64,000 nucleotides of DNA from Desulfosoma sp. GTDB taxonomy: Bacteria > Desulfobacterota > Syntrophobacteria > Syntrophobacterales > DSM-9756. Positions 1-64,000 of this stretch are shown piece after piece. Under the pieces are notes generated by a model, which was not told where the DNA came from, did no database searches, and saw only the letters and a program-made list of their open reading frames with translations. The stretch lies in contig JBBFKW010000009.1 of NCBI GenBank assembly GCA_037481835.1, forward strand, positions 1 to 64,000. The letters run 5' to 3'. The position numbers and the translations under genes were made by a program. The first letter of the stretch is position 1, and the number at the start of each line of letters is the position of its first letter.

Positions 1-344
1 CGCCGAATGAACATAGCAGCGTGAAACTAGCACAAGGGAGAGGCGGCGTCAATAGGAATGTGTAAGTATCTACCACTACATTCGCTTTTTCGGCGGTCCT
101 GAAACCTCTTTTCAAGGACTTAGATGGGAAAAATCGCTCCAATCCCCTTTTTTTCAACATACATGCGACAAACTTGGGTTAACCATCGCCTTAGTCCCCC
201 TTTTTCATCTTTCCTTGCAACTTGCAGATTCCCCATCGTCTCGCAGGCCTTGGTGTACAGCAGTAAGAGCGGTTGGATCGCTTCAGAGGTGACAGCGCCT
301 GAGTCCTTACTGCTGTCTACACAAGGCCTTGCTCTGCCATGGTT

Positions 345-1403
345 CTAATATTTCAAGGTCTTGGGATGAATCCCTGGATCAAGCTTGATCGTTGTGAGAA
401 GGCGCACGAATTTTTCCGGCTGATCTAGATAGTTAAGGTAGTAAAGGTCCGCGCATAGTTTGTTGATTGTGCTATTTTGATATTGTTCGCAGCCTGTTTG
501 ATCAGCCCACTGGAAGCCTAGAACGAGCCCCTCCCATGTGTTTGATCCGGAATCAAAGCGAAAAATGATGTTCACGGCGTCTTCGTAAGGATGCCACGCT
601 TTTCGTTGTTCAGGAGTCGAATAGATAACTCCATAGCCACTCTTGCCGGGTGTGGCATTCAGCATCACCATCAGCGCATCCTCTTTGCACCATGGTTGGA
701 GCCCTTGGACAAACCACGACCCGGGACCGCGCCCCGAAAAGTACTTTTTGGCATACTGGGCCATTAAAATCCCTGAAGTAACCCCGGGACAGTAATGATC
801 ATGAAACTCAAAACTTCGAAAGGCATAGGCCGGAGCACCCGCGGCCACAGCGTTGGCAATGGTCACCACGGCGAACTCATTGCCTCCGAATTGAGGGGCA
901 AAAGATTCCGGATTCTTGAAAATGAAATCAGCTTTTACATTTTCAACGCTGGCGACTTTGAAGATGGATGTGGTCGCCACAACATCTCTGATAGCCTCAG
1001 AATTCACCTCCATATAGGCCATGAATCCGGAGGAATCATCATATATGGCAAACCACAAAGGGCGCTCCGGCGCGGAGTGGACCTCCACGAGGGTTTGGCT
1101 TCCACGGCTGACCCCCAAAACATCGCTCAGGCCATCCAAAGCAGCCAGACTCTGCTCGCCGTTGGGTTCGGCATATCCCGCATTGGAAAGAGCAATCCAC
1201 TTTCTTTGAAACGGCAGCGCCATGGAGCGGCTACTGATTCGCGAACGCGCTTCAGAGGCTGCCAGAGAACCGATCTGATAATACTTGTCGTAATAAACTG
1301 AGCCCATGCACGAAGGCGGAGCAACGCTTGAGGCCACCGTTGCCATGGTTGCCACCAGCACCACAATCCCAAGCCACGAAAACCCGCAAAAACGTCTTTT
1401 CAT
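345..1403 (-). CDS. Secreted FmdE-family (FwdE-like) protein
   Basis: N-terminal signal-like hydrophobic stretch; FmdE motif FHDHYCPGVTSG and PWCKEDA; ends at TAG with the frame staying open beyond it (see findings). Confidence 0.75.
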   Translation of the reverse strand: MKRRFCGFSWLGIVVLVATMATVASSVAPPSCMGSVYYDKYYQIGSLAASEARSRISSRSMALPFQRKWIALSNAGYAEPNGEQSLAALDGLSDVLGVSRGSQTLVEVHSAPERPLWFAIYDDSSGFMAYMEVNSEAIRDVVATTSIFKVASVENVKADFIFKNPESFAPQFGGNEFAVVTIANAVAAGAPAYAFRSFEFHDHYCPGVTSGILMAQYAKKYFSGRGPGSWFVQGLQPWCKEDALMVMLNATPGKSGYGVIYSTPEQRKAWHPYEDAVNIIFRFDSGSNTWEGLVLGFQWADQTGCEQYQNSTINKLCADLYYLNYLDQPEKFVRLLTTIKLDPGIHPKTLKY

Positions 1404-1560
1404 TTTCCGCTCCTTCCTGTTTGATCATTGTCTCATCCTGAAAATTCCATGTCCCCTGCCGTCTGGGCCGCGCCCCTCATCGATTGATCAAAGACTCAAC
1501 AGAGCAGAAATCGTTCGCAGCTTCATGCCTCCTACCCACTTTGACCCTCAAAGTAGGTGC

Positions 1561-1608
1561 AAAAAAAAAGGCCATGAACGCTGCTCTCCCGCAAGCCTTC
1601 ATGGCCTT
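1561..1608 (-). promoter_or_regulatory. Leader terminator/attenuator hairpin, copy 1 of the GGCCRYGAAGGC motif
   Basis: Minus strand AAGGCCATGAAGGC-TTGCGGGAGAGCAGCG-TTCATGGCC-T9; about 45 nt downstream of TTGACA (1653-1658). Confidence 0.75.
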
Positions 1609-1630
1609 ATTGATTGATAGATTCAAAATT

Positions 1631-1658
1631 AGAATAATGAAGATTGGTTTCCTGTCAA
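1631..1658 (-). promoter_or_regulatory. Putative sigma70 promoter
   Basis: TTGACA-16 nt-TATTCT on the minus strand. Confidence 0.5.
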
Positions 1659-2043
1659 GGAAAATCGAAAAAAGGCAACCCATCCCGGACAGGCTCCGGT
1701 TTCCGGCCGGGTCTCCTAAAGATTTGCGGAAACGATGCAGCGGTTGACACAGACGAAGCCGCGAAAAGAACTATGGATGATGCGCGCCAGAGGCGTGGGG
1801 TCCATCGTGCCCTCAGCATGATCTTTTCGCGGGCTCGCGGGGCAAAAGCCGTCAACATCTCAAACGGTCCTGACGCGACCCCCGTGGTCCCAGGCGCGCG
1901 AAAAACGTGGTGCCCCCAAGCTGCCCTTCAGAGCACATCGAGCGTGCAAACGACACGTTGGGCACCGCATTCCGATCATATCGGGAAAACGTCGCACGGA
2001 CAGCACGATTTTCCCGACACAAGCGCTAGGTACGCGTTGTGAC

Positions 2044-3093
2044 TCATCCTTGTTTTGCGGTGTGGCGGAATGGAAGGTCGCTCACATCGCCCAGGATGTC
2101 CATGAAGGGTTGCCGTCGCAGCCGATGGGGAAGGACCAGTTCAGCGGCGATTTCCACATCTTTTTGTTCCACCATGGTTCTTGCTTCAAAAGCCGCGTGG
2201 GTCTTGGCGCATTTGAGCATGATGATGTCCGCGCGATGACCGTCCACACCCACTTCCAGACAATAAGAGGCGATGTCGAAAAGAAGAGAACGGGCCACGC
2301 TCACGTGCGGGTAGAGGGCCCGTGCCCTCTCAATACGTTCAACCAACTTTCGTGAGGCCTCCGCCCACCGTTCCGTAAAGCCGTCTGGATCGTCATCGAA
2401 AGCCGCCCGGCGCTCCATCAAGTCCACCCGCTGCTCCACCTCCTTCAATCCTTCCACATGAATGCATAAGCCGAACCGGTCCAGCAACTGAGGGCGGAGT
2501 TCCCCTTCTTCGGGGTTCATGGTCCCGATGAGCGTAAACCTGGCGGGATGGGTGAAGCTTACCCCTTCCCTTTCAATGGTGTTGACGCCCATGGCCGCAG
2601 AATCCAAAAGGACGTCCACCACATGGTCGTCCAGCAGGTTCACTTCGTCCACATAAAGAATCCCCCGGTGCGCCGCCGCCAGGAGTCCCGGTTCCACGCG
2701 TTTTTCCCCTTTCTTGAGAGCATGCTCCAAATCCAGCGTCCCCACGACACGATCTTCCGTCGCTCCCACGGGCAATTCCACCACCCGGATTTTGCGCCGC
2801 TCCATCTCTAAAGTTTCCCCTGCCATGACCTTTCGGCTGCATGCCGTGCGCGGGCAATCGGGGCAAATCCCTTCGGGATCTCCAGAGGGAAGCTGGAACG
2901 GGCAGTCTTTGACCACTTCGATTTTCGGCAGGATATGGGCCAGGGCCCGGACGGCCGTGGACTTTCCCGTGCCCTTTTCGCCGCGAATCAGCACTCCGGA
3001 AAGCGTGGGATTGATGATGTTAAGGATGAGGGCTTGTTTCATTTTCTCTTGGCCTACCATGGCGACGAAAGGAAACAGCTTTTCCGCACTCAT
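2044..3093 (-). CDS. chlI: Class I chelatase AAA+ ATPase subunit, ChlI/BchI-like
   Basis: [18 protein letters not shown] Walker [34 protein letters not shown]. Confidence 0.9.
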
Positions 3094-5126
3094 CGGGTCA
3101 CCTCCTTGACGATATGAACAAGCGTGTCGGCCTTGAGATCATCGATGGCAAAGTAGGGGGCGTTCATCACGGCGGCGAGCTTTCGGGCCAAGCCGAACCG
3201 CACGAGGCTCGACTTTTCCGTATCCACCACGATGGGATGAATCCGTTCGTCCAAGGCCAAGCGCTCGGCCACGAGGAGCGCTTCCTCCACGGGTTTGCGC
3301 TTTCCCAGAGCCACGTTGGCCTTGCCGTCGGTGACGATGATCACGATGGGCTTGGCGGTGGGATCCCTCAACAGGACCGTTCGGGTGACTTGATAGGCTT
3401 TGATGAGCGCCCCTGAAAGGGGCGTTCGGCCTCCGACGGGCAGTTGCCGAAGGAGCCGCGCTCCCAGCTCCACCGAAGAGGTGGGAGGCAGCTGAAGCTG
3501 CGCCTCATTTTTTCGAAAGGCGATCATGGCTACCCGATCCCTCTTCTGATAGGCGTCCATCAGAAGAGACATGACGGCCCCTTTGGCGGCTTCCATCCTC
3601 CCCTGGGCCCCCATGGATCCGCTGGCGTCCACCACGAAGAGCAAGAAATTCCCCACACGGCGTTCCCGCACCTTGTGCCGCAGGTCTTCGGAGGTCAGCA
3701 CCACCGCCACTTCGTGGGAGCCTTGCGATCGTCGGGTGGGCTGGTGTGGCGCGGCGGCCCGCAGCGTGGCATCCAAAGCCACATCGGCTCCCGTTCCATG
3801 GAAGCTGCTGCGAACGTAGCGCCCTTGTTTCTGGGCGCAGCGGGTACGGCTCCTTCGTCCCGATCCCCGGCGCAGGAGGCGGTCCTTGGGGGCTGAAAAT
3901 CGGCGCACCTTGAACGTTTCCCCGATTTGAAAGACGCGCTCCAACGCGTTGTTCAATCCCTGGGACGGCTCTTCGGGCGCCCGTTCCTCTGTGGAAGGAA
4001 CGCCCGGTTGGGCGGCTCGAGGAGTTTGCGGAAACTGTAAGGTTTTTTCTTGGGTGTGCTGATTCTGCTCAACCTGGGACTCTCGGTCCGGTTCATCCTC
4101 TTGAGTAGCGTCCTCGCCGCGGGGCTCGGGCGGAGGCGGAGGAGGCGGGGGAGGAGGCGGTGCCGCACGCCTCCTGCGGTGCATGAGGACAAGAGGCGCC
4201 ACTTCCCGGATGTCTTCTATAGTCACCACACCCTTTCTCGCCAAGGCTGCGGCGGCTTTGGCCGCCTGTTCCATGACCAGCTCCGCCCGGTGCCCCGCCA
4301 CGTTCTGTTCCGCGACCAGTTCGGAGATGAAGGTGCGCAGATGTCGGGGTAATCGCACCTTGGGAAGCATTTCTCGAGCCGCCAGGATGGCCCACGCTGT
4401 GGCACGGTTTTCTTTTTCAAACTCCGCCGAAAATTCCTCGGGATCCAAATCGAACCTTTCTCGACGCACCATGAGTTCCACGCGCTGCTTGGGATCTTTT
4501 TCTCCCCAGACTTCCACACAAAGGCCGAAACGATCCAGGAGCTGCGGGCGCAGTTCCCCTTCCTCGGGGTTCATGGTCCCGACGAGAAGGAACCGAGCGG
4601 GATGCCTGAAGGAGATTCCTTCCCGTTCCACGCGGTTCCATCCCGAAGCGGCGGCATCCAAAATGAGGTCGGCGATGTAGTCGTCCAAAAGGTTCACCTC
4701 ATCCACATAAAGGATGCCTCGGTGGGCTTTGGCCAAAACGCCCGGGTGGAAGCGTCGTGCCCCCGTTTTGACGGCGTCTTCGAAATCGATCCCTCCCACG
4801 ACCCGGTCTTCGGTGGCGTTGAGGGGCAGGGTCACCACAGCAGTCCTTCGATGGAGCACGGGAAGGGGCGGTTCGAGGCGGCGACAGGCGGCACACCACT
4901 CTTCAGGCCGGTCCGGGTCACACATGAAGCCGCAGCCTTGGATGACGCGGATTTCGGGAAGAACGGCCGCAAGAGCGCGCACAGCCGTGGATTTCGCCGT
5001 GCCCTTTTCCCCGCGGATAAGCACCCCGCCCACCCCGGGATTGACAGCGCTCAGAAGAAGGGCCTTTTTAAGCTTCTCCTGGGCCACCAGGGCCGAAAAC
5101 GGATACACCCGGGCAACAGCGGACAC
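3090..5126 (-). CDS. chlD: Class I chelatase subunit D, ChlD/BchD-like (AAA + Pro-rich linker + vWA)
   Basis: AAA domain like ChlI, poly-Pro linker, vWA MIDAS DASGSM; GTG start at 5126 after AAGGAAGG. Confidence 0.9.
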
Positions 5127-5194
5127 GTTGCACCTTCCTTTTAAATGTGAGAAACTGAACCGCCCCCGACGTTCATGATCTGGCCGACATTCTT

Positions 5195-7225
5195 TCAAAA
5201 GCTATACGTCACAGAAAGGCCCACAATGTAGTTTCTTTCGGGGATATAGCTTCCGATCTCCCTTTTCTCACGTTCATTAAAAATATTGTACACATCGAAG
5301 CTTGCTTGGATGATGTTTTTCCAATCCAGGGCAAAGCCCAGCGTGTGATACCAAAAGTCCCCTACGGTTTCCATCTGGGGGGGATTGCCCCAACTGGTGG
5401 AGGTGTAGTGACCCCGATACCTGGCCGCATAAGATGTCAGCAGCTTGAAATCGTAAGGGAGGGGTTGAACTGCTCGAAGCCCCAACGTCAGGCTGTTTCT
5501 CGGGTATCCCTCAAGAATGTCCTCGGTTTTTTCGTCGCGCGTTTCATTGTAGTTGTAGTTTAGAAAAAGCTTGGTCTTCCGGGTGAGATAATAGGCCAAT
5601 TCCACGTCAACGCCTTGGATTTCCACTTTATCGATGTTTTCCGGCTGCATGATTTGTCCGCCGGGATTGAGAGGATCCGGGAACCGCACGGACGTGATAA
5701 AATCTTCACCTTTGGTGTAGTACGGGGTTAGCCTGAAAAAGACTTTCTTGTCGAGAAAATATTGTTCTATCGACGCCTCATAAGACCACGTGGTTTCGGC
5801 CTCCAGATCGGGGTTGCCCTGATAGACAATGAAAGGAGCTATGCTCCAAGGAGGCGAAAACAGCTCGTTCAGATTGGGCGCTCGAAATCCTTTTCCGGCG
5901 GAAAGCTTAAGGTTGCCGTCTTTCCAATAGTTCCACCGCAGGGTGGCCTTGGGGGAAAACTCGCTCCCGTAAGTGTCGTAACTGTCGAAACGAGCGCCCA
6001 AAACGAGCTCGAAGTGGTCGAAAAAGGTCCAATCATATTGACCGTAGAGGGACAAAACGGTGTCGTTTTCGTCGGTCTTGAGGCCCGGCCGGCCTTGAAC
6101 ACTGAGAATCTGCCCAGTCGCTCGATCGTAAATGGCCTTTTCGGCCGTTGTGTAAACGGCCTCCGTGCCGATCGTGACAACATGATTTTCGTTCAGCCAA
6201 TAACTGGCGGACACATCGCCCCGGTAGCGATCGGCATCCGTAGTATTGACGGAGGGTCTATAAGAAAATTTGGGGACCACCTGTCCTGAGGGCAGCCGAA
6301 CCCAAGCGACGCTTTCCAAAGTCTCCCCGTAGTAGTCGTGGCCCGAGTGGAGCCAATCCACTTGGGCCCGGAGTTCCAGATTTTCCAATAGTTGACTGGT
6401 CGTCTGCAGATTCAGGTATGGCTGTATGGCGTCCTGATGGTTGTCCAGCCCCAAATTTTTCGAGATGCCTAATCCCGTCTTGCCCCGCATCCATCCCCCC
6501 GAAAAGGAAAAGACGGTGTGATCCCCGACGGATCCCGTCATCTTGCCGTGAACACGGTCATGGTTATAATCCCGATTTTGATCGTCAAGATTTTTGTCAT
6601 TGTAGAGGTAATAATTGTCGATATCCTTATGATCGTAAAAAACACCTAGGGAAAAATTTTTCCAGCTGAGGCCTCCGTCAAGGCCGTAATCCGACCGATT
6701 GAAACTGCCCGTCTCCAGCCAGGGGGTGAGGTTTTTCTTCCCCTGGCCGTCCTTGGTGATAATGTTGACGATGCCGCCGCCGGCGTTGGACCCGTAAAGC
6801 GCCGAAAAAGGCCCGCGGATGACCTCGATCCTCTGCACAGCCCTCACGGGGACGGTGGTCAGGTAGGCATAGTTGGTGAATGGCGAGTCGATGCGCTGTC
6901 CGTCCAGAAGGATGAGCGTGCTTCCGGTAAAGCCCTGGCCCCGCATGGTGAGGAGCTGGGGGGTGACCAGGCCTTCCCCCTGGGGCTCGTTAAAGGAAAC
7001 ACCGGGAAGGTCTGCGATAAGGTCGAAGACGGTGCGGGCCGGCATGGTTTGGATCTCGTCCTGATCAATCACCGTGACCACCGCGGGAATGTTTTCCAGC
7101 TTCTTCGGGGTTTTTGTCGCGGTGACCACAACGGTTTCCAGCTCATGGGCCCTTTCCGTGGATGCTCCCACGGGCGCACTCCACAACAGCAGGCAGACAC
7201 AGAGAATCCCCATGTACCCCTTCAT
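5195..7225 (-). CDS. TonB-dependent outer-membrane receptor
   Basis: Signal peptide, TonB box ETVVVTATKT, RIEVIRGPFSALYG, GNPDLEAE, C-terminal Phe; ATG 7225 after GGGAGG. Confidence 0.9.
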   Translation of the reverse strand: MKGYMGILCVCLLLWSAPVGASTERAHELETVVVTATKTPKKLENIPAVVTVIDQDEIQTMPARTVFDLIADLPGVSFNEPQGEGLVTPQLLTMRGQGFTGSTLILLDGQRIDSPFTNYAYLTTVPVRAVQRIEVIRGPFSALYGSNAGGGIVNIITKDGQGKKNLTPWLETGSFNRSDYGLDGGLSWKNFSLGVFYDHKDIDNYYLYNDKNLDDQNRDYNHDRVHGKMTGSVGDHTVFSFSGGWMRGKTGLGISKNLGLDNHQDAIQPYLNLQTTSQLLENLELRAQVDWLHSGHDYYGETLESVAWVRLPSGQVVPKFSYRPSVNTTDADRYRGDVSASYWLNENHVVTIGTEAVYTTAEKAIYDRATGQILSVQGRPGLKTDENDTVLSLYGQYDWTFFDHFELVLGARFDSYDTYGSEFSPKATLRWNYWKDGNLKLSAGKGFRAPNLNELFSPPWSIAPFIVYQGNPDLEAETTWSYEASIEQYFLDKKVFFRLTPYYTKGEDFITSVRFPDPLNPGGQIMQPENIDKVEIQGVDVELAYYLTRKTKLFLNYNYNETRDEKTEDILEGYPRNSLTLGLRAVQPLPYDFKLLTSYAARYRGHYTSTSWGNPPQMETVGDFWYHTLGFALDWKNIIQASFDVYNIFNEREKREIGSYIPERNYIVGLSVTYSF

Positions 7226-8600
7226 ACCGGCCTCCCTTTCTTTCATGGATGGTCCCCTTTTCCAGAAACAATTCCCTTTGTCCCAAAACGGCGGCGACCC
7301 TCTCATCATGCGTGGCGCTCAGAAGCGCCCCACCTTCTCCCACAAATCGGCTCAATCGCCGGATCATGAGCTTGAGGCTCCGATCATCCTGACCCACGGA
7401 AGGTTCGTCGAGGAGCAGGAGGCGAGGGCGGGCCGCCAGAGCCGCGGCCAGGGTCAACCGTCGCATCTGCCCCATGGAAAGGCTGCGCGGATGCCGATCT
7501 TTGAGGGGCTCCAGCGCCAAAAATTCGAGCTCCTCCCCCACCGCCTCGTCGTCCGACGCTCGAACCCGCACCTCTTCCCAAACCGTGGGCATGAAAAGCT
7601 GGGCCTGAGGCCATTGAAGAACCAGGGTCGCATCCGGAATCCTGCGCTTCGATGCCCTTGCGCCTACGGGAATATCGCACACGACGATGGTTCCCTTTCG
7701 GGGACAGAGCAAACCCATGGCAAGAAGAAAAACGGTGGTCTTGCCGCTCCCGTTGGCCCCGCGCAGCACCACGCTTTCTCCTGAGGCCACCTCGAAGGAC
7801 ACCTGGGAAAGGAGGGGGAAGCCGTCGGCGTCGCCGTAGCCAAACTCCACATCCTCAAAGCGCAGACACACCCGTCCCGGCGGACCCTTTGGAACGGGCG
7901 CCAGGGACTCTTGCGAAGGCGTCTGGGAGCTCAAACGCCCTTGATGAAGGTAGAAGGGCCGAACCCCGGTTGTCCTGAAAAGTTCCGGGCGATGTTCGAT
8001 AACGACTAGGCTTTTTCCCTGGTCTGCGAGGGCGCCGAGCAGATCGAGGAGCACGCCACGACTCTGTTGGTCCAGGTAGGCGCAAGGCTCGTCCAGAATA
8101 AGAAACCTCTGGTCCAGAGCGAGAAGCGCCGCGATCATGACCCGCTGCAATTCCCCGGAAGAAAGGGTTCTTAAAAGCCGGCCCCGTAATTGCTTCGCAT
8201 TGACGAAATTGAGCGCTCGCTCGATGAGGGTTTCCATGGCCTGCGGCGCCACACAGGCGTTTTCCAGTCCGAAGGCGATCTCGTCCTCCACCCGTTCGGT
8301 GAAGGCCATGGCGTTCACGTCTTGCAGCAGAAAGCCCAAAGTCCGACACGTGCGCCACAAAGGCGTTTCCCAGGGCGACCGGCCCAGGATGCGAACACTG
8401 CCGGAAACGTCCGCTTTGAGGAGTTGGGGGATTACGCCGCACAGCGCAAAAGCCAAGGTGGATTTGCCTGAACCCGTCGGACCTAAAAGAAGCGTTGTTT
8501 CTCCCTGGCGAAACTCCGCGTCCAGACCCCGCAAGGTGGGAATCGGCTGGTTGGGGTAGCGCACGCAAAGGCCCCGGACATCAATCACCGTCGCGCCCAT
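7143..8600 (-). CDS. ECF transporter tandem ATPase (A-A' fusion)
   Basis: Two Walker A motifs (GPTGSGKS, GANGSGKT), LSSGE and LSMGQ signatures, EDEIAFGLEN; start could be 8630. Confidence 0.85.
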   Translation of the reverse strand: MGATVIDVRGLCVRYPNQPIPTLRGLDAEFRQGETTLLLGPTGSGKSTLAFALCGVIPQLLKADVSGSVRILGRSPWETPLWRTCRTLGFLLQDVNAMAFTERVEDEIAFGLENACVAPQAMETLIERALNFVNAKQLRGRLLRTLSSGELQRVMIAALLALDQRFLILDEPCAYLDQQSRGVLLDLLGALADQGKSLVVIEHRPELFRTTGVRPFYLHQGRLSSQTPSQESLAPVPKGPPGRVCLRFEDVEFGYGDADGFPLLSQVSFEVASGESVVLRGANGSGKTTVFLLAMGLLCPRKGTIVVCDIPVGARASKRRIPDATLVLQWPQAQLFMPTVWEEVRVRASDDEAVGEELEFLALEPLKDRHPRSLSMGQMRRLTLAAALAARPRLLLLDEPSVGQDDRSLKLMIRRLSRFVGEGGALLSATHDERVAAVLGQRELFLEKGTIHERKGGRYEGVHGDSLCLPAVVECARGSIHGKGP

Positions 8601-9286
8601 TCCAAAACCCCGCACAATCCCATGAGACACACAACCGCGGTGAGCATCAGGCCGTCCCTAAGGCGAAACGCGGGGAATTGTCGGCACGATCGGGCAAGTC
8701 CCGGCGAAAACCCCCGAAGTTCCAGGGCCAAGGTGAGCCGTTCGGAGTAATCGAAGACGTAAAAAACCAATGGGACCACAAGACCCCTGTAGATTCGTTT
8801 CGTCAGAGGCCAGGACTTTCCCCAGAGATGAACAAAAAGCCGCAGGCGACGCACCTCTTCCGCCAGTGTGGGGAAAAAACGCCACATGAGCAGGAGGCTG
8901 ACCATCACGCCGGGCGGAACGGGCAATCGGGACAGAAAGGCGGCCAGGTCCGAGGCAGAAGTCGTCAAGGAAAAAAGAGGTATGGCAAGCAGAAAGACCA
9001 CAAGGCGCAGCGTGTAGGTCACGGCATGGGCGGGATCCTGAGCCACCAGAAAATTGGCTGCAGCAAAAGCAAGCAGCACAGAAAGCAAGGCAACTACACG
9101 CGGCAGCGAAAGGCGAGGCCGAAGGCTTGCGACGACCCCGACGACAAAAAACAGGAGGATCGCCAAAGCATGGGGGTTTTTAAGGAAAAGGGCATAGATC
9201 CCGATACCGCATCCAAGGATCACCTTGGTCAGGGGGTGGAGTCCATGGAGAAAACGAGCAGGAGTGCCGGCGATGCGCTGCATCAT
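8585..9286 (-). CDS. ECF transporter transmembrane T component (EcfT/CbiQ family)
   Basis: LHPLTK, RFFPTL, ALELRGF motifs; multiple TM helices. Confidence 0.85.
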   Translation of the reverse strand: MMQRIAGTPARFLHGLHPLTKVILGCGIGIYALFLKNPHALAILLFFVVGVVASLRPRLSLPRVVALLSVLLAFAAANFLVAQDPAHAVTYTLRLVVFLLAIPLFSLTTSASDLAAFLSRLPVPPGVMVSLLLMWRFFPTLAEEVRRLRLFVHLWGKSWPLTKRIYRGLVVPLVFYVFDYSERLTLALELRGFSPGLARSCRQFPAFRLRDGLMLTAVVCLMGLCGVLEWARR

Positions 9287-9843
9287 CGTACCGAGAGCCC
9301 CAGGTCCAATTTCCCTGCACGAGCCAGTTCCTTGGCCAACTTCAATCCGATGAGCCCGCCGGCAAGTGATGTGGCGAAGATGGCGATTTCAGCAACGACG
9401 AAAATCCAGGGCGCGATTTTGCCGTACCGCTCGGGGAGAAAGAAAAAAGACAGGAGCATGGCGAACGGAAACATGGCCATTTCGTACAGCACGGTCCCGA
9501 CGAGAGGCGCCCGAGTTCCACGATAGCCACGGAAAAGACCGCTGCAGATCAGTTCGCTCACGGCCCCACCCCCAAGGACGAACCCGAAAACCACGGGAGA
9601 TGCGGCCACAAGGCAGATAAGGGAATAGAGGCCCGTAATCAAAAGGAGAGAGCCCGGTCTTCGCAAGCGGACCAGCCCGATGACGATGAAAATAGACGCA
9701 AAGAAGGCGTTGACGGCATTCGCCAGCCCCGGGATACGCAAAGGGAGCGTTACAGGGATGACCACACTCGCCACCACAAGCAAGGCCACGGAGGTCATGG
9801 CGGCAAAGACGTATTCCCTTGTGGTCCAGTATGCGCCTTTCAT
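9283..9843 (-). CDS. ECF transporter S component (MptD-like)
   Basis: 186 aa, about 6 TM helices, RRPGS motif, coupled to EcfT and EcfA. Confidence 0.7.
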   Translation of the reverse strand: MKGAYWTTREYVFAAMTSVALLVVASVVIPVTLPLRIPGLANAVNAFFASIFIVIGLVRLRRPGSLLLITGLYSLICLVAASPVVFGFVLGGGAVSELICSGLFRGYRGTRAPLVGTVLYEMAMFPFAMLLSFFFLPERYGKIAPWIFVVAEIAIFATSLAGGLIGLKLAKELARAGKLDLGLSVR

Positions 9844-12800
9844 AGTTCCATTCGCTCCTCAATGATCCCTTCAAGCTCGAGGTATCGATCCCGGATCAAA
9901 GCCTCCTCCTCGTCCGTGGGCGACCAGTACCCCCTTTCCTTGGCTTCCAGCAAACGAGCCAGGATTTGTTCCATGGCGAAACGGTTGTTTTCCGCCATGC
10001 GCCGGAACAGCTCATCGTCCCTCGCGTATCGGTCAACAAGGCGTGACCAGATCCATTCCCCCACGGCATGGGTGGTTGCGGCAAAGCCGATGAGGTTTTC
10101 CACCCGGTCGGCGATCTTTTGGGCGCCGTGGAAGTGGTGAGCCAGGAGGCCCTCGATCCACTTGGGGTTAAGGAGTCGGGTGCGAACACCCCGCTCCAGC
10201 GCCGCTTTCACGTTTTCCGTTCTCACGACTTCCTTCGTGGTGTCCGAGATCAACATGACCGGGGGGACGCCCCGCACCATTTCCACGCTCCGGCACAGGC
10301 CCCCGAAAAACTCGTAATAGTGGTCCAGATCCATGATCTCGTACTCGTGGGAGTCGCGAATCTGGCTCACGAGTTCCACGCGCCGCACAGACTCCTTGTA
10401 AAGCTCTGGAACCTTCCTGCCGTGCAAAGCCCCACCGTAAAGGTGCTGCATAGAGGTCATAAACAGCGAGGCGATCTCCTGTTCATCCTTCCACGCACCC
10501 GATTCGATGAGGGTCGTGACCCGAGTGCCGTATTCCCCGGCACGGGGGCCGAAGATGCGCCCGACCGCCAAGTGTTCCCGTTCCTCCTCGTCGGCCGTCA
10601 CATCTTCGAGGCTCTGTCTTATGCGATCAGTGTGGTCCCGGACGAAATTGTGTTCCGGGGGTTCGTCGAGCTGGGAGACCAGCTGGAACGCTCGGTGGAG
10701 CAGGTCCAACACGTTGGGGTACATATCGCGGAAAAAGCCGCAAATCTGCACTAGGCAGTCCACTCGGGGTCGTCCCAACTCCTCCAAGGGGATGGGCTCC
10801 AACTTTTTGTGATAGGGGTTGCCGTCGGGGGCAATGCGTACCCCCAAGTATCCTAAAACCTGGGCCACCGTTTCCCCGCGGGTCTTTGTCGTCTCGAAGC
10901 CCCACAGGATCACGGCGACGCTTCTGGGATAGGCTCCCTGTTCGGCTCGGAAATGTTCCAGCGTTTTTTCCGCAATGCTCAGTCCCCGTCGCATGGCCTC
11001 TTCCGAGGGCACCAGTCTGGGATCGAACTGAAAGGAATTGCGTCCCGTGGGAAGCGCCTCGGGATTGCGCAGCGGATCTCCCCCTAACCCGGGCTCCACG
11101 TAACCTCCCCGTAAGGCTCGGAAAAAGTTCTCGTACTCCAAACGAGCATCCAGCTTCCTTACCGCATCCAGAGCCTTTTCCACCGCGGCTCGCCAAAGGG
11201 GGTCGTCGGGAAAAACTTTCTCGGTCCACGCCCTTCGAACAACCCGGCGCACCTCACCTTCGATCTCCTCCAAAACCCCCAGGGAATGCGGGCCTCCTGC
11301 CCCGTCACCCTTGCCTGAAAGCAGCATGTCGTAATCAAGGCCTCTGGATTGGGCGATGAGCCGGTGCAGGGACGGGCATCCATCCCTGTCGTAGCGGAGA
11401 AAAAAGACGGCGAAGTCCATACGCTCGTCTTCGCCGACACTTTCCCCGAGGACGTGCAGCCCGCACGGAATCAGGGTCCGCTTCATCACGAAGAGTTCCT
11501 CCTGGAGGGAGGCAACGTCTGAGGCGCTGAGTTCCAGAGCCCGGGCCTTCTCGAAAAGGCGCTTTTCCAGCCGTTGGGCGCGATCGGGGTGCAGCATTTG
11601 GGCTTCCAGGTACTCCTCGATAAGGCGTTCCAGAACCTCATAGTCGTCGTACAACCCTGCCACCGTAAACGCCGGGGAGTTATAATTGATGAGGACACCC
11701 AGACTGCGCCTTTTGGCGATGGTCGCTTCGGAGGCGTTGACGACGTGATAGAAGTAAAGGTGGGGAAGATTGCCGATGAGGGCTTCAGGAAAGCACCGCC
11801 GGCTGACCCCCACCTCCTTGCCTTTTAAGAATTCCAGGGTGCCGTGGGTTCCCACATGGACCACGCAATCGGCCTGCCAGATTTCTTCGAGCCATCGATA
11901 AAAGGCCACGTATTGGTGATGAGGCGGCACGGTCTTGTCGTGGCCGATTTTATCCGGATCCTCGTGAAAGCCCCGAACGGGTTGCACCCCTAAAAGGACG
12001 TTGCCGAACTCCAAAACCGGCACAAAAAGATCGCGCCCGTCTGTCATGATGCGACCCGGCGAACGGCCCCACAGCGCGTTCACTTCTTCCGCGGGTGGAA
12101 GTTTTTCAAGAATCTCTTGGTAAGCGCCTCCGTTGAACTTCACGCCGCCGAATCCTCCGGCTTTCAGGTCGGTCCACCGGGAAGAATTGACCAGCCGCTT
12201 CTTCAGCAGGTACTCGCCGAGCGTTCCTTCTTCAGGCAAACCCGAGACGGAAAACCCACGGCGCTGCATCTCCCGAAAGAGTTTTTCCAGACTTCGGAAG
12301 GTGTCCAGGTAGGCGGCGGAGCCCAAATTGTCCTCTCCGGGGGGATTATCATAGACAACAAAGGCCACGCGCTTTTCCGCATCGGCTTTGTGCTGCAAAA
12401 CAATCCATCGACGAACGCGCTCCGCCACACGATCAATGCGATCCTCCAGGGGAACGACCCTTTTGAAGGTCATGCCTTCAGGATCACTTTCCTTTTTGAG
12501 GCCCGCCGTGGGGATGGGCTCGATCATGCCGTCCAGTTCGGGCAAAACCACGGTGGTCAGGATTTCCACAGGGCTAAGACCCCGCTCGCTCTCCTCCCAC
12601 CTTGCCACTTCTCCGCCGTACATGGGGCATCCCGCAAAAATGGGAACATTCATGTCCTTGAGAATGCCTATGGCGTCTTGAGGAGAGTCTGCCGTGAAAG
12701 TGACGAGCTGAAACCACTGGAGGTAGACGACTGCACCGACAGTGCTCCGACCATCCTTCATAAAATGGTGGCGCATGGCCGCCAGGTTATGGCCTGTTTT

Positions 12801-13601
12801 CGCAAAAACTGGACGGACGGCCATGCCCTTGCGCATAAAGGCTTTGGCAAGGGCTTCGGTCGGAATGAGGCTTTGAGAGAAGTGCATGCCGCCGTAAAAA
12901 AGCAGACCCACGGAAGGAATGCCGTTCGTCCATGGCGCGCCGGGCTCCAGACGGTACCCGTTCGAGGTCGAAACCTGGAACGCGAAATTGTAAAGGCCGT
13001 GGTCCGGGAAAACCACCGGGCCGGGCACGGATAAGTGCCGGTGTCCAAGATATTCTTTCGCCGCAAAGGCGATGAGCAGGGCAATGTTTTCGGCTCCTCC
13101 TTCCTGCCAGTAGCGCATCATACGGACCCAGTTCCTGGCATGCTTCAAGGGACCAAAAGGAAGCAGTCTCCCGATCCTTTCGGTCCACTGCATTCCCGTT
13201 TGGATCCACCTCAGATTGAATTCTCCTTTGGAGGGGGACGGTCTCTTTTTGGAGGAACGATTTAGGGCCTTATCCAGGGAAAAAGAGCCGAGCCGAAGCA
13301 ATCTTAATGTTTCGGGGCTTCCCCCCAAAAGCAAAACGACCGGTTGCGACGTCAGAGGAAGAACACGGGCGCACACGGCCGCTGTTCGGCCGCCTCCGCG
13401 AAGATCCAGGAACACCAGGTGAGAGCTGCGGAGGCTCTCTTCGAGGCGGCGCGCCGCCTCGGCGTTTTCGTCCACATCTTGCGTGGAGAACACCTTGAAA
13501 ACACATTCCCTTGAAAACCTTTCGCGAAAATGCCGCACACCCTCCCAAACGGCTTCGGTCAGAGCAGCATTGACAACGAAAGTCAACGTGTCTCGATGCA
13601 C
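9840..13601 (-). CDS. Class I chelatase large subunit, CobN/BchH family
   Basis: 1253 aa; LPELDG, PPHHQY, HVGTHGTLEF, SEATIAKRR, LPTGRN, RTRLLNPKWIEG. Confidence 0.9.
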   Translation of the reverse strand: MHRDTLTFVVNAALTEAVWEGVRHFRERFSRECVFKVFSTQDVDENAEAARRLEESLRSSHLVFLDLRGGGRTAAVCARVLPLTSQPVVLLLGGSPETLRLLRLGSFSLDKALNRSSKKRPSPSKGEFNLRWIQTGMQWTERIGRLLPFGPLKHARNWVRMMRYWQEGGAENIALLIAFAAKEYLGHRHLSVPGPVVFPDHGLYNFAFQVSTSNGYRLEPGAPWTNGIPSVGLLFYGGMHFSQSLIPTEALAKAFMRKGMAVRPVFAKTGHNLAAMRHHFMKDGRSTVGAVVYLQWFQLVTFTADSPQDAIGILKDMNVPIFAGCPMYGGEVARWEESERGLSPVEILTTVVLPELDGMIEPIPTAGLKKESDPEGMTFKRVVPLEDRIDRVAERVRRWIVLQHKADAEKRVAFVVYDNPPGEDNLGSAAYLDTFRSLEKLFREMQRRGFSVSGLPEEGTLGEYLLKKRLVNSSRWTDLKAGGFGGVKFNGGAYQEILEKLPPAEEVNALWGRSPGRIMTDGRDLFVPVLEFGNVLLGVQPVRGFHEDPDKIGHDKTVPPHHQYVAFYRWLEEIWQADCVVHVGTHGTLEFLKGKEVGVSRRCFPEALIGNLPHLYFYHVVNASEATIAKRRSLGVLINYNSPAFTVAGLYDDYEVLERLIEEYLEAQMLHPDRAQRLEKRLFEKARALELSASDVASLQEELFVMKRTLIPCGLHVLGESVGEDERMDFAVFFLRYDRDGCPSLHRLIAQSRGLDYDMLLSGKGDGAGGPHSLGVLEEIEGEVRRVVRRAWTEKVFPDDPLWRAAVEKALDAVRKLDARLEYENFFRALRGGYVEPGLGGDPLRNPEALPTGRNSFQFDPRLVPSEEAMRRGLSIAEKTLEHFRAEQGAYPRSVAVILWGFETTKTRGETVAQVLGYLGVRIAPDGNPYHKKLEPIPLEELGRPRVDCLVQICGFFRDMYPNVLDLLHRAFQLVSQLDEPPEHNFVRDHTDRIRQSLEDVTADEEEREHLAVGRIFGPRAGEYGTRVTTLIESGAWKDEQEIASLFMTSMQHLYGGALHGRKVPELYKESVRRVELVSQIRDSHEYEIMDLDHYYEFFGGLCRSVEMVRGVPPVMLISDTTKEVVRTENVKAALERGVRTRLLNPKWIEGLLAHHFHGAQKIADRVENLIGFAATTHAVGEWIWSRLVDRYARDDELFRRMAENNRFAMEQILARLLEAKERGYWSPTDEEEALIRDRYLELEGIIEERMEL

Positions 13602-13618
13602 AGCGTCTCCTTTCCCCG

Positions 13619-13665
13619 AAAAAGAAAAGCCGTGAATGCGCCGAATAAGACGCCTTCACGGCCTT
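13619..13665 (-). promoter_or_regulatory. Leader terminator/attenuator hairpin, copy 2
   Basis: AAGGCCGTGAAGGCG-TCTTATTCGG-CGCATTCACGGC-TTTTCTTTTT, ending 17 nt before the chelatase GTG. Confidence 0.75.
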
Positions 13666-13699
13666 GAAAGCTCCTTCTTAGAGCCTCTATTCGCGTATC

Positions 13700-13728
13700 C
13701 GTATATCCACGAAATATGACTATGTCAA
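13700..13728 (-). promoter_or_regulatory. Putative sigma70 promoter of the chelatase operon
   Basis: TTGACA-17 nt-TATACG on the minus strand. Confidence 0.5.
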
Positions 13729-13746
13729 TGAGAAATTTCCCTCTCC

Positions 13747-14382
13747 TTACGGCGAAGCAAAGGATGGCCGTACTTGCGGCTCTGATGGGCCTTTTGACGC
13801 CTTGAGGAAGTATCGACCGGGTACGTCTTCGAGGTGCGCCAAGGAGAGGCCCGCCTCGGCAATGAGGCGGGCCATGGCGCCCTGGTCCGGAAGAACGTCC
13901 CGGCGGACATCTTCATGGCTGGCGTGGTGCCGGGCCAGTTCGTCGCGGCTCAAAAGATGGGCGATGACGAGGCAGCCCCCGTCTTTGAGCACGCGGGCCA
14001 TTTCGGCCAAGGCCCTGAGGGGATCGTCGAAATGGGGAAAGGCGGCGAAACAGATCACCCGGTCGAAGGCGCCGCTTCGGCACGGAAGGGCGTGCACATC
14101 CGCCCGGAGCACGGCGGTGCGCGGCGACGCGCATTTTTTTGAAGCCTCCACCGTCATGGCCCACGCCAGATCAAAAGCGAGAATTCGACCTTCGGGGCCC
14201 ACCAGGCGTCGCAGGTAAGGGATGAGAATCCCCGGTCCGGTCCCCACGTCCAAGACTGTCTCCCCGCGGGAGACTTGGAACTCTGGAAGGAGTTCCTCCA
14301 ACCGCACCCGCACATCCGGCGGATAACAGGTTTTCTCCCAGGATGGGGCGCGCGCTTCAAAAAAATCCACCTTTCCCGCCAT
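13747..14382 (-). CDS. Class I SAM-dependent methyltransferase (UbiE-like)
   Basis: VLDVGTGPG motif I, FDRVICFAAFPHF, RVLKDGG. Confidence 0.85.
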   Translation of the reverse strand: MAGKVDFFEARAPSWEKTCYPPDVRVRLEELLPEFQVSRGETVLDVGTGPGILIPYLRRLVGPEGRILAFDLAWAMTVEASKKCASPRTAVLRADVHALPCRSGAFDRVICFAAFPHFDDPLRALAEMARVLKDGGCLVIAHLLSRDELARHHASHEDVRRDVLPDQGAMARLIAEAGLSLAHLEDVPGRYFLKASKGPSEPQVRPSFASP

Positions 14383-14424
14383 GCCGCCTTCCCCTTCCAA
14401 CGACCCCTTTCTCGGGTCGCCCGA

Positions 14425-16389
14425 TCAGAACATCACCTTGGCACCCACCATGACGTTGGTGCCGGGCATGGGATAGCCCGGAAGATATTCGTAGTCTTCA
14501 TCCAGGATGTTTTCCACGGCCACGTAGATCGTTCCGTCCGCCTTCCAGAACGGCACGGGGAAGCGGTAGCTCAATTTGCCGTTCACCAAGAGGTACGAGT
14601 CCACCTCCTGGGTGTTCACCGCGCCGACGCGGCGGGCCTGTTCCCGAACCGTCATGGAATCCACATGTTCCGCATCCAGACTCAGCGTCCACCGGTCAAG
14701 AAAACACCAGTTGATCCCGGCGCTCACCGTCCACTCGGGTGTATAGGGCAGGTCCTCCGGGTCTGCGTCCAGGACGGTGGCCCCCAGGAACAAAGCCAGC
14801 CGATCCGTGGGATACACGGTCGCCGTCGCTTCCACACCTTTGAGAGTGTAGTCTTCCACATTGTCGTAGATGGGCGGGAACGGAGGCGGCGGCACCACCA
14901 CGTAGCGATCGGAGCCCTCGTCTCGAAAGGCCGTGACGTCCACCGTAAGCCGGCGCCCCCACCGATGGCGCACGCCCACCTCAAAATGGTCCAACACCTC
15001 CGGATCCAGGTCTTTCCACGTCTCTTTCAGGGCCGGAATGACCTTTTGCGAAAAAACGACCACATCCAACCCGGGGTATAACACTCCACGAGCGTATCCG
15101 GCGTGGAGTTCCGTGTCCTTGTAGCCGACGATCACCCCGGCGTGGGGCGCCCATTGGGCATCGAAGTCCGTGTGATCGTAGTAACGGATTCCCGCCGAAG
15201 GGGTGACGTGAAATCCTTGGGCATCGCCGAAGGTATGACTGAGGGCGGCATACGGCGAAAGGATGGTGAAGTCATGGCCGTCCCACACGTCTTTCTTGCC
15301 GTCGGTGAAATAGGCCACATAATCCCCTTCGGTGCGATCCCAGTCCAGACCCGTGACGAGTTCGCCGCCCGGCCATAGAGAAAAGCGTTCGCGGGCCTTG
15401 AGTCCGTAGAAGAGGAAATCGTTGAAAAGATCCTCGCGAACTCCGGCCGTGGATGTGGGCTGGTCCAGCCAGTCGCCTTCACCGCCGCTTCGATACACTT
15501 TGATGGATCCGGCGGCTTTTTCGTATTCATTGGTCAAAGCAGCCGAAAGAAGCCACAGGCGGGTTTCGTAACGGCCCTGCCGTTGGCTCAAGGGAGCCCC
15601 CTTGACGCCGGGATCGTCGGCGTAATTATCGTTCCACAAGGTAAAGGCATAGGCCTTCCAGTTGGGATCCAGATCCCAGCGCACGCGGGCGTAGGCGTTC
15701 CCCAAGGCCCCATCGGCATTGTCGCGGTGGCCGTCCGACCGGCGGTAGGCCCCCCCGAAATAGTAGTTCACCGGGCCGAACCGTCCCCCGTGTTCCCCTC
15801 GGCCGACCACGGTTTCATAGCTCCCGTAGGCTCCTTCCAGCCGCGTTTCATAGCCTTCCTTGGGTGCCGACTTGGGCACGAGGTTCACCGCGGCGAAGGC
15901 GTTGCCGAAAAGGTGCGGCTGCGGGCTTTTGTAGACTTCCACGGCTTGCGCCGGATCGATGGGCAAGAGATCCAGCAGGGGATGGTTCCAGATGCTCATG
16001 TAGACGGGCACGCCGTCCACGAAGGTTTTGATTTCCGCCCCGGGTCGGCTCGATCCCAATCCGCGGATGAACACGGCCCCTCCCGTAGCCCCGCCGAAGG
16101 ATCCCACGGGATTGTACCGGGAAATGGTCACTCCGGGAGTGCGTCGAAGGGCGGTCTGCAAGTCCTGGGCGTTCAAGTCCTCCATCTGCTCTTGACTCAC
16201 CACGGTCTTTTGCGTGGCGAAGGCGTCCCCTTGGTTTCCTTCGATAATGGGCGAGGCCACCACTTGAACCGGTTCCAAAACGGCTCGGGTCGTTTCGGCC
16301 TCGCCGGCATGGTTCACGGACACTGCGAGAAAAAAGCCGAGAATCCCAACGGCGATGAACACCGAACGTCGACGTGCGTTGTGAAACAT
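14425..16389 (-). CDS. TonB-dependent receptor
   Basis: Likely start MFHNARRR after AAAGGAG; plug (ALRRTPGV, VDGVP), VENILDEDY, C-terminal Phe. Confidence 0.9.
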   Translation of the reverse strand: MFHNARRRSVFIAVGILGFFLAVSVNHAGEAETTRAVLEPVQVVASPIIEGNQGDAFATQKTVVSQEQMEDLNAQDLQTALRRTPGVTISRYNPVGSFGGATGGAVFIRGLGSSRPGAEIKTFVDGVPVYMSIWNHPLLDLLPIDPAQAVEVYKSPQPHLFGNAFAAVNLVPKSAPKEGYETRLEGAYGSYETVVGRGEHGGRFGPVNYYFGGAYRRSDGHRDNADGALGNAYARVRWDLDPNWKAYAFTLWNDNYADDPGVKGAPLSQRQGRYETRLWLLSAALTNEYEKAAGSIKVYRSGGEGDWLDQPTSTAGVREDLFNDFLFYGLKARERFSLWPGGELVTGLDWDRTEGDYVAYFTDGKKDVWDGHDFTILSPYAALSHTFGDAQGFHVTPSAGIRYYDHTDFDAQWAPHAGVIVGYKDTELHAGYARGVLYPGLDVVVFSQKVIPALKETWKDLDPEVLDHFEVGVRHRWGRRLTVDVTAFRDEGSDRYVVVPPPPFPPIYDNVEDYTLKGVEATATVYPTDRLALFLGATVLDADPEDLPYTPEWTVSAGINWCFLDRWTLSLDAEHVDSMTVREQARRVGAVNTQEVDSYLLVNGKLSYRFPVPFWKADGTIYVAVENILDEDYEYLPGYPMPGTNVMVGAKVMF

Positions 16390-16418
16390 CGCGGATGACT
16401 CCTTTCTCGGACCAACGG

Positions 16419-17051
16419 CTAGTCCTTTAGGCGTGAAATCCCTTCGGCGCAGCCCCGGCAAAGCGGCCCAGACGGTCCGGAGACCATCTTGCTCGGCATG
16501 GTGGGTTCGCCGCACCGCGGGCACGGTGTGGACGGTTCCATGCGCGCCCTTTCCGGCACGGGTCCGTCCACAAAGGTCGCCCGGAAAAGATCTTCGGGAT
16601 CCGTGCCCAGGATTTCCCGGGTGCGTTGGGCGTGGAGCTGTTCGAAGCGCGCCCTTTCGGCCGCATCGGCTTGGCCGCTCAAAATCTTTTTCAGGAGTTG
16701 GGCGTGTTCCGGATCTTGTCCGAGGACATCCCCTTTCAGGGACACCCGAACGCCCCGGCCCGAGCGGCGGCTGAAGAGCGTAAGGGCGATCTTTCCGTAG
16801 TCTTTGTGGAAAAAATTGCCCTTGCCGAAGGTGCACCCGGTGAGGACCTGAACGGCGTCCACGAAACAGGCGTCGTTTTCCACCACGGCCACCAATTCCT
16901 CGTCTTCGGCGCGGCTGTCTTCCCGAAGCTTGGCCATGGCCAGGCGACTCGCCGCATATCCCAGGGCCAGTCCCGGACACACATGGCCGTGGAAGGCCGC
17001 GCACCGCTGCCACAAGGCTTCGCCCTGCTCTGAAAGGATCCCGTTCTCCAT
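16419..17051 (-). CDS. FmdE-family protein with C-terminal Zn finger
   Basis: FHGHVCPGLALG, ENDACFVDAVQVLTGCTFGKGN, CPRCGE...CRGC. Confidence 0.9.
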   Translation of the reverse strand: MENGILSEQGEALWQRCAAFHGHVCPGLALGYAASRLAMAKLREDSRAEDEELVAVVENDACFVDAVQVLTGCTFGKGNFFHKDYGKIALTLFSRRSGRGVRVSLKGDVLGQDPEHAQLLKKILSGQADAAERARFEQLHAQRTREILGTDPEDLFRATFVDGPVPERARMEPSTPCPRCGEPTMPSKMVSGPSGPLCRGCAEGISRLKD

Positions 17052-17102
17052 CGCCTCTTTCCTTCTTATGGTTCGAAACAGTGTTTTTTCCAAAAGTTCC
17101 GC

Positions 17103-19391
17103 CTAAAACTCCAAGGTGGCCGAGATGATGGCCGTCAGCGGCGCTCCCGCATAGTAGCTGGCCGCCCCGCCCCGACTGTCGTCGGAGACGTTGATGAGCG
17201 ACACGTACCTTTTGTTGAATATGTTATAGATATCCAAAGACAGGTTCAGCGTATTGTTGAAGAAAACGTTTTTCCATTTGTATCGGGCGCCGAAATCCAC
17301 CACGGTGTATGAGTCGATTTTTTCGTTGTGCTGGATGTCCCCGTAGCGTTTCCCGGAAAAGCGGATGGAGGGGATGAGCTCCAGGTCCTTGTAGCTGTAT
17401 AGGACGCCGGCTCTCACCATGTATTTCGGTGTATCCACCACCTGTTCCCCTTCCACATCGAAGGTCTGTCCTTGATAGGTGATGTCTTCATCGTATTCCA
17501 ACACCGTGAAGGTCGGGTTGACGAACAGGGTCAGGTTTTTCATGAGAAAGACGTTGGTTTCCACGTCCAGGCCGTAGCCCTTGGCCTTGCCGATGTTTTG
17601 CTGGTAGCTCAGATTTACGCGCGGGTCGTAGACCGTGGTCAGCAGGTTCTTGTGCCTGGCGTAAAAGAGTGTCGGGGCCAGTTCGAACCATCGGGTGTTC
17701 CACCGGAAGCCCAGGTCCACGTTGTCGGAGCGTTCGATGTCATAGCCTTCGAAGAGATCGTTGAGGGTCACGCCGGCGGCTTGAAACTTGGACCGGTTTG
17801 TGCTGTAGAGGCTGATCAGGGGCATGTACGAATAAGGCCGGATGAAGTTCTTGCCGTAGCTCGCGTACACGGAAAGATCTTCAAAGATGCGGTAGCCCAG
17901 GCCTACCGTGGGGAGCCATATCTCATAGGTGCGGCCTTCCCGGTTGAGGTCCGGGGCCGGCACGGGGGTGTAGCTCGGGGCCGGGGTCGTGTAGCCTTCG
18001 CTGTCGGAATCTTCGAAGCGGAAGTACTTCATCCCCGCCTGCCAGTCAAACGGGCCGTGAGACCCGGACACTTTCAGGTACGGGCTGTGAATGAAAGTCG
18101 TCCCCGTGGTGGCGGCCACTCCCACGCCTTTGTAGACGAGGCTCATTCCCGAAATCCCGTAGTTTTGGGACGTAATGTTCATATCCGATTCTTCGTACAG
18201 ATACCCCAGCGTGGCGGCGAAAGGCGCCCATGACCCCCGCGCTTCGGCGATGATCCCCGTGCGGTCGATGTCCCGGTAGCGCTTCTGGATCAAGCCGCCC
18301 TGGGATGCGGTGCCTTGGTAAATCTCCGTGTCTTCGTCCGCATAGTAGGGCTTGAGGACAAACTGGAAATGCTCCCAGGGCTTGAAGGTCAGCAGGGCGA
18401 AGACATCGCTGTTGTTGTACGATCCCTTGTTGTAATCGTAGTAATCGATGTCTTGTGCGGGAACCCCCGTTCGGGATTTGTTGTAGTCCTTGTTGTAAGT
18501 ATTCGAAAGATCGCGCGTTTGTTGGTAGGTGAGCGCTTTGTAAAGGTTTTGATCCAGATCGTTCATATTGACCCACAGCTTGGCGTCCAACCAATCGCCC
18601 ACGGATTGTTGCACCATGACGTTGGCGTTGTTTCGAGGGCCCACTTTGCCGGGGCCTTTCCACTTGTCCACTTCGGTATAGGAGTAGGAAGCGCTGAGCT
18701 TGGTCCCCAGGGGCTCGATGCTCCCGGAATCCACGCGGCCCACCGTGCGCGTGTAGCTGTGAGACCCCACGCTTTGGCCGAGGCTCACGCCGAAATCCTC
18801 CTGAGGCCATTTGGGCTGAAGCCACAGCGCCCCCCCGCGGGATCCCACGCCGGTGCCCAAATCTCCCGGCACGGCGCCTTTGTAGACGGACACCGATTCC
18901 ACGTTGATCATGTCGTAGATGTAGTCGCGAGGGCCGATGGGGTTGCCGCCGTAATTGGGAATGCCTTCCACGGTGAGGGCCCCCAGGTAGCCGCGCACCC
19001 CCCGGACTCGGATGGCTTGCTGTTCGGCGGCCAATCCGAAGGGGTCGGCGCTTTCCACCTGGATGCCGGGAAGGATGCGCAGGGTTTCGTACACGCTGGT
19101 GGACGCCCGAGGCCCTTGGGCCTCAATGCCTTTCGTGGTCACCGCCGTCCCCGTGTAGACCGTTTCATCCGCCTGCCGCGTGGGCGTGAGGATCCTTTCG
19201 GCCTCGACGACGATGTCTTCCACCTTCTTTTGAGCCGTAGATTGCTCCTCCGCCAAAGCGGGCACGGCGGCAAAGAACGCTGCGGATAGGAAAAGCACCG
19301 CGGCAAGGCTTCTGAGCGTCCTCCACCTCGAAAGGGATTCTTTGCCGTACTCCGTGGCATGCGTGGTAGGTGCGATGAATGTCGTCTTCAT
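17103..19391 (-). CDS. TonB-dependent receptor
   Basis: Start after GAGGAGGAGG; signal peptide, plug (IRVRG, VYKGAVP), YNIFNKRY, C-terminal Phe. Confidence 0.9.
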   Translation of the reverse strand: MKTTFIAPTTHATEYGKESLSRWRTLRSLAAVLFLSAAFFAAVPALAEEQSTAQKKVEDIVVEAERILTPTRQADETVYTGTAVTTKGIEAQGPRASTSVYETLRILPGIQVESADPFGLAAEQQAIRVRGVRGYLGALTVEGIPNYGGNPIGPRDYIYDMINVESVSVYKGAVPGDLGTGVGSRGGALWLQPKWPQEDFGVSLGQSVGSHSYTRTVGRVDSGSIEPLGTKLSASYSYTEVDKWKGPGKVGPRNNANVMVQQSVGDWLDAKLWVNMNDLDQNLYKALTYQQTRDLSNTYNKDYNKSRTGVPAQDIDYYDYNKGSYNNSDVFALLTFKPWEHFQFVLKPYYADEDTEIYQGTASQGGLIQKRYRDIDRTGIIAEARGSWAPFAATLGYLYEESDMNITSQNYGISGMSLVYKGVGVAATTGTTFIHSPYLKVSGSHGPFDWQAGMKYFRFEDSDSEGYTTPAPSYTPVPAPDLNREGRTYEIWLPTVGLGYRIFEDLSVYASYGKNFIRPYSYMPLISLYSTNRSKFQAAGVTLNDLFEGYDIERSDNVDLGFRWNTRWFELAPTLFYARHKNLLTTVYDPRVNLSYQQNIGKAKGYGLDVETNVFLMKNLTLFVNPTFTVLEYDEDITYQGQTFDVEGEQVVDTPKYMVRAGVLYSYKDLELIPSIRFSGKRYGDIQHNEKIDSYTVVDFGARYKWKNVFFNNTLNLSLDIYNIFNKRYVSLINVSDDSRGGAASYYAGAPLTAIISATLEF

Positions 19392-19508
19392 GGAACCCTC
19401 CTCCTCGTTAATTTTCCACCTTTTTTGCCATAACCCACTTCCGATGGGTTTTTTGGGGGTTCCATGTCCCCGCGATCGTTTCCAACGCCAAAGCCCCAGA
19501 CACCTCAT

Positions 19509-20600
19509 TCACTGGATGGCTAATTCCACGGCCCCTCCCAGGGGCCCGTACAAGGCTTCCATTTCCGGGTAAACCGATCGCCCCACAAAGGCGGTGTAAA
19601 TCTCATCCGCTTTCCGGCGCAGGTCCACGTCGGCAAACCTTTCGGGGTAGAGCACCTTGCCGACGGCCACCGTATCCACAAGGGCGGACTCCACGTTGGT
19701 GGCATAGGCGTTGAAAGGAAAGAGCCTATAGATGCGCCGGTTTTGATAGGCTTTGAGCCGACTGTAAAAGTCGGGGTGTTTTCGGGCGTCCTCTTCCACG
19801 AGACCCAGCCCGCCGCCGTCGATGAAGATAACGTCCGGGTCGAGGCTCAGGAGCTGTTCCCGGTCCAAGAACAGGTGGCTGCCCAGGCGGCTCTTGACCG
19901 AAGCGGCGGCATGGGTGACGTGGTTCCACAGGAAGGGCGCATAATGGAGTTCGGTGCTTTCGATCCCGTAGGCGCCTTTGTAACCGATGCCGCCCACATG
20001 GGCCCTCGGCCTTTGGGATTCGGGAATGTCCGCGCTGCGCCGCCGGATGTCCTCCCGAAGGCCTTCCACGAAACGGCGCAGGAAATCCACGCGTTCTTCG
20101 CGTCCCAGGACCGTGCCGGCCACGCGCAAGGATTCGAGAATTTCTTCATCGAAGGAGGCGAACCGGCCGTAGCTCAGGACCACGACGGGAATTCCCGACA
20201 GGCGCTGCACCTCGTCAGCCAAGACCTTGTCCATGTAGGTGACGAAAAGCACATCGGGCTTGACGGCGAGAAGCGGCTCCAGATCCGGCTTGGCGTTGAT
20301 GCTCGTCGGGCCGCCGGGGCCGATAAGCGGAAGGTCGGCCAGGGACGGGTGCGCCATGCGATAGGGGCGGCCCGATGCTCCGGTTTTTTCGATGCCTTCC
20401 ACGCCTACCACCAAATCCTGCGCCTGCAGGTAGACGATCAGGCGAAGGCTTCCCGGCGCCATGCACACAATGCGGCGCGGAGGACTCGGAAAAGACACGG
20501 TCCGCCCCGCCATGTCCGTGACCGCAAAATCCGCCGCGGCGACGGCATGCCACAGGAAAATCAAAAGAGCCGCCCAAAAAGCTTTTTCCAAAATCTTCAT
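19509..20600 (-). CDS. Metal-chelate ABC transporter substrate-binding protein (FepB/BtuF-like)
   Basis: Signal peptide; VTDMAGRTV, PRRIV, EQLLSLDPDVI, LYPERF. Confidence 0.85.
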   Translation of the reverse strand: MKILEKAFWAALLIFLWHAVAAADFAVTDMAGRTVSFPSPPRRIVCMAPGSLRLIVYLQAQDLVVGVEGIEKTGASGRPYRMAHPSLADLPLIGPGGPTSINAKPDLEPLLAVKPDVLFVTYMDKVLADEVQRLSGIPVVVLSYGRFASFDEEILESLRVAGTVLGREERVDFLRRFVEGLREDIRRRSADIPESQRPRAHVGGIGYKGAYGIESTELHYAPFLWNHVTHAAASVKSRLGSHLFLDREQLLSLDPDVIFIDGGGLGLVEEDARKHPDFYSRLKAYQNRRIYRLFPFNAYATNVESALVDTVAVGKVLYPERFADVDLRRKADEIYTAFVGRSVYPEMEALYGPLGGAVELAIQ

Positions 20601-20672
20601 GGAGCATCCTTTCCCGGCCCGACGTCCTCTATATCTTTTGTGGTCGGCAGGCTCGGTCTTCGGCCCATTCCC

Positions 20673-21425
20673 TCAGCGCGGCACGACCACGAGGATCTCT
20701 CCGATGCGGCACAGATCCACCTCCACCCCGTAAATGCGCCGCACCGTCTCCGCCGTGACTTCATCGGGCGTTGCGGCGGTTTCAATGCGGCCGCCCCGCA
20801 AAAACAACAACCTATGGCAAAACCGCAAAGCCATGTTCAGGTCGTGGATGGCCGCCACTACCGCTAGGGATTCGCGCCGGCTGATGCGCTGCACCAAGCG
20901 CATGACATCCATCTGGTTTTTCAGATCCAGATGGTTTGTGGGCTCATCTAAAAGGAGCACCCTGGGTTTTTGCGCCAGGGCCTTCGCCAGAAGAACTTTT
21001 TGGGCTTCGCCGCCGCTCAGCGTGGAAAAGCGCCGGTGCGCCAAACCCCCAAGACCCATGGTTTCCAGAATGGTTTCTACAGCTGCGGTGTCCTCCCGGG
21101 TGGGTCCCCACCGCCGGTGGGGAAGCCTTCCCAAGAGGACGACCTCGAACACGGTGAGATCCGAATCCTTGCCCTTTTGCGGGACCGAGGCCACAGACCG
21201 GGCGATGCCTTTGGGGCCTAAGAGGCGAAGGTCCTCGCCGTCCAGGAGGACCGATCCCACGCGGGGTTTGAGAATGCCGTTGAGGCAGCGAAGGAGCGTG
21301 GATTTGCCGGCGCCGTTCATGCCGCAGATCGCCACCATCTCCCCTGCACCAACATCGAAACGGATCCCATGGAGGATGGGGTGGCTGTTGTATTGGAATT
21401 CGATGTCTAAGACGGAGAGAATCAT
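20673..21425 (-). CDS. Metal-chelate ABC transporter ATPase
   Basis: GMNGAGKST, LSGGE, LLDEPTNHLD, HDLN; ATGA overlap with the permease. Confidence 0.9.
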   Translation of the reverse strand: MILSVLDIEFQYNSHPILHGIRFDVGAGEMVAICGMNGAGKSTLLRCLNGILKPRVGSVLLDGEDLRLLGPKGIARSVASVPQKGKDSDLTVFEVVLLGRLPHRRWGPTREDTAAVETILETMGLGGLAHRRFSTLSGGEAQKVLLAKALAQKPRVLLLDEPTNHLDLKNQMDVMRLVQRISRRESLAVVAAIHDLNMALRFCHRLLFLRGGRIETAATPDEVTAETVRRIYGVEVDLCRIGEILVVVPR

Positions 21426-22435
21426 GCGCGTCTCTTTAACAAAAGGGTCAGAAACAGGGGGGCGCCGAGAAAGGAGGTCACCACCCCGACGGGAAACGAT
21501 CCCGTACCCAGCATCGTTCGGGACAAGGTGTCGGCAAGGAGCAGAAGGGCGGATCCCAGAACCGCCGTCATGGGCACAAGAAACCGATGGTCCGCCCCCA
21601 CGATCCGCCGTGCCGCGTGCGGGGCGATGAGGCCGACGAAGGCGATAACCCCGTGAAAGGCCGTGGCGAGAGCCGATACCAGGGCGGCAAGAATGAGCCC
21701 CTGCCAGCGCAGGGTTTCCACGGAAATGCCCAGGTTCTTGGCGGGTTCTTCCCCCATGTCCAAGGCGTTCAGGTGCCAGCGCCACAGAAACCCGACGGCC
21801 CAAAGACACATCACTGAAAGGCTCAGCCACCCGACCTGGGTCCAATTGGAGCGCCCCACATCGCCGAAACTCCAGGCCACGGCCCTGGCCAATCGCGTTT
21901 CGTCACTGAGCACCTGGAGCAGCACGGTGGCCGCCCCGAAGAGGGACGAAAAAGCGACGCCCGCAAGGATCACCGCTTCGGGCGTCAGCCCTCGAAGACG
22001 CCCCAGGACCACGATGAGGACAGTGGCGCCCAAGGAGCCGGCGAAAGCGGCAGTGGCGGTCCAGAAAGGACCGGCCTGGAACAGGATGATGACGCAGGAG
22101 GCGCCGAAGGCCGCCCCTTGGCTGATGCCCAACGTGGACGGCGACCCCAAGGGGTTGCGGAGAAGGGTCTGGATAAAAAGGCCCGCCAGAGCGAGGCCCG
22201 CACCGACGGAAAGGCTGGCGGCGATGCGTGGCAGTCGCACGTTCCAGACCACCACGGCCCGGGTGTCGTCCACGGTCCGCAGGAGGGACTGCACCACGTG
22301 GATGAGCTTTATGGGATAGGTTCCGAAACTCACCGCCACGATGGCCAAAAGAGCCGTGGCTCCGGCGAGAAGGAAAAGGAGTTTTTGTTTTCTCTTGGCC
22401 CTGCGCCAAAAGGTTTCCGCAAGTCCGTGGCTCAT
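21422..22435 (-). CDS. FecCD-family permease
   Basis: RLPR, LRNPL, FVGLIAPH, PVGVVTSFLGAP. Confidence 0.9.
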   Translation of the reverse strand: MSHGLAETFWRRAKRKQKLLFLLAGATALLAIVAVSFGTYPIKLIHVVQSLLRTVDDTRAVVVWNVRLPRIAASLSVGAGLALAGLFIQTLLRNPLGSPSTLGISQGAAFGASCVIILFQAGPFWTATAAFAGSLGATVLIVVLGRLRGLTPEAVILAGVAFSSLFGAATVLLQVLSDETRLARAVAWSFGDVGRSNWTQVGWLSLSVMCLWAVGFLWRWHLNALDMGEEPAKNLGISVETLRWQGLILAALVSALATAFHGVIAFVGLIAPHAARRIVGADHRFLVPMTAVLGSALLLLADTLSRTMLGTGSFPVGVVTSFLGAPLFLTLLLKRRA

Positions 22436-22708
22436 ACCGTGCCTTTCCCGAGTGCCCCCCTCAGGCCGCGGAATACCCGGATGGAGGCGTTTCGGCCCTG
22501 TCAGGGCCTTGGAGGCTCACTTTCGTTGATCACAACCTGGCAATGAAGCAGCCGATCCCCCCGGATGCCGGGACTGCACGCCCCCACAAAAAACCCAAGC
22601 CCCGGAAGGGCGAAACACCCCAACCCGCCACCGCCAAGGGGGGACATCACCCGAAACATCCCAGCCCGCAACCGCCACCTTGTAGGGCGGATCCCTGAGA
22701 CGGGCCGC

Positions 22709-22767
22709 AAAAAAAGGGCACACGAAGCCGCCGTCCTCTTCTGAGGCACTGGGCGGCCTTCGTGGCC
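22709..22767 (-). promoter_or_regulatory. Leader terminator/attenuator hairpin, copy 3
   Basis: GGCCACGAAGGCCGCC...GGCGGCTTCGTGTGCCC-T7 between cooT and the FecCD operon. Confidence 0.7.
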
Positions 22768-22819
22768 CCACTTTGGTCTTCGGCTCACCGCGCTCGGGGA
22801 CTTCGGTCCCCGGCGCTTG

Positions 22820-23011
22820 CTACTTTGCTTCGAAAAGGATCTTGTGATCCACCAGGTTCATTACCTTGATGCGCCCCTTGACCGTCTTTCGGTCCCCGAA
22901 AATTCCCACGAGGCGCCACGTATCGTCGCTTTCCGGCTCCACAATGTCCACGGATTCCATGATCAGCTCTTCCCGGCCGTCTCTCAACAAATAGGCATTA
23001 GCTTCACACAT
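22820..23011 (-). CDS. cooT: CooT-family nickel-binding protein
   Basis: 63 aa; MCEANAY start, IMESVD, IFG, HKI at C-terminus (Cys2 and C-terminal His typical of CooT). Confidence 0.85.
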   Translation of the reverse strand: MCEANAYLLRDGREELIMESVDIVEPESDDTWRLVGIFGDRKTVKGRIKVMNLVDHKILFEAK

Positions 23012-23432
23012 CGTGAATCACCTCCTTGATTTTCCCTTCCACGGCGGCTTGCACCAAGTGCGGCAGAGGTTCCTTGGTCACGCCGACAATTTCCACCTTT
23101 TCCTGGCTTAGGGGAATGAGAACCTTGATACCGGGACATGAGGCGACGGCTTCGGCGATCTTCGGCGTCACTTCTCCCAGCATACTGTGCGCCCACGTGA
23201 TGGCAATGGGCCCGACGATGCAGTCGGCCGTGGAAACGGTCCAGCAAATGGCGCTTTCTCCCGTCGCGCCGCGGTTGGCTCCGGCCTTGAGCATCTGCGA
23301 CGTGGCGATGGCGTTGGTCCCCAGGGCGATTACTTCCACCGTTTCGCCGAAAGCCCCCTTCAAGGCCTTGATGACGGCGGCACCGATCCCTCCGCCCTGT
23401 CCGTCAATGACACATATCCTTTTGGTCGACAT
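23004..23432 (-). CDS. DUF3842-family protein
   Basis: VIDGQGGGIG, ALGTNAIAT, KAGA, ATGE, GEVTP motifs. Confidence 0.8.
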   Translation of the reverse strand: MSTKRICVIDGQGGGIGAAVIKALKGAFGETVEVIALGTNAIATSQMLKAGANRGATGESAICWTVSTADCIVGPIAITWAHSMLGEVTPKIAEAVASCPGIKVLIPLSQEKVEIVGVTKEPLPHLVQAAVEGKIKEVIHDV

Positions 23433-23569
23433 CCCTTAAACTCGCTTTCCACAATGCACGGCGGGCATCGCCGCTCTTGCGATAGGCACCATGGATTTCT
23501 CCTCCCCCCTCTCTCCCGCCTCTCTCCCCGAACGGACGGGGGGAAATTTTCCGGGAAAGGGTCGGAGGA

Positions 23570-24433
23570 TCACGTCAACTCAAAGATCAGGCCGATTTCC
23601 ACGGCCAAGGGCTGGGTCAACACGTCCCGGGGAAACCCAGGAAAAGGGGCGGCATCCTGGACGGCCTTCACAGCCGCATCGTCCAAAAGCGATGAAGCAG
23701 AACTTTTGACCACCTGGAGCCCGGCCACCGTCCCGTCGGGATGGATCACAAAGCGCACCGTGACCCGACCTTCCACCTGGCGCCGTCTCGCCGCGTAAGG
23801 GTAATGCTTGAAGCGGTCGATCCGTTGGCGCACCTGGGCGAGAAAGAGCTTCACCGCATCATCCGTCCCGCCCACCGCCGGCGAAGCCGCCTTCCCCTGA
23901 GGAATCCCGAAAGACGCCTGGCGAGCCGGTCCGGCCTCTTCGGCCGAAGGATCCGTTTGTGCCATGGAAGGCGCCGGGGCCGCCTTGGGCGGTGCCGGCG
24001 TCGCCTTCGGTTTTTTCGGTTTCTTGGGAAGCTCGACCCGCTGCAAGGGTTTGGGCTGCGGAACCGGTTCGGGCCGTTTGGGCTCTTCCTTGGGCTGCGG
24101 CTTCACATCGGGCATGGGCAGTGGCGGCGCCGGCGCCACGGGCCGAATATCGTCCCCTTTCGGCGGCTCTTCCCGAACCTTTCCGGCCACGGGGGGAAGG
24201 AGGTCCAGTTCGATCACCTGGAGCGGTTTTCTCTCAAACCACCGCGGACTTCCCGCAAGAAGCACCCCGTGGAGAAGAACAGAAAGGAGCAAAAAAGACC
24301 AAAACAGCCGATCCGATCGGTTCCGAGAAAGCCCCTGTGTTCCGGAAGGCAGCGCAGCCGTCCGCGCCGCAGCCGGGCACGGAGACCTGTGGGCCGGTGC
24401 GGCTTTTGGGAAAACCGATGGCGCGCCCTTCAT
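23570..24433 (-). CDS. tonB: Energy transducer TonB
   Basis: TM with SVLLH, Pro/Lys-rich linker, YPYAARRRQVEGRV, SS..LLDDAA. Confidence 0.9.
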   Translation of the reverse strand: MKGAPSVFPKAAPAHRSPCPAAARTAALPSGTQGLSRNRSDRLFWSFLLLSVLLHGVLLAGSPRWFERKPLQVIELDLLPPVAGKVREEPPKGDDIRPVAPAPPLPMPDVKPQPKEEPKRPEPVPQPKPLQRVELPKKPKKPKATPAPPKAAPAPSMAQTDPSAEEAGPARQASFGIPQGKAASPAVGGTDDAVKLFLAQVRQRIDRFKHYPYAARRRQVEGRVTVRFVIHPDGTVAGLQVVKSSASSLLDDAAVKAVQDAAPFPGFPRDVLTQPLAVEIGLIFELT

Positions 24434-24840
24434 GGCGACGGCCTTTCCGTGGCCAGACGCAGCCGAGCTGCTCCGGCCGCTTTGATCGTGTCCATGACCT
24501 GCACGACGCGATCCAGCACAAGGGTCCTGTCGGCCTTGAGCACCACGGCCGTTTCCGGATCCGCTTCCAGCCGTTGTTTCACAATGTCCCGCAGTTCGTC
24601 CAGATTGAGAATTCTACCCCCCAAAAAGACGTCGCCTTCAGGGCTCACCGTGACCACGAGTTCCCGATCCTCCTGCGGAACCGCCGAAATCGCCTGGGGC
24701 AGCTGGACGCGGATTCCCTCTTCGGCCAGAAAGTTCGTTGTCAGAAGAAAATAGATCAGCAGCAAAAAAACGATATCGATCAGGGACGTGAGCGGCGCCT
24801 GAACGCCGTAACGCGGTCTTTTCCGACGATGAACCAGCAT
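24430..24840 (-). CDS. exbD: ExbD/TolR
   Basis: LTSLIDIVFLLLIYF, LKAD, VMD. Confidence 0.9.
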   Translation of the reverse strand: MLVHRRKRPRYGVQAPLTSLIDIVFLLLIYFLLTTNFLAEEGIRVQLPQAISAVPQEDRELVVTVSPEGDVFLGGRILNLDELRDIVKQRLEADPETAVVLKADRTLVLDRVVQVMDTIKAAGAARLRLATERPSP

Positions 24841-24846
24841 GCCCCG

Positions 24847-25461
24847 TTATCCTCCGCACGCCATGGACACGCTCTTGAAAAAGCGCACCACCCCGTCTTG
24901 AAGTCGGGCTTCGTAGCGATCCACCTGGCTTGTGAGGTAACTGTGGGCCACCATGACGGGCAAGGCCACACTCAAACCCAACGCAGTGGTCAGCATGGCT
25001 TCCCAGATCCCGCCGGCCAAAATAGAGGCATCCACCTTGCCGCCCAGTTCCTGGATGGCCATAAAGGCTTTGATCATGCCCATGACGGTGCCCAAGAGCC
25101 CGAGAAGCGGCGCGATATTGCCGATGGTGGCCAAGGCTTGCAAATACCGGGAAAGGTCTCGCACTTCTTCTTCAATGGCATGGACGAGGACCGTCTCCAG
25201 CGTTTCCCGGTCCGCCGAAGCCACTTCCAGCCCCTGGGCCAAAACCCGGCCCATGGGGGAACGGCTCTTCAGGGCCGCCTCCAGAGCCGCGTCCATTTTG
25301 CCTTCCCGAACCAGGGCCGATACCCGATCCGCAACATGGCGGCCGCGCCGCCGAAGCACGGCGAAGCGCACCGTGCGCTCCAAGAAGATGGCCAAGCCCA
25401 GCACAGAACACAACAAAATGGGGATGACCAAAACCCCGCCTTTGGCAAGAAACCCCACCAC
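24847..25461 (-). CDS. exbB: ExbB/MotA/TolQ proton channel
   Basis: APLLGLLGTVMGMI, GIWEAMLTTALGL; GTG start after GGAGG. Confidence 0.9.
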   Translation of the reverse strand: MVGFLAKGGVLVIPILLCSVLGLAIFLERTVRFAVLRRRGRHVADRVSALVREGKMDAALEAALKSRSPMGRVLAQGLEVASADRETLETVLVHAIEEEVRDLSRYLQALATIGNIAPLLGLLGTVMGMIKAFMAIQELGGKVDASILAGGIWEAMLTTALGLSVALPVMVAHSYLTSQVDRYEARLQDGVVRFFKSVSMACGG

Positions 25462-25540
25462 CTGGAACCCTCCATACACTGCCCGGTTCAGGCCTCTTCC
25501 CAGCCAGCCCGATCCCGCCACATTTTTTCATCACAAACAG

Positions 25541-25593
25541 AAAGGCCACGACCCATCGCTTCATTCAGCGAAAGCGACAGCCTTCGTGGCCTT
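25541..25593 (-). promoter_or_regulatory. Leader hairpin, copy 4
   Basis: AAGGCCACGAAGGC-TGTCGCTT...AAGCGATGG-GTCGTGGCC-TTTCTGTTT; TTGACA at 25676-25681 upstream. Confidence 0.7.
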
Positions 25594-25692
25594 TTTCTTC
25601 CCAAAAGTTCTTCTTTTCGCAGAGGCGCCTTCGCGGCGCCGTTGTCGAGCCTTCATTATCCAAGACGGCACGTGTTGTCAATCCATTCACGT

Positions 25693-26514
25693 TCATGGGC
25701 CGTTATTCGAGGTCCCTTTCTTCTGGAGATACCGCTTGGGCACCAGGGTCACTCGGGGAAAACGGCCCAAGGGGCTTTTGTCCACGAGCACCACGCATCC
25801 GTAGGTGTCTTCCAGGGTTTGAAACGTGAAGACGTCCTCCGGCGGGCCCTGGCATACGACTCGGCCGCGCTTGAGCAGGAGCACCCGGTCGCCGTACATG
25901 GCCGCGAGGTTGATGTCGTGGGACACCATGACCACGGTGAGGCCCCTTTCCCGGCGCAAATCTTCCAGCAGGTCCATGAGGCGGACCTGATGGGCGGGAT
26001 CCAAAGCCGCCGTCGGTTCGTCCAGGATGAGAAGGCGCGGCTCCCGGCATAACGCCTGAGCGAGATAGACCCGTTGCCGTTCCCCGCTGCTCAATGCCGT
26101 CACGGGGCGATCCTTCAGGTGGACCACATCGGTGCGGGCCATGGCCTCCATGGCCTTGCCCACGTCGTCCCGGCCTTCCATGTGAAGCAGCCCCAGGTGG
26201 GGGTGACGCCCCATGAGGACCACTTCCAGGGCTGTGAAAGGAAAATCCAAGTTCACGGTTTGAGGCAGGTAGGCCACGAGCCGGGCGCGTTCTAGGCGGC
26301 GGTAGGCTGAGACCGGCCGTCCCAAAAGGTCGGCCCGTCCCGACTGGGGCCGTTCTAAACCGCATAGGATTTTCAGCAACGTGCTTTTGCCCGATCCGTT
26401 GGGTCCGGCCACGACGAAAAACTCCCCTTCGCTGACGGACATGGACACACCGTCGAGAGCCCGAATGGGGCCGTAGGAAAAAACGACTTGTTCCACAGAG
26501 ACCATGGCCTTCAT
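25693..26514 (-). CDS. btuD: Cobalamin ABC transporter ATPase
   Basis: GPNGSGKST, LSSGE, LDEPT; last gene of the riboswitch-led operon. Confidence 0.8.
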   Translation of the reverse strand: MKAMVSVEQVVFSYGPIRALDGVSMSVSEGEFFVVAGPNGSGKSTLLKILCGLERPQSGRADLLGRPVSAYRRLERARLVAYLPQTVNLDFPFTALEVVLMGRHPHLGLLHMEGRDDVGKAMEAMARTDVVHLKDRPVTALSSGERQRVYLAQALCREPRLLILDEPTAALDPAHQVRLMDLLEDLRRERGLTVVMVSHDINLAAMYGDRVLLLKRGRVVCQGPPEDVFTFQTLEDTYGCVVLVDKSPLGRFPRVTLVPKRYLQKKGTSNNGP

Positions 26515-27551
26515 CGTGTCGACCGGCGCAAGAGCACGATGAACAAAGGCGCCCCGACCAAGGCGGTGATGACCCCGGCCGGCATTTCGCCATGCCTGGG
26601 AAGCCAACGGGCCAGGGCGTCGCAGCCGATGAGGTAGGCGCCGCCCCCGAAGAGGCACGCCGGCACCAGCACCCGATGGTCCGGCCCGAAAAGGAGGCGC
26701 AGCCCGTGGGGCACCGCCAGCCCCACGAACCCCAAAAGCCCTGTGGCGCAGACGGCGGCACTGACCATGACGCTCGTCACTCCCAAAAGGAACACGCGCA
26801 CCCACGTGACGGATACCCCCAAACTTTCGGCCGCATCCTTGCCCATGAGCATGACGTTCATGGGACGAGCCATGGCAAAGATGACGGCCGACCCGGCGCC
26901 GAGCACCGCTGCCAAGAGAGCCGCAGCAGCTTGGTCTGCGCGGGACAGGTCGCCCATGAGCCAGAAGAGCATGCTGTGGAGGCGCGCATCCTGGGTCGTG
27001 GAAATGAAAAAGAGGATCAGCGCGCCGCAGAAGGCATTGACCATGACCCCCGAAAGGAGCAAAGCGTCACGGCGAAATCCGCCACGTCCCGATGCGAGGA
27101 CGAGAACGGTCGCCAAAGACAGGACGCTCCCGGCAAACGCCGCCGTCCCCACACCGGGAAACCGCGACAAGCCCAAAAGGATCCCGGCGATGGCTCCGAC
27201 GGCCGCCCCGCCCGAAGTGCCAAGGATGTAAGGTTCGGCCAGAGGGTTGCGCAGCAGCGCCTGGAACACCAGGCCGCCCAGAGCCAGGACGGCACCCGTT
27301 TCCATGGCCACCAGGACCCTCGGCCATCGCAGTTCCCACAGGATGGTGGAAAGGGTCGGGTCGGGAAGTTCGCGATCCCAAAGGAATCGAAAAAGCGCCG
27401 AAAAATCCGTCCCTGAAGAACCCACGGCCAGGCCGAAGACCATGGCGACAGCCAGGCCGAGGGCCGACAAGGCGGTGACGGTGGCCAGACGCGCCGGGGA
27501 GACGGGTCGGGGTTCGGCCGTCGAGGTCGTGTCGCGTTCAAAAGCCGCCAT
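26511..27551 (-). CDS. btuC: Cobalamin ABC permease (FecCD family)
   Basis: LRWPR, LRNPLAEP, FVGLAVPH, PAGVITALVGAP. Confidence 0.8.
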   Translation of the reverse strand: MAAFERDTTSTAEPRPVSPARLATVTALSALGLAVAMVFGLAVGSSGTDFSALFRFLWDRELPDPTLSTILWELRWPRVLVAMETGAVLALGGLVFQALLRNPLAEPYILGTSGGAAVGAIAGILLGLSRFPGVGTAAFAGSVLSLATVLVLASGRGGFRRDALLLSGVMVNAFCGALILFFISTTQDARLHSMLFWLMGDLSRADQAAAALLAAVLGAGSAVIFAMARPMNVMLMGKDAAESLGVSVTWVRVFLLGVTSVMVSAAVCATGLLGFVGLAVPHGLRLLFGPDHRVLVPACLFGGGAYLIGCDALARWLPRHGEMPAGVITALVGAPLFIVLLRRSTR

Positions 27552-28458
27552 GAAACCGCTCCGGATGAAGGATCCGCGCCAAAAGTTCCAATCCGTCCGC
27601 AAGGCGCGGGCCCGGCCGGTCGAAAAGATCGGACGGCACAAGATGGATGCGCCCCGCCGCCACGGCGGGAATGCCCCGCCAGCGCATCCATTCGGTTCGC
27701 ACCGTTTCGAAGACCTGTTCCCGTTCCATGGATGAGACGACGATGACGTCCGGCCGAAGGGCCAGAACCTGTTCCACGCTGAAGCGCGGGTAGGGTTCGG
27801 GCCCCTCCGCCACGTTCACCCCGCCGGCCCGATGGATGAGTTCGTGGGCGAAGGTATCCGTCCCCACGGAGACGATGGGAGTCACCCCGATTTGGAAAAA
27901 CACCCGCGGCCGCCTTGCCACGCCTCGAAGCCGCCCATCCACCTCCTCCAGCCGCCGCTCCATGCGTGCTGTCACTTTTTGGGCCTCTTCCCGAGCCTGC
28001 AGGACCTCGCCAAGGGCGATGAGGGTTTCCATGACCTCTTTGAGATTCTTCGGATTCACGGCATAAACAGGAATACCCAGTTGTTCCAGTTTTTCCACCG
28101 CTTCCCGAGGGTTACCGTCTTTGACGGCAAGGCAGAGGTCGGGGGCGAGGGCGACGATCTTTTCCACATCGGGCTGCACATAGGAGCCCACCTTGGGAAG
28201 GTCCTGCACCTCAGGAGGAAAATTGCTGTACCGGCTGACCCCGATCACCCGGTGTCCCGCACCGAGGGCAAAAACCATCTCCGTAAGGCTCGGCGCCAGG
28301 GTGATCACCCTTCGAGGGTCCTCGGGAATGCGGACCGTCCGCCCCACGGGATCCGTCACCGTGCGGCTCTGGGCCGAAACGGCCGACGCCGGGAAAAAGA
28401 CCATCCACAGCACACAAAGGACGGCGGGCATGGGGCCACGGAAATGGGTGTTTTTCAT
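27538..28458 (-). CDS. btuF: Cobalamin-binding periplasmic protein
   Basis: RVITLAPSLTE, EKIVALAPDL, RPGPR. Confidence 0.85.
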   Translation of the reverse strand: MKNTHFRGPMPAVLCVLWMVFFPASAVSAQSRTVTDPVGRTVRIPEDPRRVITLAPSLTEMVFALGAGHRVIGVSRYSNFPPEVQDLPKVGSYVQPDVEKIVALAPDLCLAVKDGNPREAVEKLEQLGIPVYAVNPKNLKEVMETLIALGEVLQAREEAQKVTARMERRLEEVDGRLRGVARRPRVFFQIGVTPIVSVGTDTFAHELIHRAGGVNVAEGPEPYPRFSVEQVLALRPDVIVVSSMEREQVFETVRTEWMRWRGIPAVAAGRIHLVPSDLFDRPGPRLADGLELLARILHPERFHGGF

Positions 28459-28503
28459 GGTGTTTCAGGCTTCCAGCCCCCCTCACTCTACGGCCTTTTC
28501 ACG

Positions 28504-30495
28504 TTAAAACTTCAGGGCGGCGCCGACCATGACCGCCGCCCTGGGCGTGGAAAATCCGAAGACGTTTTCGTAGTCCGCATCCAAGATATTGGTTCCTTTA
28601 AGAAAAACTTCCATCTCCTTCAAGGGGGCCGCCGTCGGAATCGTGTAGGAAAGCGACGCATCGAGCACGAAGTAGTCATCCAGTTCCACGCGTTTCGGCG
28701 CCGTCCAATCCCGGTAGTCCGCATCGTCCCGGCGGCCCACATAGTGGCCCGTGAGGCGGCCGTGGAGTCCCCTCCAGCGGGAGTCCACCCAAGCCGACGC
28801 GGCCCATTTGGGCCGCCTCAAAAGCTTTCGGCCTTCCGCAAAGGCGATGGAATCCAGGCCTCCGTCGTCGGTCACTTCCGACTCCAAAAAGGTCATGGTG
28901 GCCCCGGCCGAAAGGTTTTCCATGAGGCGCCCGTCGATCCCCAGTTCCACACCCCGGGTTTCGGCCGCCTGGATGTTGTAAAAATTGGGCGTCCTTTCAG
29001 GCGGCGCGGGAAAGGGCGTGGGGACATAGGCGATGAGGTCCTTGAACCGGTTTTCGAAGTAGGTCACCGACGCTCGAGCCCTCGACCCCACCCTTTGGCT
29101 GAGCCCCACTTCCCAGGACGTGGCTTTTTCCGGGTCCAAGTCCGGATTGCCCAAGGTCCACGAATCGTTTGCATAGTTTTCGTAGAACGTGGGTTCCTTG
29201 ATCCCCTTGGCCGCCGCAAATCGCAGCGTGGTGCCCGTTTCCCGAACATCGAAGGCGACGGAGCCCCGAGGCGTTACCTCGGTGCCGAAGGCGCTGTTGT
29301 CTTCCACGCGAAAACCGCCCACAAGATGGAGGCGTTCAAAAAGCGTGACCTGTTCCTGGACATACACGGCGTTGTTGGAACGGTCGGCGCTGAGGGATGT
29401 GGTGTCGAAGTAGACCGTCTCCTGCGTGTAGTCTTCTTGGTCCCGTTCGTAACCCACCGTGAAGACGGAAGCCACGTTGGGCGAAAACCTCCACGAAAGA
29501 TTGGCATGATAGTCCAAAGTGGTTCGCGCCTCGTTGTACTTGCCGAAGGAGTCGGCATAATCGGCGGGTTCGTTGTACGGATCCACATTGCGGCGCCGAT
29601 TTTGATGGTAGCCCACGCTGAACACGTTTTCCCACCAGGGCGTGCTCTGCACGCGGGCGGACAGCCCCACCAGGGCGTTCTGTTCCTTTTGGGTCTGGTC
29701 GGGGTCCAAGGGGGAATACTTGTCCCCGGTGCTTTCCGTGGGATATTCATACCGGCTGTCCGTCAGGCGGCCGGTGAGAGTCACTTCCCACGTGTCTTTC
29801 GGGTAAAAATCGAATCGCGTGCTGAAGGTATTGTTCCAATAGTCATTGTTGACTTTGAGGATGCCTCCGTCGTCGATGCGACCGTAAGCGGCGGAATACC
29901 CGAAACGGTCCGTGCCGCCCGATACCCGCACCTTTTGTTCCCCCAGATAGCGGCCGCGATCCGATCGCACTCCGTGGGCCGTGGACACCTCAACGGCGGC
30001 GGGGCCGGAGCCGGATTTGGTGAAGATGTGGACCACAGCGCCGATGGCGTCGGATCCGTAAAGGGCGCTCTGAGGGCCTCGAACGATTTCGATGCGCTGG
30101 ATGTTGTCCGTGGAGAGATTCTCCCAATAGAAATCACCGCCGCCCAGGTTCACCTGAACGCCGTCGATGAGCACCATGGTGTAGTTCGGTTCGCCGCCGC
30201 GCGGGAACACGACCGTCTGAGAGCCGGGGGCCCCGAACCGAAGGGTCTGAAACCCGGCCACATCGCGGAGCAGTTCCGCCACGTCTGAAGCCCTCCGCGC
30301 CCGAATTTCCTCTTCCGTGATCACTGTGGACGACACACCGAGCATTTGGGCGGGGACGGCCGTGCGCGTCGCCGTCACGATGACATCGCCCGCCGTCCAC
30401 ACTGGGGCCTCCTCGGCGCCGGCCCGGACCGACCCAAACCAGCATGCCAAAACTACGGCTCCCCCGACAAGCCATCGATTCCCCCTTCGATCCAT
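28504..30495 (-). CDS. btuB: TonB-dependent cobalamin receptor
   Basis: VIVTATR, RIEIVRGPQSALYGSDAIG, GNPDLDPE, C-terminal Phe; directly behind the B12 riboswitch. Confidence 0.85.
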   Translation of the reverse strand: MDRRGNRWLVGGAVVLACWFGSVRAGAEEAPVWTAGDVIVTATRTAVPAQMLGVSSTVITEEEIRARRASDVAELLRDVAGFQTLRFGAPGSQTVVFPRGGEPNYTMVLIDGVQVNLGGGDFYWENLSTDNIQRIEIVRGPQSALYGSDAIGAVVHIFTKSGSGPAAVEVSTAHGVRSDRGRYLGEQKVRVSGGTDRFGYSAAYGRIDDGGILKVNNDYWNNTFSTRFDFYPKDTWEVTLTGRLTDSRYEYPTESTGDKYSPLDPDQTQKEQNALVGLSARVQSTPWWENVFSVGYHQNRRRNVDPYNEPADYADSFGKYNEARTTLDYHANLSWRFSPNVASVFTVGYERDQEDYTQETVYFDTTSLSADRSNNAVYVQEQVTLFERLHLVGGFRVEDNSAFGTEVTPRGSVAFDVRETGTTLRFAAAKGIKEPTFYENYANDSWTLGNPDLDPEKATSWEVGLSQRVGSRARASVTYFENRFKDLIAYVPTPFPAPPERTPNFYNIQAAETRGVELGIDGRLMENLSAGATMTFLESEVTDDGGLDSIAFAEGRKLLRRPKWAASAWVDSRWRGLHGRLTGHYVGRRDDADYRDWTAPKRVELDDYFVLDASLSYTIPTAAPLKEMEVFLKGTNILDADYENVFGFSTPRAAVMVGAALKF

Positions 30496-30560
30496 GGACC
30501 TCCTCCCTTTGTGCGGAATCCTTCAGACCATGTGGGGGCCCGCAACCACATGCTTGCCAT

Positions 30561-30590
30561 AAAAAAACCCGGGTTCCTCAAGAACCCGGG
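30561..30590 (-). terminator. Riboswitch expression-platform terminator
   Basis: CCCGGGTTCTTGAGGAACCCGGG followed by T7. Confidence 0.85.
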
Positions 30591-30663
30591 ATCTCCCTTT
30601 TTCATCCGGCGGTTTCTCACGGCCCCGCACCCCCCTCCCCGAGGGCACGGCCGAACTTGCATG

Positions 30664-30828
30664 TCGCAGGCAGGTCTTCTGACTCTCGGATCATCCTACC
30701 GGCTGCGCCTTCCCGCCTCCGCATGGAAGGCAGTGGCTGTGGAGCAGCTTTCGTTCCCGATTACAGCGGCGGGCCCGTTCCCGACTTGCACGGGATTCCC
30801 TTTTAAGCCTTGCGGCGCCTGCGCATCG
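30664..30828 (-). ncRNA. Cobalamin (B12) riboswitch
   Basis: Minus strand AAAAGGGAATCCCGTGCAAGTCGGGAACGGGCCCGCCGCTGTAA...GCCACTG...GGGAAGG...AGTCAGAAGACCTGCC. Confidence 0.95.
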
Positions 30829-30830
30829 CC

Positions 30831-30859
30831 TTGCTACCAAGCGGGCCTTCGCCTGTCAA
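30831..30859 (-). promoter_or_regulatory. Putative sigma70 promoter of the btu operon
   Basis: TTGACA-17 nt-TAGCAA immediately 5' of the riboswitch. Confidence 0.55.
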
Positions 30860-30986
30860 GATGGTATTCAATTCACGCAGCATTTTCGCATGAGGATGAT
30901 TTCCACGGCCTTTAGGTCCAGTCCCTTTAATTGAGTCCTTACCTTTTCGGGGGGCCTTTCAACAGCCTTCATGGCCGCACCCCATG

Positions 30987-31838
30987 TCACTGGGGAGGGG
31001 GGCCGAAGGCGTGTTCGGGGCCTGGAAAGGCGCCCGATTCCACCTCATCGCAGTAGCGGCGCACGGCTTCGTAGAGTCTTCGGCCCAGCTGGTCGTATTG
31101 CTTGACGAACCGGGGGACGAACCGGTCGAAGAGCCCCACGAGATCGTGCACCACCAGGACCTGGCCGTCGCAGGCGGCGCCGGCGCCGATCCCGATGGTG
31201 GGGATGGGGACGGCCTCCGTAATCCTTTGGGCCACGGTGGCCGGAATGGCTTCCAAAACCAGGCTGAAGCAGCCCGCCTGGGACAGGGAGACGGCATCGT
31301 CCACCAGCCTTTTCGCCGCTTCCTCGCCCTTTCCCTGCACTTTGAAGCCCCCCAGCATGGCGATGCTCTGCGGGGTCAAGCCCAGATGGCCCTGCACCGG
31401 GATGCCGGCTCCCACAATGGCTTCAACCTGCTTGATCACCGCGGCGCCCCCTTCGAGCTTGACGGCCTGAGCCCGCCCTTCCTTCAGGAATCGGCCGGCG
31501 TTTTCCACCGCCTGGGCGACGCTCACCTGGTAAGACAAAAAAGGCATATCGCCGATGACAAGGGCCCGCTGCGCGCCTCGAGCCACAGCCCTCGTGTGGT
31601 GGAGCATCTCTTCCATGGTGACCGACAAGGTGTCTTCATGCCCCAGCATGACCATGGCCAAGGAATCTCCCACCAGGATCATGTCCACCCCGGCGCGGTC
31701 GACCCACAAGGCCGTGGAATAATCGTAGGCGGTAAGCATGGTGAGTTTCTTTTTGCCCTTGGCCGCCATGATCCCCGGAACCGTCACCTTCGGTTCCCCT
31801 TTAACCGGTGGGCTTTGCCCCGTGCTCTCCGTCGCCAT
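30987..31838 (-). CDS. panB: 3-methyl-2-oxobutanoate hydroxymethyltransferase
   Basis: MLTAYD, LVGDSL, DMPFLSY, VKLEGG, HLGLTPQS, GIGAG..CDGQVLV. Confidence 0.97.
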   Translation of the reverse strand: MATESTGQSPPVKGEPKVTVPGIMAAKGKKKLTMLTAYDYSTALWVDRAGVDMILVGDSLAMVMLGHEDTLSVTMEEMLHHTRAVARGAQRALVIGDMPFLSYQVSVAQAVENAGRFLKEGRAQAVKLEGGAAVIKQVEAIVGAGIPVQGHLGLTPQSIAMLGGFKVQGKGEEAAKRLVDDAVSLSQAGCFSLVLEAIPATVAQRITEAVPIPTIGIGAGAACDGQVLVVHDLVGLFDRFVPRFVKQYDQLGRRLYEAVRRYCDEVESGAFPGPEHAFGPPPQ

Positions 31839-32757
31839 AGGTCAGCTCCCTGATTTTCACCAACTGCGTCAAAGTCCAGTTGACGGGGGCCGCAAGACCG
31901 AGCCTTCGGGCCGAGCGGACCACGGCCCCGTTGATGGCCTCGATTTCCGTCGGCCGACGCCCCTCCACGTCTTGCCGCATGGACGATCGATTGGATGCGG
32001 TGGCTTCGGCCACGGCCAAGACACGCTCCGTCATGTCCTCGGGCAGGGCGATCCCTTCGGCCCGGGCGACGGCCACGGCTTCGGAAACGGCCGCTTCGCA
32101 AAGCCTTCGGGCCGGATCCAGAGCAGCCACGCTGCCGTTGTCGATCCCGCACAAAGCGGTCACGGCGTTTATCCCCACGTTGACGCAGAGCTTATGCCAC
32201 AGAAGATCCCGAATATCGGGACGATAGGCGGCTTCAAGGCCTGAAGCGGAAAAAAGATGCAAAAGCTCCGCGATCCCGTTCGGGGGCGATCCCGAAAGGC
32301 TTCCAAAGAAGGTAGGACCCACGCCCCCGTGGCGCACGAGGCCCGGGGCGAGTTTCGTCGCCCCTTGGGCCGTCACCCCGACAAGGACTCGGTCCCCGCC
32401 CACGAGGCGCGAAAGGATTTCGGCGTTTCCCATGCCGTTTTGAAGGCTGAGAAAAAGAGTGCGGGGGCCGACGGATTGGGGCGAGACGAGTCGCAGGGCC
32501 TCTTGCGTAGCGTAGCTTTTGACCATGACGAGGATAAGATCGGCAGGCGGATCCCACGCCATCGGCTCGCAAGAAGCCTCCAGCCGAAAGGTTTTTTCCT
32601 CGCCGCTGAGTTCCTTCAGGCGCAAGCCGTGGGTGCGGATGGCCGAAACATGGACGGCATCCACATCCAGCAGAAAAACCGGGGCTCCGGCGGCCGCAAA
32701 GCGCGCCCCGAAAAGACTTCCCATGGCCCCGGCCCCGACGATCATGACCCGCATCAT
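31801..32757 (-). CDS. panE: 2-dehydropantoate 2-reductase
   Basis: GAGAMG, VKSY, LQNGMG, WHKLCVN, SSMRQD, TEIEAING. Confidence 0.93.
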   Translation of the reverse strand: MMRVMIVGAGAMGSLFGARFAAAGAPVFLLDVDAVHVSAIRTHGLRLKELSGEEKTFRLEASCEPMAWDPPADLILVMVKSYATQEALRLVSPQSVGPRTLFLSLQNGMGNAEILSRLVGGDRVLVGVTAQGATKLAPGLVRHGGVGPTFFGSLSGSPPNGIAELLHLFSASGLEAAYRPDIRDLLWHKLCVNVGINAVTALCGIDNGSVAALDPARRLCEAAVSEAVAVARAEGIALPEDMTERVLAVAEATASNRSSMRQDVEGRRPTEIEAINGAVVRSARRLGLAAPVNWTLTQLVKIRELTYGDGEHGAKPTG

Positions 32758-33158
32758 CGCCGTTCCTTCCCTTTGAAAATGAAGCCCGCGGTTCCTGCGG
32801 AGCTTATCAAAACGCCTTCCGCAAGATTCATCATGGAGGCTGGTTTTCTTCCACTGCATCGTCGTCCATGCCAGATTGGCATAGATCCTTTCGCGGGGCA
32901 AGGGCTCGGGACCTTTCGGGCTCTATGCCGATTCTCGGTCTTCGATCAAACCGGCGACACGCTTCGCAGGCAGGAGGCGCCGCAGGAATTGTGCAGCCAT
33001 CCTTTCAAAGGGGATCGTGCCGACCCTTGGACCAAGTTTTAAGAGCTATGAGTCCCCTTTGGGTAGCGATCTATAACCGGTGGGCGAGGTAAACCCTTTG
33101 CCAGGGCCGATCATCCAATAGGGTGTCACGGGCGAATCCTTTATGGGGAGGATTGGAG

Positions 33159-33500
33159 ATGAAAAAGATCCTGATCCTGGCTTTGCTGATTCCGGCAATG
33201 ATCGTGGTTTGGGCCGTTCCGGCGGCACAGGCTCACAAACCGAAACACCATCGCCATGACGTTTACCACTACGGCCCGCCGCCGTGCCCGCCGCCCGCGG
33301 TGGTCCATCGCTATTATCCATACGCCGGGTACCGGCATGTGCCGCCTCCGCCGCCGCCCCGAAGAGTCGACGTGTACCACCATCACTATTCGTGCTATCC
33401 TTACTGCGGATATTATCCGGCTCCGCGAGGGCCTTACGTTGGCGGCTACGTGGGCGATGCCGGATGGTCCTTGATTTTCGAGACGGGCGGCCGCTGGTAG
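33159..33500 (+). CDS. Small secreted His/Tyr/Pro-rich protein
   Basis: ATG after GGAG; signal peptide MKKILILALL...AQA; HKPKHHRH, YHHHY and poly-Pro tracts. Confidence 0.65.
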   Translation: MKKILILALLIPAMIVVWAVPAAQAHKPKHHRHDVYHYGPPPCPPPAVVHRYYPYAGYRHVPPPPPPRRVDVYHHHYSCYPYCGYYPAPRGPYVGGYVGDAGWSLIFETGGRW

Positions 33501-33557
33501 AACGTCTCCCACGGCGGCTCGTTCGCGCATGATGGACCGCTCACGGAAGGCGTTTCT

Positions 33558-34268
33558 GTGACTCAAAACATGGTGCCGCCGTCTCCCGACGACGCGCCGA
33601 CACCCGGCGAAACCCCCGAGGCCCGCAACAAGGGCAACGGGGCCGACCCGGGCGGCGATGAATTGGGGCTCATTCTCAAAGCCCAAGCCGGCGACCCGGG
33701 CGCTGTCGACGCCCTCATCGCCGCCTACCAACCCATGGTCTTCGCCGTGGCCTATCCCCTGTGCGGGTTCGATCGCGACGAGGCCATGGATGTGACGCAG
33801 GAGACCTTGATCCAGGTTTTTCGAAAGATCGGCCAGTTCGAAGGCCGTTCGTCCCTCGGGGCCTGGATCCGCCGCATCGCCGTCAATACGAGCCTGCTCG
33901 CCTTGAAACGAAAGAGGCGACGGCTCCAGTTCATCATCCCGTGGCGGCTTTTCGAAAAGAACGAGGACGATGAACGGCCCTTCGACATGCCCGGGGACGA
34001 CGGCGCCGGGGGGGACGACCCCCTGGAAGCCCTTTCGGCCAAAGAATTCCGCCGGGATGTGCGCAAGGCCATGGAAGGCCTTTCGGAAAAGCAGCGGACC
34101 GTTTTCGTCCTCAAGGTGTTTGAAGAAATGACCATCACGGAAATCGCCGACATGACGGGCATGGCCATCGGCACGGTCAAAACCCATCTCTTCCGCGCCA
34201 CGCGCGCCGTGAGGGACCGCTTGACGGCCATGGGCTACGGCTCGGATTCCGGGGGGATGACGCCATGA
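33558..34268 (+). CDS. ECF RNA polymerase sigma factor
   Basis: DVTQETLIQVF, FEGRSSLGAWIRRIAVN (region 2); LSEKQR, EIADMTG..IGTVKTHLFRA (region 4). Confidence 0.9.
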   Translation: MTQNMVPPSPDDAPTPGETPEARNKGNGADPGGDELGLILKAQAGDPGAVDALIAAYQPMVFAVAYPLCGFDRDEAMDVTQETLIQVFRKIGQFEGRSSLGAWIRRIAVNTSLLALKRKRRRLQFIIPWRLFEKNEDDERPFDMPGDDGAGGDDPLEALSAKEFRRDVRKAMEGLSEKQRTVFVLKVFEEMTITEIADMTGMAIGTVKTHLFRATRAVRDRLTAMGYGSDSGGMTP

Positions 34269-34969
34269 AAGGATGCAAGGACTTTGAAGAAGCTCTCATC
34301 CTGGACGTGTTGGGCGAGCTGGATCTGAAACGGCAGCCCCACTGGGCGGCACACGCGGCCTCTTGTGCCGCATGCCGCGCCGAACGGGAACGCCTTGCTC
34401 GAATGATGCATGACGTGAAAGCCGCCTCCAGCCCGGAGTCTCTCAGCCCGACGGAAGCCGAACGAATGAACGCCCGCATCCGGTGGGCCCTGAGCAACGC
34501 CGGTAGAGCCGCCCACCGTGAACGGAAAACGCCGTTCTGGAAAGGCTTTGGCCCCAAGCCGGCATGGGCCTTCGGTATCCTCGTGTGCCTTGTGCTTGCC
34601 GTGAGCGGCGTGCACTGGAAAGGCCCGTTCAAAGGGACTCCCGAGGCCGACCGTCCACCAACGGTCCTGGCGCCTCAAGCCCCGGAACTATCCGATCGGG
34701 CCAAAAGCGAAGAAGCCCGTTCTTCAGCGTCGACTGTTTCGGATCAGAAACTGGCCGCTGTGACGCCGTCAGCTTCCGAGATCGAAGCCGACCTTCCGGA
34801 ACAAGACCGGGAAATCCTTGAAAACCTCGACTTTCTTAAAGAGCTGGACACCATTAGAAAACTGGTCCATGTGGTGGACCAAGACTCAGATGAACCTTCA
34901 CCGCCGGATGCGTCGGATTCGGCCCATCAGCCCACGTCGCTGGATCCTCGGGATTCGTCCTATGCGTGA
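34265..34969 (+). CDS. Anti-sigma factor (zinc-finger HxxxCxxC, one TM)
   Basis: HAASCAAC, central TM helix, ATGA-coupled to the sigma factor. Confidence 0.8.
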   Translation: MKGCKDFEEALILDVLGELDLKRQPHWAAHAASCAACRAERERLARMMHDVKAASSPESLSPTEAERMNARIRWALSNAGRAAHRERKTPFWKGFGPKPAWAFGILVCLVLAVSGVHWKGPFKGTPEADRPPTVLAPQAPELSDRAKSEEARSSASTVSDQKLAAVTPSASEIEADLPEQDREILENLDFLKELDTIRKLVHVVDQDSDEPSPPDASDSAHQPTSLDPRDSSYA

Positions 34970-35465
34970 GACCGCCCTCATAAAGCTCGGCAAGAAATGC
35001 ATGAGAGCGGTTGCGGCGGTCATCGCCTTCGCCTGCCTCTTCGGCGCGGTCTCGGGAAAGCCGGACCCGGCGGGGGCGGCTCCCTTGCCCCGGAAATCCC
35101 AGGGGATGATCGCGGCTCCCAAAGCCGGCGCTCCGGCTCGGCCTTGGCCCATGCTCTTCGCCAAAAGGCCCGAAGGTCGAGAAGACGGATACGCGCCTTT
35201 TGCATGCCCTCGGGATCGCCGCGACGCGCCTCCCCAGTACCAAGAATGGCAGTCCATGCCCCCTCAGGAAAGAGACGCCCTGAGACGGCGCATGGAAGAG
35301 TACCGTAAACTTCCTCCCCAGGAACAAGAACTTTACCGGCAGCGCTATCGCCAGTGGCAGCAGATCCCTCCGGAAGATCGACGGCGTATCGAATCCGACA
35401 TCCAGAGGTGGAACGAACTGTCGCCGGCCCAACGGGAGGCCATCCGGAGACTCTTCAACAGGTAG
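34962..35465 (+). CDS. Periplasmic helical-repeat protein (DUF3106-like)
   Basis: Signal/TM segment then repeated W..LPP(E/Q)..R units. Confidence 0.7.
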   Translation: MRETALIKLGKKCMRAVAAVIAFACLFGAVSGKPDPAGAAPLPRKSQGMIAAPKAGAPARPWPMLFAKRPEGREDGYAPFACPRDRRDAPPQYQEWQSMPPQERDALRRRMEEYRKLPPQEQELYRQRYRQWQQIPPEDRRRIESDIQRWNELSPAQREAIRRLFNR

Positions 35466-35477
35466 ACGGGGCCGACG

Positions 35478-35915
35478 ATGAAGGTGCTACGGGCTCCCCG
35501 CATGGAACGCTGTATTGGATGTTATTCCTGCGCCCTGGCGTGCGCCAGGCTGGTGCACCGATGCCTTTCCTGGAAGCACTCGGGAATCCGCATCCGCAGT
35601 TCGGGAGGCCTCAGTACGGGCTTTGACGCCCAACTGTGCCTTGCGTGCGACCCGGCCCCCTGTGTCGCGGCATGTCCTACCGACGCCTTTTCCCAAAGGC
35701 CCGGAGGCGGCGTGAAAGTCACGCGAAGCGCCTGCATCCGATGCGGCGCGTGTTCTGAGGCCTGCCCGGTGGAAGCCGTGTGGATGGACCCCGAAACCCA
35801 CGAACCCATCGTATGCATTCACTGCGGCCGCTGCACGGCCTTCTGCCCTCATGACTGCCTGGAAATGGTGGAAGTGGGCGCAGGCGGACAAAGCTCCAAG
35901 GAAAACGCCCGATGA
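35478..35915 (+). CDS. Poly[4Fe-4S] ferredoxin-like subunit of AOR
   Basis: CIGCYSCALAC, CLAC..APCVAACP, CIRCGACSEACP, CIHCGRCTAFCP. Confidence 0.9.
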   Translation: MKVLRAPRMERCIGCYSCALACARLVHRCLSWKHSGIRIRSSGGLSTGFDAQLCLACDPAPCVAACPTDAFSQRPGGGVKVTRSACIRCGACSEACPVEAVWMDPETHEPIVCIHCGRCTAFCPHDCLEMVEVGAGGQSSKENAR

Positions 35916-37678
35916 AAGAGTCCTTCCGCGTCCTCGTCGTGGATTTGGAAACAGGCCGTGGGAAGCCCGCGGATTTCGGCGGCCCTCAGGAGCATCTCGG
36001 GGGAAGCGGTTTAGCGGCGGCCCTTTTCGAAGCCTACGGCGACCCGTCGGCTCCCTGGGACGATCCGAGGCAACCGCTCATTTTTGCCGTCGGTCCCCTG
36101 ACGGGCTATTTTCCTCTTATGAGCAAGGTTGTCCTGGGGTTCAAGTCGCCGTATCACGACCAGTACGCGGAAAGCCACGCCGGCGGGCGCCTGGCCCTGG
36201 CGCTGCGTTTTTCCGGCTATGACGCGCTGGTCGTTCGGGGGGTGGCCCCCAGGCCGACGGGGCTCAGCCTGGGTTATCGCGAATGCCACCTGTGGGACGC
36301 CCATTACCTTTGGGGTATGGACACTTTCGCCACGGGGAAATGGGTCCGAAAAATCCATCCCGGCGGAAGCGGCCATCGAAGCATCCTGCGCATCGGGCCG
36401 GCAGGGGAAAACCAAGTCCCTTGTGCGGCCATCAACGTGGACACTTACCGGCATTTCGGGCGGCTGGGCGGGGGAGCCGCCATGGGCCGAAAGCGGCTCA
36501 AAGCCGTTGTCGTCTCTGGGGACACGAGCGCTCCCGTTCCGGAATCCAAAGCCTATGCGGCGCTCTACAAGAGCGTTTACCAGGAGGCCGTGGCATCCCC
36601 CGTGATGCGCAAATACCACGACCTGGGCACGCCGGAAAACATCTTGCCCCTGAACGCCTTGAAAGCTCTGCCCTGGCGGAATCTGCAGGCCACCCATGAC
36701 CCGCAGGCCGAAGCCATCTCCGGCGAGCGCTTCGCCCGAGAGCTGCTCCTGCGACAGACGGCCTGCGCCGGTTGCCCGGTGGGTTGCATCCACATCGGCC
36801 TCTTGCGGGAACGCTTCGGCGAAGAACACGAATACCTGTACCGACAGGTGTCCTACGACCACGAACCGCTGTTTGCAGCCGGGCCCATGCTGGGCGTCAC
36901 CGATCCGGGACAGGTGCTGCATCTTCTGGAAACCATGGAACGGTTCGGCCTGGACGCCATCAGCGCGGGGGTCTGCCTTTCCTGGGCAACGGAAGCTTTG
37001 GAACGGGGCACGGTCAGCGAAAAGGAAACCCTGGTGCGGCTCCGCTTCGGGGAAGCGGACGCATATCACCACGCTGTGGAACATTTGGCGCGGGGCACCA
37101 ACGACTTCTACCAGGCCTTGGGCCGAGGGGTCCTTTCGGCGGCGGCCTGTTATGGCGGCACCGACTTCGCCTGCGTGCTCGGCCAAGAAATGGCGGGGTA
37201 CGCCACGGGGGAAGTGTTCTTCGTCTCCCAAGCCTACGGCTTTCGCCATTCCCATCTGGACAGCGCCGGCTACGCTTTCGACCAGAGCACCCCCGAAAAG
37301 GATGTGGACAAAGCCCTCGCTTTTCTCCTCGATGAAGAACGCCGGCGGGTGGCCCTCACCTGCATGGTGTCCTGCCTGTTCGCCAGAAAGCTCTATCCCG
37401 AAAACCGCCTTCAGGAAGCTCTGGACGTCTTGGGCTACTCCCAAGCCGCACAAGATCTGGAAAATCTCTCGGAAAAGGTGCGCTGCGCTCGATGGCGTCT
37501 TCGCTTTCGCACGGGATTCGACCCCGACCGCGTGACGGTGCCCCGGCGGTTTTATGAGCTCACCACATGGAAAGGCCCCATTGACGGCACCTTCATGGAA
37601 AGCCTCGCCGCCGCTTACCGTGGTGCGCTCCGACGGCTCGCCGCCCCCACAGCCTCGGGGCCCGAGCTAAAGACCTAA
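35912..37678 (+). CDS. Aldehyde:ferredoxin oxidoreductase family (W/Mo-pterin)
   Basis: KSP, ESHAGG, GYDAL, IGPAGEN, GRLGGGAAMG.K.LKA, CAGCPVGC, GLDAIS. Confidence 0.9.
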   Translation: MKESFRVLVVDLETGRGKPADFGGPQEHLGGSGLAAALFEAYGDPSAPWDDPRQPLIFAVGPLTGYFPLMSKVVLGFKSPYHDQYAESHAGGRLALALRFSGYDALVVRGVAPRPTGLSLGYRECHLWDAHYLWGMDTFATGKWVRKIHPGGSGHRSILRIGPAGENQVPCAAINVDTYRHFGRLGGGAAMGRKRLKAVVVSGDTSAPVPESKAYAALYKSVYQEAVASPVMRKYHDLGTPENILPLNALKALPWRNLQATHDPQAEAISGERFARELLLRQTACAGCPVGCIHIGLLRERFGEEHEYLYRQVSYDHEPLFAAGPMLGVTDPGQVLHLLETMERFGLDAISAGVCLSWATEALERGTVSEKETLVRLRFGEADAYHHAVEHLARGTNDFYQALGRGVLSAAACYGGTDFACVLGQEMAGYATGEVFFVSQAYGFRHSHLDSAGYAFDQSTPEKDVDKALAFLLDEERRRVALTCMVSCLFARKLYPENRLQEALDVLGYSQAAQDLENLSEKVRCARWRLRFRTGFDPDRVTVPRRFYELTTWKGPIDGTFMESLAAAYRGALRRLAAPTASGPELKT

Positions 37679-37925
37679 CGAACTTCCCCCCGGATCTTTC
37701 GTCCCTCTTCCCCTGAAAAGGGAAGATCTCTGTAAAGATCGAGCTCAGGGCGCCTGATGCCTGGACGTTCACCTTTCGTTGTCGCACCCGGCGCCATGCA
37801 AATGTCGGTGGGAATGAACGGGGAGAAATGGTCGGAGCCGAAAAGACAATCCGCTGCCACCCCTTCCCGATGTCCTTGACTCCGGGGGAGAAGGCCGAGC
37901 AGAGAACGGCGACGCCCGAAAAGTC

Positions 37926-38357
37926 CTACGGGAGCGGCTCCCCTTCGTAGGCCTCCACGGCGGCGCGGAGCCGCTCGGGAACCGGCACGGGGCGGCGGCC
38001 TCCTTTTTCCACCGCCACGGCCACAATCCGGCCCGTGCTGATCAAGGCATCGGTATCGGCTTTGTAGATGGCGAACTGGAAGGTGAAACTCGTTCGGCCG
38101 ATGTGCGTGATCCGTGCATGGACGTTCAGAACCTCGTCGAATCGGGCGCTCCCCTTGTAGGTGCATTGGGCTTCCACGTAGAAAAAATCGAAGCCGTCGT
38201 CCAGCATGGCGTCGTAGCCGTAGCCGACGGCTTTGAGGTAGTCCGTCAGGCCTTGATCGAAGTAAACGAGATAATTGGAAAAGAAGACATGGCCCTGGGC
38301 GTCGGTGTCCGCATAGCGCACCCGAACGGGGGTAAAGAATTTGTATTTTTCGCTCAT
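37926..38357 (-). CDS. Acyl-CoA thioesterase (hotdog fold, YbgC/4HBT)
   Basis: VRYADTDAQGHVFFSNY. Confidence 0.9.
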   Translation of the reverse strand: MSEKYKFFTPVRVRYADTDAQGHVFFSNYLVYFDQGLTDYLKAVGYGYDAMLDDGFDFFYVEAQCTYKGSARFDEVLNVHARITHIGRTSFTFQFAIYKADTDALISTGRIVAVAVEKGGRRPVPVPERLRAAVEAYEGEPLP

Positions 38358-38825
38358 GGACGGCTCCTATAACCCGTGCAGGACGTGCTCTCCCGGATGT
38401 GCGGACCGGGCGTCTCCTTGGGAAAAAGTTTGGACCAGCCGAGAACGTATCATGCACCCCATGCGCCTGGGGAAAAACTGTCCAGAGCACCCGTCTAGCA
38501 TAAACTGAGGCGGGCTGTCGACAATTGACGTTTCTTCGGCGTTCGCTGATGCTGTCAGCCAATCCTGTGCACCAATTTTGGCTCCGCATCGTAGGTGTGT
38601 TCTTTCTTGACGTCCAGTGCCGAAGAATGGGGGCGGTGCGGAAGTTTCATTAGCGAGTCATGTCCACAATAGGTTCGACGCCCCGGACCCGCTCATGTTA
38701 CAAGACAGTTAATTCATTCCCGAGCCTCAGAGAAAGCTTCCTTCGGTCCCGTGCGGAAACGGCGCGGTCTTGCCGCGTTTTTTCGCACCCTTTCCCGGGC
38801 ATCGGCCCTACAAGGAGGACTAGCC

Positions 38826-39869
38826 ATGGCTTACCCGTTTCGCAATCTCGTGTTTGAAGGCGGCGGCATGAAGGGCATCGCCTACGTGGGCGCGCTCCAG
38901 GTCTTGGAAGAAAAAGATATCCTGTCCCGAATCCTCCGAGTCGGGGGCACCTCGGCAGGGGCCATCACCGCCGTTATGGTGGGACTGAATTACAGCCCGG
39001 CCGAAATCTGGGATGCGGTGAGTTCCATGGACTTCGGCACGTTCATGGACGACGATTTCGGCGTCGTGCGGGACATGAACCGGCTCATCCACGAATTCGG
39101 TTGGTACAAAGGCAACGCCTTCCGCACCTGGATCGGGGACGTCATCGCCCGAAAGACCGGAAACCCCAACGCCACATTCCTCCAAGTGCAGCAGCAAAAG
39201 AGCGCCAAAGGTTTCCGGGACATGTACTTTATGGGCACCAACATCTGCACCCATTTTTGCGAAGTCTTTTCGCACGAACACACGCCTCGGATGTGCGTGG
39301 CGGACGCCGTCCGCATTTCCATGTCCATCCCCCTGTTTTTCACCTGCCGTCGAAGCCCCCGGGGCGACGTCTATGTGGACGGCGGCGTGCTCGACAATTA
39401 CCCCATCAAGATCTTCGATCGCATGCGGTATCTGGATCCGGCCGTGGCGGACATCCACGGCCGCATGACGGACTATTACCGCCGGCACAACACCAGCTTG
39501 AAGCGCAGGGGGATCGAGGTGAGTCCCTATGTCTACAACAAGGAAACCCTGGGCTTTCGGCTGGATTCGGCGCGCGAAATCGCCGTCTTCCGAGACCAGG
39601 CGGAACCTGTGCCGGAAACCGTGGACGATTTCTTTTCCTACTGCTTCAACCTGCTCCAGACCCTCCTCAACGCCCAGTCCAACACCCACCTCCACAACGA
39701 CGACTGGCAGCGCACCATCTACATCGACACCCTCGGCGTAAAAACAACGGACTTCAAGATATCCAAGGCGCGAAAGACCGCCCTCGTCCAGTCGGGCCGA
39801 AAAGGCACCGAGACCTACTTCGCCTGGTACGACGACCCGGCGAGTAATCCCGTAAACCGCCCGAACTGA
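38826..39869 (+). CDS. Patatin-like phospholipase
   Basis: EGGGMKG, GTSAG, DGG motifs; ATG after AGGAGG. Confidence 0.9.
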   Translation: MAYPFRNLVFEGGGMKGIAYVGALQVLEEKDILSRILRVGGTSAGAITAVMVGLNYSPAEIWDAVSSMDFGTFMDDDFGVVRDMNRLIHEFGWYKGNAFRTWIGDVIARKTGNPNATFLQVQQQKSAKGFRDMYFMGTNICTHFCEVFSHEHTPRMCVADAVRISMSIPLFFTCRRSPRGDVYVDGGVLDNYPIKIFDRMRYLDPAVADIHGRMTDYYRRHNTSLKRRGIEVSPYVYNKETLGFRLDSAREIAVFRDQAEPVPETVDDFFSYCFNLLQTLLNAQSNTHLHNDDWQRTIYIDTLGVKTTDFKISKARKTALVQSGRKGTETYFAWYDDPASNPVNRPN

Positions 39870-40151
39870 GAAGAAGCCATCATCTGCGGACCCGTCGGGG
39901 TCCCGCAACCCTGAAACAACGGGCCGGCTCCGGCCCGTGCGGGCACGGCAGGCCTTATCGCGCACGGGCGTGCACAACTCCTCGTCAAGCAACCGAGCCG
40001 CCGACCATCCATCGGCAAGGAAGGCCATACGCCATGGCTCAATGAAGCACGAAGGGCAACCGATCCGGAGCCGCCGATGGATGTGGGGCTTGACTTTTGG
40101 CGAGCCTTGGTCATTGTGTGCGGGAATCCCTGAGAAAAGGAGGTTCCCGCC

Positions 40152-40895
40152 ATGGCACAAAATCGTCGGTACCGTGCGCTCTTTTCATCGGACTGGAGTG
40201 AATGCCTGGCTCCCAGCGGTCCTTTCGACTGTATTTTTTTCAATTATCCCGACTTGAAAGACCCACTCATCGCGGTTTTTCGCCAATATACGTCCAATGT
40301 GATCACGCTCGGGGAAGCCATCGGGCGCATTGAGGCCCTCATGCCCGGCCCCGTCACCGAAGCCATGATGGACGTCTATCTGGACGCCGCCTACGGGACT
40401 TACCCGGGAGCCGCTGAATTCATCCGCTGGTGCGGCGACAACGACATCCTTTTCATGCTGAACACCACGGGCATGAGGGGCTATTATCAAAGAGTGCTGG
40501 CCAAAGGGCTGCTCCCTTCCGTGCCCGCTCTGTCCGCCCACCCCTTCATCAGCTACCCGGAAAGGTCCAGCGATCCCGAAATCTTCCTTCCCCTTTACGA
40601 AATCCAGGACAAGGCCGCCAATTCCGCCGCAGTGGCGGAAAAGTACGGTATTCCGGCGGGGCGTATCATGGTCATGGGAGACAGCGGCGGCGACGGGCCC
40701 CATTTCGCCTGGGGCGCTCAAGTCAACGCCCTCCTTATCGCCAGCCGCCCCAAAGCCTCCCTGGAAAAGTATTGCGCCGATCGGGGTATTGCCATCCACC
40801 ACCGCATCGGCACCGCCGGGGAACCGCACAAGGCGAACTTCATGGACATGGTGGATTGGGTCGAAAGCTACCTCGCAGCCAGTGAACGTCAATAA
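40152..40895 (+). CDS. HAD-like hydrolase, atypical motif I
   Basis: FSSDWSECL, YPGAAEF, MGDSGGD; ATG after AGGAGG. Confidence 0.6.
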   Translation: MAQNRRYRALFSSDWSECLAPSGPFDCIFFNYPDLKDPLIAVFRQYTSNVITLGEAIGRIEALMPGPVTEAMMDVYLDAAYGTYPGAAEFIRWCGDNDILFMLNTTGMRGYYQRVLAKGLLPSVPALSAHPFISYPERSSDPEIFLPLYEIQDKAANSAAVAEKYGIPAGRIMVMGDSGGDGPHFAWGAQVNALLIASRPKASLEKYCADRGIAIHHRIGTAGEPHKANFMDMVDWVESYLAASERQ

Positions 40896-40897
40896 CT

Positions 40898-42226
40898 TTA
40901 GATCGTGCCCTGGGCGCGGAGGCGTTGCAGGTCCGACGGGCCCAAGCCCAAGAGCCGACCGTAAACGGCCTCGTTGTCGGCTCCAACGGGACGGCACACC
41001 CACTTGATCCGCGGTGGAGTGCCCGTCATTTTCCACACGGGGCCCTGAAGGGACAGTTCCCCGTAGACCGGGTCCTGGATTTTTCGGAACACGCCCCGAT
41101 CCCACCAGTTTTGTTCTTCGAAGGTCTGAGAAGGCCGGCACACCTTGCCCGTCACCACGGCGGCCGCCCGGCCTTCCTTCTCGGCGATGGCTTCGCCCAC
41201 CTTGTCGATCACCTCATCCACGGTGTATTGCAGGCTCCATTCCTCCAAGATCCGCTGCAGGGCTTCTTCGCTCTCATAGCTCGTGCGCTTCATGAAGGTG
41301 GAAAAGCGGGGATCCTGGGTGAGCTCGGGTCGGCCGATGATTTCCATGAGAGTGGCGAAGGCTTCTTCGTTATAGGCGGCCATGAAGGTATAGCCGTCCT
41401 TGCACTGGATAAAGGTGTAAGGAAACACGGAGGGATCGTAATTGCCGAGTCGCTCCTTGACGCCCCCGCCCATGTGATACCAGCCCAAGTTGTAGTCGAT
41501 GAATTTCATGATGCATTCGGCGCCGGACACATCCACCATCTGCCCCCTGCCGGACTGCTGCCGGTAAAGGAGCGCGGCCAGAATCCCGTAGGCGGCGAAG
41601 AGCCCTTCGGCGTACCAGCCGTACCAGCTGCCTGTTTTGGTGGGCACCGCGTGGGGCGATCGATCCGCGTCTTCCGGTTCCCCGTTGATGTAGATCAGGC
41701 CGGAATAGGCCTGGTTGGCGATTTCGGATGCTTGGCGGCCTTCACGGGCCTTCGGGCCGAATTGGCCGTAGGTGTGCAAAGCGGCATAGATCAGTCGGGA
41801 ATTGATGTCCCGAAGCTGTCGATACCCAATGCCCAGGGTGTCCAAGAAACCCGGTTCGAAGGTTTCGATGATCACATCGGCGTGAGCGGCGAGTTTTTTG
41901 AAGATTTCCCGACCTTCGTCGACTTCCAGGTCCAGGGTGATGTGGTGCTTGTTTCGGCCCTCCGCCAAGTAGGCCAAGCCTGTGTCGTGGTGCATCAAGC
42001 CGAAGGGGCTGAATTCCCGGGCAGGATCGCCCCCCGGGGGCTCGATGCGAATCACACGGGCGCCTAGTTCCGCCAAAACGGAAGAGGCCGTCAGGCCGCC
42101 GAAACTGGCGTAGCTCACATCCAAAACAAGAAGGTCGTCCAAAGCTTCGGAAGACCGGGCGGCAACCCTAGGATCGGAATGGGCTTTGGCCCATTCAAAC
42201 CAGGACATCGTCTTGTCGTCGTTCAT
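40898..42226 (-). CDS. Family III CoA-transferase subunit (catalytic Asp apparently absent)
   Basis: LAELGARVIRIEPPGGD, RNK, ADVIIE, YGQFGP; GWYAEG where the partner has GDYTG. Confidence 0.85.
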   Translation of the reverse strand: MNDDKTMSWFEWAKAHSDPRVAARSSEALDDLLVLDVSYASFGGLTASSVLAELGARVIRIEPPGGDPAREFSPFGLMHHDTGLAYLAEGRNKHHITLDLEVDEGREIFKKLAAHADVIIETFEPGFLDTLGIGYRQLRDINSRLIYAALHTYGQFGPKAREGRQASEIANQAYSGLIYINGEPEDADRSPHAVPTKTGSWYGWYAEGLFAAYGILAALLYRQQSGRGQMVDVSGAECIMKFIDYNLGWYHMGGGVKERLGNYDPSVFPYTFIQCKDGYTFMAAYNEEAFATLMEIIGRPELTQDPRFSTFMKRTSYESEEALQRILEEWSLQYTVDEVIDKVGEAIAEKEGRAAAVVTGKVCRPSQTFEEQNWWDRGVFRKIQDPVYGELSLQGPVWKMTGTPPRIKWVCRPVGADNEAVYGRLLGLGPSDLQRLRAQGTI

Positions 42227-42304
42227 GGCATACCCTTTCCAAGATCTCGCAATCTCAATGAAAGTCCAACCGATAACCCTCGACGCGAACAAAGCTCTTT
42301 GACG

Positions 42305-43639
42305 TCAAAAGATGCGGCCTCGCTGCCCGTCCCAGTCGTCCGGAGGTTTGGCGCCGATGCGGTCCGCCCACGCGCCGACGATCCCTTCGTCCTCGAGAGC
42401 TTTGACGGCTTCGGAATCGAGGCCTAAAAGATTTCGGAAAACGTAGTCGTTGTGAAACCCTACGGGTTTGGCGATCCACCGCATGCGCCCCGGCGTTTCC
42501 GAGAATTTGGGGCCCGGGCCGTATTCCACCACCGGCCCGTAGAGCGGGTCTTCGAACTCCCAGACAGCCTTGCGAAACCTCAGGTGCTCGTCATCGTAAT
42601 GGTCCCGTGCCGAAGCAACGCGCTGAGCCGAAAAGCCGTGCCGCCGGCCGGCATCTTCCACCTGTCGGACCGTGCATCCGGCAACCCAGCGGGACAGGCG
42701 TGCGTAGATCTTTTCCTGGTTTTCATCCTTGAGGCGCCCTGAAAGGCTCTCCATTTCCGCGTCGTCCTGAAGCTCATCGGCTTCCATGGCGTCGCACAAG
42801 CCCTGGAACGAGCCGTCATCCACGGCCGAGACGGCCACGAACCCGTCCTTGGCGCGGAAGACGCCGGACGGCACCATGGCCACATCCACGTTGCCCACCC
42901 GCCGTCTTTCCTTGCCGAAGAGGCTCCACAGGAGCCACGTCCAGTCCTGAATGCGGATGAGGCTTTCCCCTTGGGAGACATCAATCATTTGACCCGAGCC
43001 GGTTTTGTTGCGGGCGTAAAGGGCGGCGAGGATCCCCAGGGTGGCGAAGAGAGCGCCGGTGTAGTCGCCGATCCAGATGCCGATCTTGAGCGGGGGGCGG
43101 CCCGGGAAGCCCGTCGTGGCCGAAAAGCCACTCATGGCCTGCGATGTGGCGTCATAGGAAGGCCTGTCCCGGTAAGCGCTCCATTGCCCGAACCCGCTGT
43201 TGGCCTGGTAAACGAGCCTGGGATTGACCTCTTTCAGTTGCCGGTAGCCCACGCCCCAGCGGTCCATGGTGCCGGGCCGGAAGTTTTCCACCAGGACGTC
43301 CGATCGGGCCACGAGCTGTTTGAGGAGTTCGGCCCCTTTGGGTTTTCGAATGTCGATGGCCACGTGATACTTGTTGTGGTTCATGTGCGTGAAGGCGGGG
43401 GATATGTTTTTGTAGAAAAAACCTCGAGGGGCCACGTAACGCATGAGGTCCCCTACGCCGGGCAGTTCGATCTTGATGACCTCAGCCCCCAGATCCGCCA
43501 GAAGGTCCGCCGTCACCGGGCCGAAAACCCGGGTGCACAGTTCCAGCACGCGGATGCCCTTAAGGGCTTCCGGTTTGGCGAAAACATTGTCGGGGTCGAA
43601 CAGTTTTTCCGTCCAGTCGAAGTAGTTTTCCGCGTCCAT
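42305..43639 (-). CDS. Family III CoA-transferase (CaiB/BaiF)
   Basis: LADLGAEVIKIE, ENFRPG, SGFGQ, YD, IGDYTGA (catalytic Asp). Confidence 0.9.
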   Translation of the reverse strand: MDAENYFDWTEKLFDPDNVFAKPEALKGIRVLELCTRVFGPVTADLLADLGAEVIKIELPGVGDLMRYVAPRGFFYKNISPAFTHMNHNKYHVAIDIRKPKGAELLKQLVARSDVLVENFRPGTMDRWGVGYRQLKEVNPRLVYQANSGFGQWSAYRDRPSYDATSQAMSGFSATTGFPGRPPLKIGIWIGDYTGALFATLGILAALYARNKTGSGQMIDVSQGESLIRIQDWTWLLWSLFGKERRRVGNVDVAMVPSGVFRAKDGFVAVSAVDDGSFQGLCDAMEADELQDDAEMESLSGRLKDENQEKIYARLSRWVAGCTVRQVEDAGRRHGFSAQRVASARDHYDDEHLRFRKAVWEFEDPLYGPVVEYGPGPKFSETPGRMRWIAKPVGFHNDYVFRNLLGLDSEAVKALEDEGIVGAWADRIGAKPPDDWDGQRGRIF

Positions 43640-43828
43640 GTGTCGCTCCTTCGAGGGGTCAATGGGTTGTCCCGTGGAGGCGAGCCGGGGCGGCGCCTCT
43701 GTATTTCCCGCGGCGCCCCGGGCTCTACGGCTTCGCCCCTTCGGAACGATGCCCGCCGCGGCATGAACCCGCCCCCGGCTTGACCCGGTGGGCTACAGGT
43801 GCGGGGTGCCGTGGGCCGGCCGTTCATT

Positions 43829-43873
43829 CCCGGGGCGGTGCCCCGGGCTGGAATCCTACGCCCCTTCGGGGCT
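43829..43873 (+). repeat. REP-like palindromic repeat
   Basis: CCCGGGGCGGTGCCCCGGGCTG-N-GCCCCTTCGGGGCT; related copies at 54842-54881, 62626-62670 and partial at 22598-22612. Confidence 0.65.
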
Positions 43874-43911
43874 CATTGGGGTAAGGCGCTTTCCTTACGG
43901 TTCTTTTACGG

Positions 43912-44613
43912 TCAGCGCACCCACATCATGACGAGTTTCACCAGAGCCGGGGTGACCAGGGCCGTGGCAATGCCGTTCAGGCAAATGGCAAGGCCGCCCG
44001 CGGCCCCCTGCGCTTCCCCCTCTTCCACCGCCCGGGCCGTGCCGATGCCGTGGGAGGCCGCCCCCATGGCCAGGCCGAAAGCCACGGGATTGCGCACCCC
44101 ACACAACCGAAGGACTCCCGGGCCGATGACCGCCCCCAAAATGCCCGTCGCAATGACAATGGCCGCCGTAAGCGGCGGGATTCCCCCGATCTTTTCTGCA
44201 ATGCCCATGGCGATGGGCGTGGTCACGGATTTTGGGGCCATGGAGGCCACCACGGGCGCCGAAGCACCCAGAAAAGCTGCCGTCCCGGCGGCGCTCAGCA
44301 CCCCCACGACCGCCGCCACGAGGATGGAAAGCCCGATGGCGAGGCCTCGCTTGCGGATTTCTTCCAGCTGCAAATACAAGGGCACCCCCAAGGCCACCAC
44401 GGCGGGGCCGAGAAAGAAGCTGATGATCTGTCCACCCTGGAAATAGTCTTCGTAGCGGATGCCCGAAAGGGTCAAAAAGGCCATAAGCCCGAGGATGGCC
44501 AGGAGCACGGGGTTGAGCCAAAAGTACCGGAATCGCACATAAAGGCGCTGCGCCCCGTAAAAGGCCACAAACGTGATGAAGACGGAAAAAGCTTTGCCGC
44601 TGAAAAAAGCCAT
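43912..44613 (-). CDS. lrgB: LrgB-family membrane protein
   Basis: LNPVL, LGPAVVALGVPLY, PKSVTTPIA, SHGIGTARA. Confidence 0.9.
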   Translation of the reverse strand: MAFFSGKAFSVFITFVAFYGAQRLYVRFRYFWLNPVLLAILGLMAFLTLSGIRYEDYFQGGQIISFFLGPAVVALGVPLYLQLEEIRKRGLAIGLSILVAAVVGVLSAAGTAAFLGASAPVVASMAPKSVTTPIAMGIAEKIGGIPPLTAAIVIATGILGAVIGPGVLRLCGVRNPVAFGLAMGAASHGIGTARAVEEGEAQGAAGGLAICLNGIATALVTPALVKLVMMWVR

Positions 44614-44951
44614 CACGAGCGCTCCAACTTTTGCATGACCCAGCCGACCCCCACGAGCACCGCCAGGGTGCTCACCACATAGGCCACAACGATGGGCACC
44701 CATTCCCGGGACAAGAGGTCCAGGTAAAGCACAAGGCCCACCCCCGGAGGCACAAAGAAAAAGGCCATGTTTTGCACCAGGAGGTCCGCGGCGGGCTTGA
44801 CGCTTTTTACATCCACCCAGCCTCGGCACAGGGAAAAGGTGAGCAGCATCATGCCGATGACGTTGCCGGGGACGGGAAGGGACAGGGCGAAACTCACCCC
44901 GTCTCCCAACGCCAGAAAGAAGAAGAGGATACACAGACTCCGGATGAGCAT
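44613..44951 (-). CDS. lrgA: CidA/LrgA-family protein
   Basis: PVPGNVIGM, FFVPPGVG. Confidence 0.9.
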   Translation of the reverse strand: MLIRSLCILFFFLALGDGVSFALSLPVPGNVIGMMLLTFSLCRGWVDVKSVKPAADLLVQNMAFFFVPPGVGLVLYLDLLSREWVPIVVAYVVSTLAVLVGVGWVMQKLERS

Positions 44952-44955
44952 GACC

Positions 44956-45672
44956 CTACGGCGCCTTGCGCGATCTAAAAAATTCCAGCACGAACCCGAT
45001 GTGGCGCCTCATGGCGTTGAGCGCCCCTTCGCTGTCCCGATGCCGTATGGCTTCGTATATGGCGGTGTGTTGCTCCACGATGCGCGAAAGGTTTCCCGGT
45101 TCTTCGTAAAGCTTTTGGAGATTCATGCGGATGCCGAAAAAGAGAAAATCGTAGAGGCTTCGCATCACCTTGATGTGCACGGGATTTCGAGTCGCGTAGG
45201 CAATGGCCATGTGAAAGGAAATGTCCGGCTCATGGCCGATCCCCCCCTCGGCAATGTCCTCCTTCATGGCCTCCAGGCTGGTTCGCAAGTGTTCCATATC
45301 GCGATCGTCGGCCCGCAAGGCGGCCAGAGCCGCCGCCGTGCATTCCAGTCCCAACCGCACTTCCAGGATGTGTTCCAAGGTCACATCCTCCCCATCCATG
45401 AACGTGGCCATGGGGTTTTCGTGCAGCGGGTCCAGGCTCCTGACGAACGTCCCCTGTCCGTGGCGCTGCTCCACAAGGTGCATCACCACAAGCTGGTTGA
45501 TGGCTTCCCTCACCGTGGGGCGACTCACGTGAAGCTGCCGGGCCAGTTCCCGTTCCGAGGGCAGGCGCTCTCCCGGTTTGAGAAACCCACGGTAGATGAG
45601 TTCCGTCAGCTGCTGCGCCACTTCATCGGCGATGCGCTTGGGCTTGACGGGTTTTACGGGAAGGACGGTCAC
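44956..45672 (-). CDS. GntR/FadR-family regulator (LldR-like)
   Basis: PGERLPSERELA..VSRPTVREA..GQGTFV; FCD domain with DISFH. Confidence 0.9.
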   Translation of the reverse strand: MTVLPVKPVKPKRIADEVAQQLTELIYRGFLKPGERLPSERELARQLHVSRPTVREAINQLVVMHLVEQRHGQGTFVRSLDPLHENPMATFMDGEDVTLEHILEVRLGLECTAAALAALRADDRDMEHLRTSLEAMKEDIAEGGIGHEPDISFHMAIAYATRNPVHIKVMRSLYDFLFFGIRMNLQKLYEEPGNLSRIVEQHTAIYEAIRHRDSEGALNAMRRHIGFVLEFFRSRKAP

Positions 45673-46970
45673 GGTCCCAGAGCCTCCGCGTACAGTTCGA
45701 TGGCATGCCGCACCTGCACGGCATCCCCGGCCTGGGAGAGCCGATCGTGCAACTGGATCATGCAGGCGGGACACCCCGTGGCCACGACCCGGGCGCCCGT
45801 AGCCGCCACCATGTCCCGCTTCCTGCGCCCGACTTGGGACGAAAGGTCGTAATGTTCCAGGCTGAAACTGCCCCCGAGGCCGCAACACCAGTCCGATTGG
45901 GCCATTTCCACGAGGCGGATGTGCCCGTTGGCCCGAAGGAGCGCCCTCGGTTCGGCGAAAACGCCCAGGGATTTTTTCAGGTGACACGGGTCGTGATAGG
46001 TCACGACGACGGCATCCGCACGGGGCGTCGCCGCTTCGGGGTGGATCTCCAGGCGTCTTACAAGAAATTCATGGATGTCCATGGTCTTTTCGCTCAAAGC
46101 CCGGACGCGCTCGACCACGGCGGCGCCGTCTTCGGAAAAAAGAACCGGCCAGACCTTGCGGATGGTGGACGTGCACGTGGCGCAGGACGTCACGAGGACA
46201 TCGAAGCGATGGGCGGGGAATCGCTCCAGGTTGTGGCGCACGAGCTTTTTAAAGGTCACCATGTCCCCCGAAGAGGCCGCGGGAATGCCGCAGCAGGCCT
46301 GGTTGTCGGGAAGATACACGCCGACTCCGTGTTTCTGGAGCACTTTCAGGGTGGCGTGGGCGACGGAGGGAAAAATCTTATCGATGAGGCATCCGACAAA
46401 AAGGGCGACCTTCAGGCCGGACGGGCCCGGCGGGCTGTCCAGGCCGGGCAGATCGGCGTGAAACGGTTTGGGCGCCAGCGGCTTGATGTGCCGCTCTCCG
46501 AGAAGCGGGGTCGTGAACCGGGCGCACGATGTGCCCAAGACCTCGTTGGCCGGCTTGGTGAAAAGCTCCTGAAACCGGGCGCCCCATTCCATGAAGGTGT
46601 CGAAAAAGGCCGGGTTGGCCAACATGCCGCGGAGGATGAGCTTTTTTAACGGCGAAAGCCCCATGTAACCCGCCAGGATGGCGCGGGCTTTGAGGAAAAT
46701 GTCCAGGACCTTTACGCCGCTCGGGCAATTGGCCGCACAGGAGCCGCACAGGAGGCAGCGGTTGAGCCTTTCCGAAACCCCCTTGGGGTCCCGGAACATT
46801 TCCTTGGAAAGGCCTTCCAAGAGGGCGAGTTTCCCGCGGGCCACGTCGGCTTCCCGACCCGTTTCGGCATAAAGCGGACACACCGCCTGGCACATGCCGC
46901 AGCGCATGCACACCACCAGCTGATCTTCCAGTTCCCGCACAAGCCTGGCCAGATCCTTCATGCCGGCCAT
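45669..46970 (-). CDS. Fe-S subunit of GlcDF-type (D-lactate/glycolate) dehydrogenase
   Basis: CMRCGMCQAVCP, CLLCGSCAANCP, two CCG domains, YHDPCHL. Confidence 0.85.
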   Translation of the reverse strand: MAGMKDLARLVRELEDQLVVCMRCGMCQAVCPLYAETGREADVARGKLALLEGLSKEMFRDPKGVSERLNRCLLCGSCAANCPSGVKVLDIFLKARAILAGYMGLSPLKKLILRGMLANPAFFDTFMEWGARFQELFTKPANEVLGTSCARFTTPLLGERHIKPLAPKPFHADLPGLDSPPGPSGLKVALFVGCLIDKIFPSVAHATLKVLQKHGVGVYLPDNQACCGIPAASSGDMVTFKKLVRHNLERFPAHRFDVLVTSCATCTSTIRKVWPVLFSEDGAAVVERVRALSEKTMDIHEFLVRRLEIHPEAATPRADAVVVTYHDPCHLKKSLGVFAEPRALLRANGHIRLVEMAQSDWCCGLGGSFSLEHYDLSSQVGRRKRDMVAATGARVVATGCPACMIQLHDRLSQAGDAVQVRHAIELYAEALGP

Positions 46971-46971
46971 G

Positions 46972-48357
46972 TTACGCCTCCCCGATGACCTTGCCCGGAT
47001 TGAGAATGTTCTTGGGATCCAGGGCCCTCTTGATCCGCCGAGCGTACTCCAGGCTCGCCCGAGTCGTTTCCTTTTCCATGAAAGGCGCCTTGGCCAGGCC
47101 GATCCCGTGTTCGCCGGAAAGGGTCCCGCCCATGGCCAAGGCCCTGTCGAAAATCTCTTCCACGGCCCGTTCCACGCGGTGCCATTCTTCCGCGTTTCTG
47201 CGGTCGGTGAGGATCGTGGGGTGCAGGTTCCCGTCTCCGGCATGGCCGAAGGTGCCGATGGTGAGGCGGTATTTGGCGGCGATGTCTTGGACCGCCTGGA
47301 CCATGTCCGGAATGCGGCTCCGGGGAACCGTGGCGTCTTCCAAGACCACGGTGGGCTTGAGCTTGGCCAGGGCGGACAGGGCCGCCCGGCGCGCTTCCCA
47401 CACCTTGTCCCGCTCCTGGGCCGTCTGGGCCACGCGAAGGCTGCGGGCCCCCATTTTGCGGCAGATCCCCTCCACCTTGGCGGCATCTTCTTCCACCTGG
47501 GCCGGGTGGCCGTCCACTTCGATCAGGAGAAGCGCGGCGGCGTCGGTGGGAAGGCCTGCACCGGAAAAGGATTCCACGGCCCGGATGGTGAAATTGTCAA
47601 GGAATTCCAGCGTGGCCGGAACGATTTTTTCCGCGATGATGGCCGCCACCGTGCGGGACGCTCCCGATACGGCATCGAAGACGGCCATCATGGATTTTCG
47701 ATGCTGGGGCTGGGGGATGAGCTTCAAGATGATTTTGTAGATGACGCCCAGAGTGCCTTCCGATCCCACGAGAAGGGAGGCCAGGTTGTAGCCCGTAACG
47801 CACTTGACGGTTCGGGACCCCGTTTTCACCACATCGCCGTTGACGTCGAAAAATTCCAACCCCATGACGTAATCGCGGGTGACGCCGTATTTCAGGCCCC
47901 GAAGGCCGCCGGCGTTTTCCGCCACATTGCCCCCCAGAGTGGAAACGGCCTGACTGCCGGGATCGGGCGGATAGAAGAGCCCTTGGGCTTCCACCGCCGC
48001 GGCGAATTTGGCCGTGATGACCCCAGGTTCCACCACGGCGTAGAGGTCTTCCGTGTTGAGTTCCAGGATGCGGTTGAGGGCGTTGGTGAGGATGACCACG
48101 CCGTGGGCTTTGGGCACCGTGCCGCCGCTTAGGTTGGTCCCGGCGCCGCGAACCGTCACCGGCACGGCGTTCTCATTGCACAGCTTGACGATCCGCCCGA
48201 GGTGTTCCGCGTCCCGAGGACGCACCACCGCCGCCGGAACCACAGGGTCCAAGACCGCCGCATCGTAGGCGTACACCGCCCGGTCCGCCTCATCGGTAAA
48301 GACGTTTTCTTTCCCCACCACTTCTTCCAAGGCTTTGAAGAAACGCACCGGCATCAT
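46972..48357 (-). CDS. FAD-linked GlcD-type 2-hydroxyacid (D-lactate) dehydrogenase subunit
   Basis: RGAGTNLSGG, PPDPGS, GSEGTLG, GHAGDGNLH, GEHGIG, NPGK. Confidence 0.9.
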   Translation of the reverse strand: MMPVRFFKALEEVVGKENVFTDEADRAVYAYDAAVLDPVVPAAVVRPRDAEHLGRIVKLCNENAVPVTVRGAGTNLSGGTVPKAHGVVILTNALNRILELNTEDLYAVVEPGVITAKFAAAVEAQGLFYPPDPGSQAVSTLGGNVAENAGGLRGLKYGVTRDYVMGLEFFDVNGDVVKTGSRTVKCVTGYNLASLLVGSEGTLGVIYKIILKLIPQPQHRKSMMAVFDAVSGASRTVAAIIAEKIVPATLEFLDNFTIRAVESFSGAGLPTDAAALLLIEVDGHPAQVEEDAAKVEGICRKMGARSLRVAQTAQERDKVWEARRAALSALAKLKPTVVLEDATVPRSRIPDMVQAVQDIAAKYRLTIGTFGHAGDGNLHPTILTDRRNAEEWHRVERAVEEIFDRALAMGGTLSGEHGIGLAKAPFMEKETTRASLEYARRIKRALDPKNILNPGKVIGEA

Positions 48358-48476
48358 GGGGTTCTCCTTCGTGCCGCTCCGATCTAGGCCCGCCCTGCGG
48401 GCGAGCGCCTCATCCATCCTTTTCGACAGCGGCCTTCCGCGGCGACGGCGGGCGGGGTCCCGAGGGGGATGGCAAC

Positions 48477-48487
48477 TGGTTTGACCA
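48477..48487. promoter_or_regulatory. Putative FadR/LldR-type operator
   Basis: TGGT-TTG-ACCA palindrome in the divergent intergenic region; second site TGGT-CAA-GCCA at 48617-48627 downstream of TTGACA (48585-48590). Confidence 0.55.
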
Positions 48488-48964
48488 CATGACATGTGAA
48501 CCGCACAAGGTCCGATGGGGCCGTGTCGTTCCGCAGCCTAGCAGGCTCCGTTTCGCTTTTCAAGAACTTTTGTGAACTTTTTCCTTGACACGGTATGGGA
48601 GCCTGTGCCAAGTGTGTGGTCAAGCCATCAGCCGGATTGGGATCCATGGCATAGAATGCGTGTCGGCGTGTGCTCCACTTCCTGCGCCTGGGGCGGGTCC
48701 AGCCCTCGTGTACCGGCCCATGCGGCGGCCCTTCTCCACCGCTGCGGCCCGCCCCTTACTCCCGCTCGCCCTTCCGCCGCACCCCGCGGCCGCGTCGACA
48801 AGGGAATGAATGGGGAAAGGGGGTGAGAGGTGTCCATCGGGGATGGACCCCGGGGCCTCAGGGCGTTTCCAAGTTCCGAGGCGGTCTTTTTCAAGTCTTC
48901 AGGTGCGGCGTGCCGACGGCGCGTCATTTTGGAAAAGGAAAACCGAAGGGAAGGAGAAGATGCC

Positions 48965-50122
48965 ATGAAGCGATACGCAACCGTCATGATGGCCTGTGTG
49001 CTGACCGTTTTTCTCGCCGTGGGTGTGGCCGTGGCGGCCAAGGAACAGCGCGGCAAATTCGCCGAAGACCCGCGTCACGACATGGCCAAGAAGGTGGATT
49101 TCAAGCCGTCCGACAAGACCTTCCGCTGGAAAATGGTCATGCCGTGGACCAAGGGCCTGCTCTTTTACGATATCGCCCAACATTTCGCCGACAGTGTCCG
49201 GTTGGCCTCCGCAGGACGTTTGGACATTAAGGTCTTTTCCGCCGACGAATTGGTCCCCGCCATGCAGACCTTCGATGCCGTCGCCCAGGGAACGGCCGAA
49301 GTCGGCCACGACTGGCCCGGCTACTGGAAGGGGAAAAACGAAGCCTTCGTCGCCTTTGCCTCCGTGCCCTTCGGTCTGGATGCGGAAGGCTATAATATCT
49401 GGCTCTATGAAAAGGGCGGCCTGGCCATGATGCAGGAACTCTACGGCCGATTCGGCCTCCATGCCCTGCCGTGCGGTCAGGTGGGCCAGGAAATGGGGCT
49501 GTTCTCCAACAAGCGCGCGACCAAGATGGAAGATTTCAAAGGCCTGCGCGTGCGGACCCCCGGCTGGTACATGGACATTATGAACATGCTGGGCGCCTCC
49601 GTGAGCCCCCTCCCCGGCGGGGAAGTCTATCTCGCCTTGGAACGCGGCGTCATCGATGCGGCCGAATTTTCTTCGCCGGCCATCAATTATCCCATGGGCT
49701 TTGACGAAGTGACCAAGTATTCCATTCAGCCGGGTGTGCACCAGCCGGGCTGCCAGTGCGCCGTCTTTTTCAACAAGAAGGCGTGGGATGAACTGCCCGA
49801 AGATCTGAAATGGATCGTGCAGATCGCCGCCATGGAAACTCAGCTGTGGAGCTACAACTGGGTGAACGCCCTGAACGCCAAAGCCATCCAGGAATTCAAG
49901 AAGCGCATCGAATTCGTCCGCATGGACACGGACGCCCTGATCCAATTCCGCAAGACGACCAAGCAATACCTGGATTCGCTCAAGGAGAAATACCCGGACG
50001 TGAAAAAGGTCCTGGATTCCCAGGAAGCCTTCATCGAAGAGTATGCCGTGTGGCGTGACGCCCGAAGCGGCGTGGCTGCATGGCCTTATGAAATCTATAT
50101 TTCCGGGCGCGTGACGGAATAA
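48965..50122 (+). CDS. dctP: TRAP transporter substrate-binding protein (TakP/monocarboxylate type)
   Basis: Signal peptide, ASVPFG, GLRVRTPG, GGEVYLALERGVIDAAEF. Confidence 0.9.
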   Translation: MKRYATVMMACVLTVFLAVGVAVAAKEQRGKFAEDPRHDMAKKVDFKPSDKTFRWKMVMPWTKGLLFYDIAQHFADSVRLASAGRLDIKVFSADELVPAMQTFDAVAQGTAEVGHDWPGYWKGKNEAFVAFASVPFGLDAEGYNIWLYEKGGLAMMQELYGRFGLHALPCGQVGQEMGLFSNKRATKMEDFKGLRVRTPGWYMDIMNMLGASVSPLPGGEVYLALERGVIDAAEFSSPAINYPMGFDEVTKYSIQPGVHQPGCQCAVFFNKKAWDELPEDLKWIVQIAAMETQLWSYNWVNALNAKAIQEFKKRIEFVRMDTDALIQFRKTTKQYLDSLKEKYPDVKKVLDSQEAFIEEYAVWRDARSGVAAWPYEIYISGRVTE

Positions 50123-50152
50123 GAAATCGTTGGAGACGTGACAAGAAACCGC

Positions 50153-50184
50153 GGTCTCAGGGGCGCTTCGGCGCCCCTGAGACC
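50153..50184 (+). other. Perfect intercistronic hairpin after dctP
   Basis: GGTCTCAGGGGCGC-TTCG-GCGCCCCTGAGACC (14-bp stem, UUCG loop); likely mRNA stabiliser or partial terminator. Confidence 0.7.
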
Positions 50185-50204
50185 CTTCTGTGGAGATGCC
50201 CGAT

Positions 50205-50705
50205 ATGGCCAACCCCTTCAGCTCCGCCGTGGACGCTTTCATCGACCGCCAGGGGCGGGTGTGTGCGCTGCTCATCCTTCCCCTCAGCGTGGTCGTCATC
50301 TATGAAGTCATCATGCGCTACGTTTTCAACGCCCCCACGATTTGGGGCTTCGAAATGACCACCTTCCTTTACGGCCTCCATTACATGCTGGGCCTGGCCT
50401 ACACCGAACTGTACAACGGGCACGTCAAAGTGGACATCCTCACCGCCCGCATTAAGAAACGGCCCGCCACGATTCTGTCGATCATCACGAGCCTCGTGAT
50501 TTTCGTGCCCATTATGAGCCTCCTCACTTTCTGGACGTGGGCCTTCGCCATCAAGTCCACTCAAATGATGGAAAAGAACGCCACCAGCTGGGCCCCGCCC
50601 ATTTGGCCCATCAAGCTGCTCATGGCCTTGAGCTTTACCTTCCTGTTGCTCCAAGGCCTGTCCAAACTCTTTCGAGACCTGGAATCCTTGAAGAGCGGTT
50701 CCTAA
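50205..50705 (+). CDS. dctQ: TRAP small permease
   Basis: YEVIMRYVFNAPTIW, HVKVD; 4 TM helices. Confidence 0.9.
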   Translation: MANPFSSAVDAFIDRQGRVCALLILPLSVVVIYEVIMRYVFNAPTIWGFEMTTFLYGLHYMLGLAYTELYNGHVKVDILTARIKKRPATILSIITSLVIFVPIMSLLTFWTWAFAIKSTQMMEKNATSWAPPIWPIKLLMALSFTFLLLQGLSKLFRDLESLKSGS

Positions 50706-50729
50706 CCCACAGTGTCGAGGTGATATCCC

Positions 50730-52073
50730 ATGAGTCCAGAAGTCCTCACCGTGGCCATGTTCGGCACCCTGGTGGTGGCCGTAGCCCTCGGCCATCCCCT
50801 GGCTTACACCTTAGCGGGCGTGGCCACCCTTTTCGGGTTGATCGATAACGGGTTCAACGTCCAGATGCTTTTCAACATGTACGCCAACCAATGTTGGGGC
50901 ATCATGGACAATTACGTCCTCGTGGCCATCCCTCTCTTTATCTTCATGGCCCAATTGTTGGATCGGTCCAAGGTGGCCGAAAAGCTCTTCGAGTCCCTTT
51001 ATATCGTTTTGGGCAGTGTGAAGGGCGGCCTGGGTCTGGCCGTCGTCGTCGTGTGCACCGTCTTCGCCGCCACAACGGGCATCATTGGCGCTTCCGTGGT
51101 GGCCATGGGTCTTTTGGCGGCTCCGGCCCTGGTGGAAAAGGGCTACGATAAGGCCATGACCTCGGGCATCATTTGTGCCGCCGGCACCCTGGGCATCCTC
51201 ATTCCGCCCAGCATCATGATGGTCGTCTACGGGGGCTTGACGGGACTCAAGGAAACCTCCGTGGGGAACCTCTTCGCGGGAGCCGTCATTCCGGGGCTCA
51301 TCCTTTCGGGCCTTTATTTTGTGTACATTCTTCTGCGCTGCATTATCAACCCGAAGATGGGGCCTCCCATCAGCAAGGAAGAGGCGGGCCGGTATTCCAG
51401 CGCCCAGAAGTGGGCCATGACCATGAAATCTCTGGTGCCTCCCTTGGCTTTGATCTTCATGGTCATGGGAACGATCCTGGGCGGCGTGGCCACGCCGACG
51501 GAAGCGGCGGGGCTTGGCGCCCTCGGCGCCTTCATCCTCGCGGTGGCCAACCGGCAGCTCACCTGGCGGGTGCTCAAGGAATCGAGCTACGCCACCCTGC
51601 GCACCACGGCCATGGTCATGATGCTCTTTATCGGCGGCAAATTCTTCAGCGCCGTCTTCCTTCGCATGGGCGGCGGGGACGTGGTGGCCGATCTTCTCAT
51701 CGGCTCGGGCCTGAGCAAATGGACCATCGTCTGCATCATGATGCTCATCGTTTTCATAATGGGCATGTTCGTGGACTGGGCGGCCATCCTCTTGGTCACG
51801 GTCCCCATCTTTATGCCCATCGTGCTGGAATTGGAAATCGATCCCTTGTGGTTTTCCATGCTCATGTGCGTGAATCTTCAAACATCCTTCCTCACACCCC
51901 CCTTCGGATACGCCCTGTTCTACTTTGCCGGGGTCGCCCCCAAGGGCTACGACATGATGACGATTTATCGAGGCATTGTGCCTTTCGTCGTTTTGCAGCT
52001 CATCGGGCTTTTTATCATCGCCGTGTTTCCGGCAACGATCACATGGCTGCCCAACCTCTTCTTCGGACGGTAG
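50730..52073 (+). CDS. dctM: TRAP large permease
   Basis: AIPLFIFM, GTLGILIPPS, TPTEAA, LTPPFG. Confidence 0.92.
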   Translation: MSPEVLTVAMFGTLVVAVALGHPLAYTLAGVATLFGLIDNGFNVQMLFNMYANQCWGIMDNYVLVAIPLFIFMAQLLDRSKVAEKLFESLYIVLGSVKGGLGLAVVVVCTVFAATTGIIGASVVAMGLLAAPALVEKGYDKAMTSGIICAAGTLGILIPPSIMMVVYGGLTGLKETSVGNLFAGAVIPGLILSGLYFVYILLRCIINPKMGPPISKEEAGRYSSAQKWAMTMKSLVPPLALIFMVMGTILGGVATPTEAAGLGALGAFILAVANRQLTWRVLKESSYATLRTTAMVMMLFIGGKFFSAVFLRMGGGDVVADLLIGSGLSKWTIVCIMMLIVFIMGMFVDWAAILLVTVPIFMPIVLELEIDPLWFSMLMCVNLQTSFLTPPFGYALFYFAGVAPKGYDMMTIYRGIVPFVVLQLIGLFIIAVFPATITWLPNLFFGR

Positions 52074-52095
52074 GATTGGGCGGGGGAGGCATCCC

Positions 52096-52653
52096 GTGAC
52101 CGACCTGGATCTTGTGGCCCTCATGACGGAAAAAGCGCGGTCGGTGCAGACCGTTGTGGAACAGTGCCCCCACTGGGCCGCCGTGGTGAGATACACTGTG
52201 GAACTTACGGCGGCTCAGGGCGGCCCCACCATCGCCCCATGGGGCCTGCCCGAAGAAGTTCGCGACATGCTCGCCAACGGCGCCTCGGAAAAAGGCCTTC
52301 GCCTTCTCGATCCCCCGTTTCGCGCCTCCCTGGAAGAAATCCACACGGCGATCACCCGCGCCGACTGGGGCATCGCCGAAACGGGCACGGTGGTCCTGGA
52401 TTCCACGGCGGAAGATCTCCGCATCGCCACCATGCTGTCCGAAACCCACGTAATCGTGCTTCCTCAAGGCCGCCTCCGGCGCTCCTCTTTTGACGTGGCT
52501 GAAGCCGTCAAGGCTTGGCATCGGGAGCCTCCCCGCTATGTGGCCTTTATTTCCGGGGCGAGTCGCACAGCGGACATCGAACGGGTTCTGACCATCGGGG
52601 TGCATGGGCCTCAGCACCTGCACCTTCTTATCCTCCAGGAGGGGGCCTCATGA
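52096..52653 (+). CDS. Lactate utilisation protein, LutC/LldG (LUD domain)
   Basis: GIAETGT, ISGASRTADIERVLTIGVHGP. Confidence 0.85.
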   Translation: MTDLDLVALMTEKARSVQTVVEQCPHWAAVVRYTVELTAAQGGPTIAPWGLPEEVRDMLANGASEKGLRLLDPPFRASLEEIHTAITRADWGIAETGTVVLDSTAEDLRIATMLSETHVIVLPQGRLRRSSFDVAEAVKAWHREPPRYVAFISGASRTADIERVLTIGVHGPQHLHLLILQEGAS

Positions 52654-54821
52654 CGACTCAGGCGCCTCAAGACGTGAAAACTTACCGCAGGCAGCTCCGC
52701 CGAGCCCTCGACAACGCCTTTTTGCGTCAGACCCTGGACACTTTCGCGGCGGCGTATCGGGAATCCCGTGCCCGAGCCTTTGAAGGCATCGACCTGGAAG
52801 GGCTCATCGCCGACATCGCCCGCCGGAAAGCTTCGGCGCTGCCGCGGCTGGAAGAGCTTTTTGAGGAATTCAAACGCCGGGCGGAAGCGGCCGGGGCCGT
52901 GGTCCATTCGGCCGCAACGGCCCGGGAAGCTAACGAACTCATTGCCCGGATCGCCAGGGAAAACGGGGTGCGCACGATCATCAAGTCCAAGTCCATGACC
53001 GCCGAAGAAACCTTCCTCAACGCGCACCTGGAAGGGGAAGGCTTTGAGGTGACGGAAACGGACCTGGGCGAATGGATCATTCAGCTGCGCCGCGAAGGCC
53101 CGTCCCACATGGTGCTTCCGGCCATCCACCTGTCCCGCCATCAGGTGGCCGAACTCTTCGAAAAGGTGACCGGGGAGCGACAGGATCCCGACGATATCGA
53201 AAAGATGGTGAAAGTGGCCCGGCGCACCTTGCGCCGAGCCTTCCTGGAAGCGGACATGGGGATTTCCGGGGCGAACTTCGCCGTGGCCGAATCGGGCACC
53301 CTAGGCCTGGTGACCAATGAAGGCAACGCCCGGCTGGTCACCACGCTGCCTCGGGTCCACGTGGCCTTGGTGGGTTACGACAAGCTCCTGCCGGATATGG
53401 AAACCGCTCTGACCATTCTGAAAGCGCTGCCGCGAAACGCCACGGGCCAGATCATTTCCACCTACGTGACCTGGATCACCGGCGCCACGCCCTGTGCGGC
53501 ATCACCCACGGGGCGAAAGATTCTGCACATCATCTTTTTGGATAACGGCCGGCTGCAGCTGGCGAAAGACCCCGTTTTTTCCCAGGCGCTGCAGTGCGTG
53601 CGCTGCGGGGCGTGCGCCAATGTGTGCCCCATCTACCGCCTGGTGGGCGGGCACCATTACGGCCATGTCTACATCGGCGCCATCGGGCTCATCCTCACGG
53701 CCTTCTACCACGGCGTGGAAAACGCCCGCGCCCTGGTCATGAACTGCCTCAACTGCCAGGCCTGCAAAGCGGTCTGCCCCGCTGGGATCGATCTCCCCTA
53801 TCTCATCAAGAACGCCGTGCGCCACGTGCTGGAGCGTGAAAAACGGCGCCCGGTGAAAAACCTGCTCTTGTCCAAGGTGCTCAAGGACCGGAAGCTTTTC
53901 CATTTCCTGCTGCGCCGAGCGGCCCTCGCCCAGAAGCCCTTGGCGGGAAAAGAGCCCCTCATCCGCCATTTGCCGCTCTTTTTCGACAAGACGCACGGGT
54001 TTCGAAGCCTTCCTGTGATCCAAGCCGTGCCTTTTCGGGACCGATGGGAACGGACCCGTCCGCCGGTGGCCGATCCCGCCATGCGGGTCACGTTGTTCGG
54101 CGGCTGCTTGATCGACTTCGTCTATCCGGAGCAGGCGGAAGCAGTGCTTCCGCTTCTTTCGGATCACCGCGTGGCCGTGGACTTCCCCCCGGGCCAAACC
54201 TGCTGCGGCCTTCCGGCGCTCATGGCCGCGGAGAAGGAGACGGCCCGAGATGTGGCCTTGCAGAATCTGCGCGCCGTGGACCTGGACCGCTCCGACTGGA
54301 TCCTGACCCTGTGTGCCTCGTGCGGTTCCCACATGAAGGAAAACTACCCCAAGCTTCTGGGGGACGACCCGGTGTGGGGGGAACGGGTGCGGCGTTTCGC
54401 GGAGAAAGTCATCGATTTCAGCTCGTTTCTCAAAAACGTGTTGAAGGTATCCCCTGAAGATTTCGCCCCGTCGTCGCAAAAGACGGCATACCACGCCCCC
54501 TGTCATCTGTGCCGGGGGTTGAAGGTGGTGGAGGCCCCGCGGGAGCTTCTAAAAACCGCCGGTTGGGATTATGTGCCCACCAAGGACGAAGATGTGTGCT
54601 GCGGCTTCGGGGGATCGTATTCCTTGGAATTTCCGGAAATTTCGGCGGAACTCCTCAAGCGGAAATTGGACCATGTAGAGGCGTCGGGAGCCGACATGCT
54701 GGTGACCGACTGCCCGGGGTGCGTCCTTCAGCTTCGCGGCGGAGCCGACAAGCAGGGCCGCCGTTTCCGGGTCTGCCACATCGCCGAAGCCGTCGCCCGA
54801 ACGTACCGGAAAAGCCGCTAA
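52650..54821 (+). CDS. L-lactate dehydrogenase large subunit (LutB-LutA-like fusion, LldH/LdhH type)
   Basis: KSKSM, ETDLGEWI, PSH..PAIH, NEGN, CVRCGACANVCP, two CCG domains. Confidence 0.88.
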   Translation: MTTQAPQDVKTYRRQLRRALDNAFLRQTLDTFAAAYRESRARAFEGIDLEGLIADIARRKASALPRLEELFEEFKRRAEAAGAVVHSAATAREANELIARIARENGVRTIIKSKSMTAEETFLNAHLEGEGFEVTETDLGEWIIQLRREGPSHMVLPAIHLSRHQVAELFEKVTGERQDPDDIEKMVKVARRTLRRAFLEADMGISGANFAVAESGTLGLVTNEGNARLVTTLPRVHVALVGYDKLLPDMETALTILKALPRNATGQIISTYVTWITGATPCAASPTGRKILHIIFLDNGRLQLAKDPVFSQALQCVRCGACANVCPIYRLVGGHHYGHVYIGAIGLILTAFYHGVENARALVMNCLNCQACKAVCPAGIDLPYLIKNAVRHVLEREKRRPVKNLLLSKVLKDRKLFHFLLRRAALAQKPLAGKEPLIRHLPLFFDKTHGFRSLPVIQAVPFRDRWERTRPPVADPAMRVTLFGGCLIDFVYPEQAEAVLPLLSDHRVAVDFPPGQTCCGLPALMAAEKETARDVALQNLRAVDLDRSDWILTLCASCGSHMKENYPKLLGDDPVWGERVRRFAEKVIDFSSFLKNVLKVSPEDFAPSSQKTAYHAPCHLCRGLKVVEAPRELLKTAGWDYVPTKDEDVCCGFGGSYSLEFPEISAELLKRKLDHVEASGADMLVTDCPGCVLQLRGGADKQGRRFRVCHIAEAVARTYRKSR

Positions 54822-54841
54822 ATTCTCGTGGATCGATCTTG

Positions 54842-54881
54842 GAAGGGGGCAAAGAACGTCAGCCCGGGGCGCAGCCCCGGG
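54842..54881 (-). repeat. REP-like palindromic repeat
   Basis: Minus strand CCCGGGGCTGCGCCCCGGGCTG-N-GCCCCCTTC. Confidence 0.6.
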
Positions 54882-55045
54882 ATCGGGTGCAATCCATCTC
54901 CATCAAATCCTCAGCCCCGGAGAGGCGCAGGACGCCCCGGAATTCGCCAACGCATGGCCGGGACCCGGGGGCGCCCATTGCCTCGTAGATTTCCCCGACC
55001 CGCGCCGACTCATCTCTTGCAACCCCAAAAACGGTCCCTTTACGC

Positions 55046-57040
55046 CTATAATTTCTTAAGGGCCTCGCGGGCTTCTTCGGCCCGCACGTAAATGTGCGGG
55101 GCCACGCCGCGCTTGGCCAAAGCATCTCCCAATTTCATGCGCAGAAAGGCGCTTGTGGTGTATCGCGTGACCCCCGAATAGTAATGGTCCACCAAATACT
55201 TCACCATGTCCGTGTAAGGATCCACCACGTCCGGAAAAATCGTGAAATTGTCATAATTGACGATGGCATAAACCCGGTGTCCCAAGGGCTTGAGAATCTT
55301 CTCCACCGCCTCCCGGATGGTTTCGACTTCTTCCAACGTCTTGACGCTGAACCCTTCGAAATTGACGAAAAAGAGATTCTCCTTTGGATCGTACACGAGC
55401 CGCTCCTCCAACGGCAGGGAAAGGAGATCCGTCTTGAGGTCCATGGGCTCATCCCAAAAGATGCGATCGTCCATGAGGCGCGGTGTGTTTCGGATGATGG
55501 GCGTGAAATCCATGTGGGCCAAGATATCCCGCTCCAGGTCCACGCCGGGGGCGATCTCGATCAATTCCAGCCCTCCCTCGGTCAAGGCGAACACGCACCG
55601 CTCCGTCACATACAGGACGGGTTTCTTGCGACGGCGGGCGTAGGCGCCGCTGAAGGTGACGTGCTCCACCCGATCCACAAACTTTTTCGCCTTTCCCTCT
55701 TGGAGGATGCGCAGCGCGCCGTCCTCCACAATCATCTTTACGCCTCCGGCCGTGAAGGTCCCCATGAAAACCACTTTTTTGGCGCTCTGGCTGATGTTGA
55801 TAAACCCGCCGGCTCCGGCGATCTTCGGCCCGAACTTGCTCACGTTCACATTCCCTTGAGCGTCCGCCTGAGCCATCCCGAGGAACGCGATGTCCAAACC
55901 GCCGCCGTCATAAAAATCGAATTGGGCCGTCTGGTCGATGACCGCGTCGGTGTTGACGGCGGCCCCAAAGTTCAGCCCTCCGGCGGGCATGCCGCCGATG
56001 ACGCCCGGTTCGGCCGTCAGAGTGAGGTATTCCAGGATCTTTTCTTCCACGGCCACGTTGGCCACCCCTTCCGGCATGCCGATCCCCAGGTTCACCACGC
56101 TGTTGGCCTTCAGTTCAAAGGCGGCCCGCCGTGCGATGATTTTCCTTTCGTTCAACGGCATGGGGGGCACGGTAGTCATGGGCACTCGGATCTCGCAGGA
56201 AAACGCCGGGTTGTAGGGTGCGGCGAAGGTCTGCCAATGGTTTTCCGCAGAGGCCACCACGATGCAATCCACCAAGATACCGGGAATCTTGACCTGGCGG
56301 GCGTTCAGGGTGCCACGTTCGGCGATGCGTTCCACCTGGGCGATGACAAAGCCGCCGCTGTTTCGGGCGGCGGTGGCCAAGGAAAGGGTTTCCAAGGTCA
56401 AAGCCTCCCGTTCCATGGTGATGTTGCCGTCGGTGTCCGCCGTCGTTCCCCGGATGATGGCCACATGGATGGGAAAGGTTTTGTAGGCGAGGATCTCTTC
56501 GCCGTCGATGACCATGAGCTCCACCAGGTCTTCTGTGGTAATGTCGTTGAGTTTCCCGCCGCCGTTTCGCGGATCCACAAAAGTGCCGAGCCCCACGGTG
56601 GTGAGGGTTCGTGGCTTCTTTGCAGCGATATCCCGATACATGTGGGTGATGACGCCCTGCGGCAGGTTGTACGCCTCGATCTTGTTCTCCATGGCCAGTC
56701 GCTGCAGCTTGGGCACCAGTCCCCAGTGCCCTCCCACGACGCGCTTCACAAGCCCCTCATGTCCCAAGTGGTTCAACCCCCGTTCTTTGCCGTCGCCTTG
56801 GCCCGCGGCGTAAAAAAGGGTCAGGTCCCGGGGTCTTCCCGTGGTCAGAAACCGTTTTTCCAACGCCACGGCCACCTCCTCGGCAAAACCGATCCCCACG
56901 AACCCCCCCGTGGCCACGGTATCCCCGTCACGGATCACCTGCACGGCCTCCTGGGCGCTGACGATTTTCCCCTTCCGGGTCCTCTGGGGCGGATAGGGAG
57001 AAAGGAAAGGGTGCGTTCCGGAGATGACCTGATCCGTCAT
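55046..57040 (-). CDS. Family I acyl-CoA:acetate/propionate CoA-transferase (Pct/YdiF type) with C-terminal extension
   Basis: [25 protein letters not shown] (catalytic Glu), [20 protein letters not shown]. Confidence 0.9.
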
Positions 57041-57267
57041 GGGAACTCCTCTAACCAGTTGGTCATTTTCCCAAATGTTCGAGCCAAGCGCCTCTTTGAC
57101 GTGAACAAACCCTGGGAGCACGCGGCAAACTGCATGTGGAACGTGTGACCCTACTTCCAAGCTTGCTCAATATCATCGGTGAATACCTACCAAATCGAGG
57201 CCAGGCTTTCAAACGCAAAGGCTTGGCAAACGCTCCGCATACGTCGCCCTCACCGAGACCGTTCCCT

Positions 57268-57879
57268 TTACGGGACTACCCCGTGCTCTTCCAGGAAAAG
57301 ACTCAAGCCCTGGGGGTCCCGGTAGAGGTGGGAGACAATGCCGAGGGAGCGGGCGGCCTCCACGTTTTCCGGCGCATCATCCACAAAGAGGGCCTGAGGG
57401 GGCGCAACATGGAGTCTTTCAAGAGTCGTGATGTAGGCTTGGGGAAAAGGCTTTCGCACCCCCTCTTCGGCGGAACAAAACACCGCGTGGAAAAAGCACA
57501 GGACGTCCCAACGCTCAAGCCATGCCTTCAACCCTTTGGGCGCGTTGGAAAGGACGGCCAGCGGCACACGGCCGTAGAGGCGCCGGATGATGCGGATGAC
57601 GGGCTCGTTGGGCCGCTCGTCCGCATCGTAACGGGCCCGGAAAGCAGCAACGGCTTCCGCACTGCGCAGGTTCAGGCGCGGTCCCATGATCCGCCAGTAA
57701 TCGTCCAGGCTCAAGCGCCCCGTCAAGGTGTCTTCCCAGGCCGGATCGTCGAACATTATCCGGTTGATACTTCCGCGGGGCAGGCCCAAATCCCGTTCGT
57801 AACTTTCAAAGAGCGAAGCCGGCTTGGGGGCGGAAATGACCCGCCCGAAATCGAAAAGAACCGCCCGCGGTGCGCCCAT
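57268..57879 (-). CDS. HAD-family phosphatase (YihX-like)
   Basis: LFDFGRV, LSN, KP, FVDD..ENV. Confidence 0.85.
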   Translation of the reverse strand: MGAPRAVLFDFGRVISAPKPASLFESYERDLGLPRGSINRIMFDDPAWEDTLTGRLSLDDYWRIMGPRLNLRSAEAVAAFRARYDADERPNEPVIRIIRRLYGRVPLAVLSNAPKGLKAWLERWDVLCFFHAVFCSAEEGVRKPFPQAYITTLERLHVAPPQALFVDDAPENVEAARSLGIVSHLYRDPQGLSLFLEEHGVVP

Positions 57880-57959
57880 CGCCTTGTCATCCTTTCCAAC
57901 AAATCTTAATTTCCCCGTTGCCAATACCGAAACGTGAAATCGGCAAGGGGTTCATCGAA

Positions 57960-59438
57960 ATGGACCGAAACTCAGCCCACGGCGTCTCCCGACCCGCCCC
58001 CATGGGATCCCTGGTCCTCATGGGGTCGGGGGAATTGTCTCCCAGCATGGTGGAAGTCCACAAGGCCCTGCTCCACGCCAAAGGGCCGGGCGCTTCCGCC
58101 GTATTTATTGACACGCCCGCCGGATTTCAACCCAACGTGGACGACATTTCCCGGCGCGCGCAAGACTACTTCAGCACTCGAGTGGGCCGGCCCCTGGAGG
58201 TCGCCTCCTTGAAATCCCGCAAGGACATGGAAACCCTTCAGGGACGCCACGCCCTGAAACTCATGGCGTCCGCGGACTACCTCCTCATGGGTCCCGGAAG
58301 CCCCACCTACGCGGCCCGGCAATGGATCGGATCCCCCGTCCCGGAAATCCTTCGATCCCGGATCCACGACGGAGCGGTGGTGGCGGCGGCCAGCGCCGCG
58401 GCCCTCACCGTGGGATGGAAGACGCTTCCCGTCTACGAAATCTACAAGGTGGGCATGGACCTTCACTGGGCGGATGGAATGGATCTCTTAGGCCCGTGGG
58501 GTTTTCGCCTGGTCGTCGTCCCTCATTGGAACAACGCCGAAGGCGGCACGCACGACACGCGCTTTTGCTACATGGGGGAAGAACGCTTCCGGATCCTGGA
58601 ACGCCTTCTTCCCTGGGACGCCATCGTGGTGGGTATCGATGAGCATACGGCCTTGGTTGTGGATTTCGCCCGGAACCGGGCTGAGGTTCGAGGGCTCGGG
58701 ACGGTGACCCTGCGAAAACCGCCAGGGCCTGGATCCCCGATTATGCCCGCTTCGACGGAATCCGGCACGCCGCCGGCTTTATCCTTGGGAGATGCTATCG
58801 CACAGGCCCGCGGGCCGGCTTTATCCGAACGTGTTGGTGAAAAGGGGGCCGTCCCCGGGATGGAAAGAATTTTTCGGACGGGAGAAACGTTTCCCTTGGA
58901 CCTTCTCCGGGATTTTTCCACGGCCGCCGCCCCGACACAGGACCTGAAAGAGCCTTTGGCATCGCCATGGGCGAGGGACGACGAGCCGCCGGCCGGTCGG
59001 GACGAGCCCACTCCAGAACCGGAAGGAAGCGCCGCCCCATCGGAGGAGGATTTCTGGGGCGAAGTGCGGCGGCTGGAATCGGCTTTCGAACAAGGACTGG
59101 AAGATCGTCTCCCTGAGAATGCCGCCCGGGGACTTCTGGAGCTGGACCGCCTTTTGTGGGACGCCCTCCGGCACGGCGCCGCCCCCGAAGACCTGTCCCA
59201 AGGGCGGGAACTTTTCCGAGAATGGATCGTTTTGGCGGCGCAGCGCCTGCCCCTTTCCCCCAGGGACACCCATGCCGTCCTTTCACCTCTGGTGGACGAT
59301 CTCGTCCGGCTGCGAGGGCGCCTTCGTGAAAAGCGTCTGTGGGATGCCGCCGATGCCGTGCGATCCCTGCTTGCTTCCTACGGCGTCGTCGTGGAAGATA
59401 CGCCGACGGGATCTCGGTGGCGCTGGACGCATGAGTGA
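57960..59438 (+). CDS. Peptidase S51/cyanophycinase-like domain fused to a CysRS C-terminal anticodon-binding domain
   Basis: MGSGE, GPGSP, ASAAA (Ser), PHWNN (His), GIDEHT (Glu); C-terminus RGRLREKRLWDAADAVR...GVVVEDTPTGSRW. Confidence 0.8.
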   Translation: MDRNSAHGVSRPAPMGSLVLMGSGELSPSMVEVHKALLHAKGPGASAVFIDTPAGFQPNVDDISRRAQDYFSTRVGRPLEVASLKSRKDMETLQGRHALKLMASADYLLMGPGSPTYAARQWIGSPVPEILRSRIHDGAVVAAASAAALTVGWKTLPVYEIYKVGMDLHWADGMDLLGPWGFRLVVVPHWNNAEGGTHDTRFCYMGEERFRILERLLPWDAIVVGIDEHTALVVDFARNRAEVRGLGTVTLRKPPGPGSPIMPASTESGTPPALSLGDAIAQARGPALSERVGEKGAVPGMERIFRTGETFPLDLLRDFSTAAAPTQDLKEPLASPWARDDEPPAGRDEPTPEPEGSAAPSEEDFWGEVRRLESAFEQGLEDRLPENAARGLLELDRLLWDALRHGAAPEDLSQGRELFREWIVLAAQRLPLSPRDTHAVLSPLVDDLVRLRGRLREKRLWDAADAVRSLLASYGVVVEDTPTGSRWRWTHE

Positions 59439-60453
59439 GGACGCACGGGTGAAGGTGGAAACGGAATCTCTCGCGGTGATGCACGCCGATCGGCTGGATC
59501 CGTTGTGGGGTCTGTGGCACGACCGCCGGGATGTGTTTCGGCGGGCGCCTCTTTTCGTCACGCCGCCGTGGCTCGGCGCCTGGAAAGAAACCCTCGGCCG
59601 GGACGCCGCGCTCAGCGTGCTCATCGCATCAGCCCACGATGCCATCATGGGAGTCCTCCCCCTCATGCGGCAAGGACGCCTCGGCGTTTTCGCCGGAGAT
59701 CCCCAGGTGTGCGACTATTTCGATGCAGTAATGGTTCCCGGCGGCGAAGACGCCGCCTGGCGGGCGTTTTTGCGGGAAGCCCGCCGCTCGGGGCTGGAGG
59801 CCTTGGACCTTTTTCCCGTTCGACCCGATTCCGCCGTCTTGACCCATGGCGTGCCGCTGTGCGAGGCTCTGGGCGTTCCCGTTTCCGTGGAACGTTGCGA
59901 TGTCACGGTGGAAATGCCCCTTGCGGGATCGTGGGAGGCGTATCTTTCGGGCCTTTCGGGAAAACAGCGCCACGAAGTGCGCCGAAAGATGCGCCGTTTG
60001 GAAGAAGCGGGCGCGGTTCGGTTCAGGGCTGTGAGCGATGCCGCCGAAACCGACGGGGCTCTGGAAGTTTTTTTCCGCCTGTTTCAAAGCAACCGGGAAG
60101 ACAAGGCCCGTTTTCTCACCCCCGCCGTGAAGGCCTACATGGAAACCCTGTGCCGGGCCATGAGCCGCGAGGGAATGATGCGCCTGTGCTTTCTCGATGT
60201 GAACGGAACGCCGGCGGCGTCCGCCCTTTGTTTTGATGACGGCGAAACGGTTTCCCTTTATAACAACGGCTACGACGCCTCATTGGCTTCCGTGAGCGTC
60301 GGGCTTGTGAACACCATCCACACCATCAAGGACGCCGTGGAACGGGGTCGCCGCCGCTACGAGTTTTTGCGGGGAGACGAAATTTACAAGTTCCGGCTGG
60401 GAGGTCGTGAAGTTCCCTTGTATCGCGTGCGGATCGCTCTCGAGGCCGGCTGA
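59431..60453 (+). CDS. GNAT/Fem-like acyltransferase (CelD/BcsL, Acetyltransf_6 type)
   Basis: F.TPPW, CDYFD, WEAYL..LS.KQR.E.RRK.RRL, YNNGYD, EFLRGDE.YK.RLG. Confidence 0.8.
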   Translation: MSEDARVKVETESLAVMHADRLDPLWGLWHDRRDVFRRAPLFVTPPWLGAWKETLGRDAALSVLIASAHDAIMGVLPLMRQGRLGVFAGDPQVCDYFDAVMVPGGEDAAWRAFLREARRSGLEALDLFPVRPDSAVLTHGVPLCEALGVPVSVERCDVTVEMPLAGSWEAYLSGLSGKQRHEVRRKMRRLEEAGAVRFRAVSDAAETDGALEVFFRLFQSNREDKARFLTPAVKAYMETLCRAMSREGMMRLCFLDVNGTPAASALCFDDGETVSLYNNGYDASLASVSVGLVNTIHTIKDAVERGRRRYEFLRGDEIYKFRLGGREVPLYRVRIALEAG

Positions 60454-60464
60454 GGCGCCGGCCC

Positions 60465-61853
60465 ATGGATGGAAAATTCATGCGCGAATCGCCCTTTTTT
60501 TTGGACGAGGCCGTAAACCCCGGGAAAACGGCGCCTCGGCTGCGCATCGCCGTGCTCTGCGCCCATTCCCACCCTTTGGGCCCCCTGGGACGGCGGGATA
60601 CGGGCGGCATGAGCGTCTACATCCGGGAAATGTCGCGGGCCGTGGCCGCCCGAGGACACCGGGTGGATCTCTTCGTGGGCGAGCCCCCTCGGGGGCTGGG
60701 TTCCCAAGGGTCTGAATACACCAAACAGGAACTCGAAGACCACCTCGGGCCCAACGTGCACTGGGTGTCTGTCCCTTGCGAAACCGCAGCGCCTCGCGAC
60801 CCGCTTGAACAGGTGAAGACGGCCGAGGCATTCCGGCGAGCTGTCCTTGGCGCGTGCCGGGGAAGGCGCCCTTTCGACCTCGTTTTCAGTCACTACTGGC
60901 TTTCGGGCCTTGCCGGCCTTTACACCGCCCAGGCCCTTGGGGCGCCGCACGTGGTCATGTTCCATACGCTCGCTCAGTCCAAAACGGAGGCTCTGGGCCG
61001 TTCCGTGGACGCCCCGTGCCGTCTCTGTGCGGAAAGGCTCGTGGCCGCTCGAAGCCATGGGGTCGTGGCGGCCACGGAACGGGAAAAGGACGTCCTGGAA
61101 ACGCACTACGGGGTGCATGCGGAACGCGTCGCGGTGGTGCCTTGCGGCGTCGATATGCATGTGTTCCGTCCCGGGGACGGCTTCGGTGCCCGCAAGCGCT
61201 TGGGACTGCCCCTGGATGCGGCGGTCTTCCTCTTCGTCGGCCGTCTCGATCCCGTGAAAGGGTTGGATCGGCTCTTGGACGCCTTTTCCCGCCTGCCCCG
61301 ATCCGTCCCCGCCCGGCTGGTGGTTGTGGGGGGAGACGCCTCGGAAGAGGAACGGCTCAAAGAATTTCGGGACCTGGCAGAAACGCTGGGCGTCTCGAAG
61401 CAGGTCATTTTCTCCGGGCGCATCGACCATTGCCGCCTTCCGGACTTCTATGCCGCCGCCGACGCGCTCGTCGTGGCCTCCCACTACGAAAGCTTCGGCC
61501 TCGTCGCTTTGGAAGCCTTGGCGTCGGGACGGCCCGTCATCGGCCCTCCCGTGGGCGTGCTCCCCGAAGTGCTCTCGTCACCGGTCTGCGGCGTTCTTCT
61601 GGAGGACAACTCGGCACAGCACCTCCTGGGCGGCATGACGATCCTTCTGGAGCGGAAGGGACGGCAGCGGAACGGCGAGGCGGCGCTTCGCCGTAGGATC
61701 GCCCGCCGCTACAGCTGGGATCGGGTCGCCCACGATCTGGAACGATGCTTTCATCGAGTCTTGGAAACATCAACGTGGCATGAAACACGAAGGACTTCTT
61801 CCCATGGATTCGGTCGATGCTCTGATTATCGCTGCGCATCCGGACGACCCTGA
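60465..61853 (+). CDS. GT4 glycosyltransferase, MshA-like
   Basis: H.HPL..LG..DTGGMSVY, SHYWLSG, FHTLA..K, VVPCGVD, VGRLDPVKG, SHYESFGLVALEA. Confidence 0.85.
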   Translation: MDGKFMRESPFFLDEAVNPGKTAPRLRIAVLCAHSHPLGPLGRRDTGGMSVYIREMSRAVAARGHRVDLFVGEPPRGLGSQGSEYTKQELEDHLGPNVHWVSVPCETAAPRDPLEQVKTAEAFRRAVLGACRGRRPFDLVFSHYWLSGLAGLYTAQALGAPHVVMFHTLAQSKTEALGRSVDAPCRLCAERLVAARSHGVVAATEREKDVLETHYGVHAERVAVVPCGVDMHVFRPGDGFGARKRLGLPLDAAVFLFVGRLDPVKGLDRLLDAFSRLPRSVPARLVVVGGDASEEERLKEFRDLAETLGVSKQVIFSGRIDHCRLPDFYAAADALVVASHYESFGLVALEALASGRPVIGPPVGVLPEVLSSPVCGVLLEDNSAQHLLGGMTILLERKGRQRNGEAALRRRIARRYSWDRVAHDLERCFHRVLETSTWHETRRTSSHGFGRCSDYRCASGRP

Positions 61854-62496
61854 ATTCGGCGCTGCAGGCACCGTGGCCGCATGGACTCGGGAAGGTCGAA
61901 GCGTCGCCTACGTCATCTGCACGGACGGAGAAAAGGGAACCAACGACCGTCGTGTGGATCCCAAGGATTTGGCCCGGATCCGCCAAGAGGAACAACGGGC
62001 CGCCGCCGCCGTGCTGGGCGTCCGGGATGTGGTCTTCCTGCATTACCCCGATCAGGGATTGGAAGAGACGCCCGAATTTCGAAAAGAGATCGTGCGCTGG
62101 ATTCGGCGGTACCGACCCCGGATTGTTTTGTCCTCGGACCCGTATCGGCGCTATCTGTGGCACCGCGACCACCGCATCGTGGGGCAGGTCGTCATGGACG
62201 CCCTGTTTCCTTACGCCCGGGACCACCTGGCCTACCCCGACCTCCTGGCGGAAGGGCTGGAACCTCACAAGGTGAAGGAAGTGTGGTTTTGGGCGGCGGA
62301 AGACATCAATCACCGGGTGGACATTTCCGAGACCTTCGATGTGAAGATCGCGGCCCTCCAGTGCCACGCCAGCCAGTGGGACGCTCATCCCGCGCGGGAC
62401 ATCCGCGCGTGGGTGGAAGAGCGGTTCCGGAAAATGGCCGAAGGGACGCCTTACACCTACGCCGAAGGATTCCACCGCGTTCTGCTCCCCGATTGA
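61780..62496 (+). CDS. PIG-L/LmbE N-acetylglucosaminyl deacetylase (MshB/BshB-like)
   Basis: AHPDD, TDGEKG, R..E, HRDH, HASQ, AEGF; start may be 61804. Confidence 0.9.
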   Translation: MKHEGLLPMDSVDALIIAAHPDDPEFGAAGTVAAWTREGRSVAYVICTDGEKGTNDRRVDPKDLARIRQEEQRAAAAVLGVRDVVFLHYPDQGLEETPEFRKEIVRWIRRYRPRIVLSSDPYRRYLWHRDHRIVGQVVMDALFPYARDHLAYPDLLAEGLEPHKVKEVWFWAAEDINHRVDISETFDVKIAALQCHASQWDAHPARDIRAWVEERFRKMAEGTPYTYAEGFHRVLLPD

Positions 62497-62625
62497 CCCG
62501 CAGAAGCCGAAGCCGCATCCGCGCCGCGACAGGGGGGAAGCGTGTCGTTTCGACCCCTTGGGACGTTGTGCGGGTTGATAGGGGTTTTGGGCAAGCGGGG
62601 ATTGTTGATGGGGGACAGGTTTGTT

Positions 62626-62670
62626 CCCGAGGCTGCGCTTCGGGCGCGAGTGTTGCGCCCCTCCGGGGCT
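62626..62670 (+). repeat. REP-like palindromic repeat
   Basis: CCCGAGGCTGCGCTTCGGGC-N-GCGCCCCTCCGGGGCT. Confidence 0.55.
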
Positions 62671-62768
62671 TTTGGGGGCAGATTGGAATGTCGGGGACCG
62701 GTTTGGCCCTGGCGGGGGCTTGGGGGGGCGCCCGTCGGAAGCGGGGCACACCAACACCCTTTCCCCCT

Positions 62769-63431
62769 TTAGGGGGAGAGGGCAGGGTGAGGGGGCGTCC
62801 ACGTGACATCCCCGCAAAGGCCTTCCGGATAGCCTCGACCCACAAACGCCTCATAAGCCGCCCTCTCGTAACCGACGTTGGTGGGCGGCCCATGGCCGGG
62901 AAAGACCAAGACGGCGTCCGGCAACGCAAAGATCTTTTCGGCAAGGGATTGGAGAATCCGCCGGAAGGCTCCAGGCGTTTCCGTGCGGCCAGGACCGTTG
63001 GGGAAAAGCGTGTCCCCGGAAAAGAGGACGCTCCCGAAAAGAAGGCACACGCTTCCCGGCGTGTGCCCGGGGGTGTGCAGGACCCGGAGGCTGAGCGCCC
63101 CTAGGGGAACATCCCGGCCGTCTTCCAGAAAGTCATCGGGCGGCACGGGAAGACGCGGCGCATCCAGGGCATGGGCGAGCACGGGAACGGGTTTTTTTTC
63201 CAGGAAAGCCCGGAGCCCTGCGGTATGGTCTCCATGGCCGTGGGTAAGGACGACCCCTTGGGGCGGCACATCGAACCGAACCCGGGCGACGCCTTCGGGA
63301 GCGTCAATCAAAAGGGCCCGCTGGGTCGCGCGGCACACCACCTGATAGGCATTCACGCCGTAGGGGCCGAGGGTGTATCGAACCACCGCGGCATCCCCCA
63401 AGGACAACACCACCCCGTCTTTCAAAACCAT
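62769..63431 (-). CDS. MBL-fold metallo-hydrolase (glyoxalase II/YcbL-like)
   Basis: THGHGDH, HTPGHTPGS, FSGDTLF, PGHG. Confidence 0.9.
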   Translation of the reverse strand: MVLKDGVVLSLGDAAVVRYTLGPYGVNAYQVVCRATQRALLIDAPEGVARVRFDVPPQGVVLTHGHGDHTAGLRAFLEKKPVPVLAHALDAPRLPVPPDDFLEDGRDVPLGALSLRVLHTPGHTPGSVCLLFGSVLFSGDTLFPNGPGRTETPGAFRRILQSLAEKIFALPDAVLVFPGHGPPTNVGYERAAYEAFVGRGYPEGLCGDVTWTPPHPALSP

Positions 63432-63489
63432 GGCGCCCCTCTCTGTTATTGGGCAAGAGCCCGCATAGGATCGTGACCCCATCACCCCC

Positions 63490-64000
63490 TCAAGCCGTTT
63501 CGGGCAACAAGGGCAGGCCCTCCAACGGGGGCATCAGATCCGCGAGGATCTTTTCCACAGCGTCCGCGATCTCGTTCCGGGCATGGAAAGACACCGTCCC
63601 CGTCTTCCGCACCTTGACCTCGTAAGTCCCCTGTTTCAATCCCCGCTGGCTCACCACCACCCGCACGGGAATGCCCAGAAGGTCGGCGTCCTTGAGCTTC
63701 ACGCCGGGGGATTCGTCACGGTCGTCATAGAGTACGTCCCATCGTGCTCGAAATTCTTGGTACAGGCTTTCCGCCGCCGCATCCACTTCGGGGCTCTTGC
63801 CCAGTGTCGTGAGGATCACCTCAAACGGGGCGATGGTCACCGGCCAGATGATGCCCGCATCGTCGTGCCATTGTTCCACCGCCGAGGCCATGAGCCGTTC
63901 CACGCCGATGCCGTAGCAGCCCATGACCAGTCGGTGGTTGTCGCCGTCGGAGCCAAGGTAGGTCACATCCATGGTGTCGGGCGCCGTGTACTTCGTCCCC
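63490..64000 (-). CDS. proS: Prolyl-tRNA synthetase, 3' part (gene starts beyond the window)
   Basis: [14 protein letters not shown] (motif 3), [26 protein letters not shown]. Confidence 0.93.

Follow-up and report, generated by a model that had tools for sequence, protein, structure and literature searches.

A candidate leader-attenuator RNA family heading metal-uptake operons in Desulfosoma and other bacteria

The window, a 64,000-nucleotide stretch of Desulfosoma sp. DNA, carries four hairpins (HP1 to HP4) that are rather likely to be members of a widespread, uncatalogued leader-RNA family controlling transcription by attenuation. The family probably switches nickel/cobalt-type import genes on or off during transcription; the sensor, the metal, the direction of the response and its control by metal or protein are points that we infer. 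A preliminary description of this DNA had proposed a new attenuator RNA, located in leaders, that defines a metal-uptake regulon and differs from the B12 riboswitch, and the Rfam comparison, the recovered family and the gene context presented here all support that proposal.

All four hairpins are present where that description had placed them. It had assigned them to the coding strand of the neighboring genes, which holds, with the correction that this strand is minus, both for the motif and for the hairpin with its U-tract. The four minus-strand hairpins share the 5′ arm GGCCRYGAAGGC, and each is followed by a U-tract:

1568..1608, minus: HP1 terminator hairpin, AAGGCCAUGAAGGC...UUCAUGGCCUU; MFE -27 to -29 kcal/mol; R2 model 55.4 bits
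1561-1569, minus: HP1 U-tract
1593-1607, minus: HP1 mini-hairpin P2, GGCC-AUGAA-GGCU, the 5′ arm folding alone
1631..1658, minus: HP1 promoter-like site, TTGACA (1658->1653), 16-nt spacer, TATTCT
1695->1677, minus: separate terminator-like site upstream of the HP1 promoter-like site
13627..13665, minus: HP2 terminator hairpin; R2 model 42 bits
13619-13628, minus: HP2 U-tract
13650-13664, minus: HP2 mini-hairpin P2
13667..13687, minus: HP2 upstream hairpin P1, GAGGCUCU-AAGAA-GGAGCUUU; dG -8.3 kcal/mol
13728->13723, minus: HP2 TTGACA
22715..22769, minus: HP3 terminator hairpin, bulged U in 3′ arm; -37 kcal/mol; R2 model 49.9 bits
22709-22715, minus: HP3 U-tract
22754-22768, minus: HP3 mini-hairpin P2
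22795..22812, minus: HP3 upstream hairpin P1, CGGGGAC-CGAA-GUCCCCG, directly after the CooT stop codon; dG -12.3 kcal/mol
25542..25593, minus: HP4 terminator hairpin; -29 kcal/mol; R2 model 55.5 bits
25532-25543, minus: HP4 U-tract, interrupted
25578-25592, minus: HP4 mini-hairpin P2
25624..25640, minus: HP4 upstream hairpin P1, GGCGCC-GCGAA-GGCGCC; dG -12.4 kcal/mol
25681->25676, minus: HP4 TTGACA

Exact matches to GGCCRYGAAGGC occur five times in the window (starts 1606, 13663, 22767, 25591 and 30976, all minus) against 0.12 expected, and none of 100 shuffles reached five. The match at 30976 formed no terminator hairpin on folding (z -0.49); folding energies of the four hairpins range from -24 to -39 kcal/mol, with z of -4.0 to -5.3. 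The exact 12-mer is found 25 times across the 3.63-Mb genome, and only these four copies combine it with a hairpin and T-tract; judged from their flanks alone, the other 21 look like ordinary, probably coding, sequence. A covariance model built from the four hairpins revealed no further strong copy across the genome, and the comparison with Rfam that the preliminary description had called for matched them to no family, even at E<=5.

The hairpins occupy 5′ leaders or intercistronic positions of metal-uptake operons. As noted earlier, a perfect TTGACA lies upstream of the motif in three copies, starting 52, 65 and 90 nt away. The leader ahead of HP1 is only ~15 nt long and contains no P1 hairpin; it is preceded by a promoter-like site and, further upstream, by a separate terminator-like site, so it cannot be read simply as the terminator of the upstream operon, which bears out its earlier assignment as a leader and not an end-of-gene terminator. 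HP2, which falls under a stricter R2 cut-off and was hence left out of set A6, ends ~18 nt upstream of the CobN GTG start (13601) with AAGGAG in between, leaving no room for a promoter after the hairpin. HP3 has the apical loop AGAA and is flanked by the CooT stop on one side and the FecCD operon (start 22435) on the other. The genes behind the hairpins, together with a cobalamin riboswitch identified by an Rfam search of the window at the head of an adjoining operon, are:

345..1403, minus: FmdE-domain protein gene, behind HP1
2044..13601, minus: HP2-led operon (CobN, ECF S component, CbiQ, double ABC ATPase, TonB-dependent receptor, ChlD-like, ChlI-like)
13747..22435, minus: HP3-led operon (FecCD permease, ABC ATPase, periplasmic binding protein, two TonB-dependent receptor-like proteins, methyltransferase)
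23570..25521, minus: HP4-led exbB, exbD, tonB
23004..23432, minus: DUF3842 gene, 142 aa, last but one in the HP4-led operon (PF12953, E 7.6e-54)
22820..23011, minus: CooT-family gene, 63 aa, product starting MCEANAY (PDB 6fan CooT, E 2e-11)
30837->30652, minus: cobalamin riboswitch

The HP4-led operon thus reads exbB-exbD-tonB-DUF3842-cooT; exbB may start at 25521 or, with a better ribosome-binding site, at a GTG near 25470.

A covariance model and a search of related genomes, both suggested in the preliminary description, recovered a family with at least 64 aligned members. By the R2 covariance model, 53 of 61 relatives carry the hairpin (E<=1e-3), as do 35 of 151 phylum-sampled genomes (E<=1e-5), and an exact-pattern scan found at least 121 stretches in records from Desulfobacterota, Nitrospirota, Bacillota, NC10, Anaerolineae and Spirochaetia. 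Relatives show promoter-like sites ahead of the hairpin and, after it, a ribosome-binding site and ATG. Tabulating the downstream genes, as had also been advised, showed metal-uptake or metal-handling families after 54 of 64 examined copies (4/4 in the window, 18/19 and 32/41 elsewhere), a tally based on crude ORF picking in which porins and generic ABC components were scored as uptake type; the remaining ten copies precede unrelated genes or nothing recognizable. By gene context, the regulon comprises TonB-dependent receptors, ExbB-ExbD-TonB, FecCD-type and Nik/Opp-type ABC importers, CbiM/CbiQ ECF transporters, CobN/ChlI/ChlD chelatases, FmdE-like proteins, CooC-like P-loop proteins, CbiK and the DUF3842-CooT pair. 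This gene content points to acquisition of nickel, or possibly cobalt.

Within the 64-member alignment, 91.1% of stem cells pair and 7 of 14 pairs vary on both sides, with changes that include compensatory and G-U substitutions. None of 500 shuffles reached the observed pairing score, and slid controls pair in 30-61% of cells. Read from the opposite strand, many of the G-U pairs would turn into A-C mismatches, in favor of an RNA structure on this strand. The earlier account of the stem triplets (AUG/CAU, GUG/CAC and ACG/CGU) holds. The G after GAA, reported earlier as unpaired in every copy, is unpaired in the folds of these four hairpins; it is paired in 56 of 64 aligned members, so an unpaired G is not a family feature. 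G8, C10, G13, A14 and A15 are invariant in all 64 members, although the 3′ partners of invariant arm positions (columns 62-65) are unpaired in 8-22 of them; the 5′ arm is therefore conserved beyond the needs of pairing.

The 5′ arm, (A/G)GCC-AYGAA-GGC(U/C), can also fold on itself into P2, a 5-bp mini-hairpin with the loop AYGAA. Since P2 uses bases of the lower terminator stem, the two structures are mutually exclusive. P2 pairing is seen in 84.6% of cells, compared with 15-59% when slid; pair 7-19 is AU in 26 members, GC in 20, GU in 16 and other in 2 (n=64), and C9-G17 is replaced by U9-A17 in one member. The P2 columns are nearly invariant, covariation comes mostly from pair 7-19, and kinship among the sequences can produce a covariation-like signal. 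An upstream hairpin, P1, with a GAA-ending loop of 4-6 nt, lies within 100 nt upstream of 35 of 67 copies (mean 4.7 and maximum 12 in 200 shuffles). This enrichment is ~7-fold over shuffles, and GAA ranks first among the 64 triplets as an upstream loop ending. P1 is absent from the 100 nt upstream of the other 32 copies, including HP1, so a strict requirement for two hairpins does not hold. The apical loop of the terminator itself ends in GAA in 19 of 64 members, versus a shuffled mean of 2.4 and maximum of 7.

By its anatomy each element is an intrinsic terminator, with a U-tract after a long G+C-rich hairpin, and we propose that a trans-acting factor decides whether this terminator forms. 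P2 alone is weak (-4.6 to -7.4 kcal/mol, versus -27 to -37 for the terminator), and the model therefore needs a hypothetical factor. Such a factor would bind the GAA-loop hairpins of the nascent RNA as it leaves RNA polymerase and keep P2 closed, thereby blocking the terminator and permitting transcription of the downstream operon; without it, the far more stable terminator would form and transcription would stop. Alternatively, with the opposite polarity, the factor might clamp the terminator shut when metal is plentiful. A candidate for this factor is the conserved DUF3842-CooT pair, with CooT as a putative nickel sensor.

DUF3842 is encoded in 35 of 35 motif-positive genomes of the phylum sample and the motif occurs in 0 of 93 DUF3842-negative ones, while 23 of 58 DUF3842-positive genomes give no R2 match at E<=1e-5; in other phyla DUF3842 is found in 8 of 10 motif-bearing genomes versus 0 of 14 controls, all counts in which related genomes are not independent and significance is overstated. 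By coordinates, ~17 of 61 relatives, along with at least nine further phylum genomes, have a motif copy within ~2 kb of a DUF3842 gene. DUF3842 adjoins CooT, a nickel-binding protein, in 53 of 58 genomes; in the window, the last 8 nt of the DUF3842 gene are shared with the CooT gene, which stops 8-50 nt before P1 and HP3. Several sources name the CooT family “predicted RNA-binding protein”. In a structural model, DUF3842 adopts a small Rossmann-like fold that carries a glycine-rich loop, and its PDB matches, to NAD(P)- and FMN-binding domains, are weak (TM about 0.5); neither the model nor these matches revealed a known RNA-binding fold. PyrR, a small alpha/beta protein of nucleotide-binding type, binds leader hairpins to decide between a terminator and an alternative fold, stabilizing an anti-antiterminator in response to UMP. 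By analogy, it may illustrate how a Rossmann-like protein, DUF3842 for instance, could act on RNA, but the two systems lack sequence or motif similarity, and RNA or nucleotide binding by DUF3842 is hypothetical. Judging only from co-occurrence and adjacency, the DUF3842-CooT pair may read the leader RNA; alternatively, both proteins may be ordinary regulon members, for example metallochaperones.

A protein-free riboswitch, in which the hairpins themselves bind Ni2+/Co2+ or a small metal chelate (the GAA loops and the internal loop being conceivable sites) and so shift the balance between P2 and terminator, seems to us unlikely. It would account for the strong conservation of the 5′ arm across phyla, the metal-related regulon and the lack of a recognized RNA-binding fold in DUF3842, and metal-sensing riboswitches (NiCo, Mn2+) provide precedent. 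As proposed for our element, the NiCo/czcD, Mn2+ yybP-ykoY and cobalamin riboswitches are cis-acting leaders controlling metal or corrinoid transport genes through a terminator. However, our hairpins match none of them in Rfam at E<=5, and conservation covers far less RNA, ~12-15 nt together with short hairpins that vary. HP1, with its ~15-nt leader and no P1, offers scant RNA for a selective pocket, and distances and sequences between hairpins are unconstrained. The strict tie to DUF3842 (35/35 versus 0/93) would be unexpected of a self-sufficient RNA. The NiCo riboswitch turns on efflux genes when metal is in excess, whereas uptake genes lie behind the GAA-loop hairpins. We consider it very unlikely that the hairpins are ordinary intrinsic terminators of upstream operons, alike through common AAAGGCC...GGCCUUU stems or local copying and without regulatory role. 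Their anatomy is canonical, other terminators in the genome begin with GGCC and some with GGCCRYG, and same-strand genes lie upstream of HP3 and HP4. Against this, the full 12-mer hairpin is confined to four genome sites, the same 5′ arm precedes like genes (54/64) in many genera and several phyla and is conserved even where its 3′ partner is not, upstream GAA-loop hairpins exceed shuffles ~7-fold, and separate terminator-like and promoter-like sites precede HP1.

A divergent target of an ANTAR-domain antiterminator is highly improbable. The logic is similar: ANTAR factors are thought to bind small hairpins co-transcriptionally and so prevent the terminator, and in the leaders targeted by EutV, NasR and AmiR a small hairpin is the alternative fold of the terminator 5′ arm, another of the same kind precedes it and conserved loop nucleotides are the recognizable feature (PMC8934654). 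Our genome also encodes one ANTAR protein, but on another contig (C7). ANTAR sites are hexaloops whose first nucleotide is A and whose fourth is G (PMC8934654), whereas P2 has the 5-nt loop AYGAA and P1 loops are of 4-6 nt ending in GAA; 32 of 67 copies have no upstream hairpin within 100 nt; and the regulon concerns metal uptake, not ethanolamine, nitrate or amide use. Any ANTAR match occurs in only 14 of 35 motif-positive genomes, a phyletic test that largely refutes this reading. The earlier statement that the element does not resemble ANTAR targets thus stands for their defining features and fails for the logic of small hairpins, one overlapping the terminator. We give similarly little credence to a DNA-level element, either an operator palindrome of a metal-dependent repressor or a REP/MITE-like repeat. 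The arms do form an inverted repeat in DNA, and two members (L039 and L040) are near-perfect palindromes that match on both strands. The regulon is of the kind governed by NikR and Fur (TonB-dependent receptors, ExbBD-TonB, Nik/Cbi transporters), protein repressors of nickel and iron uptake that act on promoter DNA. Our element, in contrast, is a structured RNA: the inter-arm spacer varies from ~10 to 40 nt with unrelated sequence, many G-U pairs work on one strand only, and the reverse strand scores far lower with the model. The genome holds just four copies, without flanking repeat structure; the U-tract is always on one side, and the hairpins lie downstream of promoter-like sites with no overlap.

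The window contains five copies of the 12-mer GGCCRYGAAGGC, on the minus strand every time, against an expectation of 0.12, and none of 100 shuffled sequences reached five copies. Four of the five lie in the 5′ arms of long hairpins in front of metal-uptake operons, which we call HP1 to HP4. The features concerned, from high to low coordinates, are:

30965-30976, minus: fifth 12-mer, directly behind the stop codon of an open reading frame at 30987-31838
30837 to 30652, minus: cobalamin riboswitch, then a TonB-dependent receptor and a BtuF/FecCD/ABC importer
HP4, motif start 25591, minus: 12-mer in the 5′ arm of a long hairpin, then a U-tract; followed by exbB-exbD-tonB-DUF3842-cooT
22820-23432, minus: DUF3842 and CooT genes, overlapping by 8 nt
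HP3, motif start 22767, minus: same arrangement; followed by FecCD, an ABC ATPase, a binding protein, two TonB-dependent receptor-like proteins and a methyltransferase
HP2, motif start 13663, minus: same arrangement; followed by CobN, an ECF S component, CbiQ, a double ATPase, a TonB-dependent receptor, ChlD and ChlI
1695 to 1677, minus: terminator-like site ahead of HP1
1658 to 1631, minus: promoter-like site between the terminator-like site and HP1
HP1, motif start 1606, minus: same arrangement; followed by an FmdE-domain protein

Each of the four combines, on the transcribed strand, a stable G+C-rich hairpin with an immediate U-tract, the anatomy of an intrinsic (Rho-independent) terminator. 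Their minimum free energies range from -24 to -39 kcal/mol (z from -4.0 to -5.3), and their U-tracts are 7-10 nt long, that of HP4 being interrupted (8 U in 12). The preliminary description had the coordinates of these hairpins right but not the strand: the elements are read on the minus strand, which is the coding strand of all flanking genes. Its perfect TTGACA upstream of three copies is present, starting 52, 65 and 90 nt before the motif of HP1, HP2 and HP4, respectively. About 18 nt, including an AAGGAG, separate the end of HP2 from the GTG start codon of CobN, and because a promoter does not fit behind HP2, CobN must be transcribed through it. HP3 is intercistronic, starting about 50 nt past the CooT stop codon. 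Across the 3.63-Mb genome the exact 12-mer occurs 25 times, with a hairpin and T-tract at HP1-HP4 only, and a covariance model built from these four found no further strong copy in the whole genome. The fifth 12-mer of the window (30976), about 100 nt upstream of the promoter-like TTGACA of the riboswitch (30859), was dropped as a family member since it has no terminator hairpin (z -0.49). It folds only as a mini-hairpin, GGCC-AUGAA-GGCU, and may be a chance occurrence, a remnant or a stand-alone binding site.

A pattern search of 61 relatives returned many matches consisting of a hairpin plus a U-tract, and 26 of these were used to build R2, a covariance model of what we call the GAA-loop attenuator family. 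In the search of related genomes that the preliminary description had proposed, R2 matches in 53 of the 61 relatives at E ≤ 1e-3; in a sample of 151 genomes spread evenly over the phylum, it matches in 35 at E ≤ 1e-5. HP1-HP4 score 42-55.5 bits and show every defining trait of the family: a 5′ arm of the form RGCC-AYGAA-GGCY inside a terminator hairpin, a U-tract, and metal-uptake genes downstream. Among the matches listed from a scan of 185,579 species genomes, at least 121 stretches carry the exact pattern; these records are mostly from Desulfobacterota, with others from Nitrospirota, Bacillota, NC10, Anaerolineae, Spirochaetia and further groups. Tepidibacter formicigenes and Thermovorax subterraneus are among the species listed, and two of the records, from an Acidobacteriota MAG and a Thermoplasmata MAG, may be chance matches. 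The Rfam scan that had likewise been proposed gave nothing overlapping any hairpin in Rfam 15, even at E ≤ 5 over positions 1-31500, and the sole match at gathering score was the Cobalamin riboswitch at 30652-30837. The earlier judgment that the hairpins do not resemble the cobalamin, NiCo or Moco elements stands; no covariance model of Rfam 15, including Cobalamin, NiCo, Moco and mini-ykkC, matches them. In the literature on DUF3842, CooT, nickel riboswitch candidates and attenuation, the motif is undescribed as far as titles and abstracts show. The element is real and lies outside Rfam 15.

In a model-fitted alignment of 64 members, 91.1% of cells in the 14-bp lower stem pair. Seven pairs of the lower stem show changes on both sides (56 cells); its score was equalled in none of 500 shuffles, and slid controls pair in 30-61% of cells. 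These figures are biased in favor of the structure, to which the alignment had itself been fitted and for which some of the seed was picked by a pattern requiring R/Y at variable stem positions. Conservation of the 5′ arm exceeds what pairing needs: G8, C10, G13, A14 and A15 are invariant (64/64), and at the top of the stem the 3′ partners of invariant bases are unpaired in 8-22 of the 64 members. The G after GAA, unpaired in the four window copies as first described, does not stay so in the family, where this position is paired in 56 of 64.

The 5′ arm can also fold on itself, as (A/G)GCC-AYGAA-GGC(U/C), into an alternative mini-hairpin that we call P2. P2 overlaps the terminator in every aligned member, and because the two use the same bases they are mutually exclusive. 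Its cells pair in 84.6% of cases versus 15-59% for slid controls, and its free energy alone is -4.6 to -7.4 kcal/mol, against -27 to -37 kcal/mol for the terminator. Pair 7-19 is AU in 26 members, GC in 20, GU in 16 and otherwise in 2 (n=64), and U9-A17 replaces C9-G17 in one member; at the second loop position, C (41 members) prevails over U (18), G (3) and A (2) (n=64). In 35 of 67 members (dinucleotide-shuffle mean 4.7, maximum 12), HP2, HP3 and HP4 among them but not HP1, the 100 nt upstream contain a separate hairpin with a GAA-ending loop, P1. Its loops are 4-6 nt long (among them UGAA, AGAA, AAGAA and AUGAA), and GAA ranks top of all 64 triplets as a loop end upstream of the terminator. 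The terminator tip itself ends in GAA in 19 of 64 members (shuffle mean 2.4, maximum 7). In two relatives (L034 and L035) P1, which precedes the terminator motif by about 59 nt, is GGCC-GUGAA-GGCC and thus almost the same as the terminator 5′ arm; it could in principle pair with the terminator 3′ arm too. Two other members (L039 and L040) are near-perfect palindromes, matched by the model in either orientation and flanked on each side by A-runs and T-runs; they may work in both directions, between genes that converge or diverge.

We next tallied the genes downstream of the copies, searching in both sets of relatives on the same strand up to about 2-3 kb and leaving out three members (L036 at 5005, and L037 at 2255 and at 3699).

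Gene families downstream of motif copies
Window: 4 copies, 4 with a metal-uptake or metal-handling family downstream
First relatives: 19 copies, 18 with a metal family downstream, 1 with nothing
Further relatives: 41 copies, 32 with a metal family downstream, 7 with nothing, 2 with unrelated genes
Total: 64 copies, 54 with a metal-uptake or metal-handling family downstream

In these counts, open reading frames were picked mechanically, and porins and generic ABC parts were scored as uptake type; the two unrelated genes encode an asparagine synthase and a glycosyltransferase. The families found comprise TonB-dependent receptors, ExbB/ExbD/TonB, FecCD-ABC-binding protein, CbiM/CbiQ, SBP_bac_5 with oligo_HPY ATPases, ChlI/ChlD, FmdE, CooT, DUF3842, CbiK, CbiA/CooC-like P-loop proteins, DUF4198, ZnuA, and OprB- or MetA-type porins. 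This gene mix points to acquisition of nickel, or possibly cobalt.

Two of these families, DUF3842 and CooT, are linked to the motif both in their distribution and in their position. In the phylum sample DUF3842 is present in 58 of 151 genomes, among them all 35 motif-positive ones, and the motif is found in none of the 93 DUF3842-negative genomes; 23 DUF3842-positive genomes have no R2 match at E ≤ 1e-5. Within the order co-occurrence is uninformative, since 60 of 61 genomes carry DUF3842. Of 10 motif-bearing genomes tested from other phyla, 8 have the domain, against 0 of 14 well-known control genomes. CooT occurs in 34 of the 35 motif-positive genomes, yet also in 56 of 116 motif-negative ones, and thus predicts the motif less well. 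Read off coordinates, roughly 17 of the 61 relatives and at least nine further phylum genomes have a DUF3842 gene no more than about 2 kb from a motif copy. The gene is placed either just behind a leader or just ahead of one, as it is in the window. In 53 of the 58 DUF3842-positive genomes of the phylum sample, DUF3842 and CooT are neighbors, a strongly conserved two-gene module. The significance of all these counts is overstated, related genomes not being independent.

CooT is a nickel-binding dimer with an Sm-like fold, known to our knowledge solely as a nickel accessory protein of CO dehydrogenase, and several sources name its family "predicted RNA-binding protein". The CooT of the window matches the solved structure 6fan (E 2e-11), and Cys2 and His56 are invariant across 24 sequences. 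For DUF3842 we know of no assigned role. Its model (pLDDT 86.6) shows a Rossmann-like alpha/beta domain of small size whose DGQGGGIG loop is invariant, a predicted fold that is not a recognized RNA-binding one; Foldseek gave only weak Rossmann-type matches in the PDB (TM about 0.5), and the sequence found no meaningful match there. Complex prediction for the two proteins scored 0.01 in a run without controls, and speaks neither for nor against binding.

The GAA-loop leaders are a new family, probably within a known type of control, the factor-dependent terminator/antiterminator leader. The analysis establishes their terminator anatomy, their position as leaders, the alternative fold of the 5′ arm, the enrichment of GAA loops, the makeup of the regulon, and the tie to DUF3842-CooT in distribution and position. 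In the mechanism we propose, a factor would bind the GAA-loop hairpins co-transcriptionally and stabilize P2, and with P2 so held the terminator could not form. When the factor is inactive, presumably under metal-replete conditions, the terminator would form and the uptake genes would be off. With the opposite polarity a metal-loaded factor would clamp the terminator, giving the same physiology. As the factor we tentatively suggest the DUF3842-CooT pair, which would then be a new kind of metal-sensing RNA-binding regulator; we hold this identification to be a possibility somewhat short of even. CooT, by itself or jointly with the Rossmann-like DUF3842, would report nickel status, and the complex would bind the GAA-loop hairpins of nascent leaders, choosing P2 or the terminator.

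Alternatives to this factor-dependent mechanism differ in what would read the leader. A protein-free riboswitch for a metal or chelate would not be expected to show the tie between DUF3842 and the motif, and we consider it unlikely. Plain terminators would have the hairpin and U-tract seen here; set beside a 5′ arm conserved beyond its pairing, this reading appears very unlikely. The many G-U pairs of the lower stem (64-member alignment) argue for an RNA on the strand that is read, and we give hardly any credence to a DNA-level operator or repeat. Equally far-fetched is an ANTAR target, for all that ANTAR leaders share the logic of the GAA-loop leaders. ANTAR sites are hexaloops in which position 1 is A and position 4 is G (PMC8934654). 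ANTAR target leaders carry tandem small hairpins, the second overlapping the terminator 5′ arm, and their ANTAR-domain protein is encoded in the same genome, usually close by. Here P2 overlaps the terminator in all aligned members, and P1 is present within 100 nt in 35 of 67, HP1 being one of those that lack it. The P2 loop is a pentaloop, AYGAA, with G at position 3, and the GAA-ending P1 loops vary from 4 to 6 nt, so that neither is the ANTAR hexaloop; any ANTAR match occurs in just 14 of the 35 motif-positive genomes, and the single ANTAR gene of the source genome sits on another contig, C7. The non-resemblance to ANTAR first reported holds for the loops, but not for the leader logic. The ANTAR-domain match itself, the only one in the genome, is at C7:62562-62714 (minus), in a 516-aa open frame.

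Two further known systems differ from the family. Antitermination of the BglG/SacY type at RAT sites requires a CAT-domain protein, and the CAT RNA-binding domain (PF03123) has no match in the source genome, which is 99.4% complete (the control was positive in 4 of 14 known genomes). Guanidine-II (mini-ykkC) consists of two hairpins with ACGR tetraloops, whereas P2 has pentaloops and P1 loops such as UGAA or AAGAA, with no Rfam match.

Current accounts of bacterial nickel and cobalt uptake assign its control to DNA-binding repressors (NikR, Fur-family) and the B12 riboswitch. This control would, if true, gain an RNA level from a widespread attenuator RNA ahead of TonB-dependent receptors, ExbBD-TonB, Nik/Cbi transporters and chelatases, and would do so in many anaerobes, including sulfate reducers, syntrophs, Nitrospirota and Clostridia-type Bacillota. 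Were DUF3842-CooT its reader, nickel-responsive transcription attenuation would have its first example, in a protein-RNA regulon across Desulfobacterota, Nitrospirota, Bacillota and other phyla; DUF3842, a domain of unknown function, would gain one, within a new class of metal-sensing RNA-binding regulator, and the wide use of the "predicted RNA-binding protein" label for CooT-family proteins would find a possible reason. The two small proteins thereby acquire a testable hypothesis. Moreover, the conserved signature of 12-15 nt makes regulon prediction easy, and could aid substrate assignment for the many uncharacterized TonB-dependent receptors and CobN-like chelatases behind the motif.

The surrounding genes show several further features. 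At 2044-13601 (minus), a chelatase of CobN/ChlD/ChlI type, an ECF transporter (Trep_Strep-like S component, CbiQ and a fused double ATPase) and a TonB-dependent receptor share one operon, an unusual combination. At 14425-17013 (minus) lies an 862-aa protein in which Pfam recognizes only the TonB-dependent receptor Plug domain, the barrel being unmatched; it adjoins a regular 801-aa receptor and may itself be a divergent receptor. The spacer between HP3 and the FecCD start (22435) is 270 nt long and G+C-rich, with no recognized open reading frame, and contains a short second terminator-like hairpin with a T-run at 22599-22616 (minus). A faint likeness of GCCAC...GAAGGC to GCCACUG...GGGAAGGC of the neighboring cobalamin riboswitch was taken as coincidence because the aptamer is undetectable at the hairpins. 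That riboswitch (30652-30837, minus) is full-length, scores 113 bits, has its own terminator-like hairpin (stem 30590 to 30568), and heads an open reading frame of TonB-dependent receptor size (28504-30495) plus the BtuF/FecCD/ABC importer. The stop of this B12-controlled operon (25693) lies about 100 nt upstream of HP4, chaining it head to tail with the GAA-loop regulon.

Follow-up and report, generated by a model that had tools for sequence, protein, structure and literature searches.

What does a complete class I metal chelatase do when it is encoded together with its own importer and outer-membrane receptor? The question is raised by a locus of Desulfosoma sp. (GCA_037481835.1 JBBFKW010000009.1:1-64000; this whole 64,000-nt stretch is the analyzed window). 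The first-pass annotation had described one operon running from CobN/BchH through ECF S, T and A-A' components and a TonB receptor to ChlD and ChlI, and all seven open reading frames (ORFs) were recovered in that order:

9840..13601, minus strand: CobN/BchH-like large chelatase subunit, 1253 aa (PF02514 and clade tree)
9283..9843, minus strand: ECF S component, 186 aa, divergent MptD/Trep_Strep type (Pfam, AF2 fold)
8585..9286, minus strand: ECF T component, CbiQ family (PF02361, 64 bits)
7143..8630, minus strand: fused ECF A-A' ATPase with two ABC domains (PF00005 in two stretches)
5195..7225, minus strand: TonB-dependent receptor, plug and barrel (ORF listed from 7309; probable start 7225)
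3090..5198, minus strand: ChlD-type medium subunit with AAA+, lid and VWA domains (TIGR02442, PF13519, PF17863, PF01078)
2044..3093, minus strand: ChlI-type AAA+ ATPase (PF01078, PF17863; Walker A)
1677..1695, minus strand: terminator-like hairpin about 350 nt past the ChlI stop (consensus scan only)

The stops and starts are overlapping or closely set, as had been claimed, with 4-nt overlaps at 4 of the 6 junctions, among them that between the CobN stop and the S start. The T and A-A' genes overlap by 46 nt when the listed GTG start is used, and the A-A' and receptor genes by 167 nt as listed, or by 83 nt if the receptor starts at 7225, the probable start, where a signal peptide follows a GGGAGG ribosome site. 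The hairpin at 1677..1695 is possibly the end of the operon; it is followed by a further promoter-like site and a copy of the leader discussed below (1658-1557). A Pfam scan of 66 distinct ORFs in the window (mostly ≥150 aa, so that small genes may escape) found no other cob, cbi or bch genes, in agreement with the first-pass annotation. By its gene content and order, the operon would make up a self-contained uptake-and-processing unit.

The identity of the large subunit was addressed with family models and a tree. The protein matches PF02514 with 1095 bits over model positions 2-1089 of 1090, scores above the cut-off of the BchH model TIGR02025 (873.8 against 829, aligned over residues 11-1248) and below those of the CobN model TIGR02257 (636 against 822) and of all CobN equivalog models (NF00464x). 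Its closest solved structure by sequence is 4zhj (569 bits), and its score against HmuS (366 bits) is under those against ChlH or CobN. The BchH-like motifs noticed at first reading, GTHGTLEF (residues 584-591) and SEATIAKRR (624-632), are both present. The motif residues are H582 and H586 in HVGTHG, E625 in SEATIAKRR, and H1094 and E1097 in DLDHYYEFFGG; C954 and H1158 are clade-specific and invariant within the clade, with S and E at these positions in BchH.

In a tree of 20 proteins, the 13 importer-linked chelatases formed one clade with SH-aLRT support of 100. The seven anchors were three CobN proteins in cob/cobalamin-gene context, two BchH proteins in bchFNBHLM clusters and two HmuS-type proteins, one of which adjoins HmuY. 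The importer-linked clade joins BchH with a support of only 77 in this small sample of two BchH anchors, and the two HmuS anchors, L063 and L064, group with each other (support, 96). Three signatures, ICGFFRDM, DLDH..E..GG and HxxHG, are present in 13/13 clade members and 0/7 anchors. They also recur in 119, 119 and 108, respectively, of the 120 best database matches, which include methanogen and ANME proteins. The phylogenetic check proposed at the outset thus returned a separate, importer-linked clade and not bona fide CobN. An identification as BchH was likewise set aside: TIGR02025 is passed, yet the protein stands apart from the BchH anchors in the tree. The large subunit shares with BchH/ChlH the full-length H-type architecture, HxGTHGxLEF, SEATIAKRR and the His of the DH motif, and the operon shares with Mg-chelatase (BchH/ChlH, BchI/ChlI and BchD/ChlD) the three-subunit class I layout. 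However, BchH has DHYFDTLGG where the large subunit has DHYYEFFGG, and the latter is encoded in an importer operon with no bch genes beside it. Judged by these models, motifs and branches, the large subunit is neither a bona fide CobN, BchH nor HmuS.

One explanation to be weighed is a CobN-ChlID cobaltochelatase for vitamin B12, co-transcribed with an importer of cobalt or a cobalt chelate. CobNST and CobN-ChlID belong to the same superfamily and follow the same three-subunit logic, and the ChlD-type subunit passes TIGR02442, "putative cobaltochelatase" (805.9; cut-off, 779). The genome, which is 99.4% complete, carries the anaerobic B12 marker CbiD together with CbiK (the early-insertion route). 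Its only CbiK is riboswitch-controlled and bears a signal peptide, which leaves no evident cobalt chelatase in the cytoplasm. Related operons in a sister group in Firmicutes, moreover, lie behind cobalamin riboswitches (L013 and L014), an indication of cobalt or corrinoids for the clade at large. Against this explanation, the large subunit stands apart from CobN in the tree and under the CobN cut-off, and it has DH..E and SEATIAKRR where CobN has DDxxQ and PGEGxQAKRR. The CobN anchor L065 has a cobW/cobG context, and nothing of that kind occurs at the operon. Of the five cobalamin riboswitches in the genome, one precedes CbiK and none the chelatase operon; the only one in the window is at 30652-30837. 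Two genomes of the same genus (G002 and G003) have no PF02514 gene, yet retain CbiD and the same CbiK. The late-insertion partners of CobN were probed through CobT (PF06213) alone, and CobT had no match in the genome, the Caulobacter control being positive; the S component, too, is not of the CbiM type by Pfam. Grouping with CobN and a matching late-insertion pathway, which the first-pass annotation had named as grounds for abandoning its reading, were therefore not what was found, and we regard a B12 cobaltochelatase as improbable. The chlorophyll pathway was probed by one marker, Mg-protoporphyrin methyltransferase (PF07109), which had no match in the same genome with a positive Synechococcus control.

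A second explanation is piracy of haem iron, in which haem would be imported and its iron removed as by HmuS/BtuS of Bacteroidota (PDB 9d26). [quoted passage not shown] It too is a CobN-superfamily protein encoded beside a TonB-dependent receptor, its His-538, His-1209 and Glu-1212 align with H586, H1094 and E1097 (HFGTHG, LDHxxEFxGG), and the His/His/Glu triad and the DH..EF.GG motif are common to both (PMC12583661, section "HmuS body"). The role proposed for each is to get the metal out of an imported macrocycle. The best NCBIfam row for the receptor is a hemin-type subfamily, although its score of 176.8 is below the cut-off of 316.85, as are those for all NCBIfam receptor models (B12 type: 160; cut-off, 599.7). 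Haem ECF importers exist (LhaSTA), which fits this explanation as well. HmuS, however, is membrane-anchored, acts outside the cytoplasm in an NADH-dependent manner without ChlI/ChlD, and comes with HmuY and MotA/DUF2149-type genes. The operon instead has ECF, ChlD and ChlI genes, with no HmuY and none of the MotA/DUF2149 partners seen at L063 and L064. A crude hydropathy scan found no N-terminal hydrophobic segment in the large subunit, whereas both HmuS anchors have one; the large subunit, in which no signal peptide is apparent either, is therefore probably cytoplasmic. The clade is distinct from both HmuS anchors, and the genes that share the leader are of nickel type, not iron type. The parallel with HmuS/BtuS drawn in the first-pass annotation thus holds for the receptor linkage and the triad but not for the probable location or the presence of both AAA+ partners, and we consider haem piracy very unlikely.

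The importer was assessed by family models and fold. The S component is marginal against PF09605, Trep_Strep (29.0; cut-off, 28.7), and well under the cut-off of TIGR02185 (25.1 against 76.45). Its AF2 model (pLDDT 92) has as its top PDB fold the ECF S component 5edl (TM 0.63), which we take to be YkoE, and the Atlas clusters that lie nearest to it are of Trep_Strep type (feature score, 0.92; structure TM, 0.87). The S component contains no conserved His, Cys or Met, and we know of no proven substrate for its family. An S component, a CbiQ-type T component and two ABC ATPase domains are encoded together, as expected of an ECF transporter; the A-A' protein scores 214.8 against TIGR01166 (cut-off, 211.8), with Walker A motifs at residues 50 and 291. 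The arrangement resembles that of group I (dedicated) ECF importers with MptD/Trep_Strep-type S components, in which S, T and fused A-A' are also encoded together, but here close relatives carry S together with a CobN-type gene, and S would serve behind an outer-membrane receptor. As for the motor, ChlI has a Walker A motif (GEKGTGKS, residue 38), and a search for GxxxxGK[ST] in the AAA+ module of ChlD gave no match. The large subunit, ChlD and ChlI together have the class I three-subunit architecture, for which ATP-dependent metal insertion would be predicted.

The regulation may point to a particular metal. The region upstream of the large subunit contains the following features:

13700..13728, minus strand: promoter-like site, TTGACA (13728-13723), 17-nt spacer and TATACG (13705-13700), read from the sequence
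13669..13685, minus strand: first small leader hairpin, GGCUCU-AAGAA-GGAGCU (MFE and centroid folds)
13651..13663, minus strand: small hairpin GGCC-GUGAA-GGCG, candidate anti-terminator, within the 5' arm of the terminator
13619..13664, minus strand: terminator-like hairpin and U run, just before the ribosome site and GTG start (fold)

The putative promoter is unlisted by the consensus scan because its rule for the second hexamer demands a T in the sixth position; a TTGACA-N16/17-TAxxxx layout is likewise found ahead of the leader copies located at 25.6 kb and 1.6 kb. In the predicted fold of the 131-nt leader (-46 kcal/mol; z, -3.6), a strong hairpin leads into a U run, and an Rfam scan of 13500-13800 with E up to 10 returned only three chance-level rows. 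The leader is thus the new hairpin, and not a B12 riboswitch, that it had been taken for. The motif GCC-AYGAA-GGC is present in 38 distinct leader copies, 31 of which have the loop AYGAA, and stem pair 4 varies among G-C (11), A-U (11), G-U (7) and U-A (4). The sequences of the small hairpin and the terminator overlap, so the two are mutually exclusive, which suggests a switch between them.

A search with the leader model R1 placed the operon within a regulon. The model gives 53.3 bits on the operon leader (13615-13673) and finds four copies in the window (53-63 bits). One copy heads an ExbB-ExbD-TonB-DUF3842-CooT unit, and others precede a FecCD/receptor unit and a secreted FmdE-like gene. 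A fifth copy, recognized by eye (R1, only 16.6 bits), lies ahead of a NikL-family, CbiM, CbiQ and CbiO importer, the NikL-family score being 101.2 (cut-off, 100). In relatives, too, the leader stands ahead of genes of these kinds. Among 29 of them, the first ORF past the best leader match has a Pfam family in 21: TonB receptor (4), FecCD (3), OprB (3), ExbB (2), DUF3450 (2) and one each of CbiM, CooT, DUF3842, CobN, ChlI, an Opp/NikD-type ABC protein and a CbiA/ParA P-loop protein. The leader stands immediately ahead of CobN at L001, L002/L003, L005, L090, L092/L093 and L095/L096; it is absent at L009 and L010, and the S-bearing contig of G013 has no R1 match at E≤1e-4. No NikR was found in the Desulfosoma sp. 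genome or among 37 flanking ORFs of 8 related loci. The operon belongs to this leader regulon, and nickel would be its signal. It is the shared regulon that narrows the metal to nickel, and the operon possibly belongs to a nickel/cobalt starvation regulon rather than to one for nickel alone: the link comes from CooT, the NikL-type ECF system and the importer families, and the last of these could also serve cobalt or other chelates.

Taken with the importer and the chelatase, the regulon leads us to a tentative reading, to which we give somewhat less than an even chance: the operon is a nickel-starvation system that imports a metal-bearing, probably tetrapyrrole-like chelate, from which a cytoplasmic ATP-driven machine frees nickel. 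When the metal is scarce, the small GAA-loop hairpin of the leader would form or be held instead of the terminator, and the seven genes would be transcribed. The receptor would carry the metal-bearing organic chelate, probably a macrocycle too large for porins, across the outer membrane, and the dedicated ECF importer (novel S, T and fused A-A') would deliver it to the cytoplasm. There the CobN/BchH-like subunit would hold it in a central cavity while the ChlI/ChlD AAA+ motor spends ATP to alter its metal state, most likely releasing nickel for CO dehydrogenase and hydrogenase maturation. The kind of substrate, the metal and release rather than insertion are the parts of this scheme that we infer. 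The broader salvage reading of the first-pass annotation, in which a tetrapyrrole or metallophore is imported and its Ni, Co or Fe inserted, swapped or removed, is broad and is contradicted by nothing here; we regard it as borne out in part.

Published work bears on this scheme from several sides. A role in metalloporphyrin salvage for CobN-like proteins encoded next to importers was already suggested by Rodionov 2003, as cited in section 3.5 of PMC6460266. In a 2025 paper on HmuS, what homologues of this kind do is described as unclear (PMC12583661, section "Chelatase superfamily"), and a 2025 proteome study found that one such homologue rose only under nickel limitation (PMC12350162).

The enzyme might instead run forward, capturing scarce Ni or Co at high affinity and inserting it into a tetrapyrrole that is imported metal-free or made by the cell. 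The large subunit keeps His586, Glu625 and His1094 as in BchH, TIGR02025 and TIGR02442 are both above their cut-offs, and the full class I architecture with ChlI and ChlD is, to our knowledge, on record for metal insertion only. That record, together with a HmuS dechelatase that works without an AAA+ partner, would weigh against nickel release. Kaster et al. also proposed that the CobN-related chelatases of methanogens are nickel chelatases (PMC3087415). A metal-consuming biosynthetic step is nevertheless a poorer fit to an uptake regulon, and the patchy occurrence of the operon (S component in 2/41 relatives, G013 being the only other carrier) is more what one would expect of an accessory trait for scavenging than of a cofactor pathway. 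We also know of no Ni-tetrapyrrole pathway in sulfate-reducer-type bacteria, and we hold insertion to be rather unlikely. The most specific form of the nickel-release reading appears to us similarly doubtful: a first ATP-driven "nickel dechelatase" route, in which nickel-starved cells would take up an environmental Ni macrocycle (coenzyme F430, products of its breakdown or another Ni-porphyrinoid, for example) through the receptor and the ECF system, and the BchH-like, ChlD and ChlI proteins would pull out its nickel for CO dehydrogenase and hydrogenases.

The cassette recurs well outside Desulfosoma. The order CobN-S-T-AA' was found in 10/25 genome loci with CobN, in several phyla; by record titles, the 10 loci with S after CobN are from Desulfotignum, Desulfobacterales, Desulfatibacillum, Electrothrix, Desulfatibacillaceae, Anaerolineaceae, Chitinivibrionales, Fibrobacterota, Nitrospiraceae and Vulcanimicrobiota. 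The S gene also directly follows CobN in 9/10 close metagenome loci, and together these counts place the arrangement beyond chance. With only 8000 candidates scored, the catalytic part of the large subunit has matches at E≤1e-20 in at least 2749 protein clusters. The named best matches are labeled "magnesium chelatase subunit H" or "cobaltochelatase CobN", although their sources are non-phototrophic anaerobes, methanogens and ANME archaea.

Through the operon, a very large group of enzymes, mislabeled in databases as Mg or Co chelatase, gains a proposed function that can be tested. It is a compact, conserved test case, in which the S component and the receptor are candidate ligand binders and the leader RNA provides a link to nickel-type uptake genes. 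If the nickel-dechelatase route is real, the signature-bearing subfamily in methanogens and ANME archaea would be a nickel-economy enzyme, not a Mg or Co chelatase. Resolving the function would put right a large-scale misannotation, bring in a further way of acquiring trace metals where habitats are sulfidic and poor in nickel, and reveal whether class I chelatase motors can drive metal removal.

The seven minus-strand open reading frames (ORFs) from position 13601 to 2044 bear out, in their Pfam and NCBIfam families and overlapping junctions, the operon described in the first-pass annotation, in which a CobN/BchH-like large subunit precedes an ECF importer, a TonB receptor, ChlD, and ChlI.

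Genes of the operon in order (13601 to 2044, minus strand)
Large subunit: 1253 aa, CobN/Mg-chelatase type; PF02514, 1095 bits; TIGR02025 (BchH), 873.8 against a cut-off of 829; TIGR02257 (CobN), 636 against 822
S gene product: 186-aa membrane protein; marginal Trep_Strep match, 29.0 against 28.7
T component: CbiQ-type
A-A': 495 aa, two ABC domains
Receptor: TonB-dependent
ChlD-type subunit: AAA+, lid, and VWA; TIGR02442 ("putative cobaltochelatase"), 805.9 against 779
ChlI-type AAA+ ATPase: last gene of the operon

Four of the six gene junctions are 4-nt overlaps, T and A-A' overlap by 46 nt, and A-A' and the receptor overlap by 83 nt if the receptor starts at 7225, a probable start that has a ribosome site and a signal peptide. 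In the last overlap (7143-7225), the fused ECF ATPase gene and the receptor start are read in different frames; L001, a related locus, lacks a counterpart of this tail of the ATPase gene. The two large-subunit motifs noticed earlier, GTHGTLEF and SEATIAKRR, were located at residues 584-591 and 624-632. The operon probably belongs with the class I chelatase/BtuS-type salvage systems. In the published record, PMC6460266 traces the BtuS idea, a third type of CobN serving the salvage of metalloporphyrins, to Rodionov 2003, HmuS was demonstrated in 2025 to be a haem dechelatase by authors for whom most of the superfamily, archaeal members included, cannot be annotated (PMC12583661), and Kaster et al. 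consider methanogen CobN-related proteins as possibly nickel chelatases (PMC3087415). The available portion of a review of cobalt handling covers predicted TonB receptors for cobalt and does not mention a CobN-ECF-receptor cassette (PMC7689651). The accessible parts of the full-text literature on CobN/HmuS chelatases yielded no account of a CobN-ECF-receptor-ChlD-ChlI operon or its leader.

The 186-aa membrane protein, for which PDB sequence searches with the single sequence and with a profile returned no meaningful match, is an ECF S component by predicted fold. Its AF2 model, with 21 homologues as input, has a pLDDT of 92.4; among PDB structures the S component 5edl fits best (TM 0.63), further S components come next, and the nearest ESM Atlas clusters are Trep_Strep/MptD. 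Because this S component is not of the CbiM/NikM ion-binding type and has no conserved His, Cys, or Met, because a dedicated TonB receptor is present, and because the enzyme family of the large subunit acts on tetrapyrroles, the cargo is probably an organic, tetrapyrrole-like metal chelate.

By sequence, the solved relatives of the large subunit are ChlH (4zhj, 569 bits), CobN (7c6o, 464; 9uk9, 421), and HmuS (9d26, 366). Reference proteins for a tree (anchors) were selected by annotated gene context: two BchH proteins within bchF-N-B-H-L-M clusters; a CobN within cobW-cobN-cobG-cobH-cobI-cobJ, a Ralstonia CobN adjoining a "putative cobaltochelatase" gene with a cobalt-precorrin methyltransferase gene near, and a Haloferax CobN with two cobalamin genes directly behind it; an HmuS-type Aureibacter protein whose gene adjoins HmuY; and an HmuS-like Azospirillum "CobN" followed by MotA and DUF2149 genes. 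In this quick IQ-TREE analysis (LG+G4, 1228 columns, midpoint rooting only), a small sample of 20 proteins for which the program warned of long branches and uneven composition, the 13 importer-linked proteins cluster together (SH-aLRT 100) with the six ECF-linked proteins as a subgroup (97), separate from CobN (100), BchH (100), and HmuS (96); support for this clade as sister to BchH is only 77. The motif comparison is concordant with the tree. HxGTHGxLEF is common to all groups, and SEATIAKRR is alike in the clade and BchH. At the second active-site motif the clade has DLDH(Y/F)(Y/F)E(F/Y)(F/Y)GG, which contains the His and Glu of the HmuS motif LDHxxEFxGG and is unlike DHYFD of BchH and DDxxQ of CobN. 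Also specific to the clade are Cys954 (ICGFFRDM), which is replaced by Ser or Thr in the anchors, and His1158 (HxxHG), which is replaced there by Glu, Lys, Arg, Ala, or Thr. The signature is found in 13/13 members, and the best 120 database matches, which include Methanothrix, Methanofollis, and ANME-1 proteins with 53-56% identity over the catalytic third, carry ICGFFRDM in 119 cases, the DLDH motif in 119, and HxxHG in 108. A crude hydropathy scan found no N-terminal hydrophobic segment in the large subunit, whereas both HmuS anchors have one. On the basis of the separate tree group, the clade motifs, and the absent N-terminal segment, sequence comparison places the large subunit in a subfamily that is the fourth of its kind, large, and as yet without a name. 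Both AAA+ subunits accompany the large subunit, whose location is probably the cytoplasm. We regard haem-iron piracy, in which the unit would serve to obtain iron from haem, as very improbable.

On the Azospirillum brasilense plasmid ABSP7_p4 (L063, 3674-8405), MotA/ExbB and DUF2149 genes come after a gene annotated "cobaltochelatase subunit CobN". The product of that gene has a signal peptide and clusters with the Aureibacter protein linked to HmuY; this alphaproteobacterial protein is likely of the HmuS type.

Scanning species genomes with the large subunit yielded 25 loci, in 10 of which (L001-L010) an S gene lies directly 3' of CobN and is followed, where the contig extends far enough, by T, A-A', the receptor, and ChlD/ChlI. 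The record titles of these 10 name Desulfotignum, Desulfobacterales, Desulfatibacillum, Electrothrix, Desulfatibacillaceae, Anaerolineaceae, Chitinivibrionales, Fibrobacterota, Nitrospiraceae, and Vulcanimicrobiota. The arrangement varies: ChlD/ChlI are on the opposite strand in L005 and L090, the receptor is missing from L009, and it is placed first in L010. The remaining loci are a CobN fragment (L011) and 14 mostly Firmicutes loci without ECF genes (L012-L025), most with ChlI and ChlD behind CobN and several with genes for FecCD or ABC importers in the vicinity. Close homologues are also carried by Desulfosarcina ovata and by Desulfatibacillum relatives. Metagenomes searched with the S-component alignment provided 23 loci; CobN is directly upstream in 9 of the 10 with close S homologues (59-89% identity), and the 13 distant homologues (28-35%) are other ECF systems, two of them with a CobN gene nearby on the opposite strand. 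The flanks of related loci (37 ORFs at 8 loci) revealed no common extra partner and differ in content (transposase, P-type ATPase, Opp-type ABC, sigma-54 activator). In the order to which the organism belongs, CobN-family genes occur in 23/41 genomes, often as several paralogues, and the S component was detected in 2/41 (0/3 same-genus genomes). The cassette is, therefore, an accessory unit that was probably acquired horizontally. One same-genus genome contains a decayed CobN-family gene (G001:C2:79451-81737, minus strand), which is broken into five pieces and has TGA and TAG stops.

Within a 30-kb island whose units all point in the same direction, the operon comes fourth. Units 2 to 5 each begin with the same leader element, a small GCC-AYGAA-GGC hairpin nested in the 5' arm of a strong terminator hairpin that a U run follows, and three of these copies are preceded by a TTGACA-N16/17 promoter-like site.

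Units of the island, and the further leader copy in the same genome
Unit 1: cobalamin riboswitch, 30652-30837, minus strand, 113 bits; genes 30495-25693, minus strand: BtuB-like receptor, BtuF-like binding protein, FecCD permease, ABC ATPase
Unit 2: leader 25532-25602, minus strand; ExbB, ExbD, TonB, DUF3842, CooT (PF10133, 85 bits)
Unit 3: leader 22705-22778, minus strand; FecCD, ABC, binding protein, two TonB receptors, methyltransferase
Unit 4: leader 13728-13601, minus strand; the chelatase-importer operon
Unit 5: leader 1557-1616, minus strand; secreted FmdE-domain protein
Other contig: leader C10:39715-39773, minus strand; NikL-CbiM-CbiQ-CbiO; clear by eye, model score only 16.6 bits

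With a covariance model derived from seven copies, the four copies in the window reach 53-63 bits; the next match in the genome (33.7 bits) resembles a plain terminator. The NikL-family subunit behind the copy on the other contig (NF058648, 101.2 against 100) is split over two ORFs. The model matches 34/41 genomes of the order at E<=1e-4. When the first ORF downstream of the best match was taken in each of 29 relatives, 21 had a Pfam family, all of uptake or nickel type: TonB receptor (4), FecCD (3), OprB porin (3), ExbB (2), DUF3450 (2), and one each of CbiM, CooT, DUF3842, CobN, ChlI, an Opp/NikD-type ABC ATPase, and a CbiA/ParA P-loop protein. The other 8 ORFs are short, without a family, and may be spurious. 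In six relatives (G008, G014, G017, G021, G025, and G032), a leader copy is followed on its own strand, at a distance of no more than 8 kb, by a CobN-family gene. At the ECF-type loci for which upstream sequence exists, the leader directly precedes CobN in the window, L001, L002/L003, L005, L090, L092/L093, and L095/L096; it is absent before CobN in L009 and L010, and the contig bearing the S component in G013, the only relative with one, has no match at E<=1e-4. AYGAA forms the loop in 31 of 38 distinct copies, and the fourth stem pair covaries (G-C 11, A-U 11, G-U 7, U-A 4). The small hairpin, whose sequence overlaps that of the terminator, is a candidate competitor of it. No Rfam family matched the leader. 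Two other regulators were considered and rejected: a cobalamin riboswitch is found neither at the leader, nor in 9 metagenome ECF-type loci, nor before CobN in L001-L005, L009, and L010, and a NikR_C domain is found neither in the genome nor among the 37 flanking ORFs of 8 loci.

Several features of the island and of leader copies were recorded separately. In the leader at 25.6 kb, GAAGGC occurs three times, and a GAA-type loop closes the inner hairpin as well. L005, a Desulfatibacillaceae contig, has a tandem leader pair directly before CobN (9861-9993) and a third copy on the opposite strand (9576-9646) facing the divergent ChlD-ChlI. The last gene of unit 3, just upstream of the operon (13747-14400, minus strand), encodes a SAM methyltransferase whose best NCBIfam row is the DVU_1556 family (73.6 against 155). 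The unit 5 gene (345-1403, minus strand), with its own promoter and leader copy, encodes a 352-aa product that combines a signal peptide with an FmdE domain at the C-terminus (HDHYCPG); no NCBIfam match was found for it. Behind TonB in unit 2, DUF3842 and CooT are translationally coupled (23432-22820, minus strand), and each family occurs singly behind the leader in relatives (L050 and L048); this coupling and these single occurrences suggest DUF3842 as a nickel-handling partner of CooT.

CooT is, as its family name indicates, a nickel chaperone of CO dehydrogenase. The nickel reading of the regulon rests on CooT, on the NikL-type ECF system, and on the fact that the B12 riboswitch regulon does not include these genes. 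The earlier proposal of tetrapyrrole or metallophore salvage with Ni, Co, or Fe as the metal is upheld in part and narrowed to nickel.

The host genome (99.4% complete) contains a single CobN-family gene, a single CbiK, and CbiD; neither CbiX nor a Mg-protoporphyrin methyltransferase domain was found in it. The missing methyltransferase domain, the one chlorophyll-pathway marker searched for, speaks against a chlorophyll enzyme. The CbiK gene (C2:151341-152952) lies behind a cobalamin riboswitch, and the protein has a signal-peptide- or lipoprotein-like N-terminus; this N-terminus is signal-peptide-like in 5/5 genomes examined (host, G001, G002, G003, and G013). Since the sole CbiK has such an N-terminus and CbiX was not found, a cytoplasmic cobalt (and siroheme iron) chelatase is not evident in these organisms, and the proposal that the large subunit is the B12 cobaltochelatase does not warrant simple dismissal. 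It is nonetheless improbable: CobT was not found in the 99.4% complete genome, and none of the five cobalamin riboswitches, which include those before CbiK and before unit 1, precedes the operon. Moreover, CobN-family genes are missing from the same-genus genomes G002 and G003, which keep CbiD and the same CbiK; therefore, a CobN-type enzyme is not needed for the corrin pathway in this lineage. The host CbiD domain (C3:28732-29691) matches in two gapped pieces inside one 1038-aa open frame, as it does in G001-G003, and may belong to a fusion or insertion-bearing protein.

The direction of the reaction can also be weighed. A forward chelatase inserting nickel or cobalt would agree with the AAA+ partners, for which, to our knowledge, insertion is the only role described in chelatases, and the Firmicutes sister group is B12-regulated (L013 and L014), which stands against release; we consider insertion unlikely all the same. 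Metal release is favoured because the operon belongs to an acquisition regulon and is an accessory, patchy trait, and because HmuS, whose His/His/Glu triad recurs in the large subunit, shows that the superfamily includes a proven dechelatase (PMC12583661). Taken as a whole, and held tentatively at somewhat less than even likelihood, the operon would be an uptake-and-processing unit switched on by shortage of nickel (or nickel and cobalt): cargo would pass through the receptor and the ECF importer to a cytoplasmic large subunit which, driven by ChlI/ChlD, would release the metal rather than insert it.

Follow-up and report, generated by a model that had tools for sequence, protein, structure and literature searches.

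Domain architecture of the S51-CysS_C protein

Why would a protein with the fold of a peptidase carry the part of cysteinyl-tRNA synthetase (CysRS) that reads the anticodon of tRNA-Cys? This question is raised by one gene in the stretch of Desulfosoma sp. DNA analysed here (64,000 nucleotides, hereafter the window), located at 57960..59438 on the forward strand and encoding a protein of 492 amino acids (P0001). The reading frame is open from 57870 to 59438 and was translated from the ATG at 57960, which has a Shine-Dalgarno-like box (AAGGGG) 9 nt before it; no such box is present ahead of the next ATG, at 58002. The protein consists, in this order, of an S51-type domain bearing Ser, His and Glu, a disordered linker rich in Pro, a CysRS helical bundle (DALR_2) and a CysS_C anticodon-binding domain, and is referred to below as the S51-CysS_C protein. 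The open reading frame is real, and the observation made in a preliminary description, of a Ser-His-Glu hydrolase domain fused to the anticodon-reading residues of CysRS, is confirmed. The Pro-rich linker and helical region mentioned there are visible in the structural model as disorder at residues 253-300 and 318-360 and as helices over residues 362-457.

The S51-type hydrolase domain spans residues 15-317 (58002..58910, forward strand), as delimited by the model, Foldseek and VIA. VIA aligned it with 6nqc at Z 26.5 (237 residues, rmsd 2.9), with the cyanophycinase 3en0 at Z 23.4 and with PepE 6a4r at Z 19.7, and Foldseek returned E-values of 1e-13 to 1e-9 overall (1.3e-13 for 6nqc and about 1e-10 for PepE and cyanophycinase). 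Identity to these structures is low (12-24% in the VIA alignments and 15-23% in Foldseek), and the curated thresholds of Pfam Peptidase_S51 (PF03575, 16.4 bits against a gathering threshold of 23.9) and of the NCBIfam cyanophycinase model (TIGR02069, 24 bits against 126.6) were not reached. A Ser-His-Glu triad, the catalytic triad of the S51 family itself, had been read from the motifs ASAAA, PHW and GIDE, and all three residues occupy equivalent positions in 6nqc, giving an S51 fold with an intact triad. The predicted nucleophile Ser145 (ASAAA; codon 58392..58394, forward strand) aligns with the Ser of the GCSAGA motif, His189 (PHWNN; 58524..58526, forward strand) with the His of PHF, and Glu228 (GIDEH; 58641..58643, forward strand) with the Glu of GIDE.

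The fold and the triad positions are common to the S51 family (PepE, CphB and the acI-B1 actinobacterial peptidase 6NQC), from which the S51-CysS_C protein differs by its fusion to a predicted tRNA-binding module and by a family-specific loop, AEGGTHDTRFC, directly after the His189 motif. This loop is invariant in the homologue alignment, is an 8-residue insertion relative to 6nqc, and falls below pLDDT 50 at residues 195-202 of the model. Within the S51 domain, a disordered insertion seen in the model (residues 253-300; 58716-58859, forward strand) is peculiar to the Desulfosoma protein and its nearest relatives and is missing from most homologues in an alignment of 37 sequences. The disordered, acidic and Pro-rich linker that follows the domain (residues 318-360; 58911..59039, forward strand; pLDDT <50 at 332-358) varies in both length and sequence among homologues.

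A CysRS-derived module at the C-terminus

The linker leads into a four-helix bundle (residues 361-457; 59040..59330, forward strand) with helices at residues 362-381, 385-404, 409-428 and 434-457, which the model, VIA, Atlas and BLASTP identify as the counterpart of the DALR_2 helical bundle of CysRS. Atlas structure matches name the aligned part of the tail DALR_2, and a BLASTP match to a CysK-pseudo-CysRS fusion encoded in the same genome spans residues 381-487. Against the CysRS-tRNACys complex (1u0b_B), VIA aligned model residues 366-490 with chain residues 332-461 at Z 9.1 (118 aligned), with an rmsd of 16.1 at which each C-terminal sub-domain matches singly and their relative orientation differs.

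The CysS_C domain (PF23493, residues 441-488; 59280..59423, forward strand) scored 26.2 bits, above the Pfam cut-off of 23. It contains R452, R456, W461, D465, R468 and D480, whose spacing is R, +4, +9, +13, +16 and +28 (first codon at 59313). In a HMMER alignment to E. coli CysRS (1li5/1u0b), residues 445-488 correspond to chain residues 416-459, and the six residues fall on R423, R427, W432, D436, R439 and D451, all six in the anticodon region of the E. coli enzyme. One study targets Arg427, Trp432, Asp436 and Arg439 as the residues of 1U0B that contact the anticodon, Arg427 being the partner of G34 (PMC13449415). The anticodon-reader spacing given in the preliminary description is exact and holds residue by residue.

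The pattern R-x3-R-x4-[WFY]-x3-D-x2-R-x11-D occurs five times when all 3.63 Mb of the genome are translated in six frames (7.26 million residues). Long open reading frames contain three of these matches, namely the housekeeping CysRS, the CysK-pseudo-CysRS fusion and the S51-CysS_C gene; judged from sequence, its occurrence in the last of these is more than chance. The aromatic position is W, F or Y in the S51-CysS_C family, as in real CysRS, and is F in the genome's own CysRS, to which the CysS_C domain is 41% identical over 44 residues.

As had been noted from the sequence, a HIGH/KMSKS core is missing: the CysRS catalytic core (tRNA-synt_1e) gave no Pfam match at E-values up to 1, and the cysS model TIGR00435 scored 19.2 bits against a cut-off of 340, over residues 444-488 only. 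The S51-CysS_C protein has in common with CysRS the fold over residues 366-490 and the six anticodon-region residues, but it differs in having no Rossmann catalytic core, HIGH, KMSKS or zinc site, in being unable to activate cysteine with ATP, and in the long disordered linker that joins its anticodon module to an unrelated hydrolase fold. These computations support the C-terminal 130 residues being a complete CysRS tRNA-anticodon-arm module, made up of a DALR_2-like bundle and CysS_C, and the protein probably binds tRNA-Cys.

Conservation and distribution of the family

Homologues of the same length class number at least 7980 clustered proteins, and the family is present in at least 589 species genomes. 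The triad and the six anticodon residues (nine in all) are invariant in the alignment of 37 homologues. We extended this to a set of 119 diverse cluster representatives with 32-64% identity to the query (32 of an initial 151 were dropped, being shorter than 380 aa). In this set, S145 is kept in 118 sequences, H189 in 119 and E228 in 116, and the anticodon positions are kept in 114 (R452), 110 (R456, with Lys in a further three), 113 (an aromatic residue at 461), 112 (D465), 115 (R468) and 111 (D480). Conservation among orthologues, on which the preliminary description had staked its reading, is therefore found for the triad and the anticodon residues alike (110-119 of 119 relatives). The retention of the anticodon-contact residues in 110-115 of the 119 relatives, at this level of identity, indicates that they are under selection.

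The gene was found in 19 of 151 sampled genomes of its own phylum and in 1 of 101 genomes of a second phylum. Database names for family members are 'hypothetical protein', 'Cysteinyl-tRNA ligase anticodon binding domain-containing protein', 'Type 1 glutamine amidotransferase-like domain-containing protein', 'Peptidase S51-like', 'peptidase E' and 'cyanophycinase-like exopeptidase'; mis-annotation as CysRS, which had been raised as a possibility, was not among the names found. Our literature search found no paper on this protein family, and a term search of a 2026 review of aminoacyl-tRNA-dependent enzymes (PMC12945691) found none of 'S51', 'cyanophycinase', 'anticodon' and 'mycothiol'. Small free-standing proteins composed of DALR_2 and CysS_C also exist, with no role assigned to them.

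The gene heads an operon resembling those for mycothiol synthesis

The next gene encodes a Fem-type tandem-GNAT transferase of 340 aa ('GNAT6'; 59431..60453, forward strand), identified by Pfam Acetyltransf_6 (119 bits), its model and VIA. Its ATG overlaps the stop codon of the S51-CysS_C gene by 8 nt, and the two genes are translationally coupled. The FemAB_like Pfam cut-off was not reached (21.7 against 27 bits). In VIA comparisons of the model (pLDDT 92), FemA (Z 22.2), FemX (22.0), Sbb17/Sba18 (21.0-21.4) and MprF/aminoacyl-PG synthases (17.7-19.4) scored above MshD (13.5-14.8) and other acetyl-CoA tandem GNATs (14.9 or less), and the top 23 matches (Z 17.7-22.2) are all aminoacyl-tRNA-dependent transferases save 2hqy, whose function is not known. 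Going by its model, the neighbour is structurally a Fem/MprF/Sba18-type aminoacyl-tRNA-dependent transferase and not an MshD-type acetyltransferase. The Sba18/Sbb17 structures were deposited with an amino-sugar ligand, streptothrisamine.

Downstream lie an MshA-like GT4 glycosyltransferase (60465..61853, forward strand; Pfam Glycos_transf_1 and Glyco_transf_4) and a BshB/MshB-like de-N-acetylase of the PIG-L/LmbE family (61780..62496, forward strand; Pfam PIG-L, 119.7 bits). The best NCBIfam model for the GT4 enzyme is mycothiol_MshA (TIGR03449), at 245.8 bits against an equivalog cut-off of 462.5, and its nearest solved structures are 3c48 and 3c4q (E 3e-48, full length). For the PIG-L enzyme, the best NCBIfam model is thiol_BshB1 (118.1 bits, cut-off 182.5), MshB scoring 48.7 against 224.35, and its relatives in the PDB are LnmX, chitobiose deacetylases and BshB (6p2t, 1.8e-15). 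Because both proteins score below the MshA and BshB equivalog cut-offs they are family-level relatives only, and do not fix the sugar or the aglycone.

Two genes on the reverse strand flank this set. A divergently transcribed HAD-family phosphatase (57268..57924; Pfam Hydrolase and HAD_2, NCBIfam HAD-IA subfamily) is a candidate for a sugar-phosphate phosphatase step, and a tblastn search recovered homologues inside the fetched flanks of 11 of 80 related loci. On the other side, a metallo-beta-lactamase-fold hydrolase (62769..63485; Pfam Lactamase_B), whose best model is the hydroxyacylglutathione hydrolase GloB (TIGR03413, 77.5 bits, far under the cut-off of 200.8), hints at a thiol cofactor; tblastn placed homologues, including one weak match, near 13 of 80 related loci.

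Downstream sequence of 7.5 kb or more was available for 48 related loci; among these, a Fem-type gene was found downstream in 35, GT4 in 37 and PIG-L in 32, with all three genes at 31 loci and none at 10. A Fem-type gene is encoded elsewhere in four of five genomes of the latter kind, and is present in five out of five further genomes. Unbiased clustering of open reading frames at 84 loci yielded only one other common neighbour, a GFO/IDH/MocA oxidoreductase pair (26 loci). Cyanophycin or peptide-transport genes did not recur in this clustering; the S51-CysS_C gene thus differs from those of the S51 family in being set among genes for sugar biosynthesis, not for peptide or cyanophycin use. The operon, which is conserved over several phyla, looks like one for mycothiol synthesis, and we are fairly sure that the S51-CysS_C protein works in its amino-sugar pathway.

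Thiol pathways and co-occurrence across genomes

Like the mycothiol (Ino1, MshA, MshA2, MshB, MshC, MshD) and bacillithiol (BshA/BshB/BshC) pathways, the operon has an MshA-like GT4 enzyme, a BshB/MshB-like PIG-L enzyme and a HAD phosphatase, and inositol-1-phosphate synthase (Ino1) is encoded elsewhere in the genome. It differs from the mycothiol pathway in that its second acyltransferase is Fem-type and not MshD-type, and the Desulfosoma genome differs from both in its cysteine ligases: a search of the genome did not find BshC, and a search with TIGR03447 (MshC) gave five matches, none above the cut-off and the S51-CysS_C protein not among them. MshC, the Cys:GlcN-inositol ligase, is like the S51-CysS_C protein in being partly derived from CysRS. 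It keeps the CysRS catalytic core and is missing the anticodon domain, and the S51-CysS_C protein is its exact opposite, having the anticodon domain and, in Pfam and NCBIfam searches, no ATP-dependent catalytic domain of the CysRS type found in MshC. HIGH, KMSKS and the zinc cysteines are all gone from the only second CysRS-like gene of the genome, the CysK-pseudo-CysRS fusion, so that these searches offer no alternative Cys ligase, and 13 of the 19 genomes carrying the S51-CysS_C gene have a single cysS-like gene.

Across the 151 genomes of the phylum, which are kin and not independent samples, the S51-CysS_C gene is present in 19, a Fem-type gene in 29 and both in 16, leaving three genomes with the former only and 13 with the latter only. 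Fem-type/GT4 clusters, with or without PIG-L and metallo-beta-lactamase genes, also occur where there is no S51-CysS_C gene at all. This suggests that the S51-CysS_C protein depends on the Fem-type module and not the reverse, and that its role may be to assist the Fem-type enzyme or act as its gatekeeper.

A possible tRNA-dependent cysteinyl transferase

The earlier idea that cysteine is moved to an amino sugar fits the conserved MshA-like GT4 and PIG-L genes. Our preferred reading, to which we assign a probability of roughly 45%, is that the S51-CysS_C protein serves a mycothiol-like pathway as a Cys-tRNA(Cys)-dependent cysteinyl transferase, with an acyl-enzyme formed at Ser145. The CysRS-like module would dock onto the anticodon arm of tRNA-Cys and read GCA, while the flexible linker of at least 40 residues would allow the S51 domain to reach the acceptor end. 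Ser145, activated by His189 and Glu228, would then attack the aminoacyl ester of Cys-tRNA(Cys), giving a cysteinyl-O-Ser enzyme and freed tRNA, and the cysteinyl group would pass by aminolysis to the amine of the operon's amino-sugar intermediate. To make that intermediate, the MshA-like enzyme would attach GlcNAc to a phosphorylated polyol (inositol phosphate is the probable one), the HAD enzyme would remove the phosphate and the PIG-L enzyme would free the sugar amine; the other acylation, also dependent on aminoacyl-tRNA, would fall to the Fem-type enzyme. The pathway would yield a thiol that carries cysteine, like mycothiol or bacillithiol, formed without an ATP-dependent ligase of the MshC/BshC type, the activation energy being supplied by the housekeeping CysRS.

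In peptidase E of the S51 family, the Ser forms an aminoacyl (aspartyl) ester that has a free alpha-amine. The proposed reaction is of the same kind as those of Fem-type transferases (FemX/FemA, MprF aminoacyl-PG synthases and Sba18/Sbb17), the known route by which tRNA-bound amino acids are passed on to amines or hydroxyls, but their GNAT fold is absent from the S51-CysS_C protein and present in its neighbour. To our knowledge, Fem enzymes neither read the anticodon nor form a covalent Ser intermediate, and neither they nor EF-Tu touch the anticodon arm. YbaK is a hydrolase that acts on a cysteinyl-tRNA with a fold other than S51 and, as far as we know, no anticodon-binding domain. Cyclodipeptide synthases load aminoacyl groups from aminoacyl-tRNA onto a Ser, as would the S51-CysS_C protein. 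They have a ping-pong mechanism and a class-I aminoacyl-tRNA-synthetase-like fold, and need only the acceptor arm (PMC7672478). Neither their fold nor that of YbaK is among the fold-search matches listed for the S51-CysS_C protein.

The Fem-type neighbour, judged by its model, could add cysteine by itself. In that case it would load the sugar amine with Cys taken from Cys-tRNA(Cys). The S51-CysS_C protein would select or deliver tRNA-Cys by its anticodon arm and use its triad for a side reaction, for instance to hydrolyse mischarged tRNA-Cys or to trim product that has been over-acylated. The aminoacyl-tRNA-dependent enzymes that head the neighbour's VIA matches (Z 17.7-22.2, against 14.9 at most for acetyl-CoA GNATs), the coupling of the two genes and their skewed co-occurrence (S51-CysS_C seldom without Fem-type, 3 of 19; the converse common, 13 of 29) favour this division of labour. 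However, a pure adaptor would have no need of a triad that 116-119 of the 119 relatives retain, or of an invariant loop by the catalytic His, and a search for fusions of the two proteins found none. We know of no mischarged species on tRNA-Cys in such bacteria, and regard an accessory role of this kind as rather unlikely. It is improbable that the S51 domain is instead an amidase freeing Cys from a Cys-amino-sugar, the thiol being a cysteine store, under the control of a CysRS tail that senses cysteine supply through tRNA-Cys. S51 enzymes are exopeptidases on an aminoacyl residue with a free amine, and dependence on the Fem-type/GT4 module would suit an enzyme acting on the pathway's product; a catabolic enzyme would, however, be unusual as the first gene of a biosynthetic operon to which it is coupled, and we know of no precedent for a peptidase whose allosteric sensor is an anticodon-binding domain.

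The preliminary description also raised a trans-editing deacylase; as a free-standing or regulatory enzyme, this would hydrolyse Cys- or mis-acylated tRNA-Cys and take no chemical part in the sugar pathway. Joining a hydrolase fold to an anticodon reader does recall the logic of synthetase editing domains, one example being SepRS with a fused ThrRS editing domain, which may act on tRNA-Cys (PMC8762117), and at 10 of the 48 loci no pathway gene lies downstream. This role is nevertheless less likely for a gene that lies within a biosynthetic operon conserved across several phyla and is coupled to it in translation; its patchy distribution (19 of 151 genomes, and 1 of 101 in the second phylum) is unlike that of a translation quality-control factor, and deacylation of correct Cys-tRNA would be wasteful. 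We consider such a deacylase very improbable. The catalytic domain is clearly S51, and no YbaK/ProX, AlaX or DTD fold is among the Foldseek and VIA matches listed, an absence that does not by itself count against those families. An ordinary dipeptidase or cyanophycinase-like enzyme, its CysS_C tail an evolutionary leftover or a binder of something other than tRNA, would agree with the public names 'peptidase E' and cyanophycinase-like, and the small DALR_2 and CysS_C proteins leave room for other uses of the module. We give it the slightest probability, given the anticodon-contact residues kept in 110-115 of 119 relatives, the score below the NCBIfam cyanophycinase cut-off and the lack of recurrent cyanophycin or peptide-transport neighbours.

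Returning to cysteinyl transfer through Ser145, we tentatively propose that the family may be a new structural class of aminoacyl-tRNA-dependent transferase, an S51 (GATase-1-like) Ser enzyme with a borrowed CysRS anticodon reader that would hold Cys as a covalent Ser ester and, with the Fem-type enzyme, make an undescribed cysteine-bearing amino-sugar thiol in thermophilic and anaerobic Desulfobacterota, Nitrospirota and other phyla, replacing the ATP-dependent MshC/BshC step. If so, a new enzyme fold would be added to the few kinds of protein that draw charged tRNA away from translation, and sugar-thiol biosynthesis would have a second, tRNA-dependent solution to its cysteine-ligation step. 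It would also point to the identity of the low-molecular-weight thiols of sulfate reducers and other anaerobes; such thiols are described as understudied in anaerobic bacteria (PMC9874932). For tRNA-directed enzyme design, it would further be of interest that a compact module specific for tRNA-Cys occurs in nature already linked to a catalytic domain. The family is large, and its cultured carriers, Desulfosoma caldarium and Desulfacinum hydrothermale, open the question to direct tests.

Domain architecture of P0001

P0001, the protein under study, is encoded by an open frame at 57870-59438 (+), and translation from the ATG at 57960 gives 492 residues. An AAGGGG box lies 9 nt ahead of this ATG and none is present ahead of the next ATG (58002), which is the start used in one database record of the protein (478 aa). 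A Pfam scan of P0001 matched the CysRS anticodon-binding domain CysS_C at residues 441-488 (26.2 bits, cut-off 23) and Peptidase_S51 at residues 18-235, the latter under threshold (16.4 bits; threshold 23.9). The preliminary description had claimed that a HIGH/KMSKS core is absent, and indeed no synthetase core was matched in the Pfam scan; the NCBIfam cysS model scored 19.2 bits (cut-off 340) and covered the tail alone, and the cyanophycinase model scored 24 bits (cut-off 126.6).

When P0001 was searched by sequence against solved structures, the top match was the S51-like peptidase 6nqc (E 8.7e-7, residues 15-247). The same search aligned residues 445-488 with residues 416-459 of E. coli CysRS (1li5/1u0b). 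In this alignment R452, R456, W461, D465, R468 and D480 of P0001 fall on E. coli R423, R427, W432, D436, R439 and D451, an exact match at all six positions to the spacing that had been ascribed to the GCA-anticodon contacts of CysRS. The E. coli residues matched by R452 and D480 (R423 and D451) are ones that we take to belong to the anticodon region. A 2026 paper (PMC13449415) gives Arg427, Trp432, Asp436 and Arg439 as anticodon-contact residues of 1U0B. When the whole genome was translated in all six frames (7.26 million residues), the tail spacing pattern occurred five times, and three of these occurrences are in long ORFs, namely CysRS, a fusion of CysK with a pseudo-CysRS, and P0001. Judged by this count, the pattern in P0001 is no chance match. 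The observation that P0001 joins an S51-type enzyme to a CysRS anticodon reader is confirmed.

Predicted structure of P0001

An AlphaFold model was built on an alignment of 37 family members (mean pLDDT 81.2, pTM 0.66). Residues 15-252 form a compact alpha/beta domain, to which two strands at 302-312 also belong, whereas 253-300 and 318-360 are disordered. Four long helices (362-457) and a small alpha/beta unit (461-489) make up the rest, consistent with the linker and helical region described previously. Foldseek placed the first domain among the S51 peptidases (6nqc, 1.3e-13; PepE and cyanophycinase, about 1e-10), and VIA-align of the model gave Z scores of 26.5 for 6nqc, 23.4-24.4 for cyanophycinase and 19.7-21.5 for PepE. 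The cyanophycinase/peptidase E-type domain anticipated from the sequence is thus recovered as an S51 fold, with 6nqc as top match and the triad S145/H189/E228 conserved. The catalytic His is followed by an 8-residue loop (within PHWNNAEGGTHDTRFC) that does not vary across the 37-sequence alignment, is missing from 6nqc and is disordered in the model, which suggests a family-specific substrate-binding element.

For the tail, Foldseek retrieved the complex of E. coli CysRS with tRNACys (1u0b_B, E 1.1e-3, 130 columns). VIA-align against the same chain aligned 118 residues (model 366-490 on chain 332-461) with Z 9.1 and an rmsd of 16 A, which indicates that the sub-domains each match and that their mutual orientation differs. 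A structure search of the ESM Atlas with residues 361-490 returned clusters in which the aligned part is labelled DALR_2 and CysS_C is present as well. The ESM Atlas clusters also contain free-standing DALR_2 + CysS_C proteins of 117-176 aa from Actinomycetota, Pseudomonadota and Chloroflexota.

Size and conservation of the family

P0001 has at least 7980 relatives at E 1e-3 (7980 among the best 8000 candidates scored), found in at least 589 species genomes. Representatives of clusters at 50% identity number 1495 at E 1e-3, 842 at 1e-10 and 418 at 1e-30. Public names include 'hypothetical', 'peptidase E', 'cyanophycinase-like exopeptidase', 'Type 1 glutamine amidotransferase-like', 'Peptidase S51-like' and 'Cysteinyl-tRNA ligase anticodon binding domain-containing protein'. 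CysRS itself is absent among the public names listed, so the mis-annotation as a CysRS that the preliminary description had thought possible was not borne out. We found no publication on the family within open-access papers, and a review on cysteine-encoding systems (PMC8762117) mentions neither 'peptidase' nor 'mycothiol'.

The triad and all six tail residues are invariant in the 37-sequence alignment. Conservation was also scored in a wider set of 119 of 151 representatives (32 under 380 aa were left out), with 32-64% identity to the query (median 38%). Here the triad is kept in 118 (S145), 119 (H189) and 116 (E228) sequences, and the tail in 114 (R452), 110 (R456, with lysine in three more), 113 (W, F or Y at 461), 112 (D465), 115 (R468) and 111 (D480), so that the proposed tRNA-reading residues are conserved across the family.

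The tail architecture varies in one case: a 370-aa member (locus L106, 8058-9170 (+), genome contig G068:C2) has both the S51 domain and the CysS_C tail and lacks most of the helical bundle, which indicates that at least one lineage can do without the bundle. Fused forms were sought among relatives of 862-2460 aa, none of which reached E 1e-10 or better (weak evidence), and ten representatives of odd length contained S51 and/or CysS_C alone, or no domain. Apparent gene overlaps at two loci (L076 and L045) were rejected as fusions as they are separate ORFs.

Genes flanking P0001 in the window

The P0001 gene is followed by three same-strand genes that form an operon with it. The Fem-type gene (59431-60453 (+)) begins 8 nt before the P0001 stop, and its product matches Acetyltransf_6 (119 bits) and, weakly, FemAB_like. 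Its sequence profile had no match in the PDB. A model built on 21 orthologues (pLDDT 92) has aminoacyl-tRNA-dependent transferases as its nearest folds: FemA (Z 22.2), FemX (22.0) and Sbb17/Sba18 (21.0-21.4). Sbb17 and Sba18 are 'aminoacyl-tRNA-dependent peptide synthases' whose deposited structures contain streptothrisamine, an amino-sugar ligand. Z was 17.7-19.4 for MprF-type aa-PG synthases and 14.9 or less, with far larger rmsd, for acetyl-CoA-dependent tandem GNATs. An MshD-type acetyltransferase was considered and rejected on structure, as mycothiol synthase MshD scored 14.8 and 13.5 compared with 22.2 for FemA. The modelled fold thus assigns the Fem-type neighbour to the Fem class and not to the MshD class.

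The third gene encodes a GT4 glycosyltransferase (60465-61853 (+)) whose top NCBIfam model is mycothiol MshA (245.8 bits, under the cut-off of 462.5). Its top matches among solved structures, 3c48 and 3c4q (E 3e-48), we take to be C. glutamicum MshA. The fourth encodes a PIG-L deacetylase (61780-62496 (+); top model BshB1, 118.1 bits, cut-off 182.5). A divergent HAD phosphatase gene lies upstream of P0001 (57268-57924 (-)) and an MBL-fold hydrolase gene downstream of the operon (62769-63485 (-); top model hydroxyacylglutathione hydrolase, 77.5 bits, cut-off 200.8). Just past the operon, an ORF with the class-II synthetase domain HGTP_anticodon (63490-63999 (-)) runs past the window end; it is the 3' portion of a further aminoacyl-tRNA synthetase gene. 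No tRNA gene was found in the window, and no Rfam family reached its gathering score in 54500-64000.

The upstream genes at 45669-57160 belong to energy metabolism and look unrelated to the operon. They include a 704-aa CoA-transferase (55046-57160 (-)) and a LUD + 4Fe-4S + CCG protein (52515-54821 (+)). Further upstream, the call for an FAD-linked oxidase (46972-48495 (-)) overlaps that for a CCG/4Fe-4S protein (45669-47486 (-)) in another frame of the minus strand, and one of these two calls may therefore be spurious or have a misplaced start.

Conservation of the operon and co-occurrence of its genes

We compared 80 related loci from named public genomes, with titles that include Desulfobacterota-type bacteria, Nitrospirota, Nitrospinaceae, Aminicenantaceae, Deferrisomatales and others. 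In the 48 loci with at least 7.5 kb downstream of the S51-CysS_C gene, same-strand Fem-type, GT4 and PIG-L genes were present in 35, 37 and 32 loci, respectively; all three occurred together in 31, some in seven and none in ten. Unbiased clustering of all 900 ORFs within 7 kb at 84 loci, made with no prior choice of neighbours, recovered GT4 in 50 loci, Fem-type in 42, PIG-L in 30 and GFO/IDH/MocA oxidoreductases in 26, as well as two smaller clusters (10-11 loci), one of which is an MBL hydrolase. Loci without the operon shared no alternative common neighbour, their neighbours being varied and unrelated. Where the neighbours are missing from the locus, a Fem-type gene was present elsewhere in four of five genomes, and in five of five further genomes.

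The distance to the Fem-type gene is less than about 630 nt in 19 loci and 2.6-3.3 kb in 16. In one locus with the longer gap (L060), it holds two tandem GFO/IDH/MocA oxidoreductases (11160-13950 (+)). Such a pair lies between the S51-CysS_C and Fem-type genes in 26 of the 84 loci and is absent from the window's operon; in another locus (L024), the first oxidoreductase has a weak ThuA-like N-terminal part. The GFO/IDH/MocA family includes inositol dehydrogenases, and the pair may remodel a polyol or sugar. Fem-type and GT4 are fused in a 705-aa ORF at locus L103 (8144-10261 (+)) and in a second case at G022:C1:2745235-2746122 (open frame 711 aa), which provides a Rosetta-stone link between the two steps.

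In a phylum sample of 151 genomes, which are kin and not independent, 19 carry S51-CysS_C (called at E 1e-40 or better) and 29 carry Fem-type (E 1e-30 or better); 16 have both, three the S51 gene alone and 13 the Fem-type gene alone. Two of the three S51-only genomes are from one genus (94% completeness), and the genus of the third has three other members with both genes. At the Fem-type-only loci, Fem-type and GT4 genes form clusters that in some cases include PIG-L and the MBL hydrolase, and no recognisable gene takes the place of the S51 gene. Given three S51-only and 13 Fem-type-only genomes, the S51 protein appears to depend on the Fem-type module and not the reverse. In a second phylum sample, centred on genome G156, S51-CysS_C was present in only one of 101 genomes, the centre itself, which indicates a patchy distribution.

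Possible roles of P0001 in cysteine addition

Two properties of P0001 are well supported by computation: it very probably binds tRNA-Cys, and there is a high likelihood that it works in an amino-sugar (thiol-like) pathway. The best single explanation for the protein, to which we give a probability of roughly 45%, is that it would be a cysteinyl transferase acting through a Ser145 acyl-enzyme. A tRNA-Cys-specific module makes most sense in an enzyme with Cys-tRNA(Cys) as its substrate. An aminoacyl-Ser ester whose amine is free is what the peptidase E fold normally forms, which counts for a transferase, as does the triad being conserved as strongly as the tRNA-reading residues. Cyclodipeptide synthases, in which a Ser acyl-enzyme is loaded from aa-tRNA, offer a precedent for this mechanism. 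The main rival, which we consider unlikely, is that P0001 is an accessory or gatekeeper beside the Fem-type transferase, which could itself add cysteine. The asymmetric co-occurrence fits this accessory role; it also fits an older pathway that has gained a second acylation step, specific for Cys, or the non-orthologous replacement of another ligase.

The operon product is less likely to be an aminoacylated glucosaminyl lipid. The MprF-like fold of the Fem-type protein and the PIG-L family are consistent with such a lipid, whereas the GT4 enzyme is nearest to MshA and a sucrose-phosphate-synthase-like enzyme, and a HAD phosphatase is present.

Thiol-related, CysRS-like and tRNA-Cys genes in the genome

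The window's genome (99.4% completeness) encodes inositol-1-phosphate synthase. BshC and E. coli-type GshA were not found in it, and MshC had no match above cut-off. GSH-S_ATP gave a weak, non-specific match (30.7 bits) of a family that also matches in non-glutathione organisms. There is one bona fide cysS gene (583 bits). A second CysRS-like gene (locus L002, 562-2895 (+); G000:C1, about 175078-177411) encodes a 777-aa protein in which cysteine synthase is fused to a CysRS body (PALP + tRNA-synt_1e + DALR_2 + CysS_C). Alignment with genuine CysRS showed other residues at its HIGH, KMSKS and zinc-ligand positions, so a working ligase is unlikely; the pseudo-synthetase probably still binds tRNA-Cys. 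Second cysS-like copies are common in the phylum, their open frames being about 740-830 aa, and some score over the cysS cut-off. Considered as possible substitute ligases, extra cysS-like copies are somewhat more frequent in Fem-type-only genomes (two or more copies in eight of 13) than in genomes with the S51 gene (six of 19), but genomes that carry neither gene often have them as well.

We annotated 46 tRNA genes in the window's genome, most anticodons being single-copy. A phylum-wide search with RF01852 gave 3-18 matches per genome, ordinary tRNAs among them. Besides an ordinary tRNA-Sec(TCA) and an ordinary tRNA-Cys of 75 nt, the genome has an extra 92-nt tRNA with a GCA (Cys) anticodon (locus L115, 7235-7326 (-); G000:C21) that scores 53.1 bits against Rfam tRNA-Sec (gathering score 47). 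This tRNA sits about 1.1 kb upstream of a gene for a SelB-like elongation factor (4149-6113 (-) of the same locus) with GTP_EFTU, SelB beta-barrel and SelB wing domains. As for the 92-nt tRNA: It resembles the tRNASec-like tRNA-Cys reported in Deltaproteobacteria.
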